Assembly (NCBI GenBank): GCA_025054955.1
Contig: JANWZE010000031.1
Span: 38,567 to 102,566, forward strand
Length of the DNA stretch: 64,000 nucleotides
Direction: 5' to 3'
From: Blastocatellia bacterium
GTDB lineage: Bacteria > Acidobacteriota > Blastocatellia > HR10 > J050
The notes below the pieces were generated by a model, which was not told where the DNA came from, ran no database searches, and saw nothing but the letters and a program-made list of their open reading frames with translations. Positions 1 through 64,000 of this stretch are shown here, piece after piece. The position numbers were made by a program, and so were the translations under genes. How positions within the stretch are numbered: the first letter of the stretch is position 1; each line of letters opens with the position of its first letter.

Positions 1-1
1 C

Positions 2-142
2 CGACAGGCGCGCCGGCTGGCCGTTGAGCGATTTAACATCGAGCGACACGTTGATACCCTGCTACAAATCTACCAACAGGCATGCGCTGCTCAGCAATCA
101 AAACGCTGGGATGCGTTAGCGACCTTTCCATATCGGCGGTGA
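2..142 (+). CDS. 3' end of an upstream gene (partial); tail ...ERFNIERHVDTLLQIYQQA resembles a GT4 glycosyltransferase C-terminus
   Basis: Frame-2 translation is open from the window edge to TGA at 140-142. The start lies outside the window. Confidence 0.3.
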   Translation, partial: RQARRLAVERFNIERHVDTLLQIYQQACAAQQSKRWDALATFPYRR

Positions 143-153
143 CTTGCTGTTGT

Positions 154-1317
154 ATGAGGCTGGCCATACTCTGTCCGGATTTTCCGCCTGAGCGCAGCGC
201 GCTGGCCGACCATACAGCGGCGCTGGCGGCGCATCTCGGTCAACAGGCTGAAGTCGCCGTCATCACCTCGCAGCGCAACAGCGGTGCTCACTCGATGGTC
301 GGTGTGCGTGTCGAGCCATGCGTCCGGTCGTGGAATCTCTTCGGGATCATTCGCGTTCAACAAGTGCTCTGCGAATTTCAACCTGATTGGTTGATCGTAC
401 AGTATGTGCCGCACATGTATGGTCGAGCCGGCATCAACCTGGCGTTGCCGTTGATGCTCTGGTGGTGGCGACTTCACGGCTATAGGATTTTTCTTTTGCT
501 TCATGAACTCTATCTGGCTTGGTCGCTCAGACCGAAGCGTATGATTGCCGGTCTGCTGCAACGACTCATGCTGATGATGTGCGTTGCGGCGGCCTGTCGG
601 GTTGGTGTTTCGACGCAGGTATGGCAGCAGAAACTCCAACGATTATTTCCGATGTGGCTCTCTCATTTTCATTACTTGCCATCGCCATCGAACATTCCGG
701 TGACGATTGTCAGCGACGCGGAGAAGAGAGCGACGCGAGCACAACTTGGACTGGCTGGCGACAGTTTCGTTGTAGGATTATTCGGTACGCTTCACGATTC
801 CGTATTGCTTTCGTATGTCAGGGAGAGTTTGTCCGCGCTTCAGGCGTGTGGTCAACGGACGCAAGTGCTCTATGTTGGCCCGGCTTCTGGAGAGCTAGCG
901 GGTTCGCTTGGCAGTTCTGAACATGGCATGAACTGGCAGGTGATATGTACGGGTTACGTTGAGCCGGCGTGGGTCTCTCGTTACTTATCGCTGATGGATG
1001 TGCTGTTGCTGCCGCTGGTGGACGGCGTCTCGAGTCGGCGATCCTCGCTCATGGCGGCGCTCAGTCATCGTCTTGCTGTTGTGACCACGTCGGGTCCGGG
1101 AACCGATCCATTGCTTACCAACTCGGCCGCGCTGACTCTGTCGCCTGTCAACGATCAGCAGGCTTTTGTCGCTAATGTCTGCATGCTGGCCACTGATCAG
1201 GCGCGGCGACGCCAACTGGCCGAGGCTGGCGAAAGGCTTTACCGGGATCATTTCAGTTGGCCGGTTGTCACACAGCGGCTCCTATCCATCATGGAGAATG
1301 CGCATGAGCGCGCCTAG
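154..1317 (+). CDS. glycosyltransferase, GT4 (group 1) family
   Basis: ORF 82..1317 with internal start MRLAILCPDFPP at 154. GT-B architecture with a C-terminal sugar-donor-binding half. The stop overlaps the next GT start (ATGAGCGCGCCTAG). Confidence 0.65.
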   Translation: MRLAILCPDFPPERSALADHTAALAAHLGQQAEVAVITSQRNSGAHSMVGVRVEPCVRSWNLFGIIRVQQVLCEFQPDWLIVQYVPHMYGRAGINLALPLMLWWWRLHGYRIFLLLHELYLAWSLRPKRMIAGLLQRLMLMMCVAAACRVGVSTQVWQQKLQRLFPMWLSHFHYLPSPSNIPVTIVSDAEKRATRAQLGLAGDSFVVGLFGTLHDSVLLSYVRESLSALQACGQRTQVLYVGPASGELAGSLGSSEHGMNWQVICTGYVEPAWVSRYLSLMDVLLLPLVDGVSSRRSSLMAALSHRLAVVTTSGPGTDPLLTNSAALTLSPVNDQQAFVANVCMLATDQARRRQLAEAGERLYRDHFSWPVVTQRLLSIMENAHERA

Positions 1318-2434
1318 GAAAATCCTGTTGGTTTTCCCTGTCGGTGAGCGTGGTGGCGCCGAGCGTGTCTTTGCGGCTATCGCGCGCCATCTGGATCGGA
1401 GGCGATTTGAGCCGGTAGCGTGGTTTTTGCGGCCCGGCTCGCTCGTGCAAGAAATTCAAGCGCTCGGTGTTCCAACATTCCTCGATCCGATCACGCGACT
1501 GAGCGATCCGGTCAATTACTGGCGAACGGTGAAAGCTGGGCGGCAGCTTATCATCAACGAGTCTATTCAACTGGTGTTAAGTTCGCTCGGATATGGTCAT
1601 CTATATGGTGGCGTAGCGGCGCTCTGCGCCAACGTTGATGCAATATGGTGGCAGCACGGCATTGCCTCGCTCACCAATTGGATTGATCAACTGGCTGCCG
1701 CCGTCCCGGCCAAACTTATCATCACGAGTTCATATATTGCAGCGCGCGCGCATGCCGACGCCTTGAGTTTGAACGGAACGCCACTGACCATCATTCATCC
1801 TGGCATTGAACCGGCGCCGGACAGAGTGTGGGATCGTCAACTGGTCTTGAAAGAATTTGGCATCGAGCCGGGAGCGACCGTCGTCGCCGCCATCAGCCGT
1901 CTCCAGCCCGGCAAAGGACAGGATGTGCTGATCCGCGCAGCTTCGCTGCTGATCGAGCGCTATCGGCAGGTCATGTTTCTAGTTGTCGGCAGCGAGCTGT
2001 TCAATAAGAGCCAGGGCTATGAATCAATGTTGAAGCGATTAGCTGTGGAGCTAGGCGTGGCCGATCATATTGTCTTCACCGGATTGCGTCATGACATTGA
2101 TCGTCTCCTGAGTGCGATTGACGTCTTCGTGCATCCGGCCACAGCGCCCGAATCATTTGGTCTGGCTGTTGTCGAAGCGATGGCCGCTGGCAAGCCGGTG
2201 ATTGTGACTGATGTCGGCGGCCCGCGCGAGACGGTCGTTGACGGCTACACCGGAATGATCATACCGCCACGCGATGTTCAGCAACTCGTCCACGCGCTCG
2301 CGGTGTTGATCGAGCGTCCCTCGTTACGAGAGGCGATGGGTCAAGCCGCGCGCGCGCACGTGCTGGAGCATTTCAGCCAGCAGACGATGATCCGAAAGGT
2401 CGAATCGGCGCTGGCGGCTGTGTTAGAGTGTTGA
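1304..2434 (+). CDS. glycosyltransferase, GT4 family
   Basis: Start taken at MSAPRKILLVFPVGERGGAERV (1304), which overlaps the upstream stop. C-terminal GT1 motifs (...FVHPATAPESFGLAVVEAMAAGKPVIVTDVGG...). Confidence 0.8.
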   Translation: MSAPRKILLVFPVGERGGAERVFAAIARHLDRRRFEPVAWFLRPGSLVQEIQALGVPTFLDPITRLSDPVNYWRTVKAGRQLIINESIQLVLSSLGYGHLYGGVAALCANVDAIWWQHGIASLTNWIDQLAAAVPAKLIITSSYIAARAHADALSLNGTPLTIIHPGIEPAPDRVWDRQLVLKEFGIEPGATVVAAISRLQPGKGQDVLIRAASLLIERYRQVMFLVVGSELFNKSQGYESMLKRLAVELGVADHIVFTGLRHDIDRLLSAIDVFVHPATAPESFGLAVVEAMAAGKPVIVTDVGGPRETVVDGYTGMIIPPRDVQQLVHALAVLIERPSLREAMGQAARAHVLEHFSQQTMIRKVESALAAVLEC

Positions 2435-2437
2435 CCA

Positions 2438-3196
2438 ATGACGGAACCGGCTGGCCCAGAATTTTATACCGGCGATTACTACCGCACGCGATGTGGCGGT
2501 CACGAGCTATTCGATTCATTCGATGGGCGTGAGCTTGAACCGATTCGCCGAAAAGCTATTGAACTAGCCCAACCGGGACCTGGGCAGCTCATCTTGGATG
2601 TCGGTTGTGGACGTGGCGAAATTGTCTTGGCCTGCGCACTACGGGGCGCGCGCGCTATCGGCATTGATTTCAGCCCGCATGCTATTGAGCTGACCCGACA
2701 TTTGCTGAACAAACTCCCGGCCGACGCCGCAGCGGCCGTTGTTCAGATGGATGCGGCTGATTTAGGATTTTGCTCCAATCAGTTCGATTCGATCCTGATG
2801 TTGGATTTCGTCGAACATGTCCCGCAAGATCGGCTGCGCCAGATCATTGCCCGTTGTCATGCCCTGTTGAAGCCGGGTGGGCGACTGATCATTCACACTG
2901 GACCGACGCAAGAATTCATTCGCTATGGACAGCACGCCAAGCGTCTGTTATACAAGCTGCTTGGGCGACCCGTTCCAGCCCTGATTACGTGGGAGGGCGA
3001 AGCGCGGCTGGCCGGTCATTGTAATTTGCATACCAAGCAGAGTCTTCGAGAAGCAATGGCAGTATTCGAGCAAAAATCGGTGCAATACCATTTTGCTATT
3101 GAGCAGGGATGGCTCAAGCGGTTGGTCCGAACAAGCGGCTTGACCCGTTATTTCGCTTTTCATTTGTGGGGCATTGGTGTTAAACGTTCATCATAA
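2438..3196 (+). CDS. class I SAM-dependent methyltransferase
   Basis: SAM-binding motif LDVGCGRGEIVLACALRGARAIGIDFS. It starts 4 nt after the upstream stop. Confidence 0.8.
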   Translation: MTEPAGPEFYTGDYYRTRCGGHELFDSFDGRELEPIRRKAIELAQPGPGQLILDVGCGRGEIVLACALRGARAIGIDFSPHAIELTRHLLNKLPADAAAAVVQMDAADLGFCSNQFDSILMLDFVEHVPQDRLRQIIARCHALLKPGGRLIIHTGPTQEFIRYGQHAKRLLYKLLGRPVPALITWEGEARLAGHCNLHTKQSLREAMAVFEQKSVQYHFAIEQGWLKRLVRTSGLTRYFAFHLWGIGVKRSS

Positions 3197-3386
3197 GTCA
3201 TCAATGGTGGTTTCATTCAGATTGTTCTGGCAGGATTAGAAAGCGCGGATTGAGAAGCAATCACACGAGACCATCAGCGGTGGTTTCATTCAGATTGTTC
3301 TGGCAGGATGAGAAAGCGCGGATTGAGAAGCAATCACACGAAACCATCAGCGGTGGTTTCATTCAAGCTGTTCTCACAGGAAGGCT
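3197..3386. repeat. tandem direct repeat, ~81-bp unit x ~2.3, beginning at the methyltransferase stop codon
   Basis: 'catca(a/g)(t/c)ggtggtttcattcagattgttctggcaggat(t/g)agaaagcgcggattgagaagcaatcacacga(g/a)ac' is repeated. The first copy includes the gene's last codons. Confidence 0.85.
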
Positions 3387-4850
3387 ATGGACATAAGGAC
3401 GTATGGACGGAGGGCGGATAAGGCGCCTGTTCTCATTGCTGGTTATCCGCGCCGACGCTCGCCTGCACTGGTTGGTCTGGGATGGCGTGATCTGTTCGTT
3501 CAGGATCAGCTCGTGCATAGCGCATTGATTGGCACGATTGTCATCGGCTTTTTCATCGCCTATATCAAGGATCGTTATCCGATTCCGCTAAGCTATTTCC
3601 TATTCGACATCGGTCTGGGTGTGACGCTGTTATTTTGGTTGACGGGAACGGATCGGCTCTCTCATCTGCGGCTGCCGCGAACGCCGCTGACGCTGCCGCT
3701 GCTGATTTTCTACATGGTGTGCTTTGTCTACATTTTCTTTCCTGATGTTCCGTTGCTGGTTAGTCTATCAGCCTTTCGCGGCTGGTGTGTATCATCGCTG
3801 GCGTTTTTCATCGGTTATGATCTCATCAAATCCGAGCGGCATGTTGAGTTCTACCTGCGTCTTGTTATTCTGCTAGGGATGATCGCCGGCGCCTACGGCA
3901 TCTACCAATATGCGGCTGGCATCGAGAGTGTGCTGAGCGACGATGTCATCGCTTCGCAGCGTCACCAGTTTGCTACCTATGTCACCGAGGAAGGTGAGTT
4001 GGAATTTCGCATTTTTTCCACGTTCGTCTCGGCAGGCGCATTCGGTACAATGATGTCATATACCAGCTTCATCGCGTTGGCGCTCGCCATCAGCGATAAG
4101 GTTTCAACGCGCCAGAAGGTGCTACTGGGATTGGCGATCCTGCCGATGTTGACCAGCCTTGTGCTAACCGGCACGCGCGCAGCGTTGCTCATGATGGTGA
4201 TTGGCGTGGTGATTCTTTACTGGTACAAGCGCCATTTCCGCATCTATGTCACGGTCATGATTCTGATCCTGATAGGCGTTCAACTCGGCATCAGCCTGAC
4301 GGAAGGGCGCGCCGCGAGCCGGTTCGCTTCGTTGACCAACCTCGACGTGTTGCTCGGGCGGCTATCCAATCCGTTCATTACTGGCTGGGAATCGCTCATG
4401 CAAGCGCCATTGGGGCATGGCCTCGGCGTCACCGGTCATGGCGTGCCGTTCTATCTGCTGCAACAGTATCCAACATTGCAGCTCATCTTTTCCGATGGTG
4501 ATTATGGACGAATCATGGTGGAAATGGGCATCGTGGGCTTGGCGCTGCTCTCGTTGATCATGCTGACGGCCATTCGAGGTGGTGTTAAATCACTGCGGAT
4601 GCTACGCACGACGCCATCACAAGATGCCGCATTGGCCATCTTCGGCAGCAGCGTGATGGTTGGCATTACAACGTTGGTTGGCTCACCATTTCTCGGCATT
4701 CCTCATGGCTTGTTGTGGTGGTTTTTCATGGGCGCGCTGTTCAAATTGCAGATAATCTGGGCTGACCGCCGACAAGGCGCGGCGATTGAGGTCGCTCGAC
4801 GCCAGGTGGCGACTGCTGCTGCACGCCGCCGTGCGAACGTAGCGCCGTGA
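3387..4850 (+). CDS. O-antigen ligase / polysaccharide polymerase-like polytopic membrane protein (Wzy/WaaL family)
   Basis: About 10-12 hydrophobic segments. Lies in a GT cluster. A loop segment ...GTRAALLMMVIGVV... and a periplasmic-loop region are typical of the O-antigen ligase family. Confidence 0.6.
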   Translation: MDIRTYGRRADKAPVLIAGYPRRRSPALVGLGWRDLFVQDQLVHSALIGTIVIGFFIAYIKDRYPIPLSYFLFDIGLGVTLLFWLTGTDRLSHLRLPRTPLTLPLLIFYMVCFVYIFFPDVPLLVSLSAFRGWCVSSLAFFIGYDLIKSERHVEFYLRLVILLGMIAGAYGIYQYAAGIESVLSDDVIASQRHQFATYVTEEGELEFRIFSTFVSAGAFGTMMSYTSFIALALAISDKVSTRQKVLLGLAILPMLTSLVLTGTRAALLMMVIGVVILYWYKRHFRIYVTVMILILIGVQLGISLTEGRAASRFASLTNLDVLLGRLSNPFITGWESLMQAPLGHGLGVTGHGVPFYLLQQYPTLQLIFSDGDYGRIMVEMGIVGLALLSLIMLTAIRGGVKSLRMLRTTPSQDAALAIFGSSVMVGITTLVGSPFLGIPHGLLWWFFMGALFKLQIIWADRRQGAAIEVARRQVATAAARRRANVAP

Positions 4851-7057
4851 TGAAAATAGCCTTCGTTGTGCATGACTATCACAAAGCCGGCGGCCACAGC
4901 CGGTATGTGGCCGAGTTGGCCGAACGCTTCGCTCGCGAGCACGACGTGCATGTATTCGCCAACCGGATCGAAGGTGATCAGCCGGCCAACATTCATTTCC
5001 ATCATGTCCCAGCGTGGCGCGCGAGCGCGTTGAGCACGATCCTGACCTTCATCCTGCCGGCGACGCTGAAACTCACCGACCCGTTCGAGATCGTTCACGC
5101 TCAAGGTTTGTCCTGTTGGCGGGCTGATGTAGTGACGGCGCACATTTGTCAGGAAGGCTGGTTTGCCGCACAGGCAGCGTATCAAGGCGGACTCACTTGG
5201 CAGCAACGCCTCTTTCGCGCGCTCGTCGGACGGATGGAACGATGGGTCTATCAGCCAGCGCATTCATCGCACGTCATTGCCATTTCCCAAGCCGTGCGCC
5301 AGGATTTACGCCAGCACTACGGTCGCACACAAAATGTGCATGTGATTCATCACGGCGTGGACGTCACACGATTTCATCCGAATCAACGAGCGCGCCATCG
5401 GGCGCATACACGCGCCGTATGGGGATTGGCCGACACAGATTTCGTCGCCCTGTACGTCGGTGATTTGCAGAAAGGCGCTGCCACAGCCATTGAAGCCATC
5501 GCTCGCGTCGAGGGCGCGCGATTGGTTTTCGTCTCCCGCTCACAAGCAGATTCCTATCGGCAACAAGCAACAGCATTGAATGCCGGCGACCGCGTCATCT
5601 TTTGTCCGCCGACCGACCAGATTGAACGAATCTACGCTGCCGCCGACGCGCTCTTATTCCCCACGTTCTACGATGCGTTCGGCATGGTCATTACGGAAGC
5701 GATGGCGATGGGCTTGCCGGTTGTCACAAGTCGGGCAGCAGGCGCCGCCGAATTGATCGAGCATGAACGGAGCGGCATCATCGTTGAAAAAGCCGATGAT
5801 GCCACATCATTCAGCGTGGCCTTGCGACGCTTGATGACTGACGTTCAGCTCAGAGAACGACTCGGCGCAAACGCTCGCCAAACGGTTGAAGCACGCACGT
5901 GGGATCACGTCGCCGAACAAACAATGGCCGTCTACCGACGAGCGTATGAGCAAAAACACTCGGCCAAACCAACAATTGCGTTTCTGATCAACGGCGGTCC
6001 AACCACCCCCTTGAGCGCGCGCGCCGAAGCGTTCACCAAGCGATTGCAGGAAGGCTATGACATTCATCTGTTGTATCGCTCCCGACGCAAAATCGGCTCG
6101 CTGTTGCGATTGACAGCAGCGTTGTTTCGTATCAAGCCGTCGCTCAGTTATGTGTTCGACATGAGCTACTCCGGCGTGCTGGCGGCGGCGCTTTACAAGC
6201 TCTGGTCAAACAATCGGGTTGTTGTTGATACAGGCGATGTCATTTATGAGCTGGCCAAATCAATGGGCACACGAAGCCGTTTAGGACTTTGGTTGACAAA
6301 GCAACTGGAGACGCTGTCGTTAAACGTGGCCGATTATCTCATTGTGCGTGGCACGCGCCATAAGCAATGGCTCCAGTCACAAGGCCTCCATCGCGTCGAG
6401 GTCATTCAAGATGGTATCGAACGGGAAGCGTTTCGACCTGTGGACGCAACGGCGCTGCGCCGGCAACTGGCGTTGGAGAATGTGTTGACCATCGGACTTG
6501 TCGGGACATCCATCTGGAACGAGCGATGGGATATGGGCTACGGCTGGGAGCTGGTTGAGGCGCTGCGGCTGCTCAAAGGCGAGCCGGTGAAAGGCATTTT
6601 GATCGGCGATGGCGACGGCATTGCGCGACTGAAGGCACGTTGCCGGGAGTATGGCCTCGAAGACAATATGCTGTTTCTTGGTTATGTGCCGCACGAGCAA
6701 TTGCCGCTCTACCTCAACCTGATTGATGTGTGCATTTCTACGCAGACGAACGATCTGGTTGGTCAGGTGAGAACGACCGGCAAACTGCCACTCTATCTAG
6801 CCGCCGGACGATTCATTCTGGCGACCCGCGTGGGCGAGGCTGCGCTCGTGTTGGACGAGGACATGCTCGTGGATTATGAAGGCGTCAAAGATAGAGAGTA
6901 TCCGCAACGGCTCGCCCAGCGCATCCGCGCCATTGTGCGCGACCGCGCCCAGCTTGAACGCGGCGAGCGCAACCGGCGCGTGGCGGCTGAGTATTTCGAT
7001 TATGATGTGTTGGCTGAGCGGCTCAAAAACGTGATCTCCGGCTTGATAGGAGTATGA
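4847..7057 (+). CDS. two-domain glycosyltransferase (N-terminal GT4 domain plus a second GT-B-like domain)
   Basis: 736 aa. Residues 1-370 are a classic GT4 (MMKIAFVVHDYHKAGGHSRY ... FPTFYDAFGMVITEAMAMGLPVV). Residues ~375-736 form a second Rossmann-like GT-B domain. The gene overlaps the upstream stop. Confidence 0.7.
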   Translation: MMKIAFVVHDYHKAGGHSRYVAELAERFAREHDVHVFANRIEGDQPANIHFHHVPAWRASALSTILTFILPATLKLTDPFEIVHAQGLSCWRADVVTAHICQEGWFAAQAAYQGGLTWQQRLFRALVGRMERWVYQPAHSSHVIAISQAVRQDLRQHYGRTQNVHVIHHGVDVTRFHPNQRARHRAHTRAVWGLADTDFVALYVGDLQKGAATAIEAIARVEGARLVFVSRSQADSYRQQATALNAGDRVIFCPPTDQIERIYAAADALLFPTFYDAFGMVITEAMAMGLPVVTSRAAGAAELIEHERSGIIVEKADDATSFSVALRRLMTDVQLRERLGANARQTVEARTWDHVAEQTMAVYRRAYEQKHSAKPTIAFLINGGPTTPLSARAEAFTKRLQEGYDIHLLYRSRRKIGSLLRLTAALFRIKPSLSYVFDMSYSGVLAAALYKLWSNNRVVVDTGDVIYELAKSMGTRSRLGLWLTKQLETLSLNVADYLIVRGTRHKQWLQSQGLHRVEVIQDGIEREAFRPVDATALRRQLALENVLTIGLVGTSIWNERWDMGYGWELVEALRLLKGEPVKGILIGDGDGIARLKARCREYGLEDNMLFLGYVPHEQLPLYLNLIDVCISTQTNDLVGQVRTTGKLPLYLAAGRFILATRVGEAALVLDEDMLVDYEGVKDREYPQRLAQRIRAIVRDRAQLERGERNRRVAAEYFDYDVLAERLKNVISGLIGV

Positions 7058-7061
7058 TGTT

Positions 7062-8159
7062 GTGCGCGTGTGCTTGTTTCCAGATTTGCCGATTGAAAAT
7101 TGGAAGAGCATGGACCTTTACGCAAACAAGCTCACCGCCGGACTACGCGCCGTTGCCAATGACGGAGAATTCGAGCTCGTCGCTGTCAAACCGTCGCCGC
7201 GACATCATCGGTATATCGCTCGGTATGTCGTCTATCCTCAAAGGGCGAAATCGTATCGAGCTGACGTTTACCACGTGCTCGATCATTCTTACGGTCATCT
7301 GGTAGGCGCGCTTGACGCAACGCGAACTGTCGTGACCGTGCATGATGTCTACCCGCTGCGTCTCGTCAATGAGCGCGCCGACTCGTGGCGCGAGCGGCTC
7401 CGCAACCGATTGCTGCGTTGGGTTATGACCCAGATGCAGCGAGCTGGCTGGCTCATTGCTGATTCGCATTTCACCAAACGAGAGTTGCTTGAACTGACGG
7501 ATTTCCCCGAAGCGCGCATCAGCGTTGTTCATCTCGGCGTCGAGGAAGCGTTTTTCCAACCGGTGAGCCTGGACGCGCGGCAGCAGTTCCGGCACGCCTT
7601 GCGTGTGCCTGAACAAGCACCCTTGCTGTTGCACGTGGGCAGTTGCGATCCACGAAAAAACATTCCGACGTTGCTGCGCGGGTTCAAGCAGTGGCTGAGT
7701 GAGTCACACGTTGATGGTCATCTTCTTCAAATTGGCGGACGGTTCACGGACGATCATCGCCGGCTGATCGCCGCATTGGATATTGCGTCGCGCGTCCACC
7801 AACGACCGCAGGTTTCACTGGATGACCTTCGCTGCGCTTATCAAGCTGCCGATGTATTACTGCTCCCGTCAACATACGAGGGATTCGGCCTGACGGTGTT
7901 GGAAGCGATGGCGTCAGCCACGCCGGTCATTGCGTCCCATGTTGGTCCTCTACCGGAAGTGCTGGGCGATGCAGGCCTGCTGGTTGCGCCGATCAATCCG
8001 ATGACGTTGGCCGAAGCTGTGGCCAGAGTTCTCGATGACGCGACATTGAGAAAGCAGCTCATTGAGCGAGGCCGCTTGCGGGCCATGGCGTTTACGTGGA
8101 CTGAGACAGCGCGCCAGACGCTGGCCGTTTACCAACGCATCCATGCAGAGCACGCGTGA
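7062..8159 (+). CDS. glycosyltransferase, GT4 family
   Basis: C-terminal motif ...LLPSTYEGFGLTVLEAMASATPVIAS.... Confidence 0.8.
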   Translation: MRVCLFPDLPIENWKSMDLYANKLTAGLRAVANDGEFELVAVKPSPRHHRYIARYVVYPQRAKSYRADVYHVLDHSYGHLVGALDATRTVVTVHDVYPLRLVNERADSWRERLRNRLLRWVMTQMQRAGWLIADSHFTKRELLELTDFPEARISVVHLGVEEAFFQPVSLDARQQFRHALRVPEQAPLLLHVGSCDPRKNIPTLLRGFKQWLSESHVDGHLLQIGGRFTDDHRRLIAALDIASRVHQRPQVSLDDLRCAYQAADVLLLPSTYEGFGLTVLEAMASATPVIASHVGPLPEVLGDAGLLVAPINPMTLAEAVARVLDDATLRKQLIERGRLRAMAFTWTETARQTLAVYQRIHAEHA

Positions 8160-9331
8160 TTAGGATTTTGTTTCTCAATTCATCATCGCAACTGGGCGGC
8201 GCCGAATGGGTGCTGCACGACGTGGTCACCCATCTGGATGCAAAGCGATTCACGTCATTGGTGGTTCTGCCAAAGCCGGGGCCGCTCCTTGATAAACTGC
8301 GCGACGCCGGCATTGACGTTCGACTTATGAGCCCATTCGAGCCGTTGCTTGGACTGGGTCGCTACAGTCGCTGGATGGAGATCGGGCGCATGCTGCCTGC
8401 CTTCGCCCGCGCTCTGACCGGGCTGTTTCACCTCAAGCGGATCATCGAACAAGAAAGGATTGACATCGTTCATGCACACGGCATCAAGATGCATTTTCTG
8501 AGTGGCGCGCTTCGTCTTGTGATTAACACGCCGCTGATATGGCATCTTCACGATTTCGTGCGTCAGCGCCGTTTTTACCCGCTGTATGTGCGGTTGGCCG
8601 AGGCATGCCCGTCATTGATCATTGTCAACTCGCATGCGGTCGCTGCTGACTTGGGTCGAATGCGGAACATTGCTGTCGTCCACAACGGCGTTGACATTGA
8701 TAGTTTTTCGCCGGTCGAGAGGCAGCGCGATGGTTCTCTGCGCGTCGGCATCATCGGCATGCTCGCGCCGTGGAAAGGGCATCATGTATTCCTCGACGCA
8801 GCTCGGCTGGTCAGTCGGCAAGTAGATCAGGTGACCTTCTGGATCATCGGCGACGAGATTTACGATACCGCCGGCCATCGAGGCTACCGACAACAGCTTG
8901 AGGAGTGGGTAAGGGTCAACAACCTTGAGCAGTATGTGAGGTTCACTGGCTTTCGCTCGGATGTCGCCCGCGTCATCAATACACTCGACGTCGTCGTCCA
9001 CGCCTCAATTGAGCCGGAGCCGTTCGGCCGTGTCTTGATTGAAGCGATGGCGTGTGGTAAACCGGTGATCGCCTCGAATGCAGGCGGAGTGCCAGAAATT
9101 GTTGAGCATGAAGTGACCGGCTTGTTGACTAGGCCGCGCGATGCCCAACAACTGGCGGGTATGATCATGAGATTGTTGCAGGACGAATCAGAGCGCAAGC
9201 GATTCGGATTGGCAGGCCGTCGGCGTGTCGAGCAGCATTTTTCGTTACAGCGGCAGGTTCATCGGATTGAAGCGATCTATGAATCGTTGATGAGTGGACG
9301 GTGGTCAGTGGGCAATGAAGAGGAAAGGTGA
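8156..9331 (+). CDS. glycosyltransferase, GT4 family
   Basis: MIRILFLNSSSQLGGAEWVL... and ...HASIEPEPFGRVLIEAMACGKPVIASNAGG.... 4-nt overlap with the upstream gene. Confidence 0.8.
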   Translation: MIRILFLNSSSQLGGAEWVLHDVVTHLDAKRFTSLVVLPKPGPLLDKLRDAGIDVRLMSPFEPLLGLGRYSRWMEIGRMLPAFARALTGLFHLKRIIEQERIDIVHAHGIKMHFLSGALRLVINTPLIWHLHDFVRQRRFYPLYVRLAEACPSLIIVNSHAVAADLGRMRNIAVVHNGVDIDSFSPVERQRDGSLRVGIIGMLAPWKGHHVFLDAARLVSRQVDQVTFWIIGDEIYDTAGHRGYRQQLEEWVRVNNLEQYVRFTGFRSDVARVINTLDVVVHASIEPEPFGRVLIEAMACGKPVIASNAGGVPEIVEHEVTGLLTRPRDAQQLAGMIMRLLQDESERKRFGLAGRRRVEQHFSLQRQVHRIEAIYESLMSGRWSVGNEEER

Positions 9332-9540
9332 TCGGTGGTTGTGGCCAGTGGTCAGTGGACAGGGGACAGTGGTTAGTAGACATTGAACAGGAGAAGTGGA
9401 CAGTGTTTGGTGGCTAGTGGTCAGTGGACCGGAGCTAGTTATTTCAATTAGCTCCTGGCTTCTGGCTCCTGATTTCTGGCTTCTGGCTTCTGACTCCTGG
9501 CTTCTGACTCCTGGCTTCTGACTTCTGACTCCTTCAACCT
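9332..9540. repeat. composite short-period repeat region: a 'cagtggacag'-type block, a 7-bp-stem palindrome (ggagcta...tagctcc), then ~9 copies of a 13-14-bp unit 'cctggcttctgact'
   Basis: Read directly from the sequence. The antisense ORF 9448..9633 is only the translation of this repeat. Confidence 0.85.
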
Positions 9541-10674
9541 ATGAAAGTATTGCAAGTCGGAAAATTCTATCCCCCTCATCCTGGCGGCATGGAAACGGTG
9601 TTGATGAACATCTGTCAGGCGATCAAGGATCATGTTGAGTTACGTGTGCTGGTCGCCAATTCTCAGGCACGAACTGTGCGTGAAATGGTGGATGGTGTAG
9701 ATGTGTTGCGTGCGGCCAGTTGGGGCACGGTGGCGGCGACTTCGGTGTGTCCGACGTTTCTCTACTATTTGAAGACAATCAAAGCGGACATCGTTCATCT
9801 TCATGAACTGAATCCGCTGGCGACGGTGGCGTATCAGGTTGTCAAGCCGTCAGGCAAGCTGATCGTATCGTTTCACAGTGAATGGGTGCGACAAAGAGTA
9901 TTGGGGCGCGTTTACGCTCCATGGCAGCAACGGATGCTGCGGCTGGCTGATCGCATCGTGGTGAGTTCGCCGCCGGCGATTGAACATTGGCCGGCATTAG
10001 CGACTGTGCGTGAGAAGTGCGTTGTCGTGCCATTTGGGATTGATGTGAGCTACTTGCAAGATGCTGGCCGGTCTATGGTGGCGGCGCGAGCGATACGGCG
10101 TCAATATGGCGCCCCGTTGCTGTTATTCGTCGGGCGCGTGGTCTATTACAAAGGGTTGGATGTGTTACTCAAAGCGATGCGCGAAATACCAGCTCGGTTA
10201 CTGATCGTTGGCGATGGTCCGTTGAGGCCACAGTTTGAACAGCTCGTCGAGCGGGATGGGTTGAGAAGCAAAATTGTATGGCTGGGTGAGCGCCCGTTGG
10301 AAGAGTTGGCCGCGTTTTATCATGCCTGCGACATCTTTGTTTTGCCTTCAACACACAAGAGCGAAGCGTTCGGCATGGTGCAGCTTGAAGCGATGGCCTG
10401 TGGCAAGCCGGTGGTCAGCACGAATTTGCAGTCCGGTGTGCCGTGGGTCAATCAGGACGGCGAGACAGGTCTTGTTGTCCCGCCCAATGATGTGGGCGCG
10501 TTGGTTCGAGCGATTCAGACGTTGCTCACGGATCAGGCTCTGCGATTGAGATTGGGTGATGGTGGCCGTCGTCGCGTTGCGCGTGAGTTCACGCGCGAGC
10601 GTATGGGTCAGCGTTTGCTGGCGCTTTACCGGAGCGTGTGCGATGCTCCGCCGGCCCGGATCAACTCAGAGTGA
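9541..10674 (+). CDS. glycosyltransferase, GT4 family
   Basis: MKVLQVGKFYPPHPGGMETV... and ...VLPSTHKSEAFGMVQLEAMACGKPVVSTN.... Confidence 0.8.
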   Translation: MKVLQVGKFYPPHPGGMETVLMNICQAIKDHVELRVLVANSQARTVREMVDGVDVLRAASWGTVAATSVCPTFLYYLKTIKADIVHLHELNPLATVAYQVVKPSGKLIVSFHSEWVRQRVLGRVYAPWQQRMLRLADRIVVSSPPAIEHWPALATVREKCVVVPFGIDVSYLQDAGRSMVAARAIRRQYGAPLLLFVGRVVYYKGLDVLLKAMREIPARLLIVGDGPLRPQFEQLVERDGLRSKIVWLGERPLEELAAFYHACDIFVLPSTHKSEAFGMVQLEAMACGKPVVSTNLQSGVPWVNQDGETGLVVPPNDVGALVRAIQTLLTDQALRLRLGDGGRRRVAREFTRERMGQRLLALYRSVCDAPPARINSE

Positions 10675-10935
10675 TGAACTCGCACGGGCGTGAGTGCGAG
10701 GTGGTTGAGTGCATCTTTTGGGTCGGACAGCAAGGGGACGAGGCATGAGGCCTAGACAAATCCACGAGAGGAATTGTTCATGTTGCCGGTCGCGCCGCCC
10801 AGAAACGATGAGAATGGATCACAGGCGGGACCGTCTGTGCCACATTCTCGGAGGAACGATGTGCTTGCAATGTTTTTTCCCCATAGCCTCACTGCGCGAC
10901 AGGTTTTCTTGGGCAAAAATATTCTTTCCGATGAC

Positions 10936-10995
10936 GTGGATTGCTGTGCCGGTCTGCGAGAGCGAGGATTGCTGCGTCGGTCTGCGACAGCCTGG
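10936..10995. repeat. two tandem ~27-bp direct repeats (ggattgctg(t/c)g(c/t)cggtctgcga(g/c)agc) upstream of the nuo promoter
   Basis: Seen directly. Possible operator or regulator-binding site. Confidence 0.6.
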
Positions 10996-11057
10996 ATTGC
11001 CAACCGGATCAATCATTCTCGTCCTCATCGTGAATTCCTGTGCGACATGCCCTTTTC

Positions 11058-11087
11058 TTGACAATTTCAAAACCTTGGCACTATATT
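11058..11087 (+). promoter_or_regulatory. candidate sigma-70 promoter for the nuo operon (TTGACA-18-TATATT)
   Basis: ttgaca at 11058-63 and tatatt at 11082-87, about 48 nt upstream of the nuoA ATG. Confidence 0.4.
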
Positions 11088-11135
11088 CCCGCTTCAAATA
11101 GAGACGGCGAGTCATTCAGTGTTATGTGAACGATC

Positions 11136-11516
11136 ATGTCGGAAACCGCACAGTACATTCCGGTCTTGATCCTGCTGATTTTCACGTTGCTCATTGGCGG
11201 TGTGATGTTGTTGTTGCCTAGGTTGATTGCCCGTCGTCGCCCGACGCCGGAAAAGAATATGGCGTATGAGTGTGGCAAAGACCCCATTGGCTCGCCGCGC
11301 GAACGTTTTAGTATTGCGTTTTATCTGGTTGCCATGATTTTCATCTTGTTTGATATTGAGGCAATTTTCCTCATTCCGTGGGCAGTGGTGTTTCATGATC
11401 TGGCTGCGGAGTTTTCCAAGGCATTCGTTTTCGTTGAGATGATGATTTTCATTGCCATCTTATTGGTTGGTTACGTCTACGTGTGGAAGAAAGGCACGTT
11501 TGATTGGAATCGGTGA
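11136..11516 (+). CDS. nuoA: NADH-quinone oxidoreductase subunit A
   Basis: Small 3-TM protein. Conserved ...YECGKDPIGSPRERFSIAFYLVAMIFILFDIE.... Confidence 0.9.
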   Translation: MSETAQYIPVLILLIFTLLIGGVMLLLPRLIARRRPTPEKNMAYECGKDPIGSPRERFSIAFYLVAMIFILFDIEAIFLIPWAVVFHDLAAEFSKAFVFVEMMIFIAILLVGYVYVWKKGTFDWNR

Positions 11517-11600
11517 TCGTTATGATGGATGACAGGCGCATGGCCATCCATGTTTCATCGTAAACCTCCAACGTTTGATTGGAATTGGTGATCGTTATGA
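11497..11600. repeat. duplication of the 29-bp 3' end of nuoA (cgtttgattggaat(c/t)ggtgatcgttatga), repeated 75 bp downstream and overlapping the nuoB start
   Basis: Copies at 11497-11525 and 11572-11600. Confidence 0.85.
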
Positions 11601-12172
11601 ATGAGAACTGGCTCGACGCACAACGACGCGAGGCGCAAGCCAAGAGCGGTTTATCGGGCGTGTTGACGGCCAAATTCGACGAGTTGATTGGCTGGGCGCG
11701 CAAATCGAGCATGTGGCCGATGCAATTTGGATTGGCTTGTTGCGCCATCGAGATGATGGGGATGATCTCGGCGCGCAATGACATTTCACGGTTCGGCGCT
11801 GAGGTGTTTCGCGGTTCGCCGCGCCAATCCGACGTGATGATCGTGGCCGGGCGCGTCTCGCAGAAGATGGCGCCGGTGGTCAAACGACTCTATGAGCAGA
11901 TGGCTGAACCGCGATGGGTCATTTCGATGGGTGTGTGTGCCTCGACGGGTGGCATGTTTGATAATTACGCGCTGGTGCAGGGCGTGGATAAGATCATTCC
12001 TGTGGACATTTATGTACCGGGCTGCCCGCCCCGGCCGGAGATGTTGTTGTATGCCATGATGAAGCTACAAGAAAAAATTGAGCGGCAGCGACTGCACGAA
12101 CAGATGGCGGAGAAACCCAAACGGGTGCTACCCAAGGAGCCAATCTTCCCAGATAAAGCCTATATGAAATAG
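11597..12172 (+). CDS. nuoB: NADH-quinone oxidoreductase subunit B
   Basis: ...CCAIEMM...[10 protein letters not shown]...PGCPP... motifs carrying the N2 Fe-S cluster ligands. Start set at MNENWLD. Confidence 0.9.
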
Positions 12173-12233
12173 ATGAAGGCCCGAGCCGTGGTTGTGTTTC
12201 AGCAGATGTCGCGCGGCATTCATCATTCGGGTT

Positions 12234-12698
12234 ATGAACAATCAGGCACAGTTGAGTATACTGCAAGCCCGATTCGCAACAGAGATTGTCGAATCAAAGG
12301 AGCAGTGGAACGAATTGACGGTGGTCGTCAAACCGGACGCCATTGTGCGCGTGAGCCAGTTTTTGCGCGACGAGCCGGCGCTCGCTTACGATTTTCTCGC
12401 TACGGTTACCGGCGTGGACCTCGGCGTGGATGCCGATCCTCGGTTTGAAGTCGTCTATCACCTCTACTCCTACACGCACCGCCACCGCTTGCGCGTCAAA
12501 GTGCGAGTCAATGAAGATGAATCGGTGCCGACAGTGACGTCGGTGTGGAAATCAGCCGATTGGTATGAACGCGAGGTCTATGATCTATTCGGTATCCGCT
12601 TTGACGGACATCCGAATTTGAAACGCATCATGATGCCGGATGATTACGAAGGGCATCCGCTGCGCAAAGATTTCCCACTGCGCGGCTACACGAGGTAA
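12234..12698 (+). CDS. nuoC: NADH-quinone oxidoreductase subunit C
   Basis: ...YERE(V)YDLFGI.FDGHP.L.RI... motif. Start set at MNNQAQL. Confidence 0.85.
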
Positions 12699-12701
12699 GT
12701 C

Positions 12702-13907
12702 ATGACGGAAGCGTTGCTCGAGGTGAAAGCCAGTCCACTGGACTCTGAAATGGTGATCAACATGGGGCCGCAGCACCCCTCGACGCACGGCGTGCTGCGC
12801 GTGATCCTGACGCTGGATGGCGAGCGCGTGGTCAAAGCGGATCAGGAAATCGGCTACCTGCACACCGGCATGGAGAAGCTGGCCGAGTACAAAAAATACA
12901 ATCACGTGATCACCATCACCGACCGGATGGATTACCTGAACTCAACAGGCAACAATTTGGGCTTCGTGCTGGCGGTGGAGAAAATGTTGGAGCTAGAGAT
13001 TCCGCCGCGCGCGCAAGCCGTTCGCGTCATCATGACAGAATTGCAACGTCTGGCCAGCCACGCCATCTGGATCGCCACACACGGGCTCGAGCTGGGCGCG
13101 ATGAGTTTCTTCTTTTACGGCTTCCGCGTTCGCGAGATGGTGTTGCAACTGATTGAAGCGGCCTGTGGCGGCCGCATGATGCCGAGTTACTTCCGCGTGG
13201 GCGGTCTGGCGCGAGACATTCCTGACGGCTGGACGCAACGGGTGCTTGATCTGTGTGACACGTTCGAGCGGGAGACAGTGCCGGAAATTCACACGTTGTT
13301 GACGACCAATCCGATCTTTCGCGCGCGCACCGAAGGTCTGGGCTACATCAGCGCAGAGGAAGCAATCAATTGGGGCATCAGCGGGCCGGCACTGCGCGGC
13401 AGCGGTCTGGCTCACGATTTGCGCCGGGCCAGCCCCTACTCCGGCTATGAGAACTACGATTTTGATATTCCCACTCGCCGTGAAGGGGACGTCTATGCCC
13501 GCTACCTGGTGCGCGTGGATGAAATGAAGGAATCGGTCAAGATCATTCGTCAAGCCGTGCAAAAGTTGCCGTCCGGTCCCGTCAAAGCCAATGCGCCGCG
13601 CATTGTGTTGCCCGATCGTCACCTGATGAAGACGCAGATGGATGCACTCATCTATCACTTTCTCATCACCTGCGACGGATTTCCGGTGCCGGCAGGCGAA
13701 GTCTACATGCCGGTCGAGAGTCCGCGCGGCGAGCTTGGATTTTACATCGTCAGCGACGGTGGCCCAAAACCCTATCGCATGCACGTGCGCACGCCGTCGT
13801 TCGGCAACTTGCAGGCGCTGCCACGCTTGATCGAAGGCCACCTGGTGGCTGACGTCGTCGCCATTATTGCCAGTATTGATATTGTGCTGGGAGATGTGGA
13901 TCGCTGA
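12702..13907 (+). CDS. nuoD: NADH-quinone oxidoreductase subunit D
   Basis: 401 aa. ...MVINMGPQHPSTHGVLRV... and a C-terminal ...RTPSFGNLQALP... typical of the 49-kDa subunit. Confidence 0.95.
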   Translation: MTEALLEVKASPLDSEMVINMGPQHPSTHGVLRVILTLDGERVVKADQEIGYLHTGMEKLAEYKKYNHVITITDRMDYLNSTGNNLGFVLAVEKMLELEIPPRAQAVRVIMTELQRLASHAIWIATHGLELGAMSFFFYGFRVREMVLQLIEAACGGRMMPSYFRVGGLARDIPDGWTQRVLDLCDTFERETVPEIHTLLTTNPIFRARTEGLGYISAEEAINWGISGPALRGSGLAHDLRRASPYSGYENYDFDIPTRREGDVYARYLVRVDEMKESVKIIRQAVQKLPSGPVKANAPRIVLPDRHLMKTQMDALIYHFLITCDGFPVPAGEVYMPVESPRGELGFYIVSDGGPKPYRMHVRTPSFGNLQALPRLIEGHLVADVVAIIASIDIVLGDVDR

Positions 13908-13917
13908 GGAGCCAAGC

Positions 13918-14382
13918 ATGTTTTCGCAACAAGCAGAAAAGAGAATTGATGAATTGTTAGCCAAGTACCCGCAGAAGCGCTCGGCCTTGCTGCCGATTCT
14001 CTATGTCGCTCAAGCTGAGAACGGCTATTTGAGCGATGACGTGATGGAGTACGTCGCCCAACGTATGGGATTGACCTATCTGGACGTGCTCTCCACAGCC
14101 AGCTTCTATACGATGTTTTATCGCCGGCCGGTGGGCAAATACGTGGTTCAATTGTGCACCAATGTTTCTTGCTGGTTGATGGGTTCGGACCACATTGAGA
14201 AGTGCATCGAGCGCAAACTCGGTATTCGTTTGGGCGAAACGACGCCCGATGGCAAATTCACGTTCGTCGAAGTTGAATGCATAGGCGCGTGCGGTGGGGC
14301 GCCGGCCATGCAAGTCAATTTTGACTATCACGAGAATCTGACACCCGACAAGGTGGATCAGATTTTGGACGCGCTGCCCTAG
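13918..14382 (+). CDS. nuoE: NADH-quinone oxidoreductase subunit E (24-kDa, 2Fe-2S)
   Basis: Four Cys (C..C...C..C). RBS GAGGAG 7 nt upstream of the ATG at 13918. Confidence 0.9.
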   Translation: MFSQQAEKRIDELLAKYPQKRSALLPILYVAQAENGYLSDDVMEYVAQRMGLTYLDVLSTASFYTMFYRRPVGKYVVQLCTNVSCWLMGSDHIEKCIERKLGIRLGETTPDGKFTFVEVECIGACGGAPAMQVNFDYHENLTPDKVDQILDALP

Positions 14383-14473
14383 CAGCGCGTCTGTCGCCGC
14401 GACATCGCCGATAGACGCAACGGCGAAAGCGTGGCGTCAGTTCGTGTGATGTGGCGGTTGGATGTGTTTGGTT

Positions 14474-15736
14474 ATGGAAAAAGTGCTCAGTGCCAGATTC
14501 GATATTCCCAATTCACACACGCTGGATGTCTACCTGCAGCACGGTGGATATAGGGCGCTCCAGAAAGCGCTCACCGAGATGACGCCGGAGCAAATCACCG
14601 AGGAGGTCAAGAAATCGGCATTGCGCGGGCGCGGCGGCGCTGGCTTTTCGACCGGCTTGAAGTGGAGCTTTGTGCCGAAGGATAGCCCGAAGCCAATCTA
14701 TCTGGTCGTCAACGCCGACGAAAGTGAACCGGGAACGTTCAAGGACCGGCCGATCATGGAGAAAGACCCACACGCGCTGCTGGAAGGCATGATGATTGCC
14801 GCCTATGCCATCAGCTCGCATCTGGCGTTCATCTACATTCGCGGGGAGTACTGGTATTTGAAGGAGCGGCTCGAGCAGGCCATCGAGGAGGCGCGCGCCC
14901 GTGGATACGTTGGCAAGAACATCCTGGGCACCGGCTTCGATTGCGACGTGATCGTTCATCCGGGCGCCGGCGCGTACATCTGTGGCGAAGAGACGGCGTT
15001 GCTGGAATCATTGGAAGGCAAGCGCGGTTATCCGCGCATCAAGCCGCCGTTTCCCGCGCTGGTCGGTTTATACGGCTGTCCGACAGTCGTCAACAATGTC
15101 GAGACGATTGCTTCGGTTCCGCCGATTATCGTCAACGGCGGCGATTGGTTCCGACGCTTAGGCACCGAGAAAAGCGGTGGCACACGCTTGTTCGCGGTCA
15201 GTGGACACGTCGAGCGACCCGGCGTCTATGAGCGCCCGCTTGGCTATCCGCTCAAGCAATTGATCGAAGATTGTGGCGGCGTGCGCGGCGGCAGAAAACT
15301 GAAAGCTGTTATTCCCGGCGGCACATCAGCGCCGATTCTCACAGCCGAGGAGGCCGAAACCATCACGCTGGACTTTGAGGCCCTGGCCGCGATCGGTTCC
15401 ATGCTCGGCAGCGGCGGCGTGATCGTCATGGATGAGACGACCGACATCGTGCAAGCCACCTATCGTTCCATCAAATTTTACGAACATGAATCCTGTGGCT
15501 GGTGTGTGCCCTGCCGCGAAGGCACGAATTGGTTGGTAAAAATTTTCCGACGCTTGCTGCGCGGCGGCGGCACCGAGCGGGACATTGACATGTTGATCGA
15601 GCTTTCCGACAACATGTTTGGTCGCACACATTGTCCGCTGGGCGATGCCGCTGCATGGGCGGTAGCGCCGGCGGTCAAGAAATTCCGCGCCGAGTTTGAG
15701 CGCTACGTTCAACGGCGAGTCAGCGTCGCCGTATGA
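14474..15736 (+). CDS. nuoF: NADH-quinone oxidoreductase subunit F (51-kDa, FMN/NADH-binding, 4Fe-4S)
   Basis: GRGGAGFSTG FMN motif and CGWCVPCREGT cluster motif. Confidence 0.95.
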   Translation: MEKVLSARFDIPNSHTLDVYLQHGGYRALQKALTEMTPEQITEEVKKSALRGRGGAGFSTGLKWSFVPKDSPKPIYLVVNADESEPGTFKDRPIMEKDPHALLEGMMIAAYAISSHLAFIYIRGEYWYLKERLEQAIEEARARGYVGKNILGTGFDCDVIVHPGAGAYICGEETALLESLEGKRGYPRIKPPFPALVGLYGCPTVVNNVETIASVPPIIVNGGDWFRRLGTEKSGGTRLFAVSGHVERPGVYERPLGYPLKQLIEDCGGVRGGRKLKAVIPGGTSAPILTAEEAETITLDFEALAAIGSMLGSGGVIVMDETTDIVQATYRSIKFYEHESCGWCVPCREGTNWLVKIFRRLLRGGGTERDIDMLIELSDNMFGRTHCPLGDAAAWAVAPAVKKFRAEFERYVQRRVSVAV

Positions 15737-15749
15737 GGAATCAGGGGTC

Positions 15750-17939
15750 ATGACAGAGTTGGTGAAAGTGACCATTGATGGTCGAGAGTTCACAGCGCCC
15801 AAGGGAGAGTACCTGTTAGAAGTTTGCGAAACGAACGGCATTTATGTGCCGAACTTCTGCTATTATCACAAACTGCAACCGCAGGCCGCTTGCCGCATGT
15901 GTTTGGTGCGGATTGAGCGCATGCCGAAACTGCAAACAGCCTGCACTGTGCGCGTGCAAGACGGCATGATCGTGACGACACAATCGGATGAAATCAAGCA
16001 AGCGCAGCAAGGCATGGTTGATTTCATCCTGTCAAATCACCCGCTGGATTGCCCCATGTGCGACAAGGGCGGCGAGTGCGAATTGCAGTACATGAGCTTC
16101 ACCTTCGGCAATCTGTTCGCTCGCATGATGGAGACAAAGAACCATCAGGACGAGCGAGCGCTCAGCCCGTTCATTTATCTGGACCCGCAGCGGTGCATTC
16201 TCTGTTATCGTTGCATTCGCACCTGCGATGAGTGGGTTGGCGACCATGCGCTCGGCGTGCTGGGACGCGGCGCGCGTTCGGTCATCATCGGCAATAAGCG
16301 AGATGGGACGCTCGAATGCGAGCAGTGCGGCAATTGCGTTGAGGTCTGTCCGGTCGGGGCATTGACCAGCGCCAATTTCCGCTTCAAAGCGCGTCCATGG
16401 GATATTGAGGACACGATCACGACCTGCACCTACTGCGCTGACGGCTGCCAGTTGAAATTGAGCGTGCGTGAAGGCAAAATCGTACGCGCTTGGGCCAAAG
16501 ACATGACCGGCATCAATCACGAATTCCTGTGTATCAAGGGACGCTACGGAAATGAATTTGCTAATAGCCCGGACCGTATTCGCACGCCGCTGATTCGTCG
16601 CAACGGCCAGTTGGAACCGGCCGGCTGGGACGAAGCTATCGCGCTCGTTGCTGCCCGATTGAAAGAAATCAAAACCAAGTACGGCGCGGATAGTATTGCC
16701 TGCATCGGCTCGCCACGATTGACTAATGAAGTGCTCTACGTGTTCAACAAGTTTGCGCGTGAGGTGATTGGCGCTTCCCGTGTCAGCTTGGTGGCCGACG
16801 ACTGGCGCCCGTTCTTCAAGCATCTGAGCTCACCATTGGCAACGCAGGAAGAGATTCGCACAGGGCGAAAAACCCTGCTGCTCATTGGCGGTAATCCACC
16901 CGAATACAACCCGCTGACTGCCTACAGCCTGCGGTTTGCCGTCAGAGAGAATGGGTCACGACTGATCTATGCCAACGCGCGACCGCTGCGGCGCATGCAA
17001 CACGCGGCAGAGTTCTTGCATATCCGGTCTGGCTCAGAACCGGCGCTCATCTTGGCGCTGCTTGATGAGACGCAGTTGGAAACGGCCGCAGCCTGCACCA
17101 ATCTCAGCATCGAGCAGCTACGCGGCCTGCGCCATACGCTCGAACAAAGCCAGGATGTCGTGTTCCTAATCGGACCGGAGGTTCGCGGCGCGGCGATGGA
17201 AGCAGCAGCGATGCTTGGCCAACGATGGTCAACGGATGGCCGTCAGGTACGTTTGCTGCCGCTCTTGCGATTTAACAATTCGCTCGGCGCACTCGATATG
17301 GGACTCACCGACGACTTGCCAGCGCCGGAAGATGTCGGGCCAAGCATCAAGGCGCTCTATCTGGTCGGCGCGGAGCTGATCCGCTATGGCGGCGCTCAGT
17401 GGTGCGATGCGTTGGAACGAGCCGAATTTGTCGTCATGCACCAGTTATTCATGACGCCATCATGCGAACGCGCCGATGTGGTGCTGCCGGCGATGAGCTT
17501 CGCCGAAATTGACGGCACGTTTACCAACGACGGCGGTCAGGTGCAACGCGTGCGTCGCGCGCTGGATGCGCCCGGCGAACGTCGGCCCGATTGGATGATT
17601 ATTCGTCTGGTCGCCAAATGCATGGGTCAGGATATGGATTTGAAGAGTTCGGCCCCAGCGCTGTTCAAAGACATGGCCGAACAGATTCCGGGCTATGAAG
17701 GCATCACCTACGCGTTGCTTGGTCAACAGGGAGCTGTGCAAACGCAACGACCAATGGCTCACGGCATCAATATTGAAAAGATTATGAGCCGACTCAAAGC
17801 GCAAGTCGAGGCAGTGGATCGGACCCGCGCAATGATCAACGAGCCGCCGCCGCTTGGCGAAGGATTATTCGAGCGCGGTTCGCTGGTGGAACACGTGCCG
17901 TTGCTGGCCAAGGTGTTTGGGTGGAATGGGCAGGAGTAG
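15750..17939 (+). CDS. nuoG: NADH-quinone oxidoreductase subunit G (75-kDa)
   Basis: N-terminal 2Fe-2S and 4Fe-4S Cys clusters (CYYH..C..C; HPLDCPMCDKGGECELQ) plus a molybdopterin-like domain. Start set at MTELVKV, which overlaps the nuoF end. Confidence 0.9.
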   Translation: MTELVKVTIDGREFTAPKGEYLLEVCETNGIYVPNFCYYHKLQPQAACRMCLVRIERMPKLQTACTVRVQDGMIVTTQSDEIKQAQQGMVDFILSNHPLDCPMCDKGGECELQYMSFTFGNLFARMMETKNHQDERALSPFIYLDPQRCILCYRCIRTCDEWVGDHALGVLGRGARSVIIGNKRDGTLECEQCGNCVEVCPVGALTSANFRFKARPWDIEDTITTCTYCADGCQLKLSVREGKIVRAWAKDMTGINHEFLCIKGRYGNEFANSPDRIRTPLIRRNGQLEPAGWDEAIALVAARLKEIKTKYGADSIACIGSPRLTNEVLYVFNKFAREVIGASRVSLVADDWRPFFKHLSSPLATQEEIRTGRKTLLLIGGNPPEYNPLTAYSLRFAVRENGSRLIYANARPLRRMQHAAEFLHIRSGSEPALILALLDETQLETAAACTNLSIEQLRGLRHTLEQSQDVVFLIGPEVRGAAMEAAAMLGQRWSTDGRQVRLLPLLRFNNSLGALDMGLTDDLPAPEDVGPSIKALYLVGAELIRYGGAQWCDALERAEFVVMHQLFMTPSCERADVVLPAMSFAEIDGTFTNDGGQVQRVRRALDAPGERRPDWMIIRLVAKCMGQDMDLKSSAPALFKDMAEQIPGYEGITYALLGQQGAVQTQRPMAHGINIEKIMSRLKAQVEAVDRTRAMINEPPPLGEGLFERGSLVEHVPLLAKVFGWNGQE

Positions 17940-18065
17940 TGGACTGTGGAGAGCGGACGGTGGACAGCACGCGTCACCTCTCCACTGGTCACTGAATGGG
18001 AGAGTGGACGGTGGACAGCGCTCATCAACTGTCCACTGACCACTGAATTCGTGGTGGGAAAGAAC
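17940..18065. repeat. 'GTGGACAG'-type short-period repeat block with an imperfect palindrome, directly after the nuoG stop (family B)
   Basis: gtggactgtggagagcggacggtggacagc...cagcgctcatcaactgtccactgaccactgaa. The tail is shared with the 23838-23880 block. Confidence 0.8.
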
Positions 18066-18069
18066 ATCA

Positions 18070-19083
18070 ATGAACATAGCCATTGAAGCAACGCTCAAGA
18101 TCGTCGTGGCGCTCTTTGTGATCATGACGACGTTAGCCTACCTGGTGCTGATTGAGCGGAAGGTGTTGGCCTGGATTCAGTATCGCGTGGGACCGAATCG
18201 CGTTGGGCCGTGGGGATTGTTACAACCGCTGGCCGATTTGCTCAAGTTTCTGGCCAAAGAAGACGTCACGCCGGATACGCCCAACAAAATTCTATTCACG
18301 CTCGCGCCATTGCTGTCGTTTGTGCCGGCGATGATGACGCTCGCCGTTATTCCGTTTGGCGGCTCGATGACGCTCTTTGGGCAGGAAATCGGATTGTACA
18401 TTACCACACTCAATGTCGGCGTGTTATACATCTTGGCGTTGGGCAGCTTGGAAGTCTATGGCGTGGTGCTGGCCGGATGGGCATCCAACAGCAAATATGC
18501 CCTGCTGGGCGGATTGCGGTCAGCCGCGCAGATGATCAGCTACGAGCTGGCCTTGACGCTGTCTGTCGTCGGTGTGTTGATTCAAGCTGGCACGCTCGAT
18601 CTGCAACAGATTGTGCAACAACAAGCGGGAACCTACCTGGGATTCATTCCCAGATGGTACGTGTTCTGGTATCAGCCGCTCGGTTTTCTGATTTTCTTTA
18701 TCGCAGCAGTGGCCGAGACCAATCGCGTGCCGTTCGATTTGCCCGAAGCGGAAACCGAACTGGTCGCCGGTTATCATACCGAATACAGTTCCATCAAGTT
18801 TGCTATTTTCTTTGTCGCCGAGTATGCCGCGATGTTTGCTGTTTCATCCCTAGCGACGACGCTGTTTCTGGGTGGATGGAACGGGCCAGGCGCTGATCGC
18901 GTGCCGTTGCTCGGTGTTGTCTATTTTGCCCTCAAGGTGGGGGCGTTGTTGTTTGTGTACATCTGGTTGCGGGGTACGCTGCCGCGCTTCCGCTATGACC
19001 AGTTGATGCGATTCGGTTGGAAATTTCTTGTGCCGATGGCAATGCTCAACATCGTCATCTCGGCGGTGCTGGCGTTGTGGTAG
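18070..19083 (+). CDS. nuoH: NADH-quinone oxidoreductase subunit H
   Basis: About 8 TM segments. ...ERKVLAWIQYRVGPNRVGPWGLLQPLAD.... Confidence 0.95.
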   Translation: MNIAIEATLKIVVALFVIMTTLAYLVLIERKVLAWIQYRVGPNRVGPWGLLQPLADLLKFLAKEDVTPDTPNKILFTLAPLLSFVPAMMTLAVIPFGGSMTLFGQEIGLYITTLNVGVLYILALGSLEVYGVVLAGWASNSKYALLGGLRSAAQMISYELALTLSVVGVLIQAGTLDLQQIVQQQAGTYLGFIPRWYVFWYQPLGFLIFFIAAVAETNRVPFDLPEAETELVAGYHTEYSSIKFAIFFVAEYAAMFAVSSLATTLFLGGWNGPGADRVPLLGVVYFALKVGALLFVYIWLRGTLPRFRYDQLMRFGWKFLVPMAMLNIVISAVLALW

Positions 19084-19170
19084 TCGTTGATTGGCAGTGG
19101 CCAGTCGTTGCTCGTTAGCGCCTTTGGCTTGACCAGCATCGGACGACAAGCGGCGGACAGCGGGATTGAT

Positions 19171-19728
19171 ATGGAACAGACGCTTTTCATCGTGTTTGCC
19201 GGGATTGCCGTCGTGGCGGCGCTCAACGTCTTGCTGCGACGTAATCCGCTGCATAGCGCCTTATCATTGCTTGCCGTAATGGCAGCGTTGACAGGATTGT
19301 ACATATTGCTCAATGCTCATTTCATCGCCGTTGTGCAGGTCATCATTTACGCCGGCGCCATGTTGGTCCTCTTCCTGTTCGTCATCATGTTGCTTAATGT
19401 GCGAACGGAAGAGACACGGATAGATCGTTGGCCGGTGATGAAATGGTTGGCAATTCCCTTTGCCATCGGATTAGCCGGACAGATCGTGTATGTCCTGCGG
19501 TTGTTTGAGGCGAATCCAGTGCCGGTCGGCAACGATATTGGATTGACTGAGTCTGTTGGCAAAGCGATATTCACCAGGGGATTATTGCCGTTTGAACTCA
19601 CTTCAATCCTGATCTTGGTTGCGATCATCGGAGCGATGGTGTTGGCGCAAAGGGATCGCGGATCACGGACCACGAATCACGGAGCACGGATCACGGACCA
19701 CGAATCACGGACCACGGAAAGAGGTTGA
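19171..19728 (+). CDS. nuoJ: NADH-quinone oxidoreductase subunit J, with an unusual C-terminal repeat tail
   Basis: NuoJ-like TM core. It follows nuoH directly with no nuoI between them. The C-terminus DRGSRTTNHGARITDHESRTTERG is encoded by a tandem 'cacgga(c/g)cacgaat' repeat. The start may lie upstream (ORF opens at 19087). Confidence 0.8.
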   Translation: MEQTLFIVFAGIAVVAALNVLLRRNPLHSALSLLAVMAALTGLYILLNAHFIAVVQVIIYAGAMLVLFLFVIMLLNVRTEETRIDRWPVMKWLAIPFAIGLAGQIVYVLRLFEANPVPVGNDIGLTESVGKAIFTRGLLPFELTSILILVAIIGAMVLAQRDRGSRTTNHGARITDHESRTTERG

Positions 19729-19729
19729 T

Positions 19730-20032
19730 ATGATTCCAATGTCATGGTACTTAGCATTGGCCGCTGTGCTGTTTACAATTGGCGCTGTTGGCGTGGTCGT
19801 CAAGCGCAATGTCATTTCCATGATGATTGCCATTGAGTTGATGCTCAATTCGGCGAATCTGACACTGGTGACATTCTCCAGTTACTTTGGCGAGCTGAGC
19901 GGACAGGTGTTAGTTTTCTTCGTCATGGTCGTGGCCGCGGCAGAAGCGGCTGTCGGATTGGCGATTGTCGTGTTGTTATTCCGCAATCGTCAAACGATCA
20001 ACGTTGATGAAGCCAGCATGTTGAAGTTGTGA
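19730..20032 (+). CDS. nuoK: NADH-quinone oxidoreductase subunit K
   Basis: 100-aa 3-TM protein MIPMSWYLALAAVLFTIGAVGVVVKRN.... Confidence 0.9.
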   Translation: MIPMSWYLALAAVLFTIGAVGVVVKRNVISMMIAIELMLNSANLTLVTFSSYFGELSGQVLVFFVMVVAAAEAAVGLAIVVLLFRNRQTINVDEASMLKL

Positions 20033-20183
20033 TGGGGATCAGAAGTCTAGGTAAAGGATGTTGTATTCAACGTTGATGAAGCGAGCCTGTTGAAGTTGTG
20101 ATGGGGGTGAGAAATCTAAAACACATTGCATTCAACGTTGATGAAGCCAGTCTTGTTGAAACCTGTGATGCGATGAGAAGCCC
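20000..20183. repeat. three tandem ~65-bp copies of the nuoK 3' end (caacgttgatgaagc(c/g)ag...ttgaag(t/a)tgtgatgggg)
   Basis: Copy 1 is the true gene end and stop. Copies 2 and 3 fill the nuoK-nuoL spacer. Confidence 0.85.
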
Positions 20184-22151
20184 ATGTTAAAACTCGTTGT
20201 CTTCAGTCCACTGGTTGGCGCGGCGCTCATCGGCCTGTTTGGTCGCCGGTGGAGCGAGCGCCTGATTAGTTTGATCGGTTGCGCCTCGGTCGGCGTCTCG
20301 ATGATGGCGGCTTTTCATGTTTTCTTTGCCCGATTGCGATTCTTGCCTGAAGGCGAACGGATCATCCTCGAATCGGTCTACTCCTGGATTGTGTCTGGGC
20401 CATTGAAAGCCGAGTTCGGTTTTCAACTGGATGAATTGTCTGGCATCTATATTCTGTTTGTAACGTTCGTTGGCTTCTGGATTCATGTTTTCGCCGTCGG
20501 CTACATGCGTGGGGAGCCGGGATATTATCGCTTCTTCTGCTTCATGAATCTGTTCATGTTCATGATGCTGACGCTCGTGCTGGCCAATAATTTCTTGCTC
20601 ATGTTCGTTGGCTGGGAAGGCGTCGGACTATGCTCATATTTGCTCATCGGATTTTATTTCAAGCGCGGCTATGCGGCTGATGCGGCGAAGAAAGCGTTCA
20701 TCGTGAATCGGATTGGCGATGTTGGCTACGTGTTGGGCGTATTGCTGGTGTTCGCCCACTTTAAGACGATTGATTACTATCAGGTCATGATTGCTGCCAA
20801 ACAGATGCCGGTTGAGCCGCTGGGCACAATAGGCCTGTTGACGGCGATCAGTTTGTTATTTTTCCTTGGCTGCACCGGCAAGAGCGCGCAGATTCCGCTT
20901 TATGTTTGGTTGCCCGATGCGATGGCCGGCCCGACGCCGGTTTCTGCATTGATTCATGCGGCGACGATGGTCACAGCGGGCGTCTATCTGGTAGCGCGGG
21001 CCAGTTTCATCTTCGCGCAAGCGCCGACGGCGCTGGCAGTCGTCGCTGTGATCGGCGCGGTGACCGCCTTGTTTGCTGCGACAATTGCACTGGGTCAGGA
21101 CAACATCAAAAAGGTGCTGGCTTACTCAACTATCTCACAGCTTGGTTATATGTTCATGGCGTGCGGTGTCGGCGCATTTGTGGCCGGCATCTTTCATGTG
21201 GTGACGCACGCATTTTTCAAGGCGCTGCTGTTCTTGGGGGCGGGCAGCGTGATCCTGGCCTTGCACCATGAAGAGGACATGCGCCGGATGGGTGGATTGC
21301 AGCAGCGGTTGCCGGTAACCTACCGAACGTTCGTGATCGGGTGGTTGGCGTTGGCCGGCATCTTTCCTCTGTCAGGCTTCTTCAGCAAGGATGAAATTCT
21401 CTGGCGCACGTGGGCGACGCCGGTGTTGCCCGACCCGTGGGGCAAGCTGCTTTGGTTGCTGGGATTCCTCACGGCGATGCTCACAGCAGTTTACATGACG
21501 CGCCTCATGGTGATGACGTTTTACAGTGAGGCGCGTTTTGGCGCTTCAGCCAGTCATCATGGGGAGCATCATCCGCATGAAGCGCCACGTGAATCGCCTG
21601 CCGTCATGACCGTGCCGTTGATCGTGCTGGCCATCCTGTCAGTGGTCGGCGGGTGGATGGGCATTTCCGAAGGCTTGACCGGCGGCAAGATTCCAAATTG
21701 GTTTGAGCACTTCTTGCAGCCGGCCGTGGCGCCGTCGCCGGTCCATCCCAGTCACAGTCTAGCTGCTGTTGAACATCCGAGCCATGCGCTGGAAATTGGA
21801 CTGGCTGTGATGACTGTGGCGCTGGCGCTCATCGCGATTGTGTTGGCCTACCGCGCTTATCAACGGAAGCCGCTCTGGACGCCGCCAGCGGTGTTGGTCA
21901 ATAAGTATTGGGTTGATGAAATCTACGACCGGTTGGTGGTTCGACCAATCAAAACCGCGTCCACGCATCTGTTCTGGCAATTGATGGACGTCAAGGTGAT
22001 TGACGGCGCCGTCAACGGCACAGCCGAGCTAGTCCGCTGGTTTGGGCGCGGCCTGCGGCACATGCAAACAGGATTAGTGCGCTCGTATGTGGTGATGATT
22101 TTCTTGGGGGCTGTCGTGGTGATCGGTTATTTTGTGTTCGGTGGGAGATGA
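20184..22151 (+). CDS. nuoL: NADH-quinone oxidoreductase subunit L
   Basis: 655-aa antiporter-like subunit with a long C-terminal amphipathic extension. Confidence 0.95.
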   Translation: MLKLVVFSPLVGAALIGLFGRRWSERLISLIGCASVGVSMMAAFHVFFARLRFLPEGERIILESVYSWIVSGPLKAEFGFQLDELSGIYILFVTFVGFWIHVFAVGYMRGEPGYYRFFCFMNLFMFMMLTLVLANNFLLMFVGWEGVGLCSYLLIGFYFKRGYAADAAKKAFIVNRIGDVGYVLGVLLVFAHFKTIDYYQVMIAAKQMPVEPLGTIGLLTAISLLFFLGCTGKSAQIPLYVWLPDAMAGPTPVSALIHAATMVTAGVYLVARASFIFAQAPTALAVVAVIGAVTALFAATIALGQDNIKKVLAYSTISQLGYMFMACGVGAFVAGIFHVVTHAFFKALLFLGAGSVILALHHEEDMRRMGGLQQRLPVTYRTFVIGWLALAGIFPLSGFFSKDEILWRTWATPVLPDPWGKLLWLLGFLTAMLTAVYMTRLMVMTFYSEARFGASASHHGEHHPHEAPRESPAVMTVPLIVLAILSVVGGWMGISEGLTGGKIPNWFEHFLQPAVAPSPVHPSHSLAAVEHPSHALEIGLAVMTVALALIAIVLAYRAYQRKPLWTPPAVLVNKYWVDEIYDRLVVRPIKTASTHLFWQLMDVKVIDGAVNGTAELVRWFGRGLRHMQTGLVRSYVVMIFLGAVVVIGYFVFGGR

Positions 22152-22152
22152 C

Positions 22153-23730
22153 ATGGACGTTCTACTGGATCATCCGTTGACCTTGGTCGTGTTTTTGCCT
22201 ACAGTCGGCGCGGCGCTATTGTTGCTCTACAGCTTGTGGAGCGGCAAAGACGATGATGTCGTGCGATTCATCGCCTTTGTGTTTTCTTTGCTGACATTCA
22301 TCATGTCGCTGCCGCTGGTAGTTGGATTCAACCCGCGACTGAGTGGCATGCAGTTCACTGAGCGAGTGCCATGGATCAACAGTTTTGGCCTAAACGTGGA
22401 GTATCACCTCGGTCTGGATGGATTGAGTCTGTGGTTAGTGGTGTTGACGACAGTTCTGACCGTTGTCTCGGTGCTGGCCAGTTGGCAGTCAATTCAGCGA
22501 CATGTCAGCGAGTTCTTCATCTTCCTCTTGTTGTTGGAAACAGGCATTCTCGGCGTATTTGTTGCGCTCGACATGTTTCTTTTTTACTTGTTTTGGGAAG
22601 TGATGCTTGTGCCGATGTACTTTCTGATCGGCGTGTGGGGCGGCGAGCAGCGCATCTATGCGGCCATCAAGTTCATCATTTACACGATGGCTGGCTCGGT
22701 GCTGATGCTAGTGGCGATGCTGGCTCTCTACTATTTGAACGGGCAAGCAACCGGGCAGTATACGTTCGATCTCGTCCAGATCACCAAGAACCTGCAGCAA
22801 GGCGTCTTGACGTTGGACCCACAGGTTCAAATGTGGTTGTTCCTCGGTTTTGCCATTGCTTTCATGATCAAGGTTCCGCTCTTCCCATTGCATACATGGT
22901 TACCGGATGCGCACGTTGAAGCGCCGACGGCCGGTTCGATCATGCTGGCTGGCGTCTTGCTGAAGATGGGTACGTATGGCTTGTTGCGATTCAATCTGCC
23001 GATGTTTCCTCAAGCGACAGCCGAATGGACGACGCCGATTTGCATTCTCGCTGTCATTGGCATCATCTATGGCGCGTTGGTCGCTATGGTGCAGCCCGAC
23101 ATGAAAAAGCTCGTCGCCTATTCGTCAGTCAGTCACATGGGTTTCGTCGTGCTCGGCACATTTGCCCAGACGGAGCAAGCATTGCACGGCGCCATTTTTC
23201 AGATGCTCAGTCACGGCGTTGCCACGGGCGCATTGTTTTTGCTGGTTGGTATTATTTACGACCGGCGTCACACGCGGTTGATTGCTGATTTTGGCGGCAT
23301 CGCTAACGTCATGCCGGTTTACACGGGGATGTTTGGCATCATCATGCTGGCCTCGGTCGGGTTGCCAATGTTAAGTGGGTTTGTCGGCGAGTTTCTCGTC
23401 CTGGTTGGTACATACACGTCTAAGATCGCCTATGCTCGCTGGTTCACCGTCCTGGCCGCTCTGGGCGTGATTCTCTCTGCTGTATATCTGCTGTGGTTGT
23501 TCCAACGGGTTTTCATGGGCGAGATCACCAATCCGGAGAACGCTGCATTGGCGGATGTGAACGCACGCGAAAAAATGGCGATGATGCCGCTGGTGGTGCT
23601 GGTGATTGTGTTAGGCGTCGTGCCAAATTGGTTTTTGCGGAAGATGGACCCGGCTGTGCGAGCGGTGATGCCGGCGGCTGTGACAGCGGTGGAGAGTGGG
23701 CATGCTCAGTGGACAGTGGGCGGTGAGTAG
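22153..23730 (+). CDS. nuoM: NADH-quinone oxidoreductase subunit M
   Basis: Antiporter-like subunit. Start MDVLLDH placed immediately after the nuoL stop. Confidence 0.9.
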   Translation: MDVLLDHPLTLVVFLPTVGAALLLLYSLWSGKDDDVVRFIAFVFSLLTFIMSLPLVVGFNPRLSGMQFTERVPWINSFGLNVEYHLGLDGLSLWLVVLTTVLTVVSVLASWQSIQRHVSEFFIFLLLLETGILGVFVALDMFLFYLFWEVMLVPMYFLIGVWGGEQRIYAAIKFIIYTMAGSVLMLVAMLALYYLNGQATGQYTFDLVQITKNLQQGVLTLDPQVQMWLFLGFAIAFMIKVPLFPLHTWLPDAHVEAPTAGSIMLAGVLLKMGTYGLLRFNLPMFPQATAEWTTPICILAVIGIIYGALVAMVQPDMKKLVAYSSVSHMGFVVLGTFAQTEQALHGAIFQMLSHGVATGALFLLVGIIYDRRHTRLIADFGGIANVMPVYTGMFGIIMLASVGLPMLSGFVGEFLVLVGTYTSKIAYARWFTVLAALGVILSAVYLLWLFQRVFMGEITNPENAALADVNAREKMAMMPLVVLVIVLGVVPNWFLRKMDPAVRAVMPAAVTAVESGHAQWTVGGE

Positions 23731-23935
23731 TGGAGAGTGAGAGCGGTTTGCAAATGAGTTTATCCTGGGGGGCACGCACGTGCATCAGCCCGCAAGATGC
23801 AGGCCCCAGGCTAACGGCAATGGAAAATCGCTCTAGAGTGGACAGTCCACAGCACTCATCAACTGACCATTGATACAAACCGCCGACCACCGGCCACGAA
23901 TCACTGGCGTACTTGGGATTTCAGATTTTTAGTTT
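23690..23935. repeat. composite repeat: family-B 'gtggacag/gtggagag' blocks flanking a ~90-bp family-A structured element (23745-23836)
   Basis: Left B part 23690-23744, A element 23745-23836, right B part 23838-23880. The arrangement suggests A inserted into B. Confidence 0.7.
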
Positions 23936-25429
23936 ATGGGCATCGAAAGTTTGGCAATCAACTATCGCGTCATTCTGCCAGAGATCATCCTGGCGGCTAC
24001 TGGCATCGTGCTGATGTTGGTAGACGCCTTCGCGCCAAACGAGCGAAAAATACGCGCAGGCGTGATTTCATTGGTAGGATTGGCTGCTGCGTTGCTGGTT
24101 ACATGGCAGCTTCGAGATATACCGCCGCAGACAGCGTTCGCCGGCATGGTCATCGTAGATGGGTTTCGGGTGCTGTTCACGTTGATCGTCGTTATCGGCG
24201 CCATGCTGTCTGTATTGTTAGCGTGGAACTTCCTGGATGAAGAGCGCATTCAACCGACTGAGTACTATGCGCTCATTATGTTCTGCGCTGTTGGGATGGC
24301 GTTTTTGGCCAGCAGTCATGATCTGATCATGGTCTTTCTGGGGATGGAGACAGTCACCATCTCTACGTACGTCTTGGCCGGATACCGCCGCGACGATGTG
24401 CGCTCGACCGAAGCGGCGCTGAAATACTTCATTCTCGGCGCATTCTCATCTGCCTTTTTGATCTACGGGATCGCGTTGATTTACGGGGCGACGCGGACGA
24501 CGAACCTGGCCGGCATTCAGGCAGCCTTAAATGGGGCGATGGGCGAACCAGAACGGGCGTTGATGCTGGCTGGAGCGGCGATGTTACTCATTGGATTTGG
24601 ATTCAAGGTGACAACGGTGCCGTTCCACATCTGGACGCCAGATGTCTACGAAGGATCGCCGACGCCGGTGACGGCATTCCTTTCAGCAGCCACCAAAGCA
24701 GCCGGATTCGCGGCTTTCTTGCGCGTCTTTTCGCTCGTCTTTGGATTGCCGTTCACGCCCGACAGTGCGGGCAGCATGTTGCAAAGTCATTGGGTGTCGG
24801 CTTTGTCCGTCATGTCTATTCTCACCATGACGATTGCCAATCTGATTGCCATCACGCAGACCAATATCAAACGCATGCTGGCATATTCATCCATCGCTCA
24901 CGCTGGGTACGTGCTGATGGGACTTGTCGCGCGCGATTGGAAAGCGGTGGCGTTCTACATGCTGGCCTATACGATCATGAATCTGGGGGCCTTCGCCGTC
25001 GTTGCGCTCATCGCTCGACGTCATGACGAAAAGGTCTTGATCGAAGATTATCACGGATTAGGATTTCGCCAACCGGGATTGAGCTTTCCGCTCACTGTGT
25101 TCCTCATCAGCTTGACAGGCATCCCCGGCACAGCCGGATTCGTTGGCAAATTCTGGTTGTTCAAGTCGGCCTGGGAAGCGGGCTTTCCTGTGCTCGTGAT
25201 CGCGGCCGTCATCAATACGGTGGTCGCGGCTTACTACTACCTGTACGTTGTCATTGTCATGTTCTTCCGCGAGCCCAAGCGCGACATTGAATCGGTGCCG
25301 CTTCCCCGGGTGTTTGCGTTGACGCTGGCTCTGACCGTGTTTGGCACGTTTTATCTGGGGTTGCTGCCTGAGCGCGTCTTTCAATTCCTCAACGCCGCGC
25401 AAACCGCCGTGGCCGGACTGATCAGATAA
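23936..25429 (+). CDS. nuoN: NADH-quinone oxidoreductase subunit N
   Basis: 497-aa antiporter-like subunit. Last gene of the operon. Confidence 0.9.
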   Translation: MGIESLAINYRVILPEIILAATGIVLMLVDAFAPNERKIRAGVISLVGLAAALLVTWQLRDIPPQTAFAGMVIVDGFRVLFTLIVVIGAMLSVLLAWNFLDEERIQPTEYYALIMFCAVGMAFLASSHDLIMVFLGMETVTISTYVLAGYRRDDVRSTEAALKYFILGAFSSAFLIYGIALIYGATRTTNLAGIQAALNGAMGEPERALMLAGAAMLLIGFGFKVTTVPFHIWTPDVYEGSPTPVTAFLSAATKAAGFAAFLRVFSLVFGLPFTPDSAGSMLQSHWVSALSVMSILTMTIANLIAITQTNIKRMLAYSSIAHAGYVLMGLVARDWKAVAFYMLAYTIMNLGAFAVVALIARRHDEKVLIEDYHGLGFRQPGLSFPLTVFLISLTGIPGTAGFVGKFWLFKSAWEAGFPVLVIAAVINTVVAAYYYLYVVIVMFFREPKRDIESVPLPRVFALTLALTVFGTFYLGLLPERVFQFLNAAQTAVAGLIR

Positions 25430-25587
25430 AATCGGCGACACGAGGACCTACAAACGAGCATAGGTTGCGATGCTGAGCGAGCAGACGAAAGCGAATTTTG
25501 AGTGGATTGGCTCCCTCTTGGCTGAGCGGCGGCTTGCTCCAATTCAAAGAGCGCGGCTCCACCTTCGATCACGCTAGGAATTCGCCT

Positions 25588-26148
25588 CTAGGAATTCGCT
25601 TTGAGCACGCCGACGTAGGGTAAATTGCGGTATCGCTCGCCGCAATCCAAACCAAAGCCCACAACAAACGCATCAGGAATGTCAAATCCCTTGTAGGCTA
25701 TGTCAACTTCGACAATGCGCCGCGACGGTTTATTGAGCAGGACGGCGACGCATACCGAGTTCACGCCGCGCGTTCGCATGTTGTTCAGCAGATAATTCAG
25801 CGTCAGCCCAGTGTCCAGAATGTCCTCGACGACAATCACGTCGCGGCCTGCTGGACTCGTGTCAAGGTCCTTAATCAATCGAACCTCGCCCGATGTTTCT
25901 GTCGCCGCGCCATAACTGGACACCGCGATGAAATCAATCGTGACAGGCAAATCAATCGTTCTGGCCAGTTCCGACATAAAGACCACCGCGCCTTTCAGCA
26001 CACAAATCAGGTGTGGCGTTCGACCTGCATAATCGCGCGTGATGGCCGCGCCCATTTCCTTGATTTTTTCTCGAATGGTGATTTCGTCAATGAGCACTTC
26101 AACGGCTGGATTATGGAACTCTGAGTGATGAGCAACCCCAACGGACAT
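25588..26148 (-). CDS. hpt: hypoxanthine(-guanine) phosphoribosyltransferase
   Basis: PRPP-binding motif VIVVEDILDTGLT and ...LICVLKGAVVFMSELAR.... Start set at MSVGVAHHSEF, shorter than the ORF (to 26262). Confidence 0.85.
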   Translation of the reverse strand: MSVGVAHHSEFHNPAVEVLIDEITIREKIKEMGAAITRDYAGRTPHLICVLKGAVVFMSELARTIDLPVTIDFIAVSSYGAATETSGEVRLIKDLDTSPAGRDVIVVEDILDTGLTLNYLLNNMRTRGVNSVCVAVLLNKPSRRIVEVDIAYKGFDIPDAFVVGFGLDCGERYRNLPYVGVLKANS

Positions 26149-26243
26149 ACGCCGCTCTCCTTCCTGTGAGTGAGTTGAATAAACGGGGGCAAAATATATG
26201 AACCCCATGCTGTCTCTGTCAAACTTCTTCGGGCCGGCGATAG

Positions 26244-26283
26244 AAAAAAGCCGCCAGAGCAAGAGCGGATACCCTGGCGGCTT
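26244..26283 (-). terminator. Rho-independent terminator after the TonB-dependent receptor gene
   Basis: Minus-strand RNA is (a)gccgccag-[17-nt loop]-ctggcggc followed by uuuuuuc. It lies 70 bp downstream of the receptor stop. Confidence 0.7.
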
Positions 26284-26355
26284 CCGATGAAAATTACCTA
26301 AGCCGAAGTTCGTTCACGTCCTCAGCAGGACGAAACAAACTGCGGCAGAACCAGT

Positions 26356-29300
26356 TTAGAAAATGTAGCGCAACCCAAGTGTCACGCGACGGCGACCACC
26401 ATCCGTTCCCCACTGGTTGAGGAAATTGCCGGAATTGATACGCGCTTCAGGAATACCGAAATTGCGCGTGTTGGTGGTGTTGTACATCTCGACACGGAAC
26501 TGAATCCGCTGCGACTCGGTGATGTTGGTGTTCTTGAAAATACCGAGGTCCCAGTTGGTGATGCCATCGGCGCGCAGCACATTGCGACCAACGTTGCCCA
26601 ACCGCTCGCCGCGAGCTGGATCAACTTGACGGAACAAGCTCTGACCGCCGGCCCGAACAATCTCTTCAATGCTCATCGAAGAAAGGTCCAGCCCCGTGTT
26701 GAGATTGGCGCGGATGGCGTTGCCGACGAGTCCGTCAATGCCGGCCAGCGCGCCCGTTGGGTCCGCACCGTTCAATGCCGTGAATGGAGCGCCCGATTGC
26801 AGCGTCACAAATGAGTTGACTTGCCAACCGCCGAGAATGTGGCCAATCAGACCCTGCTGCTCACGGAAGAACGGCAATTCATAAACGAAGTTGGCCGAGA
26901 AACGATGCGGACGATCATAGGTCGAGCGACCACGGTCAGCGCGACGATTGAACGAGTCTTGCGACACGGCCACTTCGCCATTGACCGACGGATTGAAAAT
27001 TTCCGATGCGTCGTCAATGTAAGCGCTCCACGTGTAGTGCGCGCCCGCGCTGAAACCGCGAGACAAGCGCTTTTCAAGACTGACCTGCATCGAGTGGTAA
27101 ATGGACGAAGATGCGTTGGCGCGCAAACGTCGCACGCCCTCGTTCGGGTTGACGCGGACCAACGGTTGGCTAGCCGACGTACGCGGCAGCGCCGGATTGC
27201 CGTCAATCGTTTGGAACAGAGCTGTGCCCTTCGTGCCAACGTAGCCGACACTCAGCACAACGTCCGTCGTCAACTCGCGCTGAATCTGCAAGCTGTACTG
27301 ATCGGCGTATGGCGAGCGGAAGTCGGCTGCCACAATCGTCCGGGTTAGCGCGTCAGGATTCGCCACCGTAGGCGTCAACGTCGGCAGCACAACAAATGCA
27401 TTGGCCAGATTCGACCGGTTGATGGCTGCCACGAATGGGAATGAGCTGGCGACGTTCAGCGCAATGTTGATAAACGCATAATCGTTGGTGCGAGCATAGC
27501 CGCCACGCACAACCAGCTTGTCACCTCCGGTGAAGAAGCCCAGAATGCCGTCTTCGCTCGTTCGCGGATTCCAATTGAATCCGAAGCGAGGTTGCCAATT
27601 ATTGGTATCGCGCTTGGGTACAGGCTTCAAGGCATATCGTTGATCGCCACCGGCTGCTGCAATGATTCGCTGATTGACCGGCAACAGGCTCAGCAACGAC
27701 TCGCCCGGCGTCTCATATCGCAATCCATACGTCAGTGAGAAATTCGGGCGGACCCGCCACTCGTCCTGGAAGAACGCGAAGTAGTCGTACCACTTGTAGT
27801 ATTGAATCGCTTCGCCGCCTGGCAATGGTTTGTTGATGTTAGCTGCCTCAGCCACGTCATCCACGAAGGCCTGCAGCGTGGGGTAGCGCAATAGACCGCG
27901 GATCGTGGGGAAGAAGAAGCTCTTCACATCAATCCGGCGGAAGTCAATGCCTGCTTTGAGCGCATGGCCACCGGCCGTATAGGAAATTGTTTCCTGAATC
28001 TGATAGGTGTTGTTGTAACGGAACTGCGGCAGATTGACTGCCAACCCGATGGCGGTTCGGCTCGCTGCCGCATTGAATCCGGTCAAACCCAGTTGTGGAA
28101 TTTCAATTGAAGGAATTTGTTCCGACGATGGGTCGGATGCGCTGGTAATCGTGCCCAGCCGTTGATAAGAGACGCGGAATTCATTGAGCAGTCGCGGCGT
28201 GAACACACTGTTGAAATATGCCGTCGCAGCCTGCTGTCGAGCTTGGTTGGCCGTTGTTAATCCAGGTGGATTGGCCTGACCAGCACCGTCAGACTCCTGA
28301 TCGTTCCACAGGTAGCGAGCGCCGATTCGATGCTTCGCGTTGAAATGATGATCGCCGCGGACAGAGAACTGAGAATTATTGAGCTTGAAGCCCGTTGCGT
28401 TGCTCAATGTTCCCACAGGGATTTGCACTGTCTGCCCGCCAACGGTCAATGGAATGCTGCGGTTAAGCGGCGCTTGGGCTGCTGGCAGGAATCGCAGCAG
28501 GGCTTGCACCTGTGGCCGATTGCCGGCCAGTTGCTGAAGCAACCGACGGCCCTCTTCTGTTGGAACGCCATTGATGGTGCTGCCCGAGCCAAGCTGCCGA
28601 TCCGTCCAACCCTGGATCGAACCGAAAAAGAACGACTTGTCTTTGACAATTGGTCCACCGACCGTGCCGCCAAACTGATTCTCAATCCGGAACGGCGCAT
28701 CACTGAAGCGCGGGCGACCGCCAACTAGCACCTTGTCCAGATTGTTTCGCGAATTCAATTTGTTGGAATTGTGAAACCAGAAGGCCGACCCGTGCAGCTC
28801 GTTGGTGCCTTGCTTGGTGATGATGTTCATGACTGAACCGGCTGCGCGGCCGTACTCAGCCAGGAACTGATTGGTGATGAGTCGAATCTCTTGAATGAGG
28901 TCGGGATTGTTCAGTGGCTGCTGCAGCCCCGTGATTGACGGATCATTACTATCTTGTCCGTCAATCATGAAATTGTTCGAGCGCGTGCGCATGCCATTGA
29001 CCGAGAAACTAACGCCGCCAGTGGTGAATTGCGAATTACCAGCGGAAAGCTGGCTAACGCCGGCCACCGATAGTGCCACCGTCAGCACATTGCGATCAGG
29101 CGCCAGCGGCAGTTCCGAGATACGACGTGTATCAAACTGCACGCCGACTTCTGCGTTGGTGCGGTTCAGCAGCGGCGCGTCGCCTGTCACCGTGATAACT
29201 TCTTGTACGCCGGCCGGCTTCAACGTGACCTCAACCACCGCTTCTTGATTCAAAGCCAACGTAATGGGTGATTGAACATACCGAGCAAACCCAGTCTGTT

Positions 29301-29547
29301 CAACTGTCAACTCGTAGGTCCCCACGGGTAGGCCGGGAAACCGATAACGACCGTCACTATCTGTGGTTGCCGAACGCGACGTATTGGTTTGCATGTTGCG
29401 CACCGTCACGTTGGCACCCGTGATGACGGCCTTTTGCTCATCCATTACCGTTCCAGAAATGGTTCCGGTCGTAGATTGAGCTAGCCCATGTGTGCTCACT
29501 GCTGTGAATATCAGCAGAAGCATTAGAATTTGTTTCGTAGGTCTCAT
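26356..29547 (-). CDS. TonB-dependent outer-membrane receptor with N-terminal carboxypeptidase-regulatory-like (CarbopepD_reg) domain
   Basis: Signal peptide, then a ~80-aa Ig-like TGTISGTV...GTYELTV domain, plug and barrel. C-terminal ...LGLRYIF ends in Phe. RBS GGAGGAAG before the ATG at 29547. Confidence 0.8.
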   Translation of the reverse strand: MRPTKQILMLLLIFTAVSTHGLAQSTTGTISGTVMDEQKAVITGANVTVRNMQTNTSRSATTDSDGRYRFPGLPVGTYELTVEQTGFARYVQSPITLALNQEAVVEVTLKPAGVQEVITVTGDAPLLNRTNAEVGVQFDTRRISELPLAPDRNVLTVALSVAGVSQLSAGNSQFTTGGVSFSVNGMRTRSNNFMIDGQDSNDPSITGLQQPLNNPDLIQEIRLITNQFLAEYGRAAGSVMNIITKQGTNELHGSAFWFHNSNKLNSRNNLDKVLVGGRPRFSDAPFRIENQFGGTVGGPIVKDKSFFFGSIQGWTDRQLGSGSTINGVPTEEGRRLLQQLAGNRPQVQALLRFLPAAQAPLNRSIPLTVGGQTVQIPVGTLSNATGFKLNNSQFSVRGDHHFNAKHRIGARYLWNDQESDGAGQANPPGLTTANQARQQAATAYFNSVFTPRLLNEFRVSYQRLGTITSASDPSSEQIPSIEIPQLGLTGFNAAASRTAIGLAVNLPQFRYNNTYQIQETISYTAGGHALKAGIDFRRIDVKSFFFPTIRGLLRYPTLQAFVDDVAEAANINKPLPGGEAIQYYKWYDYFAFFQDEWRVRPNFSLTYGLRYETPGESLLSLLPVNQRIIAAAGGDQRYALKPVPKRDTNNWQPRFGFNWNPRTSEDGILGFFTGGDKLVVRGGYARTNDYAFINIALNVASSFPFVAAINRSNLANAFVVLPTLTPTVANPDALTRTIVAADFRSPYADQYSLQIQRELTTDVVLSVGYVGTKGTALFQTIDGNPALPRTSASQPLVRVNPNEGVRRLRANASSSIYHSMQVSLEKRLSRGFSAGAHYTWSAYIDDASEIFNPSVNGEVAVSQDSFNRRADRGRSTYDRPHRFSANFVYELPFFREQQGLIGHILGGWQVNSFVTLQSGAPFTALNGADPTGALAGIDGLVGNAIRANLNTGLDLSSMSIEEIVRAGGQSLFRQVDPARGERLGNVGRNVLRADGITNWDLGIFKNTNITESQRIQFRVEMYNTTNTRNFGIPEARINSGNFLNQWGTDGGRRRVTLGLRYIF

Positions 29548-29677
29548 AGCTTCCTCCAAGTTTGATAAGAAAATGCCGAAGTACAAGCGATGTTGCCAGC
29601 AATCCGCATGCCACCGGCAGGGTAAACCTATAATCCTTGAAAGAGCAATGAGTTAATTTTTATCGCCGACTGACATT

Positions 29678-29715
29678 ATCCATTTTTTTGGAAATCTGTG
29701 ACCAAAAAAATGGAT
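29678..29715. promoter_or_regulatory. perfect 14-bp-stem inverted repeat (atccatttttttgg-N10-ccaaaaaaatggat) in the receptor's 5' region
   Basis: Seen directly. The A/T tracts in both arms would make it a bidirectional terminator-like or operator-like structure. Confidence 0.5.
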
Positions 29716-29789
29716 GCCTGCGCCCGATCAATAAGCAACCGTCTCCTTGATTTCAATCGGCTTCTGCGTACCGAGAATGTTCTATAGCG

Positions 29790-29867
29790 ACAATTGCCTT
29801 TACCCGGGGAGCACCCGCCTCATGTACGCTTGAGTGGGCGCTCCTAGGGTAGGGCAAACCGCTCTAG
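29790..29867. repeat. degenerate copy of the structured family-A repeat
   Basis: cccggggagcacccgcctcatgtacgcttgagtgggcgctcctagggtagggcaaaccgctctag, compare with the copies at 23745 and 43231. Confidence 0.5.
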
Positions 29868-30144
29868 TACAGGAGACACGTTCATGGAGGCAAAAGCATG
29901 GCGGGAGCCGAACTGAGTGAAGGGGAATGTCCGATCTTGGCTCGATATTGGTAGAATACCTCCCGCCGCACAGTTAGTGGAGTGTGCAGCGGATTTATCG
30001 TCTTATGGTCACCAGCCTGAAGTCATGCTCGGCACTGGAGCCACAACTCCAGAGGGCTGCTGCAGCCACCCATCTATCTTTCAGGGCTATTATGTAGTGG
30101 CACCCACAGGTGCGAGTGGCTGATTCAGTCATCAGGCGGTTTTG

Positions 30145-30525
30145 TTAGAAGCCGCCAAACAGTTCAAATGAAAACAGGTCAAAAAGCCACTGAAACACGC
30201 GCCACGATGACTGGTAAGACCAATAATGAGTGCCATAGGAGGAATATGAATTGGCCTGAACACCCGCGACGGAACCACGACCAAAACCGGAGCCACCCAT
30301 GATACTGCCACTCACGCTGACATGCCCGATCGTCCCACTGCTGGAGCTAGCACCGCCAACAACTCCACTACCGCCACCGGGTCGGCCGGTGTGACCCTCT
30401 CTGGAGGCTTGTGAACTTATGCGAATGTCTCCACCGGGTCGGCCTGTATGGCCCTCTCGTGCAAAAACTGGAACCGTAGCCAAGAATAAAATGAAGAGTG
30501 CGAAAAGCGTCAATGTTTTCTTCAT
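30145..30525 (-). CDS. small secreted Gly/Ser-rich repeat protein (hypothetical)
   Basis: RBS GGAGGAAAGC before MKKTLTLFALFILFLATVPVFA (signal peptide). Internal repeat REGHTGRPGG x2. Confidence 0.5.
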   Translation of the reverse strand: MKKTLTLFALFILFLATVPVFAREGHTGRPGGDIRISSQASREGHTGRPGGGSGVVGGASSSSGTIGHVSVSGSIMGGSGFGRGSVAGVQANSYSSYGTHYWSYQSSWRVFQWLFDLFSFELFGGF

Positions 30526-30626
30526 GCTTTCCTCCGTTCCGCTATCAAAAACACGGTTACTTAGTATGATTGCGCAGCCAAGACGTTGCTTGGTTGCAAT
30601 CATTGTCTGACGATATAAAATTGGAA

Positions 30627-32066
30627 TCAAACATTATATTTCCTTCTCAACATAGTGATATAAGCCTTGGTGACCCCAAGTAACTCAGCAGCGCGCACCT
30701 GACTTCCATTAGCGCGTTGCAACGCTTCCGTCAGTAAAAACTTACCCAGTGACTCATGGGCTTCTCGCCACGTCGGCAGAAAGCTGCTTTTGATAACAAA
30801 AACGCCGCCGGCTGTCTTGATTTTCTCTTCCTTGAGCAGGTTCTCGATTCGCTCGATCTGCGTCTTGATATAGGCATCTGTATAGCCGTTTAGCAAGTTC
30901 TTCGCTCGATGAAGATATTCATAAGCCACAACTCCCTCACCCTTGCGAGCGTAGACCTCAGCCAAATACGTGCAGCTTTCGCATTCGAGCATTTTACTTT
31001 TGAGCTGAATAGCAAGCCGCAAGGCCTCGTCGAGCTTTTCCTTGCTTTCGTCCAGCGCGCCTTGAGTAGCCAACACACGACCCAGTGTGATGAGCGCGAA
31101 CGCTTTCTCCTGGTCATTTTTGGCTAAGTCAGCCAGTTGAATAGCTGAGTAAAGGACCTGACGAGCTTCCTCCAAGCGCCCTTGCTCAAGATGTAATACG
31201 CCCATCAGCTCAAGCGTCATGGACTCGCCAGCAATATCAGTGGCCCGACGACGGAGTTCCAGGCTCTCTTGAAGCAGGTCTGCGGCTGCTTTGTACTTAC
31301 CAAGGCGAATATAGGTGTAGGCTAAGTTGTTTGTAGCATGGCCGAGGTCATCAAAGACCGCGCTTTCTGAAAAGTAATGAATCGCTTTTTGAAACAGCTC
31401 CGCCGCCTCATCATACCGTCCCTTTGCACGCAACAAGATGGCGTAACTATTCAACACACCTGCATAGTATCGCCCATCTTCGGTCTTTTTGAGCAGTTTT
31501 ATGGCTTTGTTGTAAAACGATTCGGCCTGACTTAACTCACCTAACTGGTGATGAATGACTCCCAGGTTGAACGAAATGATCCCGGTAATGAAGTCTGTGT
31601 CTATGTCTGTCTGTGACTCGATAACGTCTAGTGCTTCGTCCAGATGTTTTTTAGCAAGCTCATATTGACCCTGGCGACGGTAAATCCTGCCCAACACAGA
31701 GAGCGCACGAGCTTGACCAAACCTATCGCCCTTAATCCGGTAGATGCCCAGCACATTCTGTAATTGCTTCTCGGCCGCTTCATACTCACCCCGCCAGTAC
31801 AATAATTCTGTTTTGGCCAACCCAAATTCAGCCGTGTCTTTCAGGTTTGTCTCGTCGTCAATCTTGTCTTCAGACGATTGGAGCACCTCTTCCGCTTCTT
31901 CAAGCCGCCCTTGATAGATCAGAATGTGCGCCTTGATAGCCGAAGCTCGCAGTTCACTCGTATCAGGGATACGCTCGATGAGCTTCGCTGCTTGCTTGTA
32001 ATTCCCACGTAGTACTAAATCCTCAACTTGGGAGATGTCTGTGGTGTGCAAAATGGATTTTGTCAT
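30627..32066 (-). CDS. TPR-repeat regulator with C-terminal Fis-type helix-turn-helix
   Basis: About 8-10 TPR-like repeats. C-terminus ...EALQRANGSQVRAAELLGVTKAYITMLRRKYNV matches an HTH_8/Fis motif. GC content is lower than the surroundings. Confidence 0.7.
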   Translation of the reverse strand: MTKSILHTTDISQVEDLVLRGNYKQAAKLIERIPDTSELRASAIKAHILIYQGRLEEAEEVLQSSEDKIDDETNLKDTAEFGLAKTELLYWRGEYEAAEKQLQNVLGIYRIKGDRFGQARALSVLGRIYRRQGQYELAKKHLDEALDVIESQTDIDTDFITGIISFNLGVIHHQLGELSQAESFYNKAIKLLKKTEDGRYYAGVLNSYAILLRAKGRYDEAAELFQKAIHYFSESAVFDDLGHATNNLAYTYIRLGKYKAAADLLQESLELRRRATDIAGESMTLELMGVLHLEQGRLEEARQVLYSAIQLADLAKNDQEKAFALITLGRVLATQGALDESKEKLDEALRLAIQLKSKMLECESCTYLAEVYARKGEGVVAYEYLHRAKNLLNGYTDAYIKTQIERIENLLKEEKIKTAGGVFVIKSSFLPTWREAHESLGKFLLTEALQRANGSQVRAAELLGVTKAYITMLRRKYNV

Positions 32067-32243
32067 AATTGCCTTCCTTGTTTACGAGTATCAATTCTTA
32101 CCATAGTCAACATGAGTATACCAAAATGATGATTAATAGTCAATTCAAAAAATTATCTAGTTTCGATTACTGCAACTAATTCACTCAATAACAAAGAATT
32201 ATAAAATTTTCAATAAAAAAGTTCACAATAATAAATTTTCTTC

Positions 32244-32271
32244 TTGACAAATAGATTTATCATGCTATACT
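32244..32271 (+). promoter_or_regulatory. near-consensus sigma-70 promoter (TTGACA-16-TATACT) ahead of the peptide array, inside a <35% GC tract
   Basis: ttgaca at 32244-49 and tatact at 32266-71. The first peptide ATG is at 32313. Confidence 0.55.
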
Positions 32272-32312
32272 AATGACGTGTTTGACAATTATGAACTCAT
32301 AAGGAGTGAACG

Positions 32313-32426
32313 ATGAAAAACATTCGACAACAACTCGGACAGATTGATCCAATTACCTTGGCTTTGGCTCTCTTGCTGGCGCTTGGCACGTTCTTTAGCG
32401 GTGCTTGTCCCATTCCAACGCAGTAA
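32313..32426 (+). CDS. small peptide 1 of a tandem paralogous array (37 aa, MKNIRQQLGQIDPITLALALLLALGTFFSGACPIPTQ)
   Basis: Own RBS AAGGAG 6 nt upstream. Conserved core QLGQIDPITL(L/A)LALLLALGT-GACPI is shared with peptides 2-5. Confidence 0.6.
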   Translation: MKNIRQQLGQIDPITLALALLLALGTFFSGACPIPTQ

Positions 32427-32466
32427 GGAGTCTCTTTCTATCCAAAAATATAAAAGGAGAACGACA

Positions 32467-32568
32467 ATGAACAGAATCAAGCAGCAATTTGGTCAGATTG
32501 ACCCGATCACTTTACTGTTAGCTTTGCTCCTGGCCCTGGGCACAGGTGCTTGCCCTATTAGGTTTTAG
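32467..32568 (+). CDS. small peptide 2 (33 aa, MNRIKQQFGQIDPITLLLALLLALGTGACPIRF)
   Basis: RBS AAGGAGA. Paralog of peptide 1. Confidence 0.6.
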   Translation: MNRIKQQFGQIDPITLLLALLLALGTGACPIRF

Positions 32569-32610
32569 CAATTGAGATTTCTCTTAACTTCATATCAAGG
32601 AGTGATGATT

Positions 32611-32712
32611 ATGAATAAGATCAAACAGCAACTCGGACAGATTGACCCCATCACCCTATTGCTGGCTTTATTGTTGGCGCTGGGCACGGGTGCTTGCCCG
32701 ATTAGCTTTTAG
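32611..32712 (+). CDS. small peptide 3 (33 aa, MNKIKQQLGQIDPITLLLALLLALGTGACPISF)
   Basis: RBS AAGGAG 8 nt upstream. Paralog. Confidence 0.6.
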   Translation: MNKIKQQLGQIDPITLLLALLLALGTGACPISF

Positions 32713-32767
32713 TCGTAATTCAGGTTTTTCTTACTTTCAAAATATCAAATAAAAAAGGAGAAATGAC

Positions 32768-32875
32768 ATGAATAAGATCAAACAGCAACTCGGACAGATT
32801 GACCCCATCACCCTATTGCTGGCTTTGTTGTTGGCGCTGGGCACAGGCGCTTGCCCTATTGCGCTGGGTCGCTAA
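32768..32875 (+). CDS. small peptide 4 (35 aa, MNKIKQQLGQIDPITLLLALLLALGTGACPIALGR)
   Basis: RBS AAAAGGAGA. Paralog. Confidence 0.6.
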   Translation: MNKIKQQLGQIDPITLLLALLLALGTGACPIALGR

Positions 32876-32911
32876 TCACGACGCATCAGCCTGCAAATCA
32901 GGAGACGAAAC

Positions 32912-33013
32912 ATGAAAGCGATTACGCGACAGCTCGGACAAATAGATCCCGTTACCATTTTGATAGCCCTGTTGCTTGCACTAAGCGCGGGAACTTGTTC
33001 AATCGTACCCTGA
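32912..33013 (+). CDS. small peptide 5 (33 aa, MKAITRQLGQIDPVTILIALLLALSAGTCSIVP), most divergent copy
   Basis: RBS CAGGAGA. Paralog. Confidence 0.55.
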   Translation: MKAITRQLGQIDPVTILIALLLALSAGTCSIVP

Positions 33014-33036
33014 CCAGCTTTCAGGTCAACATCGGG

Positions 33037-33077
33037 ACCAAGCTGAGCATTTACCAAACCATCACGCTCAGCTTGGT
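33037..33077 (+). terminator. perfect 12-bp-stem hairpin (accaagctgagc-N17-gctcagcttggt) between the peptide array and the ECF sigma gene
   Basis: Seen directly. Followed by a weak T-rich stretch 'tcctgttat', so it may be a terminator or attenuator that allows read-through. Confidence 0.5.
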
Positions 33078-33108
33078 TCCTGTTATGGAGAGTTATGGAG
33101 GATCAGCT

Positions 33109-33708
33109 ATGGCTGCACAAATGGTTGCAAGATTGACGGATTTTCAGTTAGCTCGAGCTTCAGCCGCTGGGGATCATCGGGCTTTTGAAATGCTTTACTG
33201 CCAGCATCACCGACGGGTTTACAGTCTGTGCTTGAGGATGCTGAGGAACCACGAAGAGGCGGAGGATGTGACCCAAGAGGTTTTTCTCCAGGTCTATCGT
33301 AAGATCAATAGTTTTCAGGGCAATTCGGCTTTCACCACCTGGCTTCACCGATTGACAGTTAACATGGTGCTCATGTATTTACGGCGCAAACAGAAGGGGC
33401 ATAGGCAGGAAGAGACGTTGGAAGCAAACCAAATGGCCGATCCACTGGAGAATCGCAAACAGGTTGGGCATCCTGATTTTCCCATTGAGGCAGTTGATTT
33501 GCAGAACGCGATCAATGATCTACCAAATGGCTACCGCCAGGTCTTTATCCTGCATGATATCGAAGGATATGAGCACAATGAGATTAGTCAATTACTGGGC
33601 ATTAGCGTCGGAACGGCGAAATCTCAACTGCACAAAGCTCGGTTGAAACTGCGACAAGCGCTGCGAGCTACCCACCCGCAACAACTCGTGACGGCGACCG
33701 TTCAATAA
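33109..33708 (+). CDS. ECF-type (sigma-70 family) RNA polymerase sigma factor
   Basis: Region 2 (...DVTQEVFLQVYRKINSFQGNSAFTTWLHRLTVNMVLMYLRRK) and region 4 HTH (...NEISQLLGISVGTAKSQLHKARLKLR). Start set at MAAQMVARL with RBS GGAGGA, with 33085 as an alternative. No anti-sigma gene follows. Confidence 0.8.
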   Translation: MAAQMVARLTDFQLARASAAGDHRAFEMLYCQHHRRVYSLCLRMLRNHEEAEDVTQEVFLQVYRKINSFQGNSAFTTWLHRLTVNMVLMYLRRKQKGHRQEETLEANQMADPLENRKQVGHPDFPIEAVDLQNAINDLPNGYRQVFILHDIEGYEHNEISQLLGISVGTAKSQLHKARLKLRQALRATHPQQLVTATVQ

Positions 33709-33710
33709 CT

Positions 33711-35066
33711 TTATTCAGTGTCAGTTTCAATCGGTTCTTTCTGAGGGCTACTGCGCAAGCCATATTTTTCCAACCGGTACTGTAGCGTGCGAAACGAAAT
33801 GCCCAGCAGTTTAGCGGCCTGCGTGATGTTTCCATCCGTGCGCTGCATAGCTTGGACGATCAGCGAGCGTTCGACTTCGTCCAGGACCACGCCGTCGGGC
33901 GGCAACTTAAAGATCGCGGCGCTTCGCTCTTGTTGATGTTGGCGTAATTCCGGGGGCAAATCGTCCTGACCGATCTGGTCGCTTTCACACAGTAAGATGG
34001 CGCGCTCAATCACTGATTCAAGTTGACGCACATTGCCCGGCCAACCATAGTTCATGAGCGCCTCCATCGCCGAGCGTGTCAGGCCGCTGATCCGTCGGTG
34101 AGCGGCTCGGGCATGCTTAGCCAGAAACAGATTGACCAACACCGGGATGTCCTCACGACGTTCCCGCAACGGCGGCACGTCAATCGAAAGCACATTGATG
34201 CGATAGAATAAGTCCTCGCGAAACCGACCATCTTGCACCATTGCGTCTAAATCCCGATTGGTGGCCGTCAGGACGCGAACGTCAACTTTGACCGGTCGCG
34301 TGCCGCCGACGCGCATGATTTCTTTCTCTTGCAGCGCTCGCAGTAGCTTGGCTTGCATGCTTGTGTTGAGCTCAGCAATTTCGTCTAAGAACAGTGTCCC
34401 TTGATCGGCGACCTCAAACAGGCCTTTTTTCTGCGCGTGGGCGCCGGTGAAGCTGCCTTTTTCGTGGCCGAACAATTCGGACTCCATCAGGTTCTCATTG
34501 ATAGCCGCGCAGTTGACTGCCTGAAAAATCTGGTTTGACCGTTGACTAGCTTTGTGGATCGCGCGTGCGATGCGCTCTTTACCGACGCCAGACTCGCCGC
34601 GAATGAGCACCGTTGAAGATGAATTGGCCACTTTTAAGATCATTTTTTTGACGCGCTCCATGGCTGCTGAGGCGCTGACGATCTCTTCGTCAATCGCGTC
34701 CAATTGCTTAAGCGCCTCTTGGATCGTTTTCAGCAGTGTGTCACGCTCCAGTGGTTTTTCCAGGTAGTCATAGGCGCCTAGCTTAATAGCTTCCTTAGCC
34801 GAATCAATCGAGCCATGGGCTGTCATCATGATGACGCAGGTGGATGAGTCCTGCGTCAGAAGCTCCTTCAGAAGCTGCAAGCCATCCATGCCTGGCATTT
34901 TCAGATCGGTGAGCACTAAATCGAAATGCTCATGTGCGACAAGCTGCATAGCCTGATGGCCGCTTGCGGCTGTGCTGACCTGATGTCCCTCTTCAGCGAG
35001 GATCAGTTGCAGAATATCGCGTTGAAGCTTTTCATCATCTACAACCAAAATCTTTCTGCTACGCAT
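33711..35066 (-). CDS. sigma-54-dependent response regulator (NtrC family: REC + AAA+ + Fis HTH)
   Basis: Receiver DLVLTDLKMPGMDG, Walker A GESGVGKE, GAFTGA motif (GSFTGA) and C-terminal HTH. Confidence 0.9.
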   Translation of the reverse strand: MRSRKILVVDDEKLQRDILQLILAEEGHQVSTAASGHQAMQLVAHEHFDLVLTDLKMPGMDGLQLLKELLTQDSSTCVIMMTAHGSIDSAKEAIKLGAYDYLEKPLERDTLLKTIQEALKQLDAIDEEIVSASAAMERVKKMILKVANSSSTVLIRGESGVGKERIARAIHKASQRSNQIFQAVNCAAINENLMESELFGHEKGSFTGAHAQKKGLFEVADQGTLFLDEIAELNTSMQAKLLRALQEKEIMRVGGTRPVKVDVRVLTATNRDLDAMVQDGRFREDLFYRINVLSIDVPPLRERREDIPVLVNLFLAKHARAAHRRISGLTRSAMEALMNYGWPGNVRQLESVIERAILLCESDQIGQDDLPPELRQHQQERSAAIFKLPPDGVVLDEVERSLIVQAMQRTDGNITQAAKLLGISFRTLQYRLEKYGLRSSPQKEPIETDTE

Positions 35067-35086
35067 GAGGCCGTCTCCTTAGTAGT

Positions 35087-36589
35087 TCATCCGTGCTGTT
35101 GGTTGGCATTTGTGTCAGAGGCCGGCGTTGGGGTATGCAAGCGTGGTAGCGTGATCGTAAACGACGAGCCTTGATCAAGCTGGCTGTGAACGCTAATAGT
35201 CCCGCCGTGGTCTTGCACCAATTTTTTAGTCACAGCCAGCCCCAGGCCAATGCCGGTCTCCTTCGTTGAGTAGTACGGCTCAAAGATTTTGTCCAGTTGC
35301 TCAGGGGCAATGCCAACGCCTGTATCGCTCACCGTGATTTGCACATCCTGATCAGAGGAAGCCAGGGTGATCCTCAATTGACCGCCTGTCGGCATAGCTT
35401 GAATGGCGTTCATCACCAAATTGGAGAGACAAATCTTCAGTAACTGCTCATCTGCCTGAATCTCTGGCACATCACCGTTGCATTCAACGAGCAAATGAAT
35501 TTTCTGTTCTTTTGCTTGCAGTTGCAATGGGGAAACGACATCGTTGAGCAATTGGGACAGGTTAACCGATTGAGGTGACAGTTTTGTTGGTTTGCCATAA
35601 TTGAGGAAGTCAGTCACAAGTTGGTTTAATCGCGCTATCTGGCTTTTAATTGAATCCAGTAAATTGTCGAACATGGATTGATCGGCCTCGGCGCTTGGGC
35701 GGAAACGGCTGCGTACATGGTCAATGCTGAGGTTGATGAAGTTCAGCGGATTGCGGATTTCGTGAGCGATGCCGGACGCCAAGCGTCCGATGGCGGCTGC
35801 TTGTTCAACCTCGCGCAGACGTTCTTCAAGCTGCCGATTGCGCTTTAAGCCATGAACCATTTCATTGAACGTGGCTGCCAGGCTACCGATCTCGTCGCGA
35901 TGTCTGACTTGGAGTTGCACATCAAGGTCGCCTTGGGCCACGCGGCGTTCAGCTTTGAGCAAATCGTCAATCGGACGAGTGAATCGCCTCACTAACCAGA
36001 TTAACAGGCAGGCGGTCACGCTCATCATGCCGATCATCGCCCACAGCCGGTTACGCGAGTTTTGTGTCAACACGTTGGAAATCCCTTCCCACGACAGCAG
36101 CACATGGATTCGCTCTTGTTGGGTAGCATTACCATTGCCTGTAGTGATGGGGAAATTGTAATAACGGACTTCGCCGGGCGCTGTCTGTTGGGCTTGCTGG
36201 AAGAGTTCGTTGTAGCTGATCTGGTGCTCTGGATCGGGTAACGGACCGGCGCTGACCAGCTCTTTGCCGAAGACGGCCGGGTTGGTACTGTCCTTGATCA
36301 CGCGACGATGGTCGGTGATGAAGATAAGCAAGACGATTGGCCGAAATCGCGGTTGCATGGGATGTTGCTCAATGTATTCGGAGAGCCACAGTGGTGTGGG
36401 AATGGAGGCTAATGAAACCTGCACAGCCTCAGCTAACGCGCCGACGTGCTCGTCCACTTTATCGTGAATTTCTGCCTCAGCTTTCACGTTGAGCTGATAC
36501 AGCAAAAAGGTTGTTAATCCGACCATCGTCACCAGCAACAGCGTGACTTGCAGCATGAAGCTCATGTAGCGACCATCTTTCCTTTGCAT
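35087..36589 (-). CDS. sensor histidine kinase (membrane anchor, periplasmic-like domain, HAMP, HisKA, HATPase)
   Basis: H-box AAIGRLASGIAHEIRNPL and G-boxes DTGVGI / GLGLAV. Cognate partner of the adjacent response regulator. Confidence 0.85.
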   Translation of the reverse strand: MQRKDGRYMSFMLQVTLLLVTMVGLTTFLLYQLNVKAEAEIHDKVDEHVGALAEAVQVSLASIPTPLWLSEYIEQHPMQPRFRPIVLLIFITDHRRVIKDSTNPAVFGKELVSAGPLPDPEHQISYNELFQQAQQTAPGEVRYYNFPITTGNGNATQQERIHVLLSWEGISNVLTQNSRNRLWAMIGMMSVTACLLIWLVRRFTRPIDDLLKAERRVAQGDLDVQLQVRHRDEIGSLAATFNEMVHGLKRNRQLEERLREVEQAAAIGRLASGIAHEIRNPLNFINLSIDHVRSRFRPSAEADQSMFDNLLDSIKSQIARLNQLVTDFLNYGKPTKLSPQSVNLSQLLNDVVSPLQLQAKEQKIHLLVECNGDVPEIQADEQLLKICLSNLVMNAIQAMPTGGQLRITLASSDQDVQITVSDTGVGIAPEQLDKIFEPYYSTKETGIGLGLAVTKKLVQDHGGTISVHSQLDQGSSFTITLPRLHTPTPASDTNANQQHG

Positions 36590-36790
36590 ATCGTCACCTC
36601 ATGACCAGCGAAATTGATCGCTTCGTCCAATGCGCTCATCCAGGATGGACCTGGCTGAGCCCCTCAGTGGTGGCAACAAGATGATTGTCTCCGGCATCAT
36701 GACAGTGTTATATTAACTTACGGCGAGTCGGCGTTGAAGTGCTGTGGCAAAAAGTGAATAACGGTATATTGCGATGACGGGAGCGAAGAG

Positions 36791-38032
36791 ATGATGAACA
36801 GAAAGATACGTGCGCTGACATTAGGTTTGACATTTCTTGTCACATCTTTGGGGTGGCCCTCCAGCGGGCTCAGTTACGCCAGCTCTGCGGCTGTCCTCGG
36901 CCAACGCAAAGCGTATCGGAGCGGCGTCAAGGCTCGCAAAGCCTCCTTGCAATCGAAACGTAAGACGTCGCAAGCAAGACAGCGATCAGCCGGCACGCGC
37001 TGGCGTCGGGCACGGCGCCGGCGTGGCCCGACGATGGCTGAGATACTGGCGGCCAGAGCCCGTGCTCTGCGACTGCAATCGCAAATGGCTATCGCTCAAG
37101 ATGACGTGCGCGGTGAAGACCCTGAGGTACGTCAAGCTGTCCTCAATGCCCTTGGCGATCAGGCGGGAACGGTGGTGGTGATGGATGCGCAAACAGGCCG
37201 AGTTTATAGCATCGTCAACCAGGAGTGGGCGATTCGCCAAGGGTTCACTCCCTGCTCGACGATCAAACCTTTTGTGGCTCTTGCTGCCTTGAAGGAGAAT
37301 CTGATTCGGCCCACATTCCCTGCTGGTCAAGCCTCGCTGTCGTTGAGCTTGCTTGATGCCCTCTCACGTTCGGACAACATCTACTTTCAGCGAATCGGCG
37401 CGAGCCTCGGCGCTGAGCGCCTGCGGCGCTACGCAACCGACTTTGGACTGGGACAACTGACAGGCATCAATTTGCCTGGTGAGATTGCTGGCCGTATCCC
37501 TGACGGCCCTGTTGTAGGGACAGCATCAAGTCATGGCACCGGCTTTGCCGTCACGGCGATTCAGTTGGCCGTCTTCACGGCAGCTATCGCCAATTATGGA
37601 GCGGTGTACAGGCCTCAAGTGGTGATTGATGATATGCAAGCGCAGCCTGCTGGTGATCAGCATGGCGAAAGCCACGGCGATTTGGCGTCCGGGGGCCCGA
37701 CGGTTGCTTTCAAGCCGATTTTGCATCGCCATCTGAATATCAGTGAGGTCGAGCGCTTGAACCTGCTGGCTGGGATGACCGGCGCCGTCGAATTTGGTAC
37801 AGCCCGCCGGTCATACGACCCGACAATTCAGGTAGCTGGCAAGACCGGCAGTTGTACTGGCGACGCCGGCGTTCGTCTCGGCCTGTTCGCTTCGTTTGCG
37901 ACCGTCGAGCGACCGAGGCTCGTGGTGGTGGTCATAACGCAGGGAATCAATGAACGGGGTTCTTCAGCAGCGCAGATTGCTGGTCATATCTACCAGCAAC
38001 TTGCCGACCGATTCCAATTACGACATCCGTAA
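36791..38032 (+). CDS. penicillin-binding / beta-lactamase-fold transpeptidase-domain protein with Arg/Lys-rich N-terminal region
   Basis: All three active-site motifs present: STIK (SxxK), SDN (SxN) and KTGS (KTG). Signal peptide plus a low-complexity basic segment. Confidence 0.65.
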   Translation: MMNRKIRALTLGLTFLVTSLGWPSSGLSYASSAAVLGQRKAYRSGVKARKASLQSKRKTSQARQRSAGTRWRRARRRRGPTMAEILAARARALRLQSQMAIAQDDVRGEDPEVRQAVLNALGDQAGTVVVMDAQTGRVYSIVNQEWAIRQGFTPCSTIKPFVALAALKENLIRPTFPAGQASLSLSLLDALSRSDNIYFQRIGASLGAERLRRYATDFGLGQLTGINLPGEIAGRIPDGPVVGTASSHGTGFAVTAIQLAVFTAAIANYGAVYRPQVVIDDMQAQPAGDQHGESHGDLASGGPTVAFKPILHRHLNISEVERLNLLAGMTGAVEFGTARRSYDPTIQVAGKTGSCTGDAGVRLGLFASFATVERPRLVVVVITQGINERGSSAAQIAGHIYQQLADRFQLRHP

Positions 38033-39136
38033 TCATAGGTTGTTGCTAGCGCTGGCGGGCAGCGCGGCATGTCCTTGATAACAGCACGGACCCGGAGGAA
38101 TCCGTTTGCCATGCGGACAGTGCGTCGGGTGACCAAGGAAGGCGCATATACTATTGGTCATTTCCGGGCTTAAAATGTGCTCGAACACACAGGCTTCAGC
38201 TTCAGCCTGTTGATCCGGCATGCTGAGCGTGTTTGAGAAAAGCGTCTCAGCGAGCCGATGTCGTCGAATCAAGCTCCGAGCGCGTGCCTCGCCTTCCGAG
38301 GTGAGAAAGATGTCGTTGCCGTTGAGCGTGAACAACCGATTCATCCGCTCCGCATTGATATAGGCCTCACCGAACCGTCCGAGTGTTTTGATCACTGCAT
38401 CGCGTGTCAACTGACCGTCTTCTCTGAGCACCCAGAGTTGCTCCATGATTTCGTCAATGTTCTCCTCGACTTTTTCCGGCGTCAGATCAAAACCGATGAC
38501 GCGGCCATGATCCAGTTGAATCTGCCGATCCGCTTTCTGACCGATGCGGACATCGTGTGTGACCAGCACAATGGTATGGCCTTCGTGATGCAGTTCGCTC
38601 AACAGGTCCATGACAAGGCGTTCGTTCTCTTCATCAAGATTGCCCGTTGGCTCATCGGCCAGCAGCAAAGGCGGCTCATTGATCAGCGCCCGAGCGATGC
38701 ATACGCGCTGTTGTTCACCTCCGGAGAGCTCGCAAGGCCGATGGGTCAAGCGGTGGCCTAGGCCAACTCGCGCGAGCGCTTCGGCAGCTTCTTTCTCATC
38801 AACCATACTGTGGTAGTACTGAGCCAGCATGACGTTTTCCAGGGCTGTCAGATAAGGGATCAAGTGGAATTGTTGAAAAATCAGGCCGACATGTTCACGA
38901 CGGAATTCAGTCAATTGCGCGCCGGACAATTGCGTCACATCGTGGCCGGCAATCACCAGTCGTCCTTCGTCTGGTGTATCCAGGCAACCGAGCAAATTCA
39001 ACAGTGTCGTTTTACCTGAACCCGATGGCCCCATCACGGATACCCACTCGCCTTGCTCGATACGCATATCCACGTGATCAAGCGCGCGAACCGGGCCGTA
39101 GTCTTTGGTTAATTTTTCCGCCGTGATGAATGACAT
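38033..39136 (-). CDS. ABC transporter ATP-binding protein (LolD/MacB-type) fused to a C-terminal DtxR-like metalloregulator domain
   Basis: Walker [10 protein letters not shown], signature LSGGEQQR, Walker B LLLADEP. Residues ~225-367 align to the DtxR HTH plus metal-binding/dimerisation region (…[13 protein letters not shown]…[25 protein letters not shown]…) and end in a Cys-rich tail [13 protein letters not shown]. Confidence 0.75.
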
Positions 39137-39140
39137 AATT

Positions 39141-40283
39141 TCACTCTCCTTTCAACGCCGAGGCCGGCTCGATCGTGAGCGCCCGCTTGAGCGGCGCGTA
39201 TGCTGCCAGCCAACACACAATCAGAGCAAGCGCCAGTGTCAATGGAATCGTCTCTGGCCGAGGTGAGACGCCGGTCTGGAATAGACGCAGGCCAATGAGC
39301 CGTGACCCGATCACGCCGATAGCAAAGCCCGCCAACCCGCCAACCAACGCCAACACCGACGCCTCACTCAACAACAGTCCCAAAATCTGACGCGGTTGCG
39401 CGCCCAACGCTTTCATCAAACCAATTTCACGATGACGTTCCATCACAAGCGCCATCATCGTCGTCATCACGCACAACGCTGAAGTGATCAGGATGATAGC
39501 CGTCAGCACGAACATCACCCATTTGACTTTGCTCAGCACCTGAGCTTCGGATTGCGCGACTTGTCTGAGCGGACGCGCTTCAACGCCTGTAATCCGTTGT
39601 TCAATTTCTCGCGCTGTGGCTTGAACCTGTTGAAGGCCACCCATGACACTCAATGCCAAGAGTGAAATCTGAGCCTTCAGGCCGGTTGCGTGTTGGAGCG
39701 TCGAGAGGCTCATGAATACTTGCTCATCTTCGGATTCACCGGTCGTAACAATGCCCGTGATTCGTAGCAGGCCTTTCCAGCTCCCATCGCCGATGGCCAA
39801 CTGAATGCGATCGCCGACTTGCAATCCCAATCGCTGGGCCAGTTGCGAGCCAATCATGCCTGCATCAGTATTGTCATCGCGAGCCCATTCTCCTTGAACG
39901 TGCCAATATGGGCTGACTTGGCGAACGCTGTTGAATCGGACCCCAGCAACGATGACTGCCTCGTTGCTGGGGTCGGCCTGAATTGTCCCCGTTGCGTAAA
40001 GATAGGGCGCTGAACCAATCACCTTATCAGTGCCGCTGAGGCGTTCCACTTCCACCCACGACTCGCTCAAATGGCTTTCAGGGAACCGGGGGATCACAAC
40101 CAGGTTCGCTCCGTAGGTTCTGAGCTCTCGGTTCATTTTGCGCTCCACATCGAACGTCAAATTGAGCAGCGTCGCTGCCGCCGCCGTTCCCACCATGACA
40201 GCCAGTAAAGCCAGCGCCACTTTGACGCCCCGTCGCACCAGCGATTGTTTGAGCATCTGCCAAAAAAGTTGCTGCTGATTCAT
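39141..40283 (-). CDS. FtsX/MacB-family ABC transporter permease
   Basis: N-terminal TM, large periplasmic domain, C-terminal 3-TM FtsX domain (...GLMKALGAQPRQILGLLLSEA...). Start set at MNQQQLFWQ, 16 nt after the upstream gene's stop. Confidence 0.75.
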   Translation of the reverse strand: MNQQQLFWQMLKQSLVRRGVKVALALLAVMVGTAAAATLLNLTFDVERKMNRELRTYGANLVVIPRFPESHLSESWVEVERLSGTDKVIGSAPYLYATGTIQADPSNEAVIVAGVRFNSVRQVSPYWHVQGEWARDDNTDAGMIGSQLAQRLGLQVGDRIQLAIGDGSWKGLLRITGIVTTGESEDEQVFMSLSTLQHATGLKAQISLLALSVMGGLQQVQATAREIEQRITGVEARPLRQVAQSEAQVLSKVKWVMFVLTAIILITSALCVMTTMMALVMERHREIGLMKALGAQPRQILGLLLSEASVLALVGGLAGFAIGVIGSRLIGLRLFQTGVSPRPETIPLTLALALIVCWLAAYAPLKRALTIEPASALKGE

Positions 40284-40299
40284 ACGCCTTCGTGTATCG

Positions 40300-41577
40300 T
40301 CATGTATTGCGCAAAATTTCAACCGGACGGAAACCAAGCAATTGTCTTGCCGGCACAGCGCACCCAATCAGCGCAATGGCTACTGCCACGCCCAATGCCA
40401 GTGGTAATATGATCGGCTTAAGAGCGACGCTTGAACCGAAAACCACGCTGCCAACCAGCTTGGCTAGTATGATCCCTAAGCCGCAGCCCATGAACCCGCC
40501 GATCAATCCCATCAACGACGCCTCTGTAAGAAACAGAACAACCACCTGTGCGTTGGTCGAGCCAATGGCTTTCATCAATCCAATCTCGGTTCGTCGCTCC
40601 AGCACCGTTGTCATCATAGTGCTCATCACAGCCAGCGCCGATGCCACCAATGCCAGTGCAGCAACCAGTATCATCATGAGTTTCATTTTCTGCAGAATTC
40701 GAGCTTCGGATTCAACAACCCGCTGAATCGGTTTGACGTCAGCCATCGGGAACACCTCACGCAGATTGTGGGCAATCGAACTGACGAATGGCGTACACAT
40801 CCACCGCTCGAATTCTTCTGGCGGCAACCGGTGCGGGTCAGTCCCGAGGCGTTCATAGACTTTGCTTTCCGGTGTCGTGAGCGCGCTGACCAATACGCGC
40901 TCGATTTGTCCTTCACGCCGGGTGAGCTTCTGTACAGCAGCAAGCGTGGTGAAAATTTGATCGTCTTCCGCTCCGCCGGTTGTCAGGACACCGGTGACAT
41001 AAAACGAATCCTGCTGGTTGCCAACTTTGATCTCAAGCGTCTGGCCAGGCTGAATCTGTAATGCCTTGGCTACCGCTTGGCCAACCAGGGCCTGTTGAGG
41101 CGCGTTGGTTTCATCAACCCACTGACCCTCCACATGCCAAAGCGGATTGAGCGTCTTCATGCCGGTTTCCATGGCCCCGCCCTCGAAGCGAACCGGCTGA
41201 TGAAACCAAGTTCCGACCAATTTGACCGCCCGACCACGCACCGAGGCCCACTCGTCCAATATCGGAGCGAATGCCAAAATGTTGTGTCGCCAGAAGACCT
41301 CTTTGATTCTCGGCAGATGGCTTTCAGGCAATGCGCCTTCGGGTTTAAGCCGGCTCAAATCCTCGCCACCAATCTCTAACGGCAGAGCCGTCCCTTTGGG
41401 CACAATCAGCAAGTTGGCTCCAAACGCTTTCAGCTCACGATTGACCTTATCCTCCACATCCAGTGTGATGTTGAGTAGAACGACGATCACACTTGTGCCC
41501 AGCATCAGCGCCAACGTCGCAATCAATTTGCTACGTCGCTGTCGGCGGAACGATTGTGCGACCACACGAAAAAACAT
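40300..41577 (-). CDS. FtsX/MacB-family ABC transporter permease
   Basis: Same architecture (...GLMKAIGSTNAQVVVLFLTEA...). Paralog of the downstream permease. Confidence 0.75.
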   Translation of the reverse strand: MFFRVVAQSFRRQRRSKLIATLALMLGTSVIVVLLNITLDVEDKVNRELKAFGANLLIVPKGTALPLEIGGEDLSRLKPEGALPESHLPRIKEVFWRHNILAFAPILDEWASVRGRAVKLVGTWFHQPVRFEGGAMETGMKTLNPLWHVEGQWVDETNAPQQALVGQAVAKALQIQPGQTLEIKVGNQQDSFYVTGVLTTGGAEDDQIFTTLAAVQKLTRREGQIERVLVSALTTPESKVYERLGTDPHRLPPEEFERWMCTPFVSSIAHNLREVFPMADVKPIQRVVESEARILQKMKLMMILVAALALVASALAVMSTMMTTVLERRTEIGLMKAIGSTNAQVVVLFLTEASLMGLIGGFMGCGLGIILAKLVGSVVFGSSVALKPIILPLALGVAVAIALIGCAVPARQLLGFRPVEILRNT

Positions 41578-41605
41578 CAGGCGTACTCCTGATTTTTACT
41601 TCTCG

Positions 41606-43027
41606 TTAACGAGCGTACATCTCTGGGTTCTTCTCGAATGCCTTAGCGCATTCCGGCATTTTGCAAAAATAGTAAGTCCGCCCATTGTGCTGAACCTGCT
41701 TGCCCACATCAGCCATGCGCAGCTTCATCTGGCAAACAGGATCAAGAAGTTCGACCGGCTCGCTGTTGCCGAATCGTCCAACTTCCTTCATCACATCGCT
41801 GGCAGCGACCACTAACCAATCTCCATTAACGTGAGACGCCAGTGGAATGGGATTGCAGCCGCCGGTTTCGCCGATCGTCGGCGCATGAATATCTGCCGCG
41901 CAGTTGAGGCAGACGATCGCCCGGTCCTCCTGAACATATCCGTAAGCGCCGCAAATTTCGCAGGCGTCAAATGCCGTGCGGATTTTACCCTCGTCTGTCT
42001 TGAGCGCCAAAAAGCGAACCGTCGTCCCATTGACCGGCAAGCCGAAGCGATGAAGCTGGCCGTCATTGACCTCAGCGATAGGAATTTTGATCAGACCATT
42101 GTCGGCTTGCACGAGCTTCGGTGGACTAATCGTTCTCGAGCGCGTCGAGTAAGCATAATTGACTGTCAACACGGTGACGATCAAAACGCCAACCGTCGCC
42201 GTGATCAGTCGCCACCGCTTTTCCCGATTGAGCTGGGCCAATTGTTTGCGTGCTTCGGCCCCGTGAAGTTCAGCCGCCATGCTCAGGCGTTGTCGCGCTT
42301 GTTGACTGGGAACGAGTGTCATGATCAGTGGCAGCGCAATGATCGTCAAGATGAACAGCACATCGTGCTTGACAAGTGGTCCAATCAGGCTCATTTGGCG
42401 CGGCCCCAGAGGAATGACGCCGGCTTCCGCCAACTCGTGCAGACCACCGATTACAAGCTGCACGGCAAAGACCAGCAGCACAATACCTGTTACCTTGAAG
42501 AACCGGCCTAGATCAATGCGTACCGCTCCTTTGAATATGGCAATGCCCAGCGTCACGGCCAAACCAAGACCTATTATTCCGCCAAGCCAGCTAAGCAGCG
42601 CGTCGGTTGTCAAATTGACTGCGCTCAGAAATAGGATCGTCTCGATGCCTTCGCGAAAGATCATGACAAAAGTGAATCCAACAAGTCCCCACGAGTAGCC
42701 GGCAGCAGCTCCCTCGACAATTGTGCCGACGCGCTGCTCAATCTCTCCTTTTAATCTATGAGCCGTGCGCCACATCCAAATGATCATACTGCTGACAAAC
42801 ACAGCAGCCACCAGCATGGCAACGCCTTCAAATAACTCAGCGTTGAACTGAATGCGACTGAGACTCCACGCCCCGATGAGGCTAGCCAGCACAGCCAAGC
42901 TTAACCCCAAATAGACCGAGCGCGTTAAATCACTTCGCTCAATTTTGCGCAGGTAGGCCAGAATGATCCCAATAATGAGGGCGGCTTCAACGCCTTCACG
43001 CAACATGATGACGAGTGCTTGAAACAT
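41606..43027 (-). CDS. FTR1-family high-affinity iron permease fused to a Cys-rich periplasmic domain and a C-terminal YHS domain
   Basis: Two REXXE motifs (MLREGVEAAL, IFREGIETILF) in a 7-TM core. Then DACEICGAYGY...CLNCAADIH...GGCNP. Then the YHS-like DPVCQMKL...GRTYYFCKMPECAKAFEKNPEMY. Start set at MFQALVIML. Confidence 0.75.
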   Translation of the reverse strand: MFQALVIMLREGVEAALIIGIILAYLRKIERSDLTRSVYLGLSLAVLASLIGAWSLSRIQFNAELFEGVAMLVAAVFVSSMIIWMWRTAHRLKGEIEQRVGTIVEGAAAGYSWGLVGFTFVMIFREGIETILFLSAVNLTTDALLSWLGGIIGLGLAVTLGIAIFKGAVRIDLGRFFKVTGIVLLVFAVQLVIGGLHELAEAGVIPLGPRQMSLIGPLVKHDVLFILTIIALPLIMTLVPSQQARQRLSMAAELHGAEARKQLAQLNREKRWRLITATVGVLIVTVLTVNYAYSTRSRTISPPKLVQADNGLIKIPIAEVNDGQLHRFGLPVNGTTVRFLALKTDEGKIRTAFDACEICGAYGYVQEDRAIVCLNCAADIHAPTIGETGGCNPIPLASHVNGDWLVVAASDVMKEVGRFGNSEPVELLDPVCQMKLRMADVGKQVQHNGRTYYFCKMPECAKAFEKNPEMYAR

Positions 43028-43102
43028 AGGAATGGATCCTAATTTGAAAATGGTTTTCAATTTCGAGCAGAAGAGATTAACGACAGAAGGGGAAAAAGTC
43101 AA

Positions 43103-43390
43103 CGAGCAAGGCCAGCGCGTTCAGCAACGTTTCATCCGCACGCATGTTTCGACGTGTATTAGTAGAGATGAGCAGGGCTAGATTGCGTTCAGTGACGTTT
43201 CATCCGCGCGCGTATCTGGACACGAGCTAGAGCGATTTGCGAATGAGTTTATCCTGGGGCGCGCACTTCCAGCATGCATGAGCCCGCAAGATGCGGGCGC
43301 TCCCCGGGTAAAGGCAAATGAAAATCGCTTTAGTGAGAAGGATGAGCGCGGCACAGGGTCGCGTTCAGTGACGTTTCATCCGCGCGCGTA
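43103..43390. repeat. repeat cluster: three copies of a ~35-bp unit derived from the GT2 gene 3' end (gcgttcag(t/c)(g/a)acgtttcatccgc(g/a)cgc(g/a)t(a/g)t) flanking a ~100-bp family-A structured element (43231-43333)
   Basis: Unit copies at about 43126, 43185 and 43357. The 43357 copy contains the gene's stop and last codons. Confidence 0.8.
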
Positions 43391-44867
43391 TCTCGACTGT
43401 CCGCAGCCAATCCTTATAGGCGTCATATTGATTCATCGTGGTTAAAGGCAAGGCTCGGTCTGTATTCTCTTCCCAGCGCCGGACCAAATAAAGCGATTCA
43501 TAGATGCGTCCGATTTCATACTCTCGACTGATGCGCAGCCCGACGGCATAATCTTCGCCATAGCTCGTATTGGGAAACTTGATCTGTCGTAGCACAGGCA
43601 CATAAAACGCGCGAGGCGCGCCCAGACCAAGAACCCGTAACGCATTATTGCGACCGTTCTCCTGCGTCCATTCCCGATGATCAATCAACCCGGGGGGGGT
43701 CTCTTCGAGGTTGAAGTTGACGGTCGTGTACGAGCCAATGACCATCGCATATCGAGGCGCGGCCGTTGGCGATTCCCAGAATTTGTCAACCATCGTTTGT
43801 AGGGTATGTGTGTCACGATACAAATCATCCGAATCAAGCTGGACAGCAATTAACCCGCACTCCGGTGAATCAATCGCTTCATTCCAGCAACCACCAATAC
43901 CGAGATCGGTTCGTTGAGGAATCTTGTGAATCAAATTCTTATGCTGTCGAGCCGAGTTTTTGACGATGTCTGTTGTGCCGTCAGTCGAGTGGTTATCCAC
44001 CACGATGACGTTATAAGCGAACGAGGTTTCCTGGCTCAGGGCGCTATTGATAGCATCGGCAATCGTTTTCTCTCGATTACGCACTGGAATGACGATGCTT
44101 GCCATCACGGGAAAAGCGGTTTCGGTCGCCGGCGGTGATTGAAAGACCGGCTCCAAAAACGCGCCGATACGACGTAGATGGGCAGTAGCAATTCGCTCCA
44201 TCTCCAGTTGGTAATCGCGGTTATTGGGGTCAACATAACGATGGACAGGCTCCAGATCGGCTTGCTCGTCAATGGCCACCGGGCAGCGCGTGTAGAGCGG
44301 TTCCGGAACGCGGACAATGGCTGAATCAATTGAGATTTTCAGCCGAAGATCGTACACGCCGCCCCAGCGGATCGTTGCTTCAATGCGCCCGTGCTGCCGT
44401 CGCGCCCGGTCTGCTGCTTGTTTTGAGATCAGCAACAGCGAACCAAAATCAAAGGTGTCGCGGATGCTGCCCAGTTGATAATCAATGGTCGGGTGTTCGG
44501 TCACCTGACCGTGATTCCGCTCTCTAAAATCGGCATATATGATTCCGGCCTGTGTATCATCCATCACGGCGAGCAACCGTTCGATGGCTTGCTGACTGAT
44601 GTCCACCTCGTGACCGGGTAAAAGAAGCAACAGATGCTCAGTCGTGACAGCATCGAGGGCGCGCTCGATGCAATCACCGGAGAACCAGGAATCGGCCTGA
44701 AGGAATTGCACGCCGTCAGGCGGCGCTTGTAGCGGTGGGGTTTCCCGATGTAACACCACGGTGCGCTCGATCAGCGGATTCTGCGTGAACAGTTCGAGCT
44801 GGCGAGCAAACCCAGAAGCGCCAGCGTGATCAGAGAAATCAGGTATGATAGCTGTCAACGGTTTCAT
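43365..44867 (-). CDS. glycosyltransferase family 2 protein (two-domain; GT2 catalytic domain in the C-terminal half)
   Basis: ...MASIVIPVRNREKTIADAINSALSQETSFAYNVIVVDNHSTDGT... with a DxD-like QLDSDD. Confidence 0.7.
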   Translation of the reverse strand: MKPLTAIIPDFSDHAGASGFARQLELFTQNPLIERTVVLHRETPPLQAPPDGVQFLQADSWFSGDCIERALDAVTTEHLLLLLPGHEVDISQQAIERLLAVMDDTQAGIIYADFRERNHGQVTEHPTIDYQLGSIRDTFDFGSLLLISKQAADRARRQHGRIEATIRWGGVYDLRLKISIDSAIVRVPEPLYTRCPVAIDEQADLEPVHRYVDPNNRDYQLEMERIATAHLRRIGAFLEPVFQSPPATETAFPVMASIVIPVRNREKTIADAINSALSQETSFAYNVIVVDNHSTDGTTDIVKNSARQHKNLIHKIPQRTDLGIGGCWNEAIDSPECGLIAVQLDSDDLYRDTHTLQTMVDKFWESPTAAPRYAMVIGSYTTVNFNLEETPPGLIDHREWTQENGRNNALRVLGLGAPRAFYVPVLRQIKFPNTSYGEDYAVGLRISREYEIGRIYESLYLVRRWEENTDRALPLTTMNQYDAYKDWLRTVEIRARMKRH

Positions 44868-45117
44868 CTTGTCGTTACGTCCTTGCAGTTTTCACTGAAT
44901 CAGCGATTGTACACAGCCTTGGGTGTGTATTCAAAATTTTTTGCTGATGGCTCACGTCGGACCGTCAATCTAGCTGGTGAGAAATGCATCAGTTGATTGT
45001 GAAGATGCTCCAATCGGTTCTCTCTTCGTTTACTGGCATCCCATGCTGGTCATGCCGGCGTTACTGATGTAGCGCAGATGAGCGCATCTTTGTCCCAGGT
45101 GCGTATCGTGCAAAATC

Positions 45118-46068
45118 CTATTGATAAAGGTCTGGTTCTCCGGTCGGTCGTGTATGCCACCGCTTATGAACCCACAGCCACTGATCTGGATGACGACGGA
45201 TGATCTGTTCGATGACCTGGTTGAACCGGGTGGTATTAAGTTGAATATCGCGCTGTGCATCGTCCGTTGTTTGCAGTGGCACGGGTGGCTCAAAATGCAG
45301 TCGGTGCTTTTTCCGTTGCTCGTCCCAGATGAGGTAGCCGGGGACGACCGGCGCGCCGGTGCGCCGTGCCAGCATGGCCATGATCGGAGATGTACAGGCT
45401 GGGCGTCCGAAAAAGTCGCAAAAAATGCCTTCGTGAGGTTGTGTATTCAAATCGAGCAGGATGCCAACCGTTGCGCCGCGCCTGAGAGCTTGCAAGACAT
45501 GCCTGACTGAGTCTGTTTTGTTCACGACGAGGACTCCGCTTGATCGGCGATAGCGTTCGATCAAGCGATCCAGCCGAGGATTGTCTAGCCGTCGCGCCAG
45601 AACATACATGGGATAGCCGAACAGCGCGTGGGCAAACGAGCTCAGCTCCCATGCGCCGATATGAGCCGTCAGTATCAGCACGCCGCGTGCTTGTGCTGAC
45701 GCCTGTTGATAGTGTTCGAGGCCGTCATATTCGACAATCTCAGAGACGTTCGCCGGAGTCAGTTTTGGAAATTGACTGAACTCACCTAGCAAGCGTCCGA
45801 GGTTACGAAAGGCGCCGCGCAGGACTCGGTCGCGTTCCGCTTGGCTCATATCTGGAAAGGCCAGTTCTAGGTTACGTCGTCCCACTCGCCGCAGCCTTCT
45901 CCACACGTGACCGGTCAATTGCCCGATGACGCATCCGGCTGTAAGCGCCCATGAACGGGGCAGCATGCCCAGGCCTTTCAACACCGCAAAAGCAATGATG
46001 AATTCAAGCCAATCGCGGATGAGGCTGCGTGCTTTCATGTTCTGATGCAGCGGGCGGCAAACTACCAC
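45118..46068 (-). CDS. lipid A biosynthesis (Kdo)-lipid IVA acyltransferase-like protein (HtrB/MsbB/LpxL lysophospholipid acyltransferase family)
   Basis: Family-typical ...LILTAHIGAWE... with the HX4E-type catalytic region (HIGAWE) and overall length. An alternative start MKARSL lies at 46038. Confidence 0.7.
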   Translation of the reverse strand: MVVCRPLHQNMKARSLIRDWLEFIIAFAVLKGLGMLPRSWALTAGCVIGQLTGHVWRRLRRVGRRNLELAFPDMSQAERDRVLRGAFRNLGRLLGEFSQFPKLTPANVSEIVEYDGLEHYQQASAQARGVLILTAHIGAWELSSFAHALFGYPMYVLARRLDNPRLDRLIERYRRSSGVLVVNKTDSVRHVLQALRRGATVGILLDLNTQPHEGIFCDFFGRPACTSPIMAMLARRTGAPVVPGYLIWDEQRKKHRLHFEPPVPLQTTDDAQRDIQLNTTRFNQVIEQIIRRHPDQWLWVHKRWHTRPTGEPDLYQ

Positions 46069-46437
46069 AGCTAAAATTCGGCTGTCAATTTGCTCAAGCC
46101 AGGTCAGTGCGCACGTTTTGGGTTACCACACTGACAATCCAGTGTGGTGTGATTGGTCGAGCGAATTCGGCGATGACGCCCGATTGGTTGGTAAATTTTT
46201 CTCCTCCAACTCATTGTTCATGATGGTGAGTTGCCCAGCTTTCATGGCATGGCAGTTGCTCAATCTTGGTTGCGAAGGACAGTAACACGTCAAAGAAGCG
46301 TTGAGACAATCGGGGGGCTGCACGGTCAAACCGGCGGCGCTCAACGCTTCTTTGTTTTTTCTCTGGTTGCAAGCCGTGACAAGTTCCTAAGCCGAGCCTG
46401 TTGGCCATAGCGGAGAGGCAACCGAGGCACGCCGCAG

Positions 46438-46543
46438 CCGTGACAATCATACGCCAAGCATCACCGGTATACGGTGGCTCGGGCAATGGCATTTGCTGTA
46501 GACGAATCGGGTGACAATCATACGCCAAGCATCAGCGGTATGC
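46438..46543. repeat. two direct copies (~33 bp, gtgacaatcatacgccaagcatca(c/g)cggtat(a/g)cg), the second containing the 3' end and stop of the 46532..47650 gene
   Basis: Seen directly. The copies are spaced ~73 bp apart. Confidence 0.8.
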
Positions 46544-47650
46544 GACTCTCATCTGCGACGGTCGTTGTTGAACCGCTATCACATCGAACGAAAGGCGGCC
46601 GAGCAACCGACCCTGCGTTGTTTTCACTTCCACGCGCCACTTGCCCGGTCCAATGTTTCGCTTGAGCGAGTAACCGCGATAGCCGCCCTCGCGACCGCCT
46701 ACAATCGGGTAGCTATGTTGGCCTCGGATGGTCCACCGGCCGTTTGCGTCTTTTTGTTGCCATTCGTGCACAACCTGCTCGTTCAATTGCGTCGGCGCGA
46801 ACACGGCTGTGAAGCAGTAAACGGTATCACCCGTGGCGTAGTGGAAATCGCGTTCATCCTGTTTCCAAAATTGCCACCAACTTGGCTGACGATATGTCAC
46901 CTCGTACTTGTCGCCGAGGCGCTTGACGCTGCGATAGATGCCGCCATCTTTCAGCGCGAGCGGCACAGGCGGCATCCAGTTTAAGAAATAGAAGCAGACA
47001 AGCGCGGCGAAAATCACCAACGGGAGTTGAGCAGCATGTAGCATCTGGTTGCGCCATCGCTTGCCATGAATGAGCGCCAGGATGGCGGCCAGCGGCGCAA
47101 AGCTCACAAGGCCGCTTGTGATGAACAGGCCGTCGCTCATGGTACGGGTTACCACCGGCAGGAAAAATGTGAAAAAAGCGAAGCAGCAAAAGTAATAGAT
47201 CGCCGTGAGCAGCGTGAGATTGCGGAGCCGATGCGAAAAGAATTCGTTCGCCAACATCAATCCCACAAGCAGGAGGACGAAGATCAGGGATTTTCCCACG
47301 CCAGCGCTTTTGAAATAAAAGACCACATAGCTGGAAAGCAAGCCACCCAAGAAAAAGTGGGTAGCAGCGGTGATCAGGTCCAGCCGACGGATGACCCAAG
47401 CGCGGGTGAGGTATCCTTGCTCGACGCGACCGATGATGACGATAAGCAAGCCGGCGGCCAAGGCGTAGCCGAGCAGGATCAGATTGTCAGACCATTTGTC
47501 AATCCGTGTGAGCGTAAGCGTATCCCAGAGGAATCCGGCGATGAACGCTCCCAACGGGATGTATTTCTCATAGCGCTGATACCAGTATTTAAGCAGTTGG
47601 TGGCGATGTGCGATGGTTGGTGGCGTGCGCGCGATATGCTCGTCGGACAT
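46532..47650 (-). CDS. polytopic membrane protein with C-terminal soluble beta-rich domain (hypothetical; DUF2914-like impression)
   Basis: About 8 hydrophobic helices followed by a ~130-aa hydrophilic domain. No catalytic motif recognised. Confidence 0.45.
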   Translation of the reverse strand: MSDEHIARTPPTIAHRHQLLKYWYQRYEKYIPLGAFIAGFLWDTLTLTRIDKWSDNLILLGYALAAGLLIVIIGRVEQGYLTRAWVIRRLDLITAATHFFLGGLLSSYVVFYFKSAGVGKSLIFVLLLVGLMLANEFFSHRLRNLTLLTAIYYFCCFAFFTFFLPVVTRTMSDGLFITSGLVSFAPLAAILALIHGKRWRNQMLHAAQLPLVIFAALVCFYFLNWMPPVPLALKDGGIYRSVKRLGDKYEVTYRQPSWWQFWKQDERDFHYATGDTVYCFTAVFAPTQLNEQVVHEWQQKDANGRWTIRGQHSYPIVGGREGGYRGYSLKRNIGPGKWRVEVKTTQGRLLGRLSFDVIAVQQRPSQMRVAYR

Positions 47651-47805
47651 AGTCGTTGTGGTTATAAAGCCATTGTCATTTCGCTCGTTTTCGACGGGCT
47701 GCTGGTGAGCCTGTTTGGACGCGCAAAGCGGCGGTGTTTCTGTCGCGCTATGTCGAGACTGAATGCTAACGCCGACCTCAACAGCAAGTCGTATGTGAGA
47801 TGATC

Positions 47806-47969
47806 GTGCCGGTTCATGTTTCTCTTTGTGTCGTGTGCCGAATTAGTGCGTTAGCTCATAGTTCTCTTCATTCGGCAGGTCGTATGCAAGGTTATTGCGT
47901 TGGTTCATGGATCGCTTCGTGTGGTGCGCAAGGTTATTGTGTTGGTTCATGGCTCTCTTCGTTCGGCAG
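47806..47969. repeat. tandem partial duplications (~40-bp unit x ~3) of the adenosine deaminase gene 3' end
   Basis: gcaaggttattg(c/t)gttggttcatgg(a/c)tc(g/t)cttcgt... is repeated. The last copy encodes ...LPNEESHEPTQ*. Confidence 0.8.
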
Positions 47970-48995
47970 ATGAATTTTGCGCAATTGCATGAACTCGGAC
48001 TTGAACGCCGCTTCCATGTCGGTTCGCTCAGAAGCTGGCAGTAGTGAAGCTCGCACGCCGTTTAATACCAATTGTTCCAATTGATCGGCGCCCATCTGAA
48101 ATGTACGGGCGATTGCCAGGTACTCATCCGTCAGCGTTGTATTGAACAATGGCGGATCGTCGGAGTTGAGTGTAACAAATAATCCTTCGGCCAACAGCCG
48201 CGGGAGCGGATGATCGGCCAGCGTCGGCACAACATGCAAACAGACGTTACTGGTGACGCAGACATCGAGGGGAATTTGCCGCTCGCGCAGTTCTGCGACC
48301 AGCGCAGTGTCTTCCAGGCAGCGCACGCCGTGTTGAATCCGGTCGGCGTGCAATGCGCGGAGCGCCCCCCAGATGCTTTCCGGCCCGACCGTTTCGCCAG
48401 CGTGCGGCACGCTGGCCAGACCGGCACGTCGCGCGCGGTCAAAGGCTTTTTGGAATCGTTCCGGTGGATGTCCGACTTCGGGGCCGCCCAGCCCGAGCGC
48501 CACAACGCCGTCGCCCATTCCACTGATTGCCCAGTCGGCCACGAGTACCCCTTCAGTGGGCGCGATCATGCGGGGGATGTCAATGATGAATCCTGCACGG
48601 ACGCCATGCTCGGCAGCAGCCCAGGCGCGCGCGCGATTGAGCGCAGCCAGTTGATCGCGGAAAGGAATTTTCTTGAAATGATAGTGCAAGTAGGCCGTAT
48701 AGGTGACTTCGCTATAACGAATGTTTTGCGCGGCCTGACCAGCAAGAAATTCCCGAGCGATCAATTCAATATCGTCGGGCGTCCGAATGCATGAACAAAT
48801 CGTCAAATAGGCGCGGACGAAATTGTCAAAGTCGCTAAACGTATACCATTGGCGCAGTCCTTCAACCGTCTGCGCCGGCAACTGAACGCCGTGACGTTGC
48901 GCCAGCGTCAGTAACGTGGCCGGTTGGATCGAGCCTTCCAGATGGACGTGCAGCTCGACCTTAGGCATCGCGCGAATGAATGTTTCAAGAGACAT
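47934..48995 (-). CDS. add: adenosine deaminase
   Basis: Metal-binding HVHLEGS start motif, ...SLNSDDP..., catalytic His/Asp positions. Start set at MSLETFIRAMPKVELHVHLEG. Its stop is 10 bp from the M2 peptidase gene. Confidence 0.8.
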   Translation of the reverse strand: MSLETFIRAMPKVELHVHLEGSIQPATLLTLAQRHGVQLPAQTVEGLRQWYTFSDFDNFVRAYLTICSCIRTPDDIELIAREFLAGQAAQNIRYSEVTYTAYLHYHFKKIPFRDQLAALNRARAWAAAEHGVRAGFIIDIPRMIAPTEGVLVADWAISGMGDGVVALGLGGPEVGHPPERFQKAFDRARRAGLASVPHAGETVGPESIWGALRALHADRIQHGVRCLEDTALVAELRERQIPLDVCVTSNVCLHVVPTLADHPLPRLLAEGLFVTLNSDDPPLFNTTLTDEYLAIARTFQMGADQLEQLVLNGVRASLLPASERTDMEAAFKSEFMQLRKIHLPNEESHEPTQ

Positions 48996-49005
48996 CGTAC
49001 ACGCT

Positions 49006-50883
<1,878 letters not shown>

Positions 50884-50920
50884 AGAGCCTCCTCAAGGAT
50901 CAATGATTCGATCTTCACGT

Positions 50921-51070
50921 CTCCGTTTTCTCGCATCAGTTTTGAACTGTCCCAGATGGCGTGTCCGCCTGGGCATTCGACACATTCGATATTCCAGTTT
51001 CAAGTCCCCGCTTTCTCCCGTCAGTTTTGAACTGTTCCAATCGCATGTCCACCGGTGCATTCGATATTTT
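50921..51070. repeat. two tandem ~75-bp direct repeats in the 5' leader of the M2 peptidase gene
   Basis: cc(g/c)(t/c)tttctc(g/c)c(a/g)tcagttttgaactgt(c/t)cca... is repeated. Confidence 0.8.
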
Positions 51071-51081
51071 AGGATGTTGCC

Positions 51082-52161
51082 TCACACATTGAACAGGAAA
51101 TGACAGACGTCGCCATCCTGAATAATGTAGTGCTTGCCTTCCACCTTAAGCGTGCCGCGTTTTCTTGCTTCAGCCAGGCTGCCGGCGGCGACCAGGTCTT
51201 CAAAGCGCACGACTTCGGCCCGAATGAAGCCGCGCTGCATATCCGAGTGAACCACGCCCGCCGCGTCAACCGCTGATGTCCCTTGGCGAATTGGCCAGGC
51301 ACGCACTTCTTCAGGGCCAATTGTTATGAAGCTGATCAGTCCAAGCAGCTTGTATGATTGAGCAATGACCCGATCACGCGCCGGTTGGCGAATTCCTAGA
51401 TCATCCATGAAGACGCGGGCTTCGGCGTCCTCCATCTGCGCCAGTTCGGCTTCAAGCTTACCGCAGAAGGCGATCACATCGCTCTTCCGATGCGGGTAAT
51501 CAAACTGTGGCGGACACTGGATTTGATCCTCGCCGATGTTGATGACAATGAGCGCGGGTTTCGCCGTCAAAAATTGGTAACCCCGCAGCAGCCATTCATC
51601 GTCCGGCGTCAGGTCAACGTCACGGATCAGCGTTCCAGCCTCCAGCGCCGTTTTGAGCCGTTGCAACAGCTCACGCTCGTGGATGCGCTTCTCTCGATCC
51701 TTGGCGATCTTCTGGATGTCCGTTTCCAATCGTTCCAGTCGTCGCTCGATGATGCTCAAGTCGGAAAATGCTAACTCCAGATCAAGCGCCGCCACGTCGC
51801 GGGCAACATCCAATGAGCCTGATGGATGGGGAACTGTTACGTCTTCAAACGCGCGCACCACGTACAGCAGCGCATCGGCAGTGGCTAAATAATTGAGCAG
51901 AGCCGGCGGCAGCCCGCGGCTTTTGTGGGACTCGCCGCCCAGCCCAGCTATATCCACGTATTGCACGTCGGCGTAGGTGATTTTCTTGGGATGGTACATC
52001 TCGGCCAGGACTTCCAGTCGCGGGTCTGGCACCTTGACCATCATCACATTCGGTTCAAGCCGTCCTGACGCATAAGCAGACGTCTCGGCCCTGCCGCGCG
52101 TCAGCGCATTAAACACGGTGGTTTTGCCGCTGTTTGGCAATCCGATGAGGGTGACTTTCAT
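51082..52161 (-). CDS. ychF: redox-regulated ATPase YchF (Obg-family GTPase with TGS domain)
   Basis: G1 GLPNSGKTT, coiled-coil insert, C-terminal TGS domain ...EGKHYIIQDGDVCHFLFNV. Confidence 0.85.
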   Translation of the reverse strand: MKVTLIGLPNSGKTTVFNALTRGRAETSAYASGRLEPNVMMVKVPDPRLEVLAEMYHPKKITYADVQYVDIAGLGGESHKSRGLPPALLNYLATADALLYVVRAFEDVTVPHPSGSLDVARDVAALDLELAFSDLSIIERRLERLETDIQKIAKDREKRIHERELLQRLKTALEAGTLIRDVDLTPDDEWLLRGYQFLTAKPALIVINIGEDQIQCPPQFDYPHRKSDVIAFCGKLEAELAQMEDAEARVFMDDLGIRQPARDRVIAQSYKLLGLISFITIGPEEVRAWPIRQGTSAVDAAGVVHSDMQRGFIRAEVVRFEDLVAAGSLAEARKRGTLKVEGKHYIIQDGDVCHFLFNV

Positions 52162-52329
52162 AGCCGCCTCATATCGAGGCAGCTAGTATATCTGGCGCTC
52201 ATTAAAAAAGAAACCGCAGAGCATGCGCAGAACGCTAAGCAAACAGCGTCATTGCGCTGCGCCCGCTCTGCGGTTCGTTTCCCGACGGAGTGCATCAATC
52301 GCCCATGTTCGTATGCACGCCATGCGCGA

Positions 52330-52425
52330 TAAAAATCCGGGAGCGCACGCTTCCGGCGTGCCGAGCTGTCCGCTCCAACAAGCATGCAAGATGCATGCGC
52401 TCCCAGGGGGATGGCAGGGAAGGTT
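52330..52425. repeat. deleted or variant copy of the family-A structured repeat
   Basis: ccgggagcgcacgc...agcatgcaagatgcatgcgctcccaggggg preserves the outer stem gggagcgca/tgcgctccc. Confidence 0.45.
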
Positions 52426-53012
52426 TACTTGACCTTGATCGGCACGCGAACTTCCGTGGTGATCCATTTGAAGATCATGTGCGCTCCGTCATTCACCTTC
52501 TCAAACGCGATGGTGAACGGATCAACTTCCTTCTCAAGCTTGGTAACAGGAGCTGTGACGACCACCACATCATTGGCGGCAAGGTAGCCTTCCTCGAACT
52601 TCTTCGTCTCAGGGTTATAGCGGGCTGTGCCTGACAGGCCAAGCGCTTTGTTAAAGTGAATGGTCCACTTCTCAGGGCCAGGGGTCGTGAAGAGCGAATA
52701 GGTGCCGGCTGGCAATTTCTTATCGCCAATCATGACGTCGCGAGTGACAGTGATCTCAGTCGCTTCATTAGCGCCGGTGCGCCAGATTTCGCCAAACGGA
52801 ACCAATGCTCCTGACTCTTTCGTGCCAAAAATGTTCGTGCGGTCCCGCTTGTACGGACGGCTGTACACGACGCGGATATAAGTATCGCCCAGCATGATGC
52901 GCGACATGCTCATCGGGCTAGGACGTTTGGCCGGATCATCTTGCGCTGCCAGTGGCACGGCAGCGAACAATACGCCGATGACCAAGCTCATGCTCATCAT
53001 TCTTTTCATCAT
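52425..53012 (-). CDS. secreted DUF2911-like hypothetical protein
   Basis: Signal peptide MMKRMMSMSLVIGVLFAAVPLAAQ. Family assignment rests on recollection of the motif ...WRTGANEATEIT..., so it is uncertain. Confidence 0.45.
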   Translation of the reverse strand: MMKRMMSMSLVIGVLFAAVPLAAQDDPAKRPSPMSMSRIMLGDTYIRVVYSRPYKRDRTNIFGTKESGALVPFGEIWRTGANEATEITVTRDVMIGDKKLPAGTYSLFTTPGPEKWTIHFNKALGLSGTARYNPETKKFEEGYLAANDVVVVTAPVTKLEKEVDPFTIAFEKVNDGAHMIFKWITTEVRVPIKVK

Positions 53013-53199
53013 GGTGCCTCCTCAATGTTTGAGTTTGAGTTCAACGATAGGCTGGTAGTTAAGCATACCGGCGGACGACACAGCAAGCCGATGACCCAAC
53101 GCATGGCCTGATTTACAGTGTTTTACAATCGGCGCATCGCGCGCTCTATGCGCTCACGAGAGTTGGCCGATCCGGCAGCGTGTTGCATAATTCACGCCT

Positions 53200-53574
53200 A
53201 TGAGTAACGAGAAGCTCGCTCAATTCGCCGGTCAATCTTATCTCAATCTGGAGACGTATCGCAAAACGGGCGTGCCTGTGCGGACGCCGATGTGGTTTGC
53301 CGAGCAGGACGGCTTGCTGTATGTCTACACCTCATCAACAGCCGGCAAGGTGAAACGAATTCGTAACAATTCAGCCGTGCGGGTTGTGCCCTGTGATGTC
53401 CGCGGCAACCCAAAGGGAACGTGGGTCGAGGCCAAAGCCCGGCTGGTCGGCCACTCGGAGCGGCAACGCGGCTTGCAGTTGCTCAATCGCAAATACGGTT
53501 GGCAGAAAACAGTCATTGATTTCTTCTCCAGCTTGCGAGGACGCACGCCGGTCGTTATTGCGATTGAGATTTGA
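53200..53574 (+). CDS. pyridoxamine 5'-phosphate oxidase-family (PPOX class, putative F420/FMN-binding) protein
   Basis: 124 aa. ...YLNLETYRKTGVPVRTPMWFAEQDGLLYVYT... split-barrel signature. Confidence 0.6.
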   Translation: MSNEKLAQFAGQSYLNLETYRKTGVPVRTPMWFAEQDGLLYVYTSSTAGKVKRIRNNSAVRVVPCDVRGNPKGTWVEAKARLVGHSERQRGLQLLNRKYGWQKTVIDFFSSLRGRTPVVIAIEI

Positions 53575-53635
53575 CAGACAGGCGCCGGACGCGCCATCAT
53601 ACCCCGCCTGTAAATTGCTTCAAGGAGATATGGAT

Positions 53636-54028
53636 ATGAAACGAATCACCATCGTGTCAGCGTTGCTGTTAACGCTCGGTTGCTTACTGCTTACTTCGGC
53701 AGAAGCGAGCCAAAAGCCTAAAAAGGCTGTTGCCAAGCGCGCTACCCTGAAGGTTGTCAAGCCGAATTTGGTTTGCATGGTGAACAACACCGTCTTTTCC
53801 CGCGAGCAGATTCCGGTTGAAGTTGACGGCAAAACCTACTACGGATGCTGCGAGATGTGCAAAAGCCGATTGGCCAATGATGAAGCGGTGCGGTACGCCG
53901 TTGATCCTGTGACCAACAAAAAGATTGACAAAGCCACCGCCGTGATCGGCGCCAAAGCTGATGGCAGCGTGCTTTATTTTGAGAGCGAAAAAACGTTGAA
54001 GCAGTACAGTGCCGGCGGCGCTCAGTGA
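53636..54028 (+). CDS. secreted YHS/TRASH-domain (metal-binding) protein
   Basis: RBS AAGGAG 8 nt upstream of MKRITIV. Signal peptide. ...GKTYYGCCEMCKSRLANDEAVRY... is YHS-like. Confidence 0.6.
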   Translation: MKRITIVSALLLTLGCLLLTSAEASQKPKKAVAKRATLKVVKPNLVCMVNNTVFSREQIPVEVDGKTYYGCCEMCKSRLANDEAVRYAVDPVTNKKIDKATAVIGAKADGSVLYFESEKTLKQYSAGGAQ

Positions 54029-54155
54029 GCGATCTTTTGCTCGACGCGCAAGCCGTGCATAGTGCAGACCAAGTAACGCCGGGTCACCACTGATCCATTG
54101 CTTGCAGCCAAGGGAATCGCTCCTATGCAATAGCACGCCACGAAGAAAAGGGGAG

Positions 54156-54190
54156 CGCAGGCGGAAACGCCTGTGCCACATACTCAAGAG
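54156..54190 (+). repeat. family-C motif copy (gcgcaggcggaaacgcctgtgccacatactcaagag)
   Basis: Shares the 'cacaggc-N6-gcctgtgccacat(t/a)ctcaa' core with three other intergenic sites. Confidence 0.6.
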
Positions 54191-54290
54191 ATGTGGGTGA
54201 GAAAGTTGCACAATCCAAAACCAACGACGGCACGTTACAGCTTGACCCTTGGTTCATGATCGTGACGAACCGAGCGCTTTTGCAGTGATG

Positions 54291-54410
54291 TTTGGCTTAC
54301 TCATTCGTATCGAACATGCCCACTGAGCGGCTTGGCTTGCTCGTTCGTATCAAACATGCCCACTGAGCGGCTTGGCTTGCTCATTCGTATCGAACATGCC
54401 TACTGAGCGG
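54291..54410. repeat. three tandem 40-bp repeats containing the aguB 5' end (…cttggcttgctc(a/g)ttcgtatc(g/a)aacatgcc(c/t)actgagcgg)
   Basis: Period exactly 40 bp, three copies. The third copy carries the presumed ATG at 54396. Confidence 0.85.
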
Positions 54411-55295
54411 AGATTCACCATTGGCCTTGTGCAGATGGCCATGTCGGCTGAGCCGGCAGAGAACCTGGCGCGCGCGCTGGAACATGTTCGCGCGGCAGCC
54501 CGGTTGGGCGCGCAGGTCGTTTGCCTGCCCGAACTATTCCGCTCGCGCTACTTCTGTCAGCACGAGGACGCGGCGTGGTTTGACTTAGCCGAACCCATTC
54601 CCGGACCAACCACTGAGGCGCTCTCCGCAGTGGCTCAGCAAGAGGCTGTGGTTGTGATTGCGTCAGTGTTTGAGCGGCGCGCGCCGGGCCTCTACCACAA
54701 CAGCGCGGCTATCATTGACGCTGATGGCCAGCTTGTTGGCCTTTATCGCAAGATGCACATTCCTGACGATCCGGCCTATTATGAAAAATTCTATTTCACG
54801 CCTGGCGACCTCGGTTTCCGTGCGTTTGAAACGCGCGTCGGGCGGCTCGGCGCGTTGATCTGTTGGGATCAGTGGTATCCAGAGGGCGCGCGCTTGACGG
54901 CGCTTCGTGGCGCCAGTGTGCTGTTTTACCCGACAGCCATTGGGTGGCATCCGCATGAGAAAGAGCAGTACGGCGCGGTGCAGCGCGATTCGTGGCGCAC
55001 CATTCAGCGCGGCCATGCGATTGCCAACGGCGTGTACGTGGCGGCCGTCAATCGTGTGGGACATGAAATCCCTCCAACAGGTGGGGCAGGCATCGAGTTT
55101 TGGGGCAGCTCATTCATTGCCGACCCGCAAGGCGTGATCATTGCTGAAGCCTCCACCGACAAGGAAGAAATTCTGCTCGGTGATGTTGACCCGGAACGCA
55201 TCGAAGATGTGCGGCGCAACTGGCCATTCCTGCGCGACCGGCGGATTGATGCGTATGTCGGGCTGGACCGGCGCTATCTCGAAGAGGAGCGGTGA
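54396..55295 (+). CDS. aguB: N-carbamoylputrescine amidase (carbon-nitrogen hydrolase family)
   Basis: Nitrilase-superfamily Glu-Lys-Cys triad (E50 of ...VCLPELF..., K in ...YRKMHIP..., C in ...LICWDQWYPE...). Strong similarity to plant and bacterial N-carbamoylputrescine amidases. Adjacent to aguA. The start is uncertain because it sits inside the repeat. Confidence 0.8.
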   Translation: MPTERRFTIGLVQMAMSAEPAENLARALEHVRAAARLGAQVVCLPELFRSRYFCQHEDAAWFDLAEPIPGPTTEALSAVAQQEAVVVIASVFERRAPGLYHNSAAIIDADGQLVGLYRKMHIPDDPAYYEKFYFTPGDLGFRAFETRVGRLGALICWDQWYPEGARLTALRGASVLFYPTAIGWHPHEKEQYGAVQRDSWRTIQRGHAIANGVYVAAVNRVGHEIPPTGGAGIEFWGSSFIADPQGVIIAEASTDKEEILLGDVDPERIEDVRRNWPFLRDRRIDAYVGLDRRYLEEER

Positions 55296-55329
55296 TGGGG
55301 CAGAGCGCCTGTGGACCTGCGGAGGAGTC

Positions 55330-56412
55330 GTGACGCAGCAGCTCATCAGCCGACCGACGCCGGCCTCGCTCGGTTTTCAGATGCCTGCTGAGTGGGAGCC
55401 GCACGAAGCCACGTGGATTGCCTGGCCGCATAATCGCACGGATTGGCCGGGCAAATTGGCGGCGATTCAGTGGGTCTACGGCGAGATCGTCCGCAAACTA
55501 GCGCCTGGCGAACTCATTCGCATTTTAGTCAACTCGGCAGCGCATGAAGCGCAGGCGCGCCGATTACTGGCTCGCGTGGGCGTTGATCCAACTCGCGTCG
55601 AATTCTTTCGCATTCCTACTAATCGCTCGTGGACGCGCGATTATGGTCCGTGGTTTGTGCGCAAGGCAGGCCGTCGCCGAGAAGCGGCCGTCATACGATT
55701 TCGCTTCAATGGCTGGGCGCGTTATCGCAATTGGCAAAGAGATGATCGGGTGGCTGAACGCGCGGCGCGCGTGCTTGGTTACCGGTTGTTCTCGGCGAAG
55801 GTCAACGGACGGCTCTTCGTGCTGGAGGGCGGCAGCATTGACGTCAATGGACACGGCACCGTGATGACAACGGAAGAGTGCTTGCTTGATCCCGTTGTGC
55901 AAGTGCGCAATCCAGGAGTGACGCGCCAGCAGACGGACGCTGCATTGAAAGCGTTTCTCGGTGTGACCAATGTGCTCTGGTTGGGCAAGGGCATTGCTGG
56001 CGACGATACGCACGGTCACATTGACGATCTCTGCCGGTTTGTTGGCCCGCGCACGGTGGTCCTGTGTCGTGAAACAAATCCGAAGGACGCTAATTACCGT
56101 CCGCTGGAAGAAAACCGCGAACGGCTTGAAGGCATGCGACTGGAAGATGGCTCGAAAATAGAGATTGTTCCGCTGCCGATGCCCGCGCCTCTGTATTTCG
56201 CTGGCCGACGATTGCCGGCCAGTTATGCCAATTTCTATATTGCGAACGCTGCCGTGCTTGTGCCGACGTTCAACGATCCGAATGATCGCATCGCGCTTGG
56301 CACGCTAGCCGAATTATTCTCTGATCGTCCGGTGATTGGCATTCATGCTGTTGACCTCGTATGGGGCTTTGGCACGCTCCATTGCCTCACGCAGCAGCAG
56401 CCCCGTTTGTGA
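55330..56412 (+). CDS. aguA: agmatine deiminase
   Basis: MPAEWEPHEATWIAWPH signature and the C-terminal catalytic Cys region ...GTLHCLTQQ. GTG start preceded by GGAGGAG. Confidence 0.85.
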   Translation: MTQQLISRPTPASLGFQMPAEWEPHEATWIAWPHNRTDWPGKLAAIQWVYGEIVRKLAPGELIRILVNSAAHEAQARRLLARVGVDPTRVEFFRIPTNRSWTRDYGPWFVRKAGRRREAAVIRFRFNGWARYRNWQRDDRVAERAARVLGYRLFSAKVNGRLFVLEGGSIDVNGHGTVMTTEECLLDPVVQVRNPGVTRQQTDAALKAFLGVTNVLWLGKGIAGDDTHGHIDDLCRFVGPRTVVLCRETNPKDANYRPLEENRERLEGMRLEDGSKIEIVPLPMPAPLYFAGRRLPASYANFYIANAAVLVPTFNDPNDRIALGTLAELFSDRPVIGIHAVDLVWGFGTLHCLTQQQPRL

Positions 56413-56416
56413 TCGC

Positions 56417-56518
56417 GCCACGCAGGCTCCTTGCTTGCATACAAGCCCGACTGCCCCCTTGTCAACGAGCGACCACGCTTTGCAATCATGCCACGCAGGG
56501 CCACTGCTTGCACAGGGC
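56417..56518. repeat. two ~32-bp direct repeats (gccacgcagg(c/g)(t/c)c(c/a)(t/c)tgcttgca(t/c)a) between aguA and the S9 peptidase gene
   Basis: Seen directly. Confidence 0.6.
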
Positions 56519-56580
56519 AGCGGTCACGCCGTATGATGATGCTGCTTAATTTTGATTCTGATTCAACAAGGAGACGACCC

Positions 56581-58548
56581 ATGAAATATCGTTGCCTTTT
56601 GCTCGCTCTACTGGTGCTGGTCAGTGTGAGTGTGCCGACGCAGGCTGAGCGCCGGGAACTGGGCAACCTCATCATTGACGGCGTGCCGGAGATTCCCAAA
56701 GCCATTGCCGAGCGCATGGAGCAGTACCAGAACGTGCGCTCTGCCTCATTTCTTGATTGGAATCCGTCTGGTCCGGGGATGTTGATCTCGACGCGGTTTG
56801 GTGAAACGAGTCAGATTCACTATGTTGAGCAGCCGGGCGGCGCGCGCCGGCAGCTCACGTTCTTCAAGGAACCGGTGACCGATGCCCGTTACTATCCGGG
56901 GTTGGATCGGCGCGGCTTTCTGTTCAGCATGGATCGAGGCGGCGCTGAGTTCTTTCAATTCTATTTTTTCGATCTCGACACAGGTCGCGTGACGTTGCTC
57001 ACTGATGGTCAATCCCGAAATACAGGAGCGCGCTGGTCGCCTGATGGCAAATGGATCGCCTTCTCCAGCAACTTACGCAATGGTCGCGATACCGACATTC
57101 GCTTGATGCGGTTTGATCAGCCGGGCGTTTCTGAGGTGCTCGTCGAAGCCAAAGGCAGCTATGAGGTGCTGGATTGGTCGCCTGATCAGAGCCGGCTGCT
57201 CGTGCGACGCAACGTGTCAGTCAATGAATCCTATCTGTATTGGTGTGACCTTGCCACCAAGAAGCTGACGCAAATCAATCCACAAAAAGCGGCCACTGCC
57301 TATGGCTCGGCGCGATGGAGTCGAGATGGTCAAGGGGTGTACTACACCTCGGATGAAGATAGCGAATTTCAGCGGCTCACCTACTATGAGCTGGCCACCA
57401 AGAAGAAAACAGTGCTCACGGAGAATCTGCCCTGGGATGTGCAAGGTTTTGAGCTATCGCCAGACGGGCGGCGCTTGGCGTTTGTGCTGAACGCCGGCGG
57501 CATCAGTCAACTGCATGTGATCAATCCCAAGACCCGCCGGCCGCTCACAATGCCGGACGTGCCGATAGGCGTCATCGGAGGATTGGAATTTTCCAAAGAC
57601 GGCAATGAATTAGGCTTCACGCTCGACTCAGCGCAGTCGCCGGGCGATGCTTATTCGATTCGGCTCACCACGCGCAAGCTGGTGCGCTGGACGTTCAGCG
57701 AAACGGGCGGGCTGAATCCTGAGCATTTCGTTTCGCCGCAACTGATCCACTATCCGACATTCGATACAGTCAACGGGCAGCCACGCCTGATTCCGGCATT
57801 CTATTACAGACCGCGCCATATCACCGGCAAAGCGCCCGTCGTCATCTCGATTCACGGCGGGCCGGAAGCGCAGGAGCGCCCCAGCTTCAATTCGACCTAT
57901 CAGTACCTCGTCAACGAACTCGGCATTGCTGTGCTGGCGCCGAACGTGCGCGGCTCGTCCGGATATGGAAAAACCTATTTGACGCTCGATAACGGCATGT
58001 TGCGCGAGAACGCAGTGAAAGACATCGGGGCGTTGCTCGATTGGATTGCCCAGCAACCTGAACTGGATGCCGAGCGTGTCGGCGTGATGGGCGGTTCCTA
58101 TGGCGGGTACATGGTGCTAGCCAGCATGACACACTATAACGATCGCATCCGCGCGGGCGTTGACGTGGTCGGCATCAGTAATTTCGTCACATTTTTGGAA
58201 AGCACGCAGGAATATCGCCGCGATCTACGTCGCGTCGAATACGGCGACGAACGCGACCCGAAGATGCGCGAGTTTCTCTTGCGGATTTCACCGCTGACGA
58301 ATGCGCACAAGATCACCAAACCGTTGTTCGTCGTGCAGGGACTAAATGACCCGCGCGTGCCGTACACCGAATCGGAGCAGATGGTCAAAACGATTCGCCA
58401 AAACGGCGGACAGGTGTGGTATCTGGCTGCCAAAGATGAAGGACACGGATTTCGCAAGAAATTCAATCGCGATTTCTACTTGAACGCCATGTCGCTGTTT
58501 TGGGAAGAATTTTTGCTGAGCGGAAAACCAATGGTGGTCACCAAGTGA
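56581..58548 (+). CDS. S9-family serine peptidase (prolyl oligopeptidase / dipeptidyl aminopeptidase type) with N-terminal beta-propeller
   Basis: Signal peptide MKYRCLLLALLVL. Catalytic GGSYGGYM (GxSxGG), and Asp/His in ...QGLNDPRVP... / ...EGHGF.... Propeller repeats (…WSPDGKWIAFSS…). Confidence 0.85.
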   Translation: MKYRCLLLALLVLVSVSVPTQAERRELGNLIIDGVPEIPKAIAERMEQYQNVRSASFLDWNPSGPGMLISTRFGETSQIHYVEQPGGARRQLTFFKEPVTDARYYPGLDRRGFLFSMDRGGAEFFQFYFFDLDTGRVTLLTDGQSRNTGARWSPDGKWIAFSSNLRNGRDTDIRLMRFDQPGVSEVLVEAKGSYEVLDWSPDQSRLLVRRNVSVNESYLYWCDLATKKLTQINPQKAATAYGSARWSRDGQGVYYTSDEDSEFQRLTYYELATKKKTVLTENLPWDVQGFELSPDGRRLAFVLNAGGISQLHVINPKTRRPLTMPDVPIGVIGGLEFSKDGNELGFTLDSAQSPGDAYSIRLTTRKLVRWTFSETGGLNPEHFVSPQLIHYPTFDTVNGQPRLIPAFYYRPRHITGKAPVVISIHGGPEAQERPSFNSTYQYLVNELGIAVLAPNVRGSSGYGKTYLTLDNGMLRENAVKDIGALLDWIAQQPELDAERVGVMGGSYGGYMVLASMTHYNDRIRAGVDVVGISNFVTFLESTQEYRRDLRRVEYGDERDPKMREFLLRISPLTNAHKITKPLFVVQGLNDPRVPYTESEQMVKTIRQNGGQVWYLAAKDEGHGFRKKFNRDFYLNAMSLFWEEFLLSGKPMVVTK

Positions 58549-59859
58549 ATCAACAAGCAAGCGCAAGAACGATGAAACGCGTAGCAGTAGCACGAAGCCG
58601 CTCGCCGATTCGGTTTGCGCAGGTGATGTCGCAGCCTCGGTAGACGAAGAGATTGGGCGATTGAAGGTAAGGGATTGAGGCGGACTCGGATTGAGTGTGG
58701 AACGACGACCTTGCAGGTACTCCGGGATGGTGGTGGCGTAGATCATGATGTAGCGGCCATCGGGCAGGCGAGCCACAGCGGGGTCCTTAACGCCCAAGGC
58801 TTCGAGGCTGGAGGAGGGGTCAGGCAATAATCTCGCTCCGGCGTCCACCCTCCATGTCACACCGTCAGTGGTAAAGATTGAGTAGATGGCCATGGGCGGG
58901 ATAGCAGGCGGTGGAGGCGGTTGGGCAGCTACGCGAAAACCGTAGAAGCGGTAGCCACCATCTACAGCTAGGCCGTTGGCCATGATCATGTTGCCGGTGG
59001 AGAAGTCGGCTTGGCGAGTGAAGTTCAGGCCGTCGGTGGAGGTAGCATACCAGTTGGCGCCGGGTGTACTGACCTGCCCACCGGCAAACAGGTGCCAGGA
59101 GTTACCAATCAGTATCACAGACGGGTCTAAGACGGCCCTCCCTTGCACGGTCAGGCGGAAGCCGGGTTCCAGTTGAAAGGTGAACCCGTCATCGGAGATG
59201 GCGGAAAAGGTGCGAGGACTGTTGCCGGGGCCGGCCGGCGCGGTCGTGAAGTAAAGTCTCCACTTTCCATCGGGTGTCCGGATGATGTCTGGGTCTACTG
59301 GGTCGGGCTGGCCTGGTGTCAAACCGGCGATGGTCACCCGACGGTAGTTCCACGTCTGGCCGCCGTCCGGTGAGAGCGCGACGACGACCTTGTTGCGGAC
59401 GGCCTGAGGACACCAGGTCACGTAGTAGAGGCGCAACACGCCATCATCGTCCACGATGGCGTCGGGAACGTCAGCCTGATCACTCACAATGCGATTGGCG
59501 CGGGTCCAGGTCAGGCCATCGTCAGAGTAGGCAATCATCAGCCGGTTGGCCCAAGGACCTTGTCGGCCCTCCGGGCCAGGCGGCGGGATGCCATAGCCGG
59601 TGCAGGGCGTGAAGTCGTTGGTGGCCGGCATCGCCGTTTGGAACGCTGCACGCTCCCAGTTTGCTTCAGCTCGGTTCGAGGGCGTGGCTTGAGCATAGTT
59701 GTTTGCCGAGGTAAGGGCGCGCAACTTCTCGCTGCCCAAACCTTCGTTGGGCATACGCTCATTATGGCCATTCACTTCACGCATGCTGACAATTGGAGCA
59801 CGCATTCCTAATAAGACAATCACAACAACAAGACAGCCAATTCGTGTAAGTCTGTTCAT
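58342..59859 (-). CDS. secreted BNR/Asp-box repeat protein (sialidase-like beta-propeller fold); 3' end uncertain
   Basis: RBS GGAGGAG before MNRLTRIG. Asp-boxes SDDGLTWT, SPDGGQTW, TTDGVTWR. The ORF runs 207 bp antisense into the S9 peptidase gene, so its true C-terminus is unclear. Confidence 0.55.
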   Translation of the reverse strand: MNRLTRIGCLVVVIVLLGMRAPIVSMREVNGHNERMPNEGLGSEKLRALTSANNYAQATPSNRAEANWERAAFQTAMPATNDFTPCTGYGIPPPGPEGRQGPWANRLMIAYSDDGLTWTRANRIVSDQADVPDAIVDDDGVLRLYYVTWCPQAVRNKVVVALSPDGGQTWNYRRVTIAGLTPGQPDPVDPDIIRTPDGKWRLYFTTAPAGPGNSPRTFSAISDDGFTFQLEPGFRLTVQGRAVLDPSVILIGNSWHLFAGGQVSTPGANWYATSTDGLNFTRQADFSTGNMIMANGLAVDGGYRFYGFRVAAQPPPPPAIPPMAIYSIFTTDGVTWRVDAGARLLPDPSSSLEALGVKDPAVARLPDGRYIMIYATTIPEYLQGRRSTLNPSPPQSLTFNRPISSSTEAATSPAQTESASGFVLLLRVSSFLRLLVDSLGDHHWFSAQQKFFPKQRHGVQVEIAIEFLAKSVSFIFGSQIPHLSAVLANRFDHLLRFGVRHARVI

Positions 59860-59911
59860 GATCTCCTCCGTCAAAAAAGTCACAGATTGCTCGGATTCCC
59901 ACTGATTTTTC

Positions 59912-59950
59912 TCCTTTGAGCATGTGGCACAGGCATTCGCGCCTGTGCTC
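59912..59950 (-). repeat. family-C motif copy (reverse orientation) in the BNR gene leader
   Basis: Reverse complement reads gagcacaggcgcgaatgcctgtgccacatgctcaaagg. Confidence 0.6.
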
Positions 59951-60206
59951 TATTTTCATGCTTCTTGGCGAGCCTCAGCTCATGAACGATTCCTCGGTGA
60001 AGACCAACGTTGGGCGTGTCCCTCCTTAGTGTCTTTCTCATAACTGTGTTGCCCGAAATGTTGAGACACTGGAGAGTAGGCGTGAGTTTGAAAAAATTTT
60101 CACCGTTGTGAGAATGGGGATCCCCGGACGGGAGAAGCGATGAAAATCCGGCCACGGATGAATACAGATGGACACCGTGTGATGAGACGATCCATGTTGA
60201 TGTGTA

Positions 60207-60270
60207 TCCATCCGTGGTGATTTTCCGGGGAATTGCCCATGATCGCTGAGCACGCCACGAACGATGACAA
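60207..60270 (+). repeat. family-D repeat copy (…g(a/t)ttttccg(a/g)gg(a)attgcccatga(t/g)cgctgagcacgccacgaacga…)
   Basis: Second copy at 63478-63540. Confidence 0.7.
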
Positions 60271-60424
60271 TGGAACAGATCAGTCTGATATAGTTTTACC
60301 CCATGCGCAAATCCACATGAGCCTTCTTGGCTTTTTGCATTCGCTTTGCTACACACTCCAAGAGCATTCAACCTGTTGCTCTCTGCTAGCTTGGGCATTA
60401 AACTAACAATCCGCCGATACGGTT

Positions 60425-61411
60425 ATGTACATGAGGCACACACAACAACCAGCGAGCGCAATGACGCACGATGAGCCAGCCTATCGCCGGCTTTATGAAT
60501 CGGGCGAGCTCCAAGCGCGTGTGGAACGAGCGCGGGCGTTGCTGGAGTCCTGTCGGGCCTGCCCACGCGATTGCAAGGTGAACCGCTTGGAAGACAAAAC
60601 GGCCGCTTGTCATACGGGTCGCTATGCCATCGTCAGTAGCTACTTTCCTCATTTCGGCGAAGAGGATTGCCTGCGCGGTTGGAACGGCTCAGGTACGATT
60701 TTCTTCTCGATGTGCAATCTGCGGTGCGTCTTTTGTCAAAACTACGACATCAGCCAACTCGGACAGGGGCGTGAAGCGCGGCCTCAGCAGTTGGCAGCGA
60801 TGATGCTTGAGCTGCAAGCGCGGGGCTGCCACAACATCAACTTTGTCACGCCCGAGCACGTGGTGCCGCAAATTCTGGAAGCGTTACCGCTGGCTATCGA
60901 GCGCGGCTTACGGTTGCCGCTCGTTTATAACACGAGTGCCTACGACTCACTGGAAAGCTTACAGTTGATGGATGGCGTCATAGATATCTACATGCCCGAT
61001 TTCAAGTTCTGGGACTCTGCCTTGTCGCTGCGCTACCTGAAAGCTAAAGACTACCCTGAAGTGGCCCGTCGCGCGATCAAAGAGATGCACCGTCAAGTCG
61101 GCGACCTTGTGTTGGACGAACACGGATTGGCTCGGCGTGGTCTGCTGGTGCGTCATCTGGTGATGCCTGGCGAGCTGGCCGGGACGCGCCAGATCATGCG
61201 GTTCATCGCGCAGGAGATTTCGCCTGCCACCTACGTCAATATCATGGGGCAGTACTATCCGGCAGGCAAAGTGAGCAGAGAAAAATACACTGAGATTAAT
61301 CGGCGCATCACACCGGAGGAATACGAAGCCGCCTTGCAAGCAGCGTATGAAGAGGGCATACGCCGACTTGATCAACGACCACTCAGGCAACTGTATTGGC
61401 AGTCAGTGTAA
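60425..61411 (+). CDS. radical SAM protein, PflA/PflX-like activase family
   Basis: CNLRCVFCQN (CxxxCxxC with the activase-typical Cx2RCx(Y/F)CxN spacing). Extra N-terminal Cys cluster CRACPRDCKVN. Confidence 0.7.
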   Translation: MYMRHTQQPASAMTHDEPAYRRLYESGELQARVERARALLESCRACPRDCKVNRLEDKTAACHTGRYAIVSSYFPHFGEEDCLRGWNGSGTIFFSMCNLRCVFCQNYDISQLGQGREARPQQLAAMMLELQARGCHNINFVTPEHVVPQILEALPLAIERGLRLPLVYNTSAYDSLESLQLMDGVIDIYMPDFKFWDSALSLRYLKAKDYPEVARRAIKEMHRQVGDLVLDEHGLARRGLLVRHLVMPGELAGTRQIMRFIAQEISPATYVNIMGQYYPAGKVSREKYTEINRRITPEEYEAALQAAYEEGIRRLDQRPLRQLYWQSV

Positions 61412-61418
61412 GCACACA

Positions 61419-61910
61419 ATGCTCGATTACGATCTGATTATCCCCAACCTGTTTGTCGGCGCGCACCCTAGAGGCGGCGCAGAGATTGAATATCTGCGGC
61501 GCGGCCCCCAGATTACGGCTGTGCTGAACCTACAAACTGACGACGATCTTCGCGCCTGGAAGTGCGATTGGCCGACGTTGATCGAACACTATCTGAGGTG
61601 TGGGATACAGGTTCGGCGCGTTCCGATCCGCGACTTCGATGTCGTTGACTTGGGCCGGCAACTGCCCGAAGGTGTCCATGTCTTGAGTCAACTGTTACAG
61701 GCTGGCCATACCGTCTACGTTCACTGCACCGCCGGCGTGTGGCGCGCGCCGACGCTCGTCATTGCATACCTGCACTGGTGTCAAGGGTGGCCTCTGGACG
61801 AGGCGTTTGCCCATGTCAAGCGACAACGTCCCTGCTCACCCAGCCTGGAGGCGCTGCGCACCGCAACGCGTGAGTTTCTGGCCGATCGTCAGGTTCAACG
61901 ACGAGTCTAA
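61419..61910 (+). CDS. dual-specificity / tyrosine protein phosphatase-like protein
   Basis: CX5R P-loop VHCTAGVWRAPT. Start set at MLDYDLIIPNLFVGAHP. Confidence 0.7.
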   Translation: MLDYDLIIPNLFVGAHPRGGAEIEYLRRGPQITAVLNLQTDDDLRAWKCDWPTLIEHYLRCGIQVRRVPIRDFDVVDLGRQLPEGVHVLSQLLQAGHTVYVHCTAGVWRAPTLVIAYLHWCQGWPLDEAFAHVKRQRPCSPSLEALRTATREFLADRQVQRRV

Positions 61911-61923
61911 GGTGAGCCGCAGG

Positions 61924-63153
61924 ATGCTACCGGGCGAAGAGATTCTTCATGAAGTGAACTACCGATCGCTGATCGAGCAACTGCGCCGATTTTCCACGCT
62001 CAAACAACTCTACCGATCCGATGCCTACCGCGCTCACCAACAGGCGCTCTTTTGGGTGCTCAGCGTGCCTCAGCCCTATTTGCTGCAGACGGCGCGGCCA
62101 CGCCTGCATGATTTTGTGCGTGTCGTCCAGTGGAATATCGAAAAAGGCAAAAACTTTGAAGGATTGGTCGAGACGTTTTCGGCTCACCCGATACTGCGCT
62201 ACGCCGATCTGATCCTGTTGAACGAGGTTGATTATGGCATGGCCCGCTCCGGACAGCGGCACGTCGCGCGCGAGCTGGGCCAATGGCTCGGCATGCACGT
62301 CGCCTTTGCGCCGGCCCATCTGGAATTAACCAAAGGCGTCGGCGATGACCGGAGCGCCGAGGGCGATAATCAAACGGCCTTACAGGGTAACGCAATTTTG
62401 TCCCGCTATCCGATGGATCAACTTCGCATCATTGACCTGCCCACGCAATTTGAGCCGTTTGAGTTTGAAGAGAAGCGATTCGGACGACGGATTGCATTGG
62501 TCGCTGAAGTGTTCATCAACCGAGAGAAACTCACCGTCGTCAGCACGCACTTAGAAGTTCGCGCCACACCGCGCGGGCGCGCCAAGCAAATGGCCGCATT
62601 GCTTGCCAGACTCGATCACGTCGAAGGACCGGTGTTGATCGGCGGCGATTTCAACACGGCGATATTTTCCCGTGGAAATCGGTGGCGCACGTTTCAGAGC
62701 ATCGCTCGATTGCTCTGGGCTGAGCCGGCGCAGCTCAAAGACGATTTGTTACACCCTGACAAGGATCACCGAGAACCTTTGTTTGATTTGCTACGACGAC
62801 ACGGATTTTCGTTTGAAGCGTTCAATACGCGCGAGGCAACGCACCGTGCCTCGTTGAGCGAGTTGGAAGAAAATGATCATCTGCCCGCGCTGCTGAGAAA
62901 CTGGGTGATACGTAAACTGCGTCAGTACGATTTCCGGCTCGACTTCAAGCTCGATTGGATCGCTGGGCGTCAGATCAGTCCGTTGACCGCCGATCAACTG
63001 ACCGATTCGCATTCTGGCATTGCCAGCATCAGCCCGCAAACCATTAAACATTTGACCTACCAAGGCCGGAAGATCGCCGATCACGACCCGATTGTAGTGG
63101 ACATCCGGCTGACCGAAGTCCAACGCCATGCACAGGAATCGCTCATGAGCTGA
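61924..63153 (+). CDS. endonuclease/exonuclease/phosphatase (EEP) family protein
   Basis: ...DLILLNEVD... and C-terminal ...DHDPIVVDI... are EEP catalytic motifs. Confidence 0.7.
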   Translation: MLPGEEILHEVNYRSLIEQLRRFSTLKQLYRSDAYRAHQQALFWVLSVPQPYLLQTARPRLHDFVRVVQWNIEKGKNFEGLVETFSAHPILRYADLILLNEVDYGMARSGQRHVARELGQWLGMHVAFAPAHLELTKGVGDDRSAEGDNQTALQGNAILSRYPMDQLRIIDLPTQFEPFEFEEKRFGRRIALVAEVFINREKLTVVSTHLEVRATPRGRAKQMAALLARLDHVEGPVLIGGDFNTAIFSRGNRWRTFQSIARLLWAEPAQLKDDLLHPDKDHREPLFDLLRRHGFSFEAFNTREATHRASLSELEENDHLPALLRNWVIRKLRQYDFRLDFKLDWIAGRQISPLTADQLTDSHSGIASISPQTIKHLTYQGRKIADHDPIVVDIRLTEVQRHAQESLMS

Positions 63154-63177
63154 CGCGCGCCACGAAGGATAAAAATG

Positions 63178-63217
63178 GAGCACACAGGCAGGAATGCCTG
63201 TGCCACATTCTCAAAGG
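63178..63217 (+). repeat. family-C motif copy immediately after the EEP gene stop
   Basis: gagcacacaggcaggaatgcctgtgccacattctcaaagg. Confidence 0.6.
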
Positions 63218-63477
63218 GGCGATCTCAGGAAGCGGCGTCGTTAGACGCCGCAAGCGGGTAGCCAGACGTGAAACGTCTGGCTGGGCGCCATACCCAATCC
63301 CTCACGCCCTGAAGGGGCGCTAGCAGTTCCCCCATTGGGTCGTTCATGCAGTTGAACCGCTCGCCGTGGGCACGCACGTCTTGGCGCGTCTCCAACGCGC
63401 CACGATTGTTCGGCCTGCTGTTCCAGACGTTGCACGTCTGGCTACCTGCTGTTTGTGCCTCCAGCGCAAGCCGCCCT

Positions 63478-63540
63478 CGGACGTTTTCCGAGGAATTGCC
63501 CATGAGCGCTGAGCACGCCACGAACGAGGAAAATACAATT
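63478..63540 (+). repeat. family-D repeat copy
   Basis: gacgttttccgaggaattgcccatgagcgctgagcacgccacgaacgaggaaaat. Confidence 0.7.
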
Positions 63541-63599
63541 CTTTCGTGAAGTTGGTGTGTTTCGTGGGCTATCTTCAAGGGAATCGTCCCCATGCGATT

Positions 63600-63690
63600 G
63601 CACACCGCGAAGAACCTGGGAGCGCCCGCAGCTTGCGGGCTCAACAGGCACGCCCGGAGGCATGCGCTCCCAGCGATTTCACTGGAGGAT
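63600..63690. repeat. variant copy of the structured family-A repeat (outer stem ctgggagcgc...gcgctcccag; inner hairpin cccgcagcttgcggg)
   Basis: Seen directly. Internal order differs from the other copies. Confidence 0.5.
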
Positions 63691-63774
63691 TGAGGCGGCT
63701 GTGGCGACGTACTGGGATATACCTGGTTTGTTGGCTTGTCCTCTTTTTGTACGGGTGGGTATACTTGCCAACCG

Positions 63775-64000
63775 CATGGCTGAGCGAGGGTCGAAGGTTA
63801 CGAACGGAGATCGAGTTTGGCGAGCAAGTATTTTCGTCGTCGGACTGATCTGGTTCAACAGTGGGCTATCGGTTGGCGGAGCATGGCTACAAGACTGCTC
63901 ATCTGAGGCTGTGGCGACGGGTAGGTGTTTTATGGTGCGTGCAGAAGATTGTATTGAACGAGCGGTGAAGCCGTTCGATGAGGTTTGCTCGGAAATCGGC
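63775..64000 (+). CDS. possible 5' part of a gene running off the window edge (MAERGSKVTNGDRVWRASIFVVGLIWF...)
   Basis: Frame open from ATG 63775 to the end of the window. It sits in a repeat-dense region and no homology is recognised. Confidence 0.15.

Follow-up and report, generated by a model that had tools for sequence, protein, structure and literature searches.

Among the systems closest to the repeats described here are bacterial minisatellites and microhomology-mediated tandem duplications (MTDs). Mycobacterial MIRU-VNTRs are described as minisatellites that are mostly intergenic and presumably transcribed as parts of polycistronic operons (PMC3635867). MTDs arise broadly, are depleted or in frame within essential genes, show no frame bias in intergenic regions and can become fixed in natural isolates; in E. 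coli they were detected at approximately 1/20 of the S. pombe frequency (PMC8639346). The window, i.e., the whole 64-kb stretch of DNA that we analyzed, carries locus-specific tandem or near-tandem copies with periods of 38-85 bp in 10 or 11 spacers, the duplicated part being the 3' end, the 5' end or the whole stop/start junction of the adjoining gene (Table 1). We consider it likely that these sites are locus-specific minisatellites of an insertion-prone lineage that have been filtered by selection.

The recurrence of such repeats at many gene boundaries, as proposed in the initial annotation, was borne out in these 64 kb of the genome, from which the genome-wide signature stated there is an extrapolation, and they are far commoner than in other bacteria. 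A diagonal scan identified 15 local-repeat loci in the 64 kb of the window vs. none in shuffled sequence, and the density in the window was ~8 times that of two sets of control loci from other bacteria (2.0 and 1.8 loci per 64 kb in 1.14 and 0.43 Mb, respectively; ~2 per 64 kb over 1.57 Mb in all). All nine sites of the initial annotation exist, with details corrected at some, and two further sites were absent from its list, one in the nuoG-nuoH spacer and the other a 38-nt insertion (55296-55333) between aguB and the agmatine deiminase gene. The sites have no similarity to each other, as self-BLAST returned within-site pairs, MITEs and two other dispersed pairs only. The periods cluster at 65-75 bp (65, 68, 69, 71, 73, 73, and 75), a hint that one length may be preferred, and the control loci had a similar tendency. 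The view that the units are not multiples of three was mistaken, because 75, 51, 69, and 42 are, i.e., about one-third of the junction periods, the level expected by chance. Inside ORFs the tandem repeats are in frame, with a period of 57 nt in an ORF without a Pfam match and another of 24 nt. The heptamer array at the end of nuoJ is a related symptom of gene-end repeat expansion. The description of the duplications as old holds only in part: identity between copies ranges from 76% to 100%, and one insertion is polymorphic at 98.7% strain identity.

Table 1. Positions and structure of the repeat sites in the window.
Site	Position	Strand	Repeat structure	Source or score
Array after methyltransferase	3199..3381	+	73 bp x2.5	TRF score 306, 95% matches
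nuoA stop/nuoB start junction duplication	11496..11600	+	30-nt repeat x2	
nuoG-nuoH spacer repeat	17948..18048	+	51 bp x2, heptamer-rich	TRF score 146
nuoJ heptamer array, last ~23 codons of nuoJ	19653..19722	+	GGATCAC-like heptamer x9	TRF
nuoK-nuoL junction array	19998..20183	+	three tandem units: 69, 65, 69 bp	
GT2 glycosyltransferase 3' end array	43117..43397	-	three tandem copies, 68-70 bp	
DUF2914 gene 3' end	46440..46544	-	34-nt repeat x2, 94% identity, 71-bp spacing	
add (adenosine deaminase) 3' end, LPNEESHEPTQ-stop	47788..47969	-	units 49, 42, 49, 42 bp	
Intergenic repeat, ychF stop (51082) to Peptidase_M2 start (50883)	50906..51075	-	85 bp x2	
aguB 5' array	54292..54410	+	40 bp x3	TRF score 210
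aguB stop/agmatine deiminase start junction duplication	55284..55333	+	12-nt repeat (GAGGAGCGGTGA / GAGGAGTCGTGA), 38-bp spacing	Indel scan, sequences
Agmatine deiminase 3' end (stop 56410-56412)	56406..56512	+	34-nt repeat x2, 76% identity, 73-bp spacing	

The array at 3199 occupies the spacer that runs from the methyltransferase stop (3196) to the start of a Wzy-like gene (3387; neighbors assigned by Pfam), with the layout a-f-a-f-a, in which a is a 37-nt repeat and f a 36-nt filler; its unit had been given as 81 bp. At nuoA-nuoB the two copies (11496-11525 and 11571-11600) are separated by 45 nt of non-homologous filler. The resulting 75-nt insertion (11526-11600) is present in an independent assembly (L095) and missing in a strain of 98.7% identity (L142), where the spacer is 5 nt; in the relative L086 the spacer is 2 nt, and the NuoA C-terminus TFDWNK-stop of its gene resembles the duplicated TFDWNR-stop. 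The sister genome L083 has a shorter nuoG-nuoH spacer that differs in alignment. The nuoK-nuoL unit takes in ~35 nt from the end of nuoK, the nuoK stop, the RBS and ~20 nt from the beginning of nuoL, and both upstream pseudo-starts have lost the ATG. L083 has a single copy of this junction, with a 15-nt spacer and a near-identical nuoK 3' end (the duplicated NuoK C-terminus is INVDEASMLKL-stop), and since the spacer in L142 is 152 nt, the array is present in that strain. At the end of nuoJ, L083 has a heptamer-rich 80-nt spacer in place of the coding heptamer array.

The GT2 unit consists of the gene 3' end and ~40 nt downstream, and a MITE of ~107 bp (43226-43332; terminal inverted repeats CTAGAGCGATTT) is located within the middle unit. 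A 98% strain (L090) has four units without the MITE, and the sister L091 has one, in a 91-nt spacer. The four-unit strain lacks the MITE, which thus entered an array that already existed; contrary to the suggestion that small dispersed elements left them, the arrays are therefore not MITE footprints. The DUF2914 repeat, formed by the last eight codons, the stop and 7 nt, flanks a 37-nt filler that matches neither flank; the repeat is also found in L090, and the sisters L091 and L096 have a single copy and no filler. The add array, with periods of 42 and 91, has four units rather than the three reported initially, and its gene-strand sequence, compared with that of L091, is consistent with an initial duplication and a later one, of 91 bp, that doubled the resulting pair. 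Entirely intergenic is the repeat between ychF and the Peptidase_M2 gene, where the spacer is 198 nt in the window vs. 112 nt, with a single copy, in L096.

In the aguB array, each unit is a 25-nt leader, an ATG and 12 coding nt, and of the ATGs that of the last copy (54396) is the true start; the Pfam CN_hydrolase match begins at residue 17 of the ORF. The three-fold 40-bp period noted previously stands, but the copies are 92-95% identical rather than exact, and L096 has one copy only. Downstream, the 26 nt separating the 12-nt copies have 54% identity to the deiminase 5' coding sequence, and the genes share a GTGA overlap in L096. The site at 56406-56512, with a score of 14 at which ~0.4 such sites are expected by chance per window, is the oldest and weakest; it too is single-copy in L096. 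At least three sites (3199, 11496, and 46440), together with one in the relative L097, are exceptions to clean copying.

The sister clade (L083, L091, and L096), at ~85-88% nucleotide identity to the window, is single-copy at every comparable site, and we therefore conclude that the duplications are derived and lineage-specific. Over 40 kb of orthologous sequence there were no repeat loci in the sister clade vs. eight in the window. Divergence is biased toward insertion, as evidenced by the extra bases in the window relative to those in a relative (331:36, 199:26, and 510:27), and insertions of MITEs and of palindromic elements are also specific to the window. Copy number varies among related genomes, as at the nuoA-nuoB insertion, and the 98% strain, which is from another sequencing run, has most of the arrays with differing copy numbers. 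The duplications are real, recent, derived, lineage-specific, strain-variable and without common sequence.

That the arrays are artefacts of short-read metagenome assembly, i.e., concatenated strain variants or graph loops, is extremely unlikely. The Logan contig L082 stops exactly at the GT2 array, so such repeats do break assemblies, and the copy number of the most similar arrays (3199 and 54292) could be mis-estimated. However, independently assembled Logan contigs from SRR15826902 have 99.9-100% identity over seven of the arrays, and a separate run, SRR28863565, has the nuoK-nuoL, nuoG-nuoH, DUF2914, and GT2 arrays with their own substitutions. Furthermore, each period (40-85 bp) is less than the length of a read, the copies differ by substitutions, indels and one MITE insertion, and the intact copy is always the functional one. 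The initial view of the arrays as non-coding duplications and not mis-assemblies is upheld by these independent assemblies and by the 98% strain.

With regard to origin, we infer both the step of first duplication and the cause of the build-up of insertions in this lineage: stretches of ~40-85 bp would often have been duplicated head to tail, likely via slippage during replication, via template switching or via the end-joining of breaks that were staggered. Two arrays have border microhomologies of TCA and GTCG, and a third has at most 1 nt; these are too weak to demonstrate slippage. Duplications probably strike everywhere. Those within genes would be removed, as they change the reading frame or break the protein, those containing a stop would leave the upstream gene intact, and those containing a start would leave the downstream gene intact via the last copy. 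In a genome with 90% coding sequence and short spacers, most of the surviving duplications would therefore have to contain the terminus of a gene or a whole stop/start junction. An equivalent filter of reading frame and location is reported to act on MTDs in yeasts (PMC8639346). Once two copies are present, unequal recombination or slippage alters their number. Later change in copy number is evident at GT2 (three units, four in a close strain and one in the sister) and at add (a 49 + 42 pair, then the 91-bp duplication), and pseudo-starts and pseudo-ends decay.

Such a filter is consistent with the placement of the sites. In a simulation in which duplications land anywhere and survive only if no gene is broken, 34% of events are expected to include a stop, 35% a start and 45% to be purely intergenic; the ten observed events comprised four with a stop only, one with a start only, two with both and three intergenic. 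A stop was therefore included in six of ten events vs. 3.4 expected (p = 0.09, with little power given only ten events), and as the mix does not differ significantly from random placement and survival, the terminus-specific mechanism proposed in the initial annotation is not needed. We regard such a process, whether slippage at terminators or at stalled transcription or replication, or a recombinase or nuclease cutting near stop codons, as highly improbable. It would accord with the six stops, and with GT2, DUF2914, and add adjoining spacers of 91-405 nt in which purely intergenic placement was possible. The excess of stops is not significant, however, three sites are purely intergenic and one includes a start only, and a DNA-level process cannot see a stop codon except via selection. 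Slippage at transcription-termination sites is argued against by the nuoA-nuoB, nuoK-nuoL, and aguB-aguA junctions: they are internal to operons, where a terminator would not be expected, and their ancestral spacers were -4 to 15 nt. A site-specific recombinase is likewise disfavored, as the units share no sequence or motif, and none of the sizeable ORFs of the window has a domain of a recombinase, a transposase, a reverse transcriptase or a Cas protein.

A further alternative is that the duplications were kept because they are useful, for translation uncoupling or re-tuning, as leader peptides or uORFs, or as variable regulatory spacers such as proposed for mycobacterial MIRUs, which we consider unlikely. 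The nuoA-nuoB, nuoK-nuoL, and aguB-aguA events do part genes that formerly overlapped or lay 5-15 nt apart, the aguB array yields two 16-codon uORFs, the second of which ends over the true start, and several arrays hold small ORFs that overlap the upstream stop. Chance, however, would be expected to yield such small ORFs if ATG, GTG, and TTG are all allowed, the pseudo-starts have decayed, and no shared function links the affected genes, which belong to respiration, the cell envelope and the metabolism of polyamines and purines. Moreover, compact junctions are functional in the sister clade and in one strain, and so the arrays are dispensable.

The sites with filler bear on a different possibility, namely that repeat-filler-repeat structures are target-site duplications, produced by ectopic Cas1-Cas2-type integration ("neo-CRISPR") or left as footprints of a small mobile element, with the arrays then growing by unequal recombination. 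Their 30-37-nt repeats, of 94-97% identity, flank 36-45 nt matching neither flank, and filler amid such similar repeats counts against simple duplication followed by neutral decay, which does not predict it. Five sites have repeats of 30-37 nt and fillers of 36-45 nt that sum to 66-75 nt, the 3199 array consists of n + 1 repeats and n fillers, and the filler is missing in the sister clade at 46440 and in the 98.7% strain at nuoA-nuoB. Active MITEs are present in the lineage, and off-target spacer integration has been described. Target-site duplication is nevertheless very unlikely, because repeat length varies (12, 30, 34, and 37 nt) with fillers of up to 45 nt, unlike the product of a ruler mechanism, and the repeats have no common motif. 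The nuoK-nuoL, GT2, add, 50906, and 54292 arrays are fully homologous copies, also relative to the single copy of the sister, and the apparent filler at 55296 and 56406 retains similarity to the flank (54%), as fits decay. Neither the window nor 1.9 Mb of fetched loci nor viral contigs yielded a donor of the fillers, the window has no cas gene or CRISPR array, and the MITE is demonstrably a secondary insertion.

The copy of a gene 3' end just downstream of the gene resembles the TR/VR arrangement of diversity-generating retroelements, but the mismatches between copies show no specificity for adenine (A 15, C 11, G 17, and T 17) and the window has no reverse transcriptase; in addition, the units lack the necessary length, and the genes that are hit are many and unrelated. 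CRISPR arrays and ectopic spacer integration share the repeat-filler-repeat layout and ~66-75 bp period of four or five sites, but the repeats in the window have no common sequence and vary in length, cas genes are absent from the window, and most of its arrays consist of tandem copies alone. The MIRU-VNTRs have similar units of ~50-80 bp between operon genes and variable copy number. MIRUs are one dispersed sequence family of ~40 loci, however, whereas each locus in the window has its own unrelated unit from the neighboring genes, so the arrays are not a MIRU-like family. For MTDs, the same selection logic accounts for the gene-boundary pattern (PMC8639346), although border microhomology in the window is weak or unresolved (3-4 nt at two arrays, at most 1 nt at one), several sites have non-homologous filler and the rate appears lineage-specific. 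In the bacterial minisatellites (VNTRs) of MLVA typing, the head-to-tail, locus-specific units measure tens of bp, lie mostly in spacers and vary in copy number among close strains, as those at GT2 and nuoA-nuoB do. The window differs from these in its unusually high density of repeats, in units that are traceable to the terminus or stop/start junction of the adjoining gene, and in events that can be polarized by single-copy sister genomes.

The sites reported in the initial annotation were recovered each time by self-BLAST, by Tandem Repeats Finder and by a seed-and-extend search for repeats, and reading of the sequence placed every listed site at a gene terminus or in a spacer adjoining one, so that the reported recurrence of duplicated gene ends at these boundaries is borne out (see table). 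The units are arranged head-to-tail, and their periods at the 11 sites span 38-85 bp. Flanking genes were placed by Pfam scans and by gene calls on near-identical public contigs and on related contigs; a curated gene map was built from the Pfam results and the calls on related contigs. Several particulars differ from those first given: the initial unit is 73 bp rather than 81 bp, the add array holds four units rather than three, the aguB copies are 92-95% identical rather than exact, and four periods are divisible by three, although the units had been described as non-multiples of three. The arrays yield spurious small ORFs and mis-called starts, with aguB, nuoB and the deiminase gene being over-extended in the raw ORF list. 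Elsewhere, a 513-aa minus-strand ORF with a weak BNR_2 match runs convergently into the Peptidase_S9 gene, sharing ~200 nt with the 3' end of the latter; probably one of the two genes, or its end, has been called wrongly.

Local repeats and other features of the window, with the state of the sister clade where compared
Feature	Positions	Location or remark	Sister clade	Window
73 bp x2.5 array	3199-3381	methyltransferase / Wzy-like gene spacer		
nuoA stop + nuoB start duplication	11496-11600			
51 bp x2	17948-18048	nuoG-nuoH		
nuoK-nuoL junction x3	19998-20183	spacer lengths compared	15 nt	151 nt
GT2 3' end x3	43117-43397	MITE within; downstream spacer lengths compared	91 nt	about 337 nt
DUF2914 3' end duplication	46440-46544		one copy without filler	two copies + filler
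add 3' end x4	47788-47969			
85 bp x2	50906-51075	ychF / Peptidase_M2 spacer; ychF spacer lengths compared	112 nt	198 nt
aguB start x3	54292-54410		single	three copies
aguB / agmatine deiminase junction	55284-55333	detected solely by comparison with a relative	GTGA overlap	38-nt insertion
deiminase 3' end	56406-56512	weak site	single	two copies
MITE-like family, ~85-107 bp	23737-23836, 29785-29868, 43226-43332	related cores near 63600-63650		
Palindromic insertion, 92 nt	52332-52423	between ychF and DUF2911 gene		
Degenerate heptamer arrays	9286-9533, 17938-17968, 19653-19722, 23690-23735, 23838-23900	spacers		
Dispersed pair, inverted, 86%	59913-59994 vs 63134-63217			
Dispersed pair, direct, 95%	60221-60264 vs 63484-63527			
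Five tandem paralogous mini-genes (+)	32313-33013	upstream of ECF sigma factor gene (about 33140-33708)		
nuoH directly followed by nuoJ	18070-19728			
Convergent ORF overlap	58342-58548	513-aa ORF / Peptidase_S9 gene		

An assembly artefact is very unlikely to be the source of the copies. Logan contigs from run SRR15826902 match the window at 99.9-100% identity over the nuoA-B, nuoG-H, nuoJ, nuoK-L, DUF2914, add and ychF arrays, and a ~98% identical strain from a separate run (SRR28863565) carries the nuoG-H, nuoK-L, DUF2914 and GT2 arrays with substitutions of its own. The array periods are shorter than the sequencing reads and the copies are not identical, differing in substitutions and indels and, at one array, in a MITE, all of which upholds the earlier opinion that the copies are not mis-assemblies. 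One SRR15826902 Logan contig ends exactly at the GT2 array; such arrays break short-read assemblies, and they would be usable as strain-typing markers.

An ungapped diagonal scan (offsets 20-250, score of at least 18) detected 15 local-repeat loci in the window and none in mononucleotide and dinucleotide shuffles of it at that score. The corresponding density was 2.0 loci per 64 kb around the nuo operons of 63 other bacteria (35 loci in 1.14 Mb) and 1.8 per 64 kb around DUF2914 genes in JGI metagenomes (0.43 Mb), and thus local repeats are ~8 times as dense in the window as in typical bacterial DNA. The enrichment of out-of-frame junction repeats exceeds this figure for all local repeats; the periods at 23 of the 35 nuo control loci are multiples of three, and two that were checked (in the control contig L004) lie in frame within a coding ORF. 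Among the matches listed, a NuoH search of reference genome contigs gave relatives of no more than 58% identity, which served as controls only, and an exact look-up of the 736-aa glycosyltransferase returned no record.

Named homologues of NuoL and the DUF2914 protein belong to Acidobacteriota or Blastocatellia (55-70% identity). A closer sister clade of Logan assemblies (L083, L091-L094 and L096), represented in runs SRR27730018-47 and SRR24314927 and with ~85-88% DNA identity, is fully syntenic with the window and single-copy at all junctions that could be compared. The diagonal scan found no loci in the sister contigs vs. eight in the orthologous 40 kb of the window (sign test, p ~0.004). 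All alignment gaps of at least 8 nt represent extra sequence in the window, and inserted bases, counted as window to relative, were 331:36, 199:26 and 510:27. Since the additional DNA can be recognised as copied from adjacent sequence or as MITEs, it was gained in the window lineage. Comparison with relatives, which the initial annotation had suggested, reveals variable copy number, and not only against the single-copy sister clade: the GT2 array has three units plus a MITE in the window, four units without the MITE in the 98% identical strain contig L090 and one unit in the sister contig L091. Likewise, a 75-nt insertion at nuoA-B is missing from L142, a strain contig 98.7% identical to the window, while the remaining arrays have equal copy number in the window and the one strain compared. 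The GT2 and nuoA-B differences between such close strains show that the duplication process is recent. More distant relatives have isolated events of this kind, namely L089, where 52 bp at the nuoJ 3' end are duplicated, and L097, the closest JGI relative, which has a 30-nt repeat across a gene end. A spacer of L097 (4928-5145) also holds two pairs of 43-44-nt repeats that lie side by side, contain palindromes and have a spacing of 63-65 bp; they are REP-like and not gene-end copies. Synteny with the ~98% strain is lost ~100 nt upstream of nuoA in L142 (window about 11033) and ~87 nt upstream of the DUF2914 gene in L090 (window about 47737), where a PhoU/two-component cluster replaces add; both are strain-level rearrangements with breakpoints in spacers beside repeat arrays.

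The placement simulation and the reading-frame pattern identify the concentration at gene boundaries as the footprint expected from selection on position-blind duplication in a compact genome; what is unusual is the rate or the retention of duplications in the window lineage. For the simulation, the extra copies were removed (giving an approximate ancestor, 90% coding), the observed lengths were placed randomly and wholly intragenic events were discarded. Fifteen percent of positions were tolerated, 34% of these being stop-inclusive, 35% start-inclusive and 45% purely intergenic. The observed events included the stop only in four cases, the start only in one, both in two and neither (intergenic) in three, and the proportion that is stop-inclusive (6/10) does not differ significantly from the simulation (p = 0.09). 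Repeats within ORFs keep the reading frame (periods of 57 nt at 30374, where the ORF has no Pfam match, and of 24 nt at 23643, in nuoM), and about a third of the junction periods are divisible by three, both observations coming from a small sample. Experiments in yeasts have demonstrated such a selection filter on microhomology-mediated tandem duplications (PMC8639346); in the literature we found no direct precedent for tandem duplications at gene termini in prokaryotes. The specific, terminus-directed mechanism initially proposed is not supported, in view of the fit of the simulation, the units of different sites being without mutual similarity (window self-BLAST, E <= 1e-3) and the lack of recombinase, transposase, reverse transcriptase or Cas domains in Pfam scans of the window ORFs and in precomputed Pfam results for related contigs. 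Slippage at transcription-termination sites, one form that it was suggested to take, is at odds with the position of three junctions inside operons, where no terminator is expected. The duplications would thus appear "targeted" to gene ends merely because they are harmless there, providing a natural example of purifying selection shaping where a class of mutation is visible.

The nuoK-L, GT2, add, 50906 and 54292 arrays consist of full tandem copies, homologous over the whole unit, also to the single copy of the sister clade. The add array arose in two rounds of duplication, of 49+42 and then 91 bp, and the GT2 array changes in copy number between strains. Border microhomology comprises TCA at nuoK-L, GTCG at GT2 and at most 1 nt at aguB, the older arrays being too diverged to read, and the initiating step may have been slippage, template switching or end-joining. 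A 7-nt microhomology (ATTCGAT) considered for the 85-bp array was dropped, as the motif was not located at the breakpoints. A second type of site, found at 3199, 11496 and 46440 and in L097, has a 30-37-nt repeat (94-97% identity) around 36-45 nt unlike either flank. Four fillers read TGGATGACAGGCGCATGGCC..., GTGGCTCGGGCAATGG..., TGAGAAAGCGCGGATTG... and TACAAGCCCGACTG...; we detected no donor for the fillers in the window or in 1.9 Mb of fetched loci, nor any exact match of four 24-nt filler cores in viral contigs. The intervening segments at 55296 and 56406 are weakly similar to the flank (54% at 55296), and decay therefore explains these older cases; for the young fillers this explanation does not hold. 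These sites have the dimensions of a repeat plus a spacer, but we assign a low probability to an integrase-like origin given that the repeats vary in length between filler sites and have no common motif, and that the window has no cas genes.

A MITE-like family, distinct from the junction units, bears terminal inverted repeats (CTAGAGCG...CGCTCTAG) that enclose a GC-rich hairpin. Its copy between nuoM and nuoN is missing in the sister contig L083, and the copy in the GT2 array is missing from L090, indicating that the element moved recently. This latter copy was inserted into a pre-existing array, and we consequently rejected MITE excision as the origin of the arrays and, with it, the earlier suggestion that they are footprints of small dispersed elements. 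The palindromic insertion between ychF and the DUF2911 gene (arms GGGAGCGC...GCGCTCCC), missing in the sister contig L096, has a hairpin core resembling that of the MITE family. The degenerate heptamer arrays (GTGGACA, GCTTCTG, GGATCAC), one of which forms the C-terminal ~23 codons of NuoJ, have different heptamers in the same spacers of L083, and recall the short tandemly repeated heptamers known from cyanobacteria. The members of both dispersed pairs lie ~3.2 kb apart, flanking radical-SAM, phosphatase and EEP-nuclease genes.

Other features concern the neighboring genes. The window and all fetched relatives (L083, L086 and L089) lack nuoI, the 2x[4Fe-4S] subunit gene, between nuoH and nuoJ, so that it is either encoded elsewhere or missing. 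In relatives of 72-73% identity, the nuoK-nuoL junction has gained small genes by insertion, either for a HEPN-domain and a DUF8091 protein, a toxin-antitoxin-like pair (L086, 9326-9993; also L087 and L088), or two small ORFs (L089, 2431-3104), so that this junction, triplicated in the window, is a hot spot for insertions across the wider group. The mini-genes upstream of the ECF sigma factor gene (33-37 codons, e.g., MNKIKQQLGQIDPITLLLALLLALGTGACPISF) each resemble a lipoprotein signal peptide that carries the lipobox G-[TA]-[GA]-C and ends a mere 4-7 residues after it, and are predicted from their sequences to be a tandem family of tiny lipopeptide precursors.

The spacers of an uncultured acidobacterial lineage are growing, by way of heptamer arrays, MITEs and junction duplications; compared with a sister clade that remains compact, inserted bases outnumber deleted ones ~10:1. 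One rather improbable reading is that the lineage, contrary to the usual assumption that bacteria are deletion-biased, is now in an insertion-biased mutational regime, in which a specific, lineage-restricted process adds ~65-75 bp per event and makes both pure tandem copies and repeat-filler-repeat insertions (the filler having no detectable template), the junction arrays being its selection-filtered trace. Candidates for such a process may include staggered-break fill-in and joining, or an ectopic integrase or Cas1-like activity. The contrast between the window lineage and its sister clade may offer a route to the repair or replication change responsible.

Among known systems, CRISPR and neo-CRISPR loci have a constant repeat and unique spacers of fixed length, whereas here the repeats (12-37 nt) differ by site and the two fillers at 3199 are copies of each other. 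An origin from diversity-generating retroelements (DGR) was ruled out, since mismatches involve all four bases rather than being adenine-specific, as template/variable repeats would require, and the window has no RT domain. Target-site duplication by a MITE or transposon was rejected because the fillers are unique and without inverted termini. Rfam and tRNA scans of the window gave no match, and hence the "leaders" of the initial annotation do not correspond to known RNAs and tRNA attachment sites play no part. A relay of small ORFs preserving translational coupling was also set aside as indistinguishable from chance: small ORFs overlapping the flanking stop or start do exist in the arrays, at no more than the number chance predicts. 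The arrays recall MIRUs in size and in position within operons (PMC3635867), lying between operon genes at nuoA-B, nuoG-H, nuoK-L and aguB-aguA. However, the units of a dispersed family are homologous across loci, unlike those in the window, each of which derives from its own neighboring genes, and the arrays are therefore not such a family. As in microhomology-mediated tandem duplication, frame is kept inside genes and there is no frame bias outside them, albeit in a small sample. Overall, the arrays behave like bacterial minisatellites (VNTRs), having head-to-tail units within the typical range of ~10-100 bp and, at GT2 and nuoA-B, copy numbers that differ among close strains.

Follow-up and report, generated by a model that had tools for sequence, protein, structure and literature searches.

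In E. coli, REP/BIME units and their TnpA-REP transposase make up a "REPtron" (4ER8; subclass 2.2 of Quentin 2018), in which a GTAG foot lies 5′ of a hairpin, two unit variants occur as inverted pairs, and the repeats stand on either side of a HUH/Y1 transposase gene that is present in one copy. The REPINs of Pseudomonas and Enterobacteria, which go with RAYT groups 2 and 3 (Bertels and Rainey), are inverted doublets that form one long hairpin or junction, are non-autonomous, and are paired with a RAYT; in the accessible parts of the literature, REPIN-RAYT systems are described as mostly vertical within lineages. Subclass 2.4 of Quentin 2018 (group 4 of Bertels; Cyanobacteria, Bacteroidetes, and others) combines the HUH motif NH[IFV]H and a YIxNNP motif with GT[AG]G feet, a scatter over many phyla, and REPs inside the transposase gene. 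The TIRYT genes of TIRtrons, which the accessible portion of Di Nocera 2013 places in Acidobacteria among others, are tyrosine transposase genes flanked by inverted repeats that are also dispersed at moderate abundance. The five dispersed repeats that we analyzed in a 64-kb window (the whole stretch of DNA under study) probably belong to a REP/BIME-like family that is served by a clade of RAYTs and is partly captured in a MITE-like shell, and do not appear to be small RNAs. The kind of system is already well known, and proteins of the clade have already been named accordingly. Its likeness to the E. coli REPtron extends to the foot 5′ of the hairpin, the inverted pairing of two variants, and the position beside a gene whose protein carries Y---NP and HUH motifs. 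It departs from that system in the foot, which is CCTGGGAGC instead of GTAG, in its perfect 6-bp GC stems without a bulge, and in having a REP that is shared across phyla, whereas the E. coli REP is lineage-specific. The inverted doublets, their folding, the non-autonomy, and the pairing with a RAYT recur from REPINs as well; unlike REPINs, however, the units here present nearly the same 26-mer under at least 12 phylum labels, the labels being titles of metagenome-assembled genome records. Subclass 2.4 shares the HUH motif, the many-phylum scatter, and the in-gene REPs and differs in its tyrosine motif (YIHENP here) and its feet, whereas TIRYTs, which have in common with this system the flanking repeats that also lie dispersed, are set apart by a GGGGWSAS motif and by falling mostly in subclass 2.1 with a C-terminal HTH (Quentin 2018; Di Nocera 2013, as far as its accessible text goes), motif and HTH both being absent here.

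In the REP unit, the 9-nt foot CCTGGGAGC precedes a GC-rich hairpin of 6 bp with the form GCNNGC-loop-GCNNGC (GCCCGCAAGATGCGGGCGCTCCC-type units). The foot reads CCTGGGAGC/GCTCCCAGG inside the window and, among the matches listed, in 148 instances outside it. One arm of a doublet has the loop AAGAT on the top strand and the other usually has TTCCR or GTCYC, and the core in the window runs in the order CCTGGGAGC, hairpin GCNNGC-TTCCR-GCNNGC, spacer, hairpin GCNNGC-AAGMT-GCNNGC, GCTCCCAGG. Neither GTAG nor CGTC, the tetranucleotides by which the accessible part of Di Nocera 2013 tags REP superfamilies, was found at the end of the stem-loop; GGAG lies one base from the REP stem, where other REPs have GTAG. 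Members were scored with a covariance model built from 30 doublets of other genomes only and run unfiltered on the window (R1), and with a single-REP model (R2). The top five distinct places for R1 in the window were copies D, E, C, A, and B; the element is a near-palindrome, with scores about equal on both strands. R2 picked out the two arms of each of D and E and, in C and A, the right arm. Copy D (52336 to 52407, plus strand; 72 nt; R1 59.7 bits, E=4.5e-9) is a canonical bare REP doublet that lies 17 nt past the stop codon of a DUF2911 gene and is followed by ychF; it reads CCGGGAGC / GCACGC TTCCG GCGTGC / spacer / GCATGC AAGAT GCATGC / GCTCCCAGG, and both arms are significant with R2. Copy E (63615 to 63674, minus strand; 60 nt; R1 49.1 bits, E=4.2e-7), which sits after an Exo_endo_phos gene, is a bare doublet in reverse orientation, again with both arms significant with R2. 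Neither D nor E has the outer termini described below, and the part common to them is the 60- to 72-nt core only.

Copies A, B, and C are flanked by common outer termini, CTAGAGCGRTTTGC ... AAATCGCTYTAG (the right end reads AATCGCTYTAG), and also share the adjoining arms, GAGTTTATCCTGGGG ... CCCCGGGTAAAGGCAA. The best kept of these shell-type elements is copy C (43227 to 43333, plus strand), between the genes for a GT2 glycosyltransferase and an FTR1 iron permease. Its REP doublet core at 43253 to 43308 on the plus strand (R1 35.8 bits, E=1.3e-4) comprises a degenerate left REP with the loop CTTCCAG and an intact right REP, GCCCGC AAGAT GCGGGC followed by GCTCCCCGG, at 43282 to 43307 (R2 34.9 bits, E=1.6e-5). 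Copy A (23739 to 23836, plus strand) occupies the gap between nuoM and nuoN and ends in a mutated GAGAGCGGTTTGC on the left and AATCGCTCTAG on the right. Its doublet core (23764 to 23810, plus strand; R1 24.0 bits, E=0.019) is degenerate: the right REP, at 23788 to 23810 (R2 20.6 bits, E=0.014), reads GCCCGC AAGAT GCAGGC, with one mismatch in the stem and part of the foot missing. Copy B (29781 to 29867, minus strand) lies in reverse orientation upstream of a gene for a TonB-type outer-membrane protein and ends in TAGAGCGGTTTGC and TATAGCGAC; its inner hairpins have decayed. Because the R1 score of its core at 29804 to 29848 (14.0 bits, E=1.4) is not significant alone, copy B is a member only through its homology to copy C: the termini are common to both, and over 25 nt the two are 96% identical. 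As single-stranded DNA, all five copies fold into an outer stem with inner hairpins at −20 to −25 kcal/mol and z scores of −2.2 to −3.8 (A, −19.9 kcal/mol, z −2.15; B, −20.0, z −3.31; C, −24.9, z −3.28; D, −22.1, z −3.8; E, −20.2, z −2.89). Five copies in 64 kb suggest that there may be many per genome. NuoL places the window in Acidobacteriota, its best named matches being from Acidobacteriota and Blastocatellia at 68% to 76% identity; an assignment to Chloroflexota or cyanobacteria on the strength of heptamer repeats proved wrong.

The sequence-only reading had proposed five or more copies of a single ~90-bp unit, listing five intergenic ones that share one string. All five exist at, or a few bases from, the places where it had put them, and all lie between Pfam-supported genes, overlapping only ORFs that have no Pfam match. 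The single unit did not survive closer comparison: the long string and the termini are confined to A, B, and C, D and E have the core only, and B and E are reversed. The copies are related, composite elements. The inner hairpin cccgc-N5-gcggg, said to be retained, is intact only in C and E; it is mismatched in A, lacking in B, and replaced in D by gcatgc-aagat-gcatgc, a genuine compensatory change.

The hairpin structure of the family is under selection. On an alignment of the 30 doublets from other genomes, a structure comprising a 9-bp outer stem and two 6-bp hairpins had 97% of cells paired and seven pairs that change on both sides, values reached by none of 500 shuffles. The left hairpin, which was free of any search constraint, was 95% paired, with four of its six pairs covarying. 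Among the matches listed, the free variable stem pair was Watson-Crick in 139 of 148 instances (GC 64, AT 42, CG 33), whereas base frequencies alone predict 35% pairing. The same inner stem is GCCCGC/GCGGGC in copies C and E and GCATGC/GCATGC in copy D, and it appears in other genomes as GCGGGC/GCCCGC, GCAGGC/GCCTGC, and GCCGGC/GCCGGC, the loop AAGAT staying constant across the variants. In some genomes, a doublet contains two hairpins with unlike stems (L009 and L048, for example), which favors two separate hairpins over one long duplex. The earlier inference of a structure under selection was right, the valid evidence being covariation of the two inner hairpins over the wider family. The outer-stem evidence cited for it was mostly misread: the three stems quoted as differing yet remaining complementary are one stem, CCTGGGAGCGC/GCGCTCCCAGG, taken to different extents, and the compensatory change seen there comes down to one exchange of A-T for G-C, in copy A only, the rest being mostly misalignment.

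A search by tblastn found no RAYT gene in the 64-kb window; the cognate gene of this genome must lie outside the window or have been lost. In other genomes, a query with YafM led to an ORF (L099, 2343 to 3029, minus strand) that was then verified with NCBIfam, Pfam, and PDB; a query with IS200 TnpA gave no matches. With NF047646, "REP-associated tyrosine transposase" (cut-off 80), the L099 ORF reaches 94.4 bits; it also matches Pfam Y1_Tnp, and its sole PDB relative is the distant 4ER8, the E. coli TnpA-REP (E=1.4e-6). At one end of the gene stands an exact copy of the 26-mer and at the other CTGGGAGCGCGGGCGTCCCGCCCGC. A homologue 51% identical to it in a Pyrinomonadaceae locus (L047) has a REP at the start of the gene, and five more homologues, three of them named as Chloroflexota, Anaerolineae, and Verrucomicrobia, have R1 matches at the gene ends (E 1e-9 to 0.04). 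REP units thus flank the RAYT gene in seven of the seven loci inspected, all in other genomes and from several phyla. In one homologue (L124/P0081) a doublet lies in frame within the RAYT gene, and the ends of many annotated RAYT ORFs read GGTPALP or PGSAGILPA, which is translated REP. With L099 as the query, 1176 homologues reach E≤1e-10, and with L047 as the query 4683 reach E≤1e-20; many of them are named RayT or REP-associated tyrosine transposase by their sources (NCBI, JGI). A 30-member protein alignment has invariant HUH (MPNHxH) and Y..NP motifs and an N-terminal WxSRGYLPHFD block that distinguishes these proteins from the E. coli enzyme; Y---NP is the signature of class 2, TnpA-REP (Quentin et al. 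2018). Judged by the HUH motif, the scattered taxonomy, and the in-gene REPs, subclass 2.4 appears to be nearest to this clade. Clustering of the ORFs at the 120 listed loci found no protein family recurrently beside the motif, which is what a single RAYT per genome would predict; at two of these 120 loci the motif does adjoin a tyrosine transposase gene.

We scanned one genome per species with the pattern GCNNGCAAGNTGCNNGCGCTCCCNGG, in which two stem pairs were left free. The matches came from at least 120 loci in at least ~76 assemblies (accession prefixes counted by eye), with locus GC contents of 45% to 72%. Among the matches listed, the labels include Acidobacteriota, Verrucomicrobiota, Chloroflexota, Binatia, Myxococcales, Syntrophobacteraceae, Gamma- and Alphaproteobacteria, Obscuribacterales, Actinomycetota, Nitrospinota, Latescibacterota, Planctomycetaceae, and others; Myxococcota, Desulfobacterota, and Melainabacteria are also found among the labels of carriers of the 26-mer, which is nearly unchanged throughout. 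Several of the 26-mer matches lie on megabase contigs or complete chromosomes. Viral contigs gave one match in 2.9 million, and the plasmids of PLSDB gave no 26-mer match. Many instances have an inverted partner 20 to 100 nt upstream, making at least 51 distinct doublets with a commonest length of 70 to 80 nt, and tandem arrays of units with periods of 39 to 78 nt occur in other genomes. Tentatively, and with somewhat more doubt than confidence, we read this distribution as one REP/RAYT system whose 26-nt recognition unit has been kept near letter-for-letter across many phyla. If this is true, either a domesticated REPtron crossed between phyla repeatedly, or unit and enzyme have been conserved together for far longer than in the lineage-specific REPINs described so far. 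As part of the same cross-phylum reading, REP units may have been captured repeatedly in unrelated, lineage-specific inverted-repeat shells; in Chloroflexaceae and Syntrophobacteraceae, the REP sits within outer inverted repeats particular to each lineage. We also considered insertion into pre-existing palindromes as a general rule and rejected it: flanks that extend the stem, with 8 or more of 12 bases complementary, occur in only 2 of 51 doublets, and the mean over the 51 is 3.7 where the null gives 3.0.

In copies A, B, and C, the shell is a non-coding element of 87 to 107 nt with terminal inverted repeats of 12 to 20 nt (AGAGCGRTTTGC...; ends AGAGCGGTTTGCAAATGAG). Copy C is a 103-nt insertion (43231 to 43333), flanked by CTAG and TTAG, into a local repeat of 68 nt whose unit a (43117 to 43184, plus strand) serves as a paralogous empty site. 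When 43231 to 43333 is deleted, unit b aligns end to end with unit a, with 51 of 73 columns identical and TTAG/CTAG at the junction; Tandem Repeats Finder reported nothing for this 68-nt repeat, and the units were aligned by script. For copy A there is an orthologous empty site: in a relative with a 94%-identical NuoL (L142), nuoM and nuoN are separated by a 39-nt gap that lacks the element, and the flanks align on both sides. Copy A is also missing from a 73%-identical relative, and it is kept in a second assembly, that of a near-identical strain. Both empty sites are clean, indicating that shell and core inserted as one unit. The junctions carry CTAG, TTAG, TAG, or AG, and because the same bases belong to the inverted termini, they may reflect duplication of 2 bp (TA) or 4 bp (YTAR), a TAG, or insertion beside a fixed YTAG. 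On the reading that we favor, the shell is a MITE mobilized by an IS5- or IS630-type DDE transposase, and a REP doublet was captured by it. The small-MITE option of the sequence-only reading is apt for the shell of A, B, and C; D and E are bare, well-formed doublets. In its size of ~100 nt, its lack of coding capacity, its terminal repeats, its CTAG/TTAG junctions, and its clean empty sites, the shell resembles those bacterial MITEs that have TA-centered duplications and derive from the IS630/Tc1-mariner or IS5 families; unlike these, it has no parent IS that we could find, and its interior is the REP doublet of another, Y1, system. A metagenome scan for the termini returned 15 loci and among them no autonomous IS with shell termini and no transposase beside a terminus. 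These loci are heterogeneous; five are coding region, and a few carry other cargo (L128, L129).

Alternatively, the shell copies could themselves be moved by the RAYT, as a longer palindrome whose terminal YTAG is the target or cleavage tetranucleotide of a Y1 enzyme and no duplication at all. In L047, a shell with the same termini, having a 20-nt near-perfect terminal pair, does precede the RAYT gene by ~100 nt, and ..AG/TAG occurs just once in both empty sites, as insertion on the 3′ side of a short, fixed target would have it; Y1-type insertion beside a YTAG target accounts for the two sites no less well. That the scan found no DDE transposase with these termini and that lineage-specific outer repeats surround REPs in Chloroflexaceae and Syntrophobacteraceae point the same way. 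We nonetheless regard this as rather unlikely, though still a serious rival, since true terminal inverted repeats of 12 to 20 nt are not needed by Y1 elements and the same termini enclose unrelated cargo in metagenomes (L128, L129). Flanking repeats of 2 to 4 bp centered on TA are, moreover, typical of IS630- and IS5-type elements. That it is mainly host use that maintains the elements, as mRNA 3′-end stabilizers, operon attenuators, or protein-binding sites, with the tie to a transposase being secondary, seems to us distinctly unlikely. Proposals of this sort exist for REPs (Di Nocera 2013, in its accessible part), and these roles would suit the intergenic position of all copies, including D so close behind a stop codon and A between nuoM and nuoN, as well as the stable predicted folds and the high conservation of the unit across phyla. 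The absence of copy A from the same operon in a close and a more distant relative, without loss there, however, argues against an essential role at the nuoM-nuoN site and marks the copy as dispensable. Orientation relative to the neighboring genes and their transcription also varies, both directions being found, three of the five copies are decaying, and no T-run follows the stems at any of the five copies on either strand, so that none has the form of an intrinsic terminator.

The preserved pairing and stable folds would also be compatible with a structured small RNA or a cis-regulatory RNA family, one of the options of the sequence-only reading, but covariation is equally expected of a DNA hairpin. 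Searches of Rfam at the gathering threshold, with the window and 17 loci as queries, and at an E-value threshold, with two copies, returned nothing relevant, the two strands score about equally, gene orientation is mixed, and units elsewhere stand in tandem arrays and beside the gene for a single-strand DNA transposase. We therefore hold an RNA family to be highly improbable. Chance or low-complexity GC-rich similarity has a negligible likelihood and is refuted for copies A, C, D, and E. Short matches taken by themselves are not far from expectation, CCTGGGAGCGC being found 5 times where shuffles predict 1.8 and a loose criterion of a hairpin plus GCTCC giving 3.8 matches in shuffles; long patterns, by contrast, are expected only 0.01 times, the independent model gives E values down to 4.5e-9, and the empty sites identify discrete insertions. 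The REP/BIME-like option of the earlier reading is the one that holds for the core, with its covarying hairpin and foot, its inverted pairs, and its place at the flanks of RAYT genes.

By analogy with the systems of E. coli, Stenotrophomonas, and Marinomonas (Corneloup et al. 2021; Quentin et al. 2018; accessible parts of both), the REP/BIME-like family would be handled by its RAYT, a TnpA-REP enzyme of the HUH/Y1 type, on single-stranded DNA. The enzyme would bind the folded hairpin together with the foot, reading CCTGGGAGC, and would cut and rejoin the strand nearby, leading to the copying or maintenance of units in intergenic DNA. In copies A, B, and C, the doublet enclosed by the shell is decaying. 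For the window alone the result is modest, in that the repeats are explained and no new kind of system is added. What would go beyond the routine, to judge from the labels of metagenome-assembled genomes and the matches listed, is the cross-phylum 26-mer, the non-GTAG foot, and the nesting of a doublet in a MITE-like shell. To our knowledge, work on REP/RAYT systems has been confined almost entirely to Proteobacteria, where the REP is lineage-specific. A REP shared across soil and sediment phyla would offer a natural test of co-evolution between HUH/Y1 enzymes and their hairpins, and the 26-nt unit is a ready substrate for biochemistry on this RAYT clade. It can also serve as an annotation marker for intergenic repeats of Acidobacteriota, Chloroflexota, and Verrucomicrobiota, in whose genomes such repeats interrupt assemblies and lead to ORFs being falsely extended. 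A literature search did not turn up this REP sequence or repeats of this clade, the string search giving only human primers and similar hits; RAYTs or REPINs were tied to these phyla only in Di Nocera 2013 and Quentin 2018, and the accessible text of Nunvar 2010 is silent on them.

A second dispersed repeat was considered as a variant of the REP, a view left unsupported by its hairpin, CACAGGC..GCCTGTG, which reaches only E=3.4 with R2. The 5′ module of this second repeat is fused to copy E at one side (63576 to 63613).

The copy of the REP doublet that lies between nuoM and nuoN (copy A, 23739-23836) can be compared with the same region of a near-identical strain, represented by a Logan contig (L001), in which only 2 of 171 aligned bases differ from the window. 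Both differences, at L001 positions 9835 and 9842 (window 23771 and 23778), fall within the core hairpin region of copy A, which may mean that the strains vary here or that a GC-rich hairpin was misassembled. Copy A is flanked on both sides by runs of 7-nt tandem repeats, and one such heptad appears to have taken the place of the element's left terminus. Such runs, of GTGGACA-like, CTGGCTT-like and CGGATCA-like types, occur both between genes and where genes end in the window (9281-9533, 19653-19722, 23703-23740, 17940-18039 and 23835-23904). In a more distant relative (L144), nuoK and nuoL of the nuo operon are separated by an insertion (5326-5993) of two genes, one with a HEPN domain and one with DUF8091.

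Two further copies are associated with other repeats. Copy C (43227-43333) is inserted in unit 2 of a local, three-unit repeat of ~68 nt (43117-43397) between the GT2 and FTR1 genes, which has a conserved 37-nt head, GCGTTCAGTGACGTTTCATCCGCGCGCGTATCT.GAC, and was not reported by Tandem Repeats Finder. Copy E (63615-63674, minus strand) is directly joined to the 5′ module of a second dispersed repeat, the ~95-nt unit of which consists of a module GGAATCGCTCATGAGC..GCACGCCACGAAGGATGAAAATGGAG, followed by a hairpin, CACAGGC-loop-GCCTGTG, and then by CCACATTCTCAAAGG. Copies of this unit lie at 54112-54195, 63134-63228, 10799-10860 and, on the minus strand, 59902-59994, and the 5′ module occurs on its own at 60221-60271, 63484-63534 and 63576-63613. 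The foot of the second-repeat hairpin is GGAGC-like, but the score of the hairpin with the single-REP model R2 (E=3.4) does not support a REP. The repeat-rich intergenic DNA upstream of copy E also contains a pair of 28-nt inverted repeats (63253-63280 and 63423-63450) that are 93% complementary and separated by 142 nt.

REP units form arrays in several genomes. In L046 (4384-4720), L072 (4428-4747), L060 (4544-4665), L024 (4015-4118), L026 (780-849) and L027 (2466-2530), the units are arranged head-to-tail instead of as inverted doublets, with periods of 39, 44, 48, 78 or ~98 nt. In a verrucomicrobial locus (L124), the gene for a REP-associated tyrosine transposase (RAYT; 3001-3684, protein P0081) holds a complete in-frame REP doublet (3153-3215), which adds the peptide ARASCPQNKDAGGTPALRQES to the protein. 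The same oddity has been described for TnpA-Y1 subclass 2.4 (Quentin 2018).

A repeat search of the window returned several further short tandem or near-tandem repeats, at 3199-3381, 47788-47962, 54292-54411, 19998-20118 and 11496-11612, with periods of 73, 42, 40, 69 and 75 nt. Five small plus-strand ORFs of 33-37 aa each are arranged in tandem at 32313-33013 and have M.KIKQQLGQIDPITLLLALLLALGTGACPI.. in common, a sequence that resembles a signal peptide or lipobox and has only a few residues beyond the Cys. The ORF directly after them (32851-33708) looks, by eye, like an ECF sigma factor.

Follow-up and report, generated by a model that had tools for sequence, protein, structure and literature searches.

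A low-GC tract of a Blastocatellia genome is probably a vertically inherited, lineage-specific regulatory cassette with a putative peptide-sensing cascade

The Rap-Phr and other RRNPP systems occur in Firmicutes, their phages and plasmids (phi105 Rap with ERPVGT, NprR-NprX, PlcR-PapR, AimR-AimP). In the pCF10 prgX/prgQ system of Enterococcus faecalis, a receptor-repressor gene and an operon lie on opposite strands of one control region; the operon opens with a signal-peptide-like mini-ORF, after which the hairpin IRS1 gates read-through into the genes downstream (PMC7117660). The pheromones derive from lipoprotein signal peptides: signal peptidase II cleaves at a conserved Cys, and further cutting is by Eep, which recognises the N-termini (PMC7117660). 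ECF sigma factors that have no anti-sigma and are transcriptionally controlled in a cascade also form an established class (HrpL-type; PMC8999054).

Outside Gram-positive bacteria, no pairing of tiny secreted peptides with a regulator of the Rap-like, peptide-receptor type has been described. Here, we have analysed a low-GC tract combining these elements with an ECF sigma factor in a 64-kb window (the whole stretch of DNA studied). We consider it probable that the tract is a compact regulatory cassette specific to a lineage of thermophilic (hot-spring) Blastocatellia, inherited vertically at its site and encoding what would be a peptide-sensing cascade.

Composition and content of the tract

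The region 30145-33708 has a GC content of 47.0%, against 55.4% in the rest of the window and 55.0% in the window as a whole. Sliding 3564-bp segments across the 64 kb gave a non-uniform profile (mean 54.9%, sd 2.2), in which the region lay ~3.5 sd under the mean and among the lowest 0.5% of all segments, the minimum beginning at 30451. The lowest 3.6-kb GC stretch of the 64 kb was the cassette tract. This agreed with the AT-rich island proposed in a preliminary description, except for its left edge, which is gradual: the Gly-rich gene at 30145-30525 is near average (52.8% GC) and the true trough spans ~30.4 to 33.8 kb. The flanks, taken there as ~60% GC, measured about 54-58%, and the segment 32090-32300, said to be under 35% GC, was far lower still (24.2%). 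The four functional units named in that description were all recovered within the tract by ORFs and domain matches (Table 1).

Coding DNA in the tract has 49.5% GC and non-coding DNA 35.1%, the deficit being split into 174 and 125 bp-equivalents, respectively; ~42% of it corresponds to AT-rich promoter and spacer DNA and ~58% to the low GC2/GC3 of the TPR and ECF genes. These two genes have a GC2 of 0.35 and a GC3 of 0.53-0.54, ~2 sd under the window mean (0.637, sd 0.045), and a CAI-like value of 0.70-0.71, which is lower than the 0.739 of the window by under 1 sd (0.041). The core housekeeping gene nuoA (11136-11516) is equally low in GC (47.2%), and the unrelated ORF 59880-60398 has a GC3 below that of every island gene. 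The lowered GC3 of the TPR and ECF genes would also be compatible with an old, incompletely ameliorated acquisition.

Table 1. Features of the cassette tract and its left border; promoters are predictions of a promoter scan
Feature	Position	Strand	Description
Strain-specific non-coding segment	29718-30111		abuts the cassette; blastn of the window vs L010
Small secreted Gly/Ser-rich protein	30145-30525	-	126 aa; ORF and translation
TPR + HTH_8 regulator	30627-32066	-	479 aa
AT-rich divergent control region	32067-32312		246 bp, 26.8% GC
Regulator promoter	32143-32115	-	TTGACT 32143-32138, 17 nt, TATACT to 32115
Peptide promoter	32244-32271	+	TTGACA 32244-32249, 16 nt, TG-n-TATACT to 32271
Peptide gene 1	32313-32426	+	MKNIRQQLGQIDPITLALALLLALGTFFSGAC-PIPTQ, 37 aa; ORF
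Peptide gene 2	32467-32568	+	MNRIKQQFGQIDPITLLLALLLALGTGAC-PIRF, 33 aa
Peptide gene 3	32611-32712	+	MNKIKQQLGQIDPITLLLALLLALGTGAC-PISF, 33 aa
Peptide gene 4	32768-32875	+	MNKIKQQLGQIDPITLLLALLLALGTGAC-PIALGR, 35 aa; ORF
Peptide gene 5	32912-33013	+	MKAITRQLGQIDPVTILIALLLALSAGTC-SIVP, 33 aa; ORF
Stable hairpin, 15 bp	33034-33080	+	inverted repeat I6, separates peptide gene 5 from the ECF gene
ECF-type sigma factor	33109-33708	+	199 aa; Sigma70_r2 1.2e-19, Sigma70_r4_2 1.4e-17

The TPR protein is a cytoplasmic one-component regulator in which about 10 helical hairpins of TPR type are combined with a short beta-hairpin and, at the C-terminus, an HTH of Fis type (HTH_8). Its fold is nearest to Rap and other RRNPP receptors; among PDB sequences, the best matches were consensus TPR and KLC, with RapF reaching just E 1.7e-5. 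Directly 3' of the regulator gene in every complete locus lies the gene of the small secreted protein, preceded here by a GGAGG ribosome-binding site read from the sequence. A Sec-type signal peptide is followed, from the predicted cleavage site onwards, by two REGHTGRPGG repeats; a Gly/Ser linker then leads to a C-terminal tail of aromatic/hydrophobic character. In the mature protein, nothing is invariant except G and P in the two G[RK]P repeats (alignment A5). The protein had no match in Pfam or NCBIfam, and its family comprises 12 clusters, all hypothetical and, where named, from Blastocatellia. Regulator and secreted protein occur together in all complete loci, over regulator identities of 49-100%, and the cassette occupies at least four genomic contexts in lineages at 49-70% identity, which supports the self-contained regulatory or signalling module first suggested. 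These two genes are the obligatory core of the cassette; the ECF sigma and any peptide genes are accessory parts across loci.

On the plus strand, five peptide genes occupy 32313-33013. Across loci, one to five such genes are divergent from the regulator gene and encode pre-peptides of 33-37 aa in which a conserved N-region (GQxDP) is followed by a Leu-rich helix, then by small residues and an invariant Cys, and at the end by a variable tail of 4-7 residues. The PROSITE lipobox rule was satisfied by 13/14 peptides, including the first of this array (AAGGAG ribosome-binding site; orthologue in L010); peptide 5, whose L010 orthologue is 94% identical, is the sole copy failing the strict rule because of a T at position -1. 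Peptide gene 3 is a chimera of a pep4-type leader (96% identity to pep4, 93% to L010 copy c) and a pep2-type tail (89% identity to pep2), which points to an unequal crossover that took the array from 4 to 5 copies. The pS of 0.6-1.0 vs pN of 0.05-0.23 among the peptide genes, together with a Shine-Dalgarno site at every copy, supported that these ORFs are real genes, and the pS of 0.83 and pN of 0.05 between peptide genes 2 and 3 indicate purifying selection.

The two predicted divergent promoters are near-consensus for sigma-70 (11/12 and 10/12 matches) and both carry a TG extension. The peptide promoter has an invariant -35 and a nearly invariant -10 in six loci, and its spacer AAATTTATCATG is kept as far as the 70%-identity lineage, in line with the strong promoter envisaged for this AT-rich tract. 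Putative imperfect palindromes, read from the sequence, overlap both -35 regions and may be operators. The hairpin ahead of the ECF gene (-37.1 kcal/mol, z -3.8, without a U-tract) could serve as an attenuator, as a partial terminator or to stabilise the RNA. A strong hairpin lies at the equivalent position in L010, L017 and L008, with a different sequence in the latter two; folding found no significant one there in L002 and L012. The ECF sigma passed only the NCBIfam sigma70-ECF superfamily cutoff and no equivalog cutoff. No anti-sigma gene adjoins it, and the convergent sigma-54 RR gene ends at 33711, leaving no room for a gene downstream.

Inheritance of the cassette

A sigma-54 RR/HK pair borders the cassette on one side and a TonB receptor/PRT on the other, and the same neighbours were found in L010/L011 (95% regulator identity), L017/18 (78%) and L012/13 (76%). 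For these near relatives, the identical context is the outcome that the preliminary description had set against the horizontal acquisition it proposed. In L012, identities of the cassette proteins (TPR 76%, ECF 71%) are similar to those of the flank proteins (RR 83%, HK 69%, ABC 80%, PBP 58%). A structural difference lies at the left border, where the segment 29718-30111 stands in place of 5.3 kb that in the closest relative (L010) hold an extra TonB-dependent receptor and a TPR/CarboxypepD gene. This segment was matched in no locus but the same-strain L001 and contains one copy of a ~95-nt repeated element, a second copy of which lies at 43250-43340. More distant Blastocatellia, with sigma-54 RR orthologues of 69-74% identity, keep the PBP-HK-RR block and have no cassette, so that a gain at the base of the clade is not distinguishable from loss elsewhere; a gain deeper in the class is possible, as is such loss.

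Vertical inheritance has to be weighed against three other explanations of the low-GC tract. Recent import from a lower-GC donor, not yet ameliorated, would be compatible with the extreme GC of the tract, the GC3 of its two larger genes, the variant and repeated element at the border and a DNA identity to L010 slightly lower in the island (82-83%) than in the flank (87%, blastn). However, no tRNA, integrase, transposase or flanking direct repeat was found, divergence keeps step with the flanks, the three novel families are all confined to the same Acidobacteriota/Blastocatellia lineage and no relative of the cassette lies on viral contigs or plasmids. Cassette GC moreover tracks the host, being 47% in ~55% GC genomes and 60-62% in 62-64% GC genomes, and the CAI-like value is ordinary. 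Recent acquisition is thus largely refuted and very hard to credit. If the cassette was acquired long ago, or arose de novo, in the ancestor of a thermophilic Blastocatellia subclade and then descended vertically with occasional relocation, the dip would be partly a historical remnant. The cassette-free PBP-HK-RR blocks, the several genomic contexts and the modestly low GC3 fit such a history, but no donor lineage is detectable, and we regard it as unlikely, if the most serious of the three. The three closest lineages show a dip of -7.8 to -8.4 points, against just -1.8 to -3.7 points in L002/L008 and the roughly 55%-identity group. The dip is pronounced only in loci that have the AT-rich promoter and the spacers of the peptide genes, which points to function-linked composition and not to history. 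Alternatively, an H-NS-like protein could bind the AT-rich tract as xenogeneic DNA and keep its strong promoter off, as the intergenic DNA of 24-27% GC with its A-tracts and two near-consensus promoters might suggest. No H-NS-type silencer is known to be established in Acidobacteriota, and the AT-richness (25-35% GC in the intergenic region of all peptide-bearing loci) and promoter-core sequence are conserved across lineages, as expected of UP-element, promoter and operator function; we regard silencing as improbable.

A possible peptide-sensing function

Judged from gene content and sequence features, the cassette would act as a peptide-sensing regulatory cascade. The Rap-like TPR domain would bind a peptide made from an adjacent secreted small protein, either the repeat motif of the downstream protein, as in a rap-phr-like arrangement, or a product of the lipobox pre-peptides. 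In the lineage at roughly 55% identity, regulator and secreted protein occur without a peptide or ECF gene, which indicates that the upstream peptides are not the universal ligand. Binding could alter what the regulator does at the operator-like palindromes that cover both promoters, and transcription of the peptide operon past the hairpin would deliver the ECF sigma, which would be controlled by synthesis rather than by an anti-sigma.

The peptides might instead not be signals but small membrane proteins (e.g., type-I-toxin-like or entericidin-like micro-lipoproteins, or membrane-held modulators) of an envelope-stress module in which the load of lipoprotein processing would be what the ECF sigma responds to. 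Small lipoprotein genes in tandem have precedents such as the entericidins, and the lipobox rule suits the peptides; conservation is highest in the cytoplasmic N-region (G9, Q10 and D12 invariant) and the helix rather than in the tail, which may be dispensable since the L027 peptide stops at the Cys. Yet in L014-16 and L027, which have no ECF sigma, the TPR regulator is still accompanied by the peptide gene, the promoter scan gave no antisense RNA promoter of quality, and no peptide matched any toxin or entericidin family in Pfam or NCBIfam, which leaves this explanation doubtful. Far less credible is that they code for RiPP precursors, in which a conserved leader would precede a hypervariable core that contains the Cys. 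The conserved leaders, variable tails and tandem copies would agree with it, as would a weak NCBIfam match of the regulator to a RiPP-associated TPR protein (81 bits vs a cutoff of 1125), but that match goes no further than generic TPR similarity, the "leader" resembles a signal peptide in being a hydrophobic helix, and a maturase, radical-SAM enzyme, cyclodehydratase and peptidase-domain exporter are absent from all loci.

Comparison with described systems

The cassette resembles classical genomic islands in that a compositional dip coincides with a functionally coherent gene set; unlike those tRNA-linked, integrase-bearing elements, it has none of the mobility hallmarks and is syntenic in relatives. 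In place of the N-terminal XRE-type HTH of the RRNPP systems of Firmicutes, the cassette regulator has a C-terminal Fis-type HTH_8 for DNA binding; it has no specific sequence homology to those receptors, and its host is a diderm acidobacterium. In contrast to Rap-Phr, the downstream protein has 102-128 aa, two repeats and a hydrophobic tail, and the upstream peptides bear a lipobox-type Cys.

Compared with the HrpL-type class, peptide genes and a hairpin lie ahead of the sigma gene, which has no named ECF equivalog match, and its controller would be a TPR-HTH one-component regulator instead of a sigma-54 activator or two-component system. Shared with that class are the two-domain ECF sigma, the lack of an anti-sigma next to it and a position downstream of a promoter that a different regulator would target. 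The parts of the cassette are not homologous to those of pCF10; its genes are chromosomal and not plasmid-borne, its peptide genes occur in 1-5 tandem copies, its cargo is an ECF sigma and no antisense RNA is evident. As in pCF10, however, a single locus combines promoters that diverge, mini-ORFs of lipobox type whose N-region is conserved, a hairpin and, downstream of it, a regulator gene.

Base composition of the cassette

The segment 30145-33708 encodes a cassette made up of a Gly/Ser-rich secreted protein, a regulator with TPR repeats and an HTH_8 domain, five small peptides and an ECF sigma factor. The preliminary description had presented it as a lower-GC island between flanks of about 60% GC. 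A sliding-window profile combined with direct counts bore out the trough itself: the segment has a GC content of 47.0% vs. 55.4% in the remaining 60 kb, and it is among the lowest of the 3564-bp windows (mean 54.9%, sd 2.2), with 0.5% of them being as low, all overlapping 30145-33708. The computed profile, for which uniformity had been named as the adverse outcome, is not uniform. The left boundary is soft, as the Gly-rich gene has 52.8% GC, and the actual trough extends from ~30.4 to 33.8 kb. The flanks measured ~54-58% GC, and the tract 32090-32300, announced as below 35%, turned out far lower (24%).

Coordinates of the features discussed in the text
Feature	Position	Strand	Description
nuoA	11136-11516		47.2% GC
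TonB-dependent receptor gene	start ~29547	-
Inverted repeat, perfect, 14 nt	29678-29715		upstream of TonB-dependent receptor gene
Left-border variant	29718-30111		395 bp of unique non-coding DNA
~95-nt element, copy 1	29783-29873	+	intergenic
Secreted protein, 126 aa	30145-30525	-	signal peptide, repeats, Gly/Ser linker, aromatic hydrophobic tail
Regulator, 479 aa	30627-32066	-	TPR_12/TPR_MalT repeats, C-terminal HTH_8
Divergent control region, 246-bp gap	32067-32312		26.8% GC; between regulator and peptide genes
Hairpin in peptide gene 2	32538-32555		3' end of gene
Peptide gene, copy 3	32611-32712	+	chimeric
Hairpin in peptide gene 3	32681-32700		3' end of gene
Hairpin, 15 bp	33034-33080	+	between last peptide gene and ECF gene
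ECF sigma, 199 aa	33109-33708	+	Sigma70_r2, Sigma70_r4_2
Iron cluster	38033-43102		ABC ATPase, two permeases, fusion protein
~95-nt element, copy 2	43250-43340	-	intergenic
Unannotated ORF, 172 aa	59880-60398	-	GC3 0.47, CAI-like 0.59

Low GC by itself is not unusual within the window: nuoA is equally low, and both the GC3 and the CAI-like value of an unannotated 172-aa ORF lie below those of every island gene. Compositionally, this ORF, which is without a Pfam match, is the most atypical of the window. The coding DNA of the trough has 49.5% GC and its 615 non-coding bases 35.1%, the latter contributing ~42% of the GC deficit. The TPR and ECF genes are short of GC at the second codon position (GC2 0.35), a reflection of their amino-acid composition, and at the third (GC3 0.53-0.54 vs. 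0.637, sd 0.045). The proposed codon-usage check gave a divided answer, with GC3 ~2 sd low and the CAI-like codon usage within 1 sd of its reference, the window's other genes.

The GC content of the cassette rises and falls with that of the host across loci. The trough is 7.8 to 8.4 points deep (-7.8 to -8.4) only in the three closest lineages. Its depth is -5.0 in L014/L015, two loci where a peptide gene likewise lies behind an AT-rich region, -2.8 to -3.7 in L002/L008 despite an AT-rich intergenic region (29-34% GC), and -1.8 to -3.2 in the group with ~55% regulator identity, which is without a peptide gene. We consider it likely that the trough consists of AT-rich control DNA plus gene-specific composition, in a vertically inherited regulatory cassette whose low GC is linked to its function. 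A coherent gene set lying within a clean GC trough can mimic an island, which calls for caution with GC-based assignments; here the content of the cassette matters more than the trough.

Relatives and inheritance of the cassette

The regulator family comprises ~20 orthologue clusters among 5.8 billion proteins, with 8 loci in 185,579 species genomes and a further 12 in metagenomes. All its named carriers are Acidobacteriota/Blastocatellia, from hot-spring-type MAGs. The regulator and the secreted protein recur together across loci and contexts, the latter being the sole universal partner of the former, in keeping with the self-contained regulatory or signalling module suggested at the outset. 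The most distant family member (L032, 37% identity) had no recognisable partner genes and was uninformative.

Gene content of the loci that carry relatives of the regulator
Locus	Regulator identity	Gene order and context	Peptide genes
Window	100%	HK, sigma-54 RR, ECF, peptides, TPR-HTH, secreted protein, TonB receptor(s), PRT	5
L010/L011	95%	as window	4
L017/L018	78%	window order on short contigs: RR fragment, ECF, peptides, TPR-HTH, secreted-protein start	2
L012/L013	76%	as window	1
L014-L016	70%	without ECF, unrelated context	1
L002/L008/L019	68%	cassette with ECF, adjoining ABC/MacB genes (4 kb away in window)	1
~55% group	54-57%	regulator and secreted protein only	0
L027	49%	without ECF, unrelated context	1

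Horizontal acquisition, the origin that the GC pattern had suggested, is not supported as a recent event by the comparison with relatives. The cassette shares with genomic islands a composition that deviates from the host. However, whereas islands bring mobility genes, tRNA insertion and flanking direct repeats, the 64 kb contain no tRNA or tmRNA in a dedicated scan, no integrase or transposase (the neighbours are the TonB receptor, PRT, sigma-54 RR, HK, PBP and ABC genes) and no significant border repeats, the few matches being short and due to chance (e.g. D8, 15 nt, 87%). Islands are patchily absent from the syntenic site of close relatives; the cassette is instead present there, with the same neighbours in loci of 95%, 78% and 76% regulator identity. 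Islands also have their closest homologues in unrelated taxa or mobile elements, whereas the homologues of the regulator, peptides and secreted protein all come from the same lineage; no relatives were found on viral contigs, and plasmids gave only generic TPR matches (<=28% identity). Moreover, the divergence of the cassette proteins parallels that of the flank proteins: identities to L012 are 76% (TPR) and 71% (ECF) for the cassette, and 83% (RR), 69% (HK), 80% (ABC) and 58% (PBP) for the flank. We have concluded that the cassette is long-resident and vertically inherited, with occasional relocation over deep time, rather than an island acquired recently. The subclade may have gained it at its base: other Blastocatellia and Pyrinomonas with an orthologue of the sigma-54 regulator (69-74% identity) keep the PBP-HK-RR block with no adjacent cassette, this absence from the syntenic site being limited to much more distant Blastocatellia.

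A structural variant lies at the left border. Where the window has unique non-coding DNA, the closest relative, L010 (11986-17290), and L012/L013 carry an extra TonB-dependent receptor gene and a TPR/CarboxypepD gene (5.3 kb). A ~95-nt element of MITE- or REP-like appearance occurs in two intergenic copies, with a shared core TTGCCTTTACCCGGGGAGC and inverted ends CTAnAGCG / CGCTCTAG, and is absent from all fetched loci. The inverted repeat ATCCATTTTTTTGG-N10-CCAAAAAAATGGAT overlaps promoter-like sites and may be a repressor operator. Scanned against Rfam at gathering thresholds, the whole window gave no match; in particular, the 558-bp gap preceding the TonB receptor gene contains no riboswitch.

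The neighbouring cluster of an ABC ATPase with a C-terminal Fe_dep_repr_C domain, two MacB-type permeases and an FTR1-FtrD-YHS fusion protein is unusual, and it is kept adjoining the cassette in L002/L008. We have considered it as a LolCDE-like lipoprotein exporter and rejected this, because of the adjacent iron permease, the iron-repressor C-domain and the separation from the cassette in the window; the cluster is probably an iron-uptake system.

Peptide genes, control region and ECF sigma factor

The five peptide genes (33-37 aa, + strand) are each preceded by an AGGAG ribosome-binding site. Comparison of the paralogues gave pS values near saturation (0.6-1.0) and a low pN (0.05-0.23), showing that these ORFs are genuine genes. 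The aligned peptides read M-(K/N)-x-I-x-x-Q-x-G-Q-x-D-P, followed by a Leu-rich helix, small residues and a Cys, invariant in 11/11 peptides and usually followed by Pro. Behind the Cys come 4-7 variable residues (PIPTQ, PIRF, PISF, PIALGR, SIVP, PPVQ, PIAP and others). Copy 3 is chimeric: its leader matches copy 4 (96% identity) and its tail copy 2 (89%), the mark of the unequal crossover by which the array grew from four copies to five. In an exhaustive profile search with the peptides, covering 1.84 billion cluster representatives, only three true clusters were found, P0057 and P0058 being low-complexity false matches, and the peptides had no Pfam or NCBIfam match.

An n-h-c organisation is visible in the peptides, and 13/14 satisfy the PROSITE lipoprotein rule, applied as a regular expression; the L014-type peptide has a canonical L-V-G-C lipobox. 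They share with bacterial lipoproteins (Lgt/Lsp substrates) a predicted N-terminal signal peptide that closes with a lipobox and its invariant Cys. In lipoproteins, however, the Cys is followed by a folded mature protein and not by 4-7 residues. If processed, the peptides would yield micro-lipopeptides and free signal peptides. The divergent peptide of L027, MEKKMDTSAINPGLLPLALAVLLLLSAGVC (3488-3580, - strand), ends exactly at the conserved Cys, and lipobox cleavage would leave nothing beyond that residue. This, together with the strongest conservation lying in the cytoplasmic N-region, weakens the idea of the tail as the active moiety.

Peptide genes 2 and 3 each contain, within their 3' ends, a short GC-rich hairpin, GGGCAC-N-GTGCTTGCCC, that is encoded by the LGTGAC codons; it was flagged as terminator-like in the scan and also resembles a sigma-54 -24/-12 element whose spacing is one off. 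The sigma-54-like TGGGCAC-N5-CTTGC inside the peptide genes was discarded, since its GG-to-GC gap is 11 nt instead of 10 and the same codons dictate the sequence.

The control region between the regulator and peptide genes contains 12 promoter-like sites vs. 4.8 expected from shuffles. The idea of a strong promoter, which the preliminary description had linked to an alternative, H-NS-like silenced region, fits the data: the best two sites are divergent near-consensus extended -10 promoters (11/12 and 10/12 matches). In the peptide promoter of six loci, TTGACA is invariant and TATACT nearly so. The spacer, AAATTTATCATG, is kept even in the 70%-identity lineage with its different genomic context, which suggests a putative overlapping operator. 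Over the -35 and spacer of the peptide promoter lies an imperfect palindrome, TGAyAAAT-N2-ATTTrTCA, and over the -35 of the regulator promoter a comparable one, TGAnnATTAATnnTCA; both were read from the sequence and could have arisen by chance in such AT-rich DNA.

Four loci (the window, L010, L017 and L008) have a strong hairpin between the last peptide gene and the ECF gene (z -3.8 to -4.9); in L002 and L012, no significant hairpin was found between the peptide and ECF genes. As it is kept in place while the L017 and L008 sequences differ, a positional function is argued for, such as attenuation or transcript stabilisation. The ECF protein contains sigma-2 and sigma-4 domains only (TIGR02937, 115.9 bits vs. 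a cutoff of 42.9). Canonical ECF groups (group 4) have a co-transcribed anti-sigma gene, whereas none lies beside this one: in the window the convergent gene for the sigma-54 response regulator abuts it with its 3' end, leaving no room, in L002 the 3' end of a convergent gene likewise follows at once, and the upstream peptides are too short for an anti-sigma domain. ECF sigmas without anti-sigmas, controlled via their own transcription, are an accepted class (PMC8999054).

A putative peptide-responsive regulator and known systems

In the confident AlphaFold2 model of the regulator (mean pLDDT 90.9, pTM 0.82), some ten TPR-like hairpins are accompanied by a beta-hairpin and a Fis-like HTH of three helices. 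LGN, KLC and consensus TPRs took the top ranks in Foldseek and in a sequence-profile search of the PDB; NprR ranked 41st in Foldseek, and the profile search placed consensus TPR and KLC first, with RapF only at E 1.7e-5. The modelled hairpins and this ranking point to a fold of the peptide-binding-receptor type, its predicted shape being closest to Rap. Assignment to HaaT, AfsR, FimS, SusR or MalT was rejected, with NCBIfam scores far below the cutoffs and the similarity being that of generic TPRs.

The secreted protein carries two REGHTGRPGG repeats that start at the predicted cleavage site. The invariants of its family alignment (18-84% identity) are the initiator Met, the Ala preceding the signal-peptidase site and, within each of two G[RK]P repeats, the G and P. 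One branch has these repeats as RE(G/S)H(A/T)G(R/K)P, the other as GVT(A/M)GG(R/K)P. The family consists of 12 clusters, all hypothetical, and the protein has no Pfam or NCBIfam match.

The likeliest function would be that of a peptide-responsive one-component regulator driving the divergent peptide/ECF operon, genuine peptide sensing being a tentative and somewhat doubtful part of it. As proposed, the cytoplasmic Rap-fold TPR receptor, fused to a Fis-type HTH, would sense a short peptide from an adjacent gene and relay the signal through the ECF sigma without an anti-sigma. The candidate ligands are the G[RK]P repeat carried by the secreted protein downstream and a fragment of the lipobox-type mini-prepeptides, which signal peptidase II or a site-2 protease might release. 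The tandem array (1 to 5 copies, unequal crossover, divergent tails) would then act as a diversifying signal set. The three orphan families (regulator, peptides and repeat protein) are small and well delimited and the candidate ligands short enough to be synthesised (CPISF, CPIRF, CPIPTQ, CPIALGR, CSIVP, pre-Cys heptapeptides such as LALGTGA, MNKIKQQLGQIDP and REGHTGRPGG); the hypothesis is therefore directly testable.

Cytoplasmic TPR receptors with adjacent secreted mini-peptides are, per current descriptions, a speciality of Firmicutes and mobile elements (PMC10075063). An RRNPP-like system of peptide signalling in the diderm phylum Acidobacteriota is, in our judgement, a rather unlikely reading of the cassette; if true, it would extend RRNPP logic to a diderm phylum, through a structurally Rap-like receptor next to two kinds of small secreted proteins, with a Fis-type HTH and ECF sigma output as a different wiring. 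Most of the computational detection signature of RRNPP systems (PMC10075063) is present, namely a receptor of 250-500 aa with TPRs (criteria 3 and 4) and an adjoining propeptide gene of 10-100 aa (criteria 1 and 5), here the divergent neighbours of 33-37 aa. The downstream secreted protein, with 126 aa, exceeds the 100-aa limit; it resembles rap-phr cassettes in its position directly downstream of the TPR receptor, its export signal and its short repeated motif. The structure and profile searches gave no specific homology of the regulator to Rap/Rgg/NprR/PlcR/PrgX/AimR, and its HTH is C-terminal and of Fis type, whereas RRNPP receptors have an N-terminal HTH or a Rap-type N-domain; therefore, we have not filed the cassette as an RRNPP member. 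In the enterococcal prgX/prgQ system, pheromones are cut from lipoprotein signal peptides at the conserved Cys, and Eep recognises their N-termini (PMC7117660). The cassette resembles it in the opposite strands of receptor gene and mini-ORF operon, the lipoprotein-signal-peptide-like mini-ORFs, a putative gating hairpin and the downstream cargo, a parallel that we would read as analogy only.
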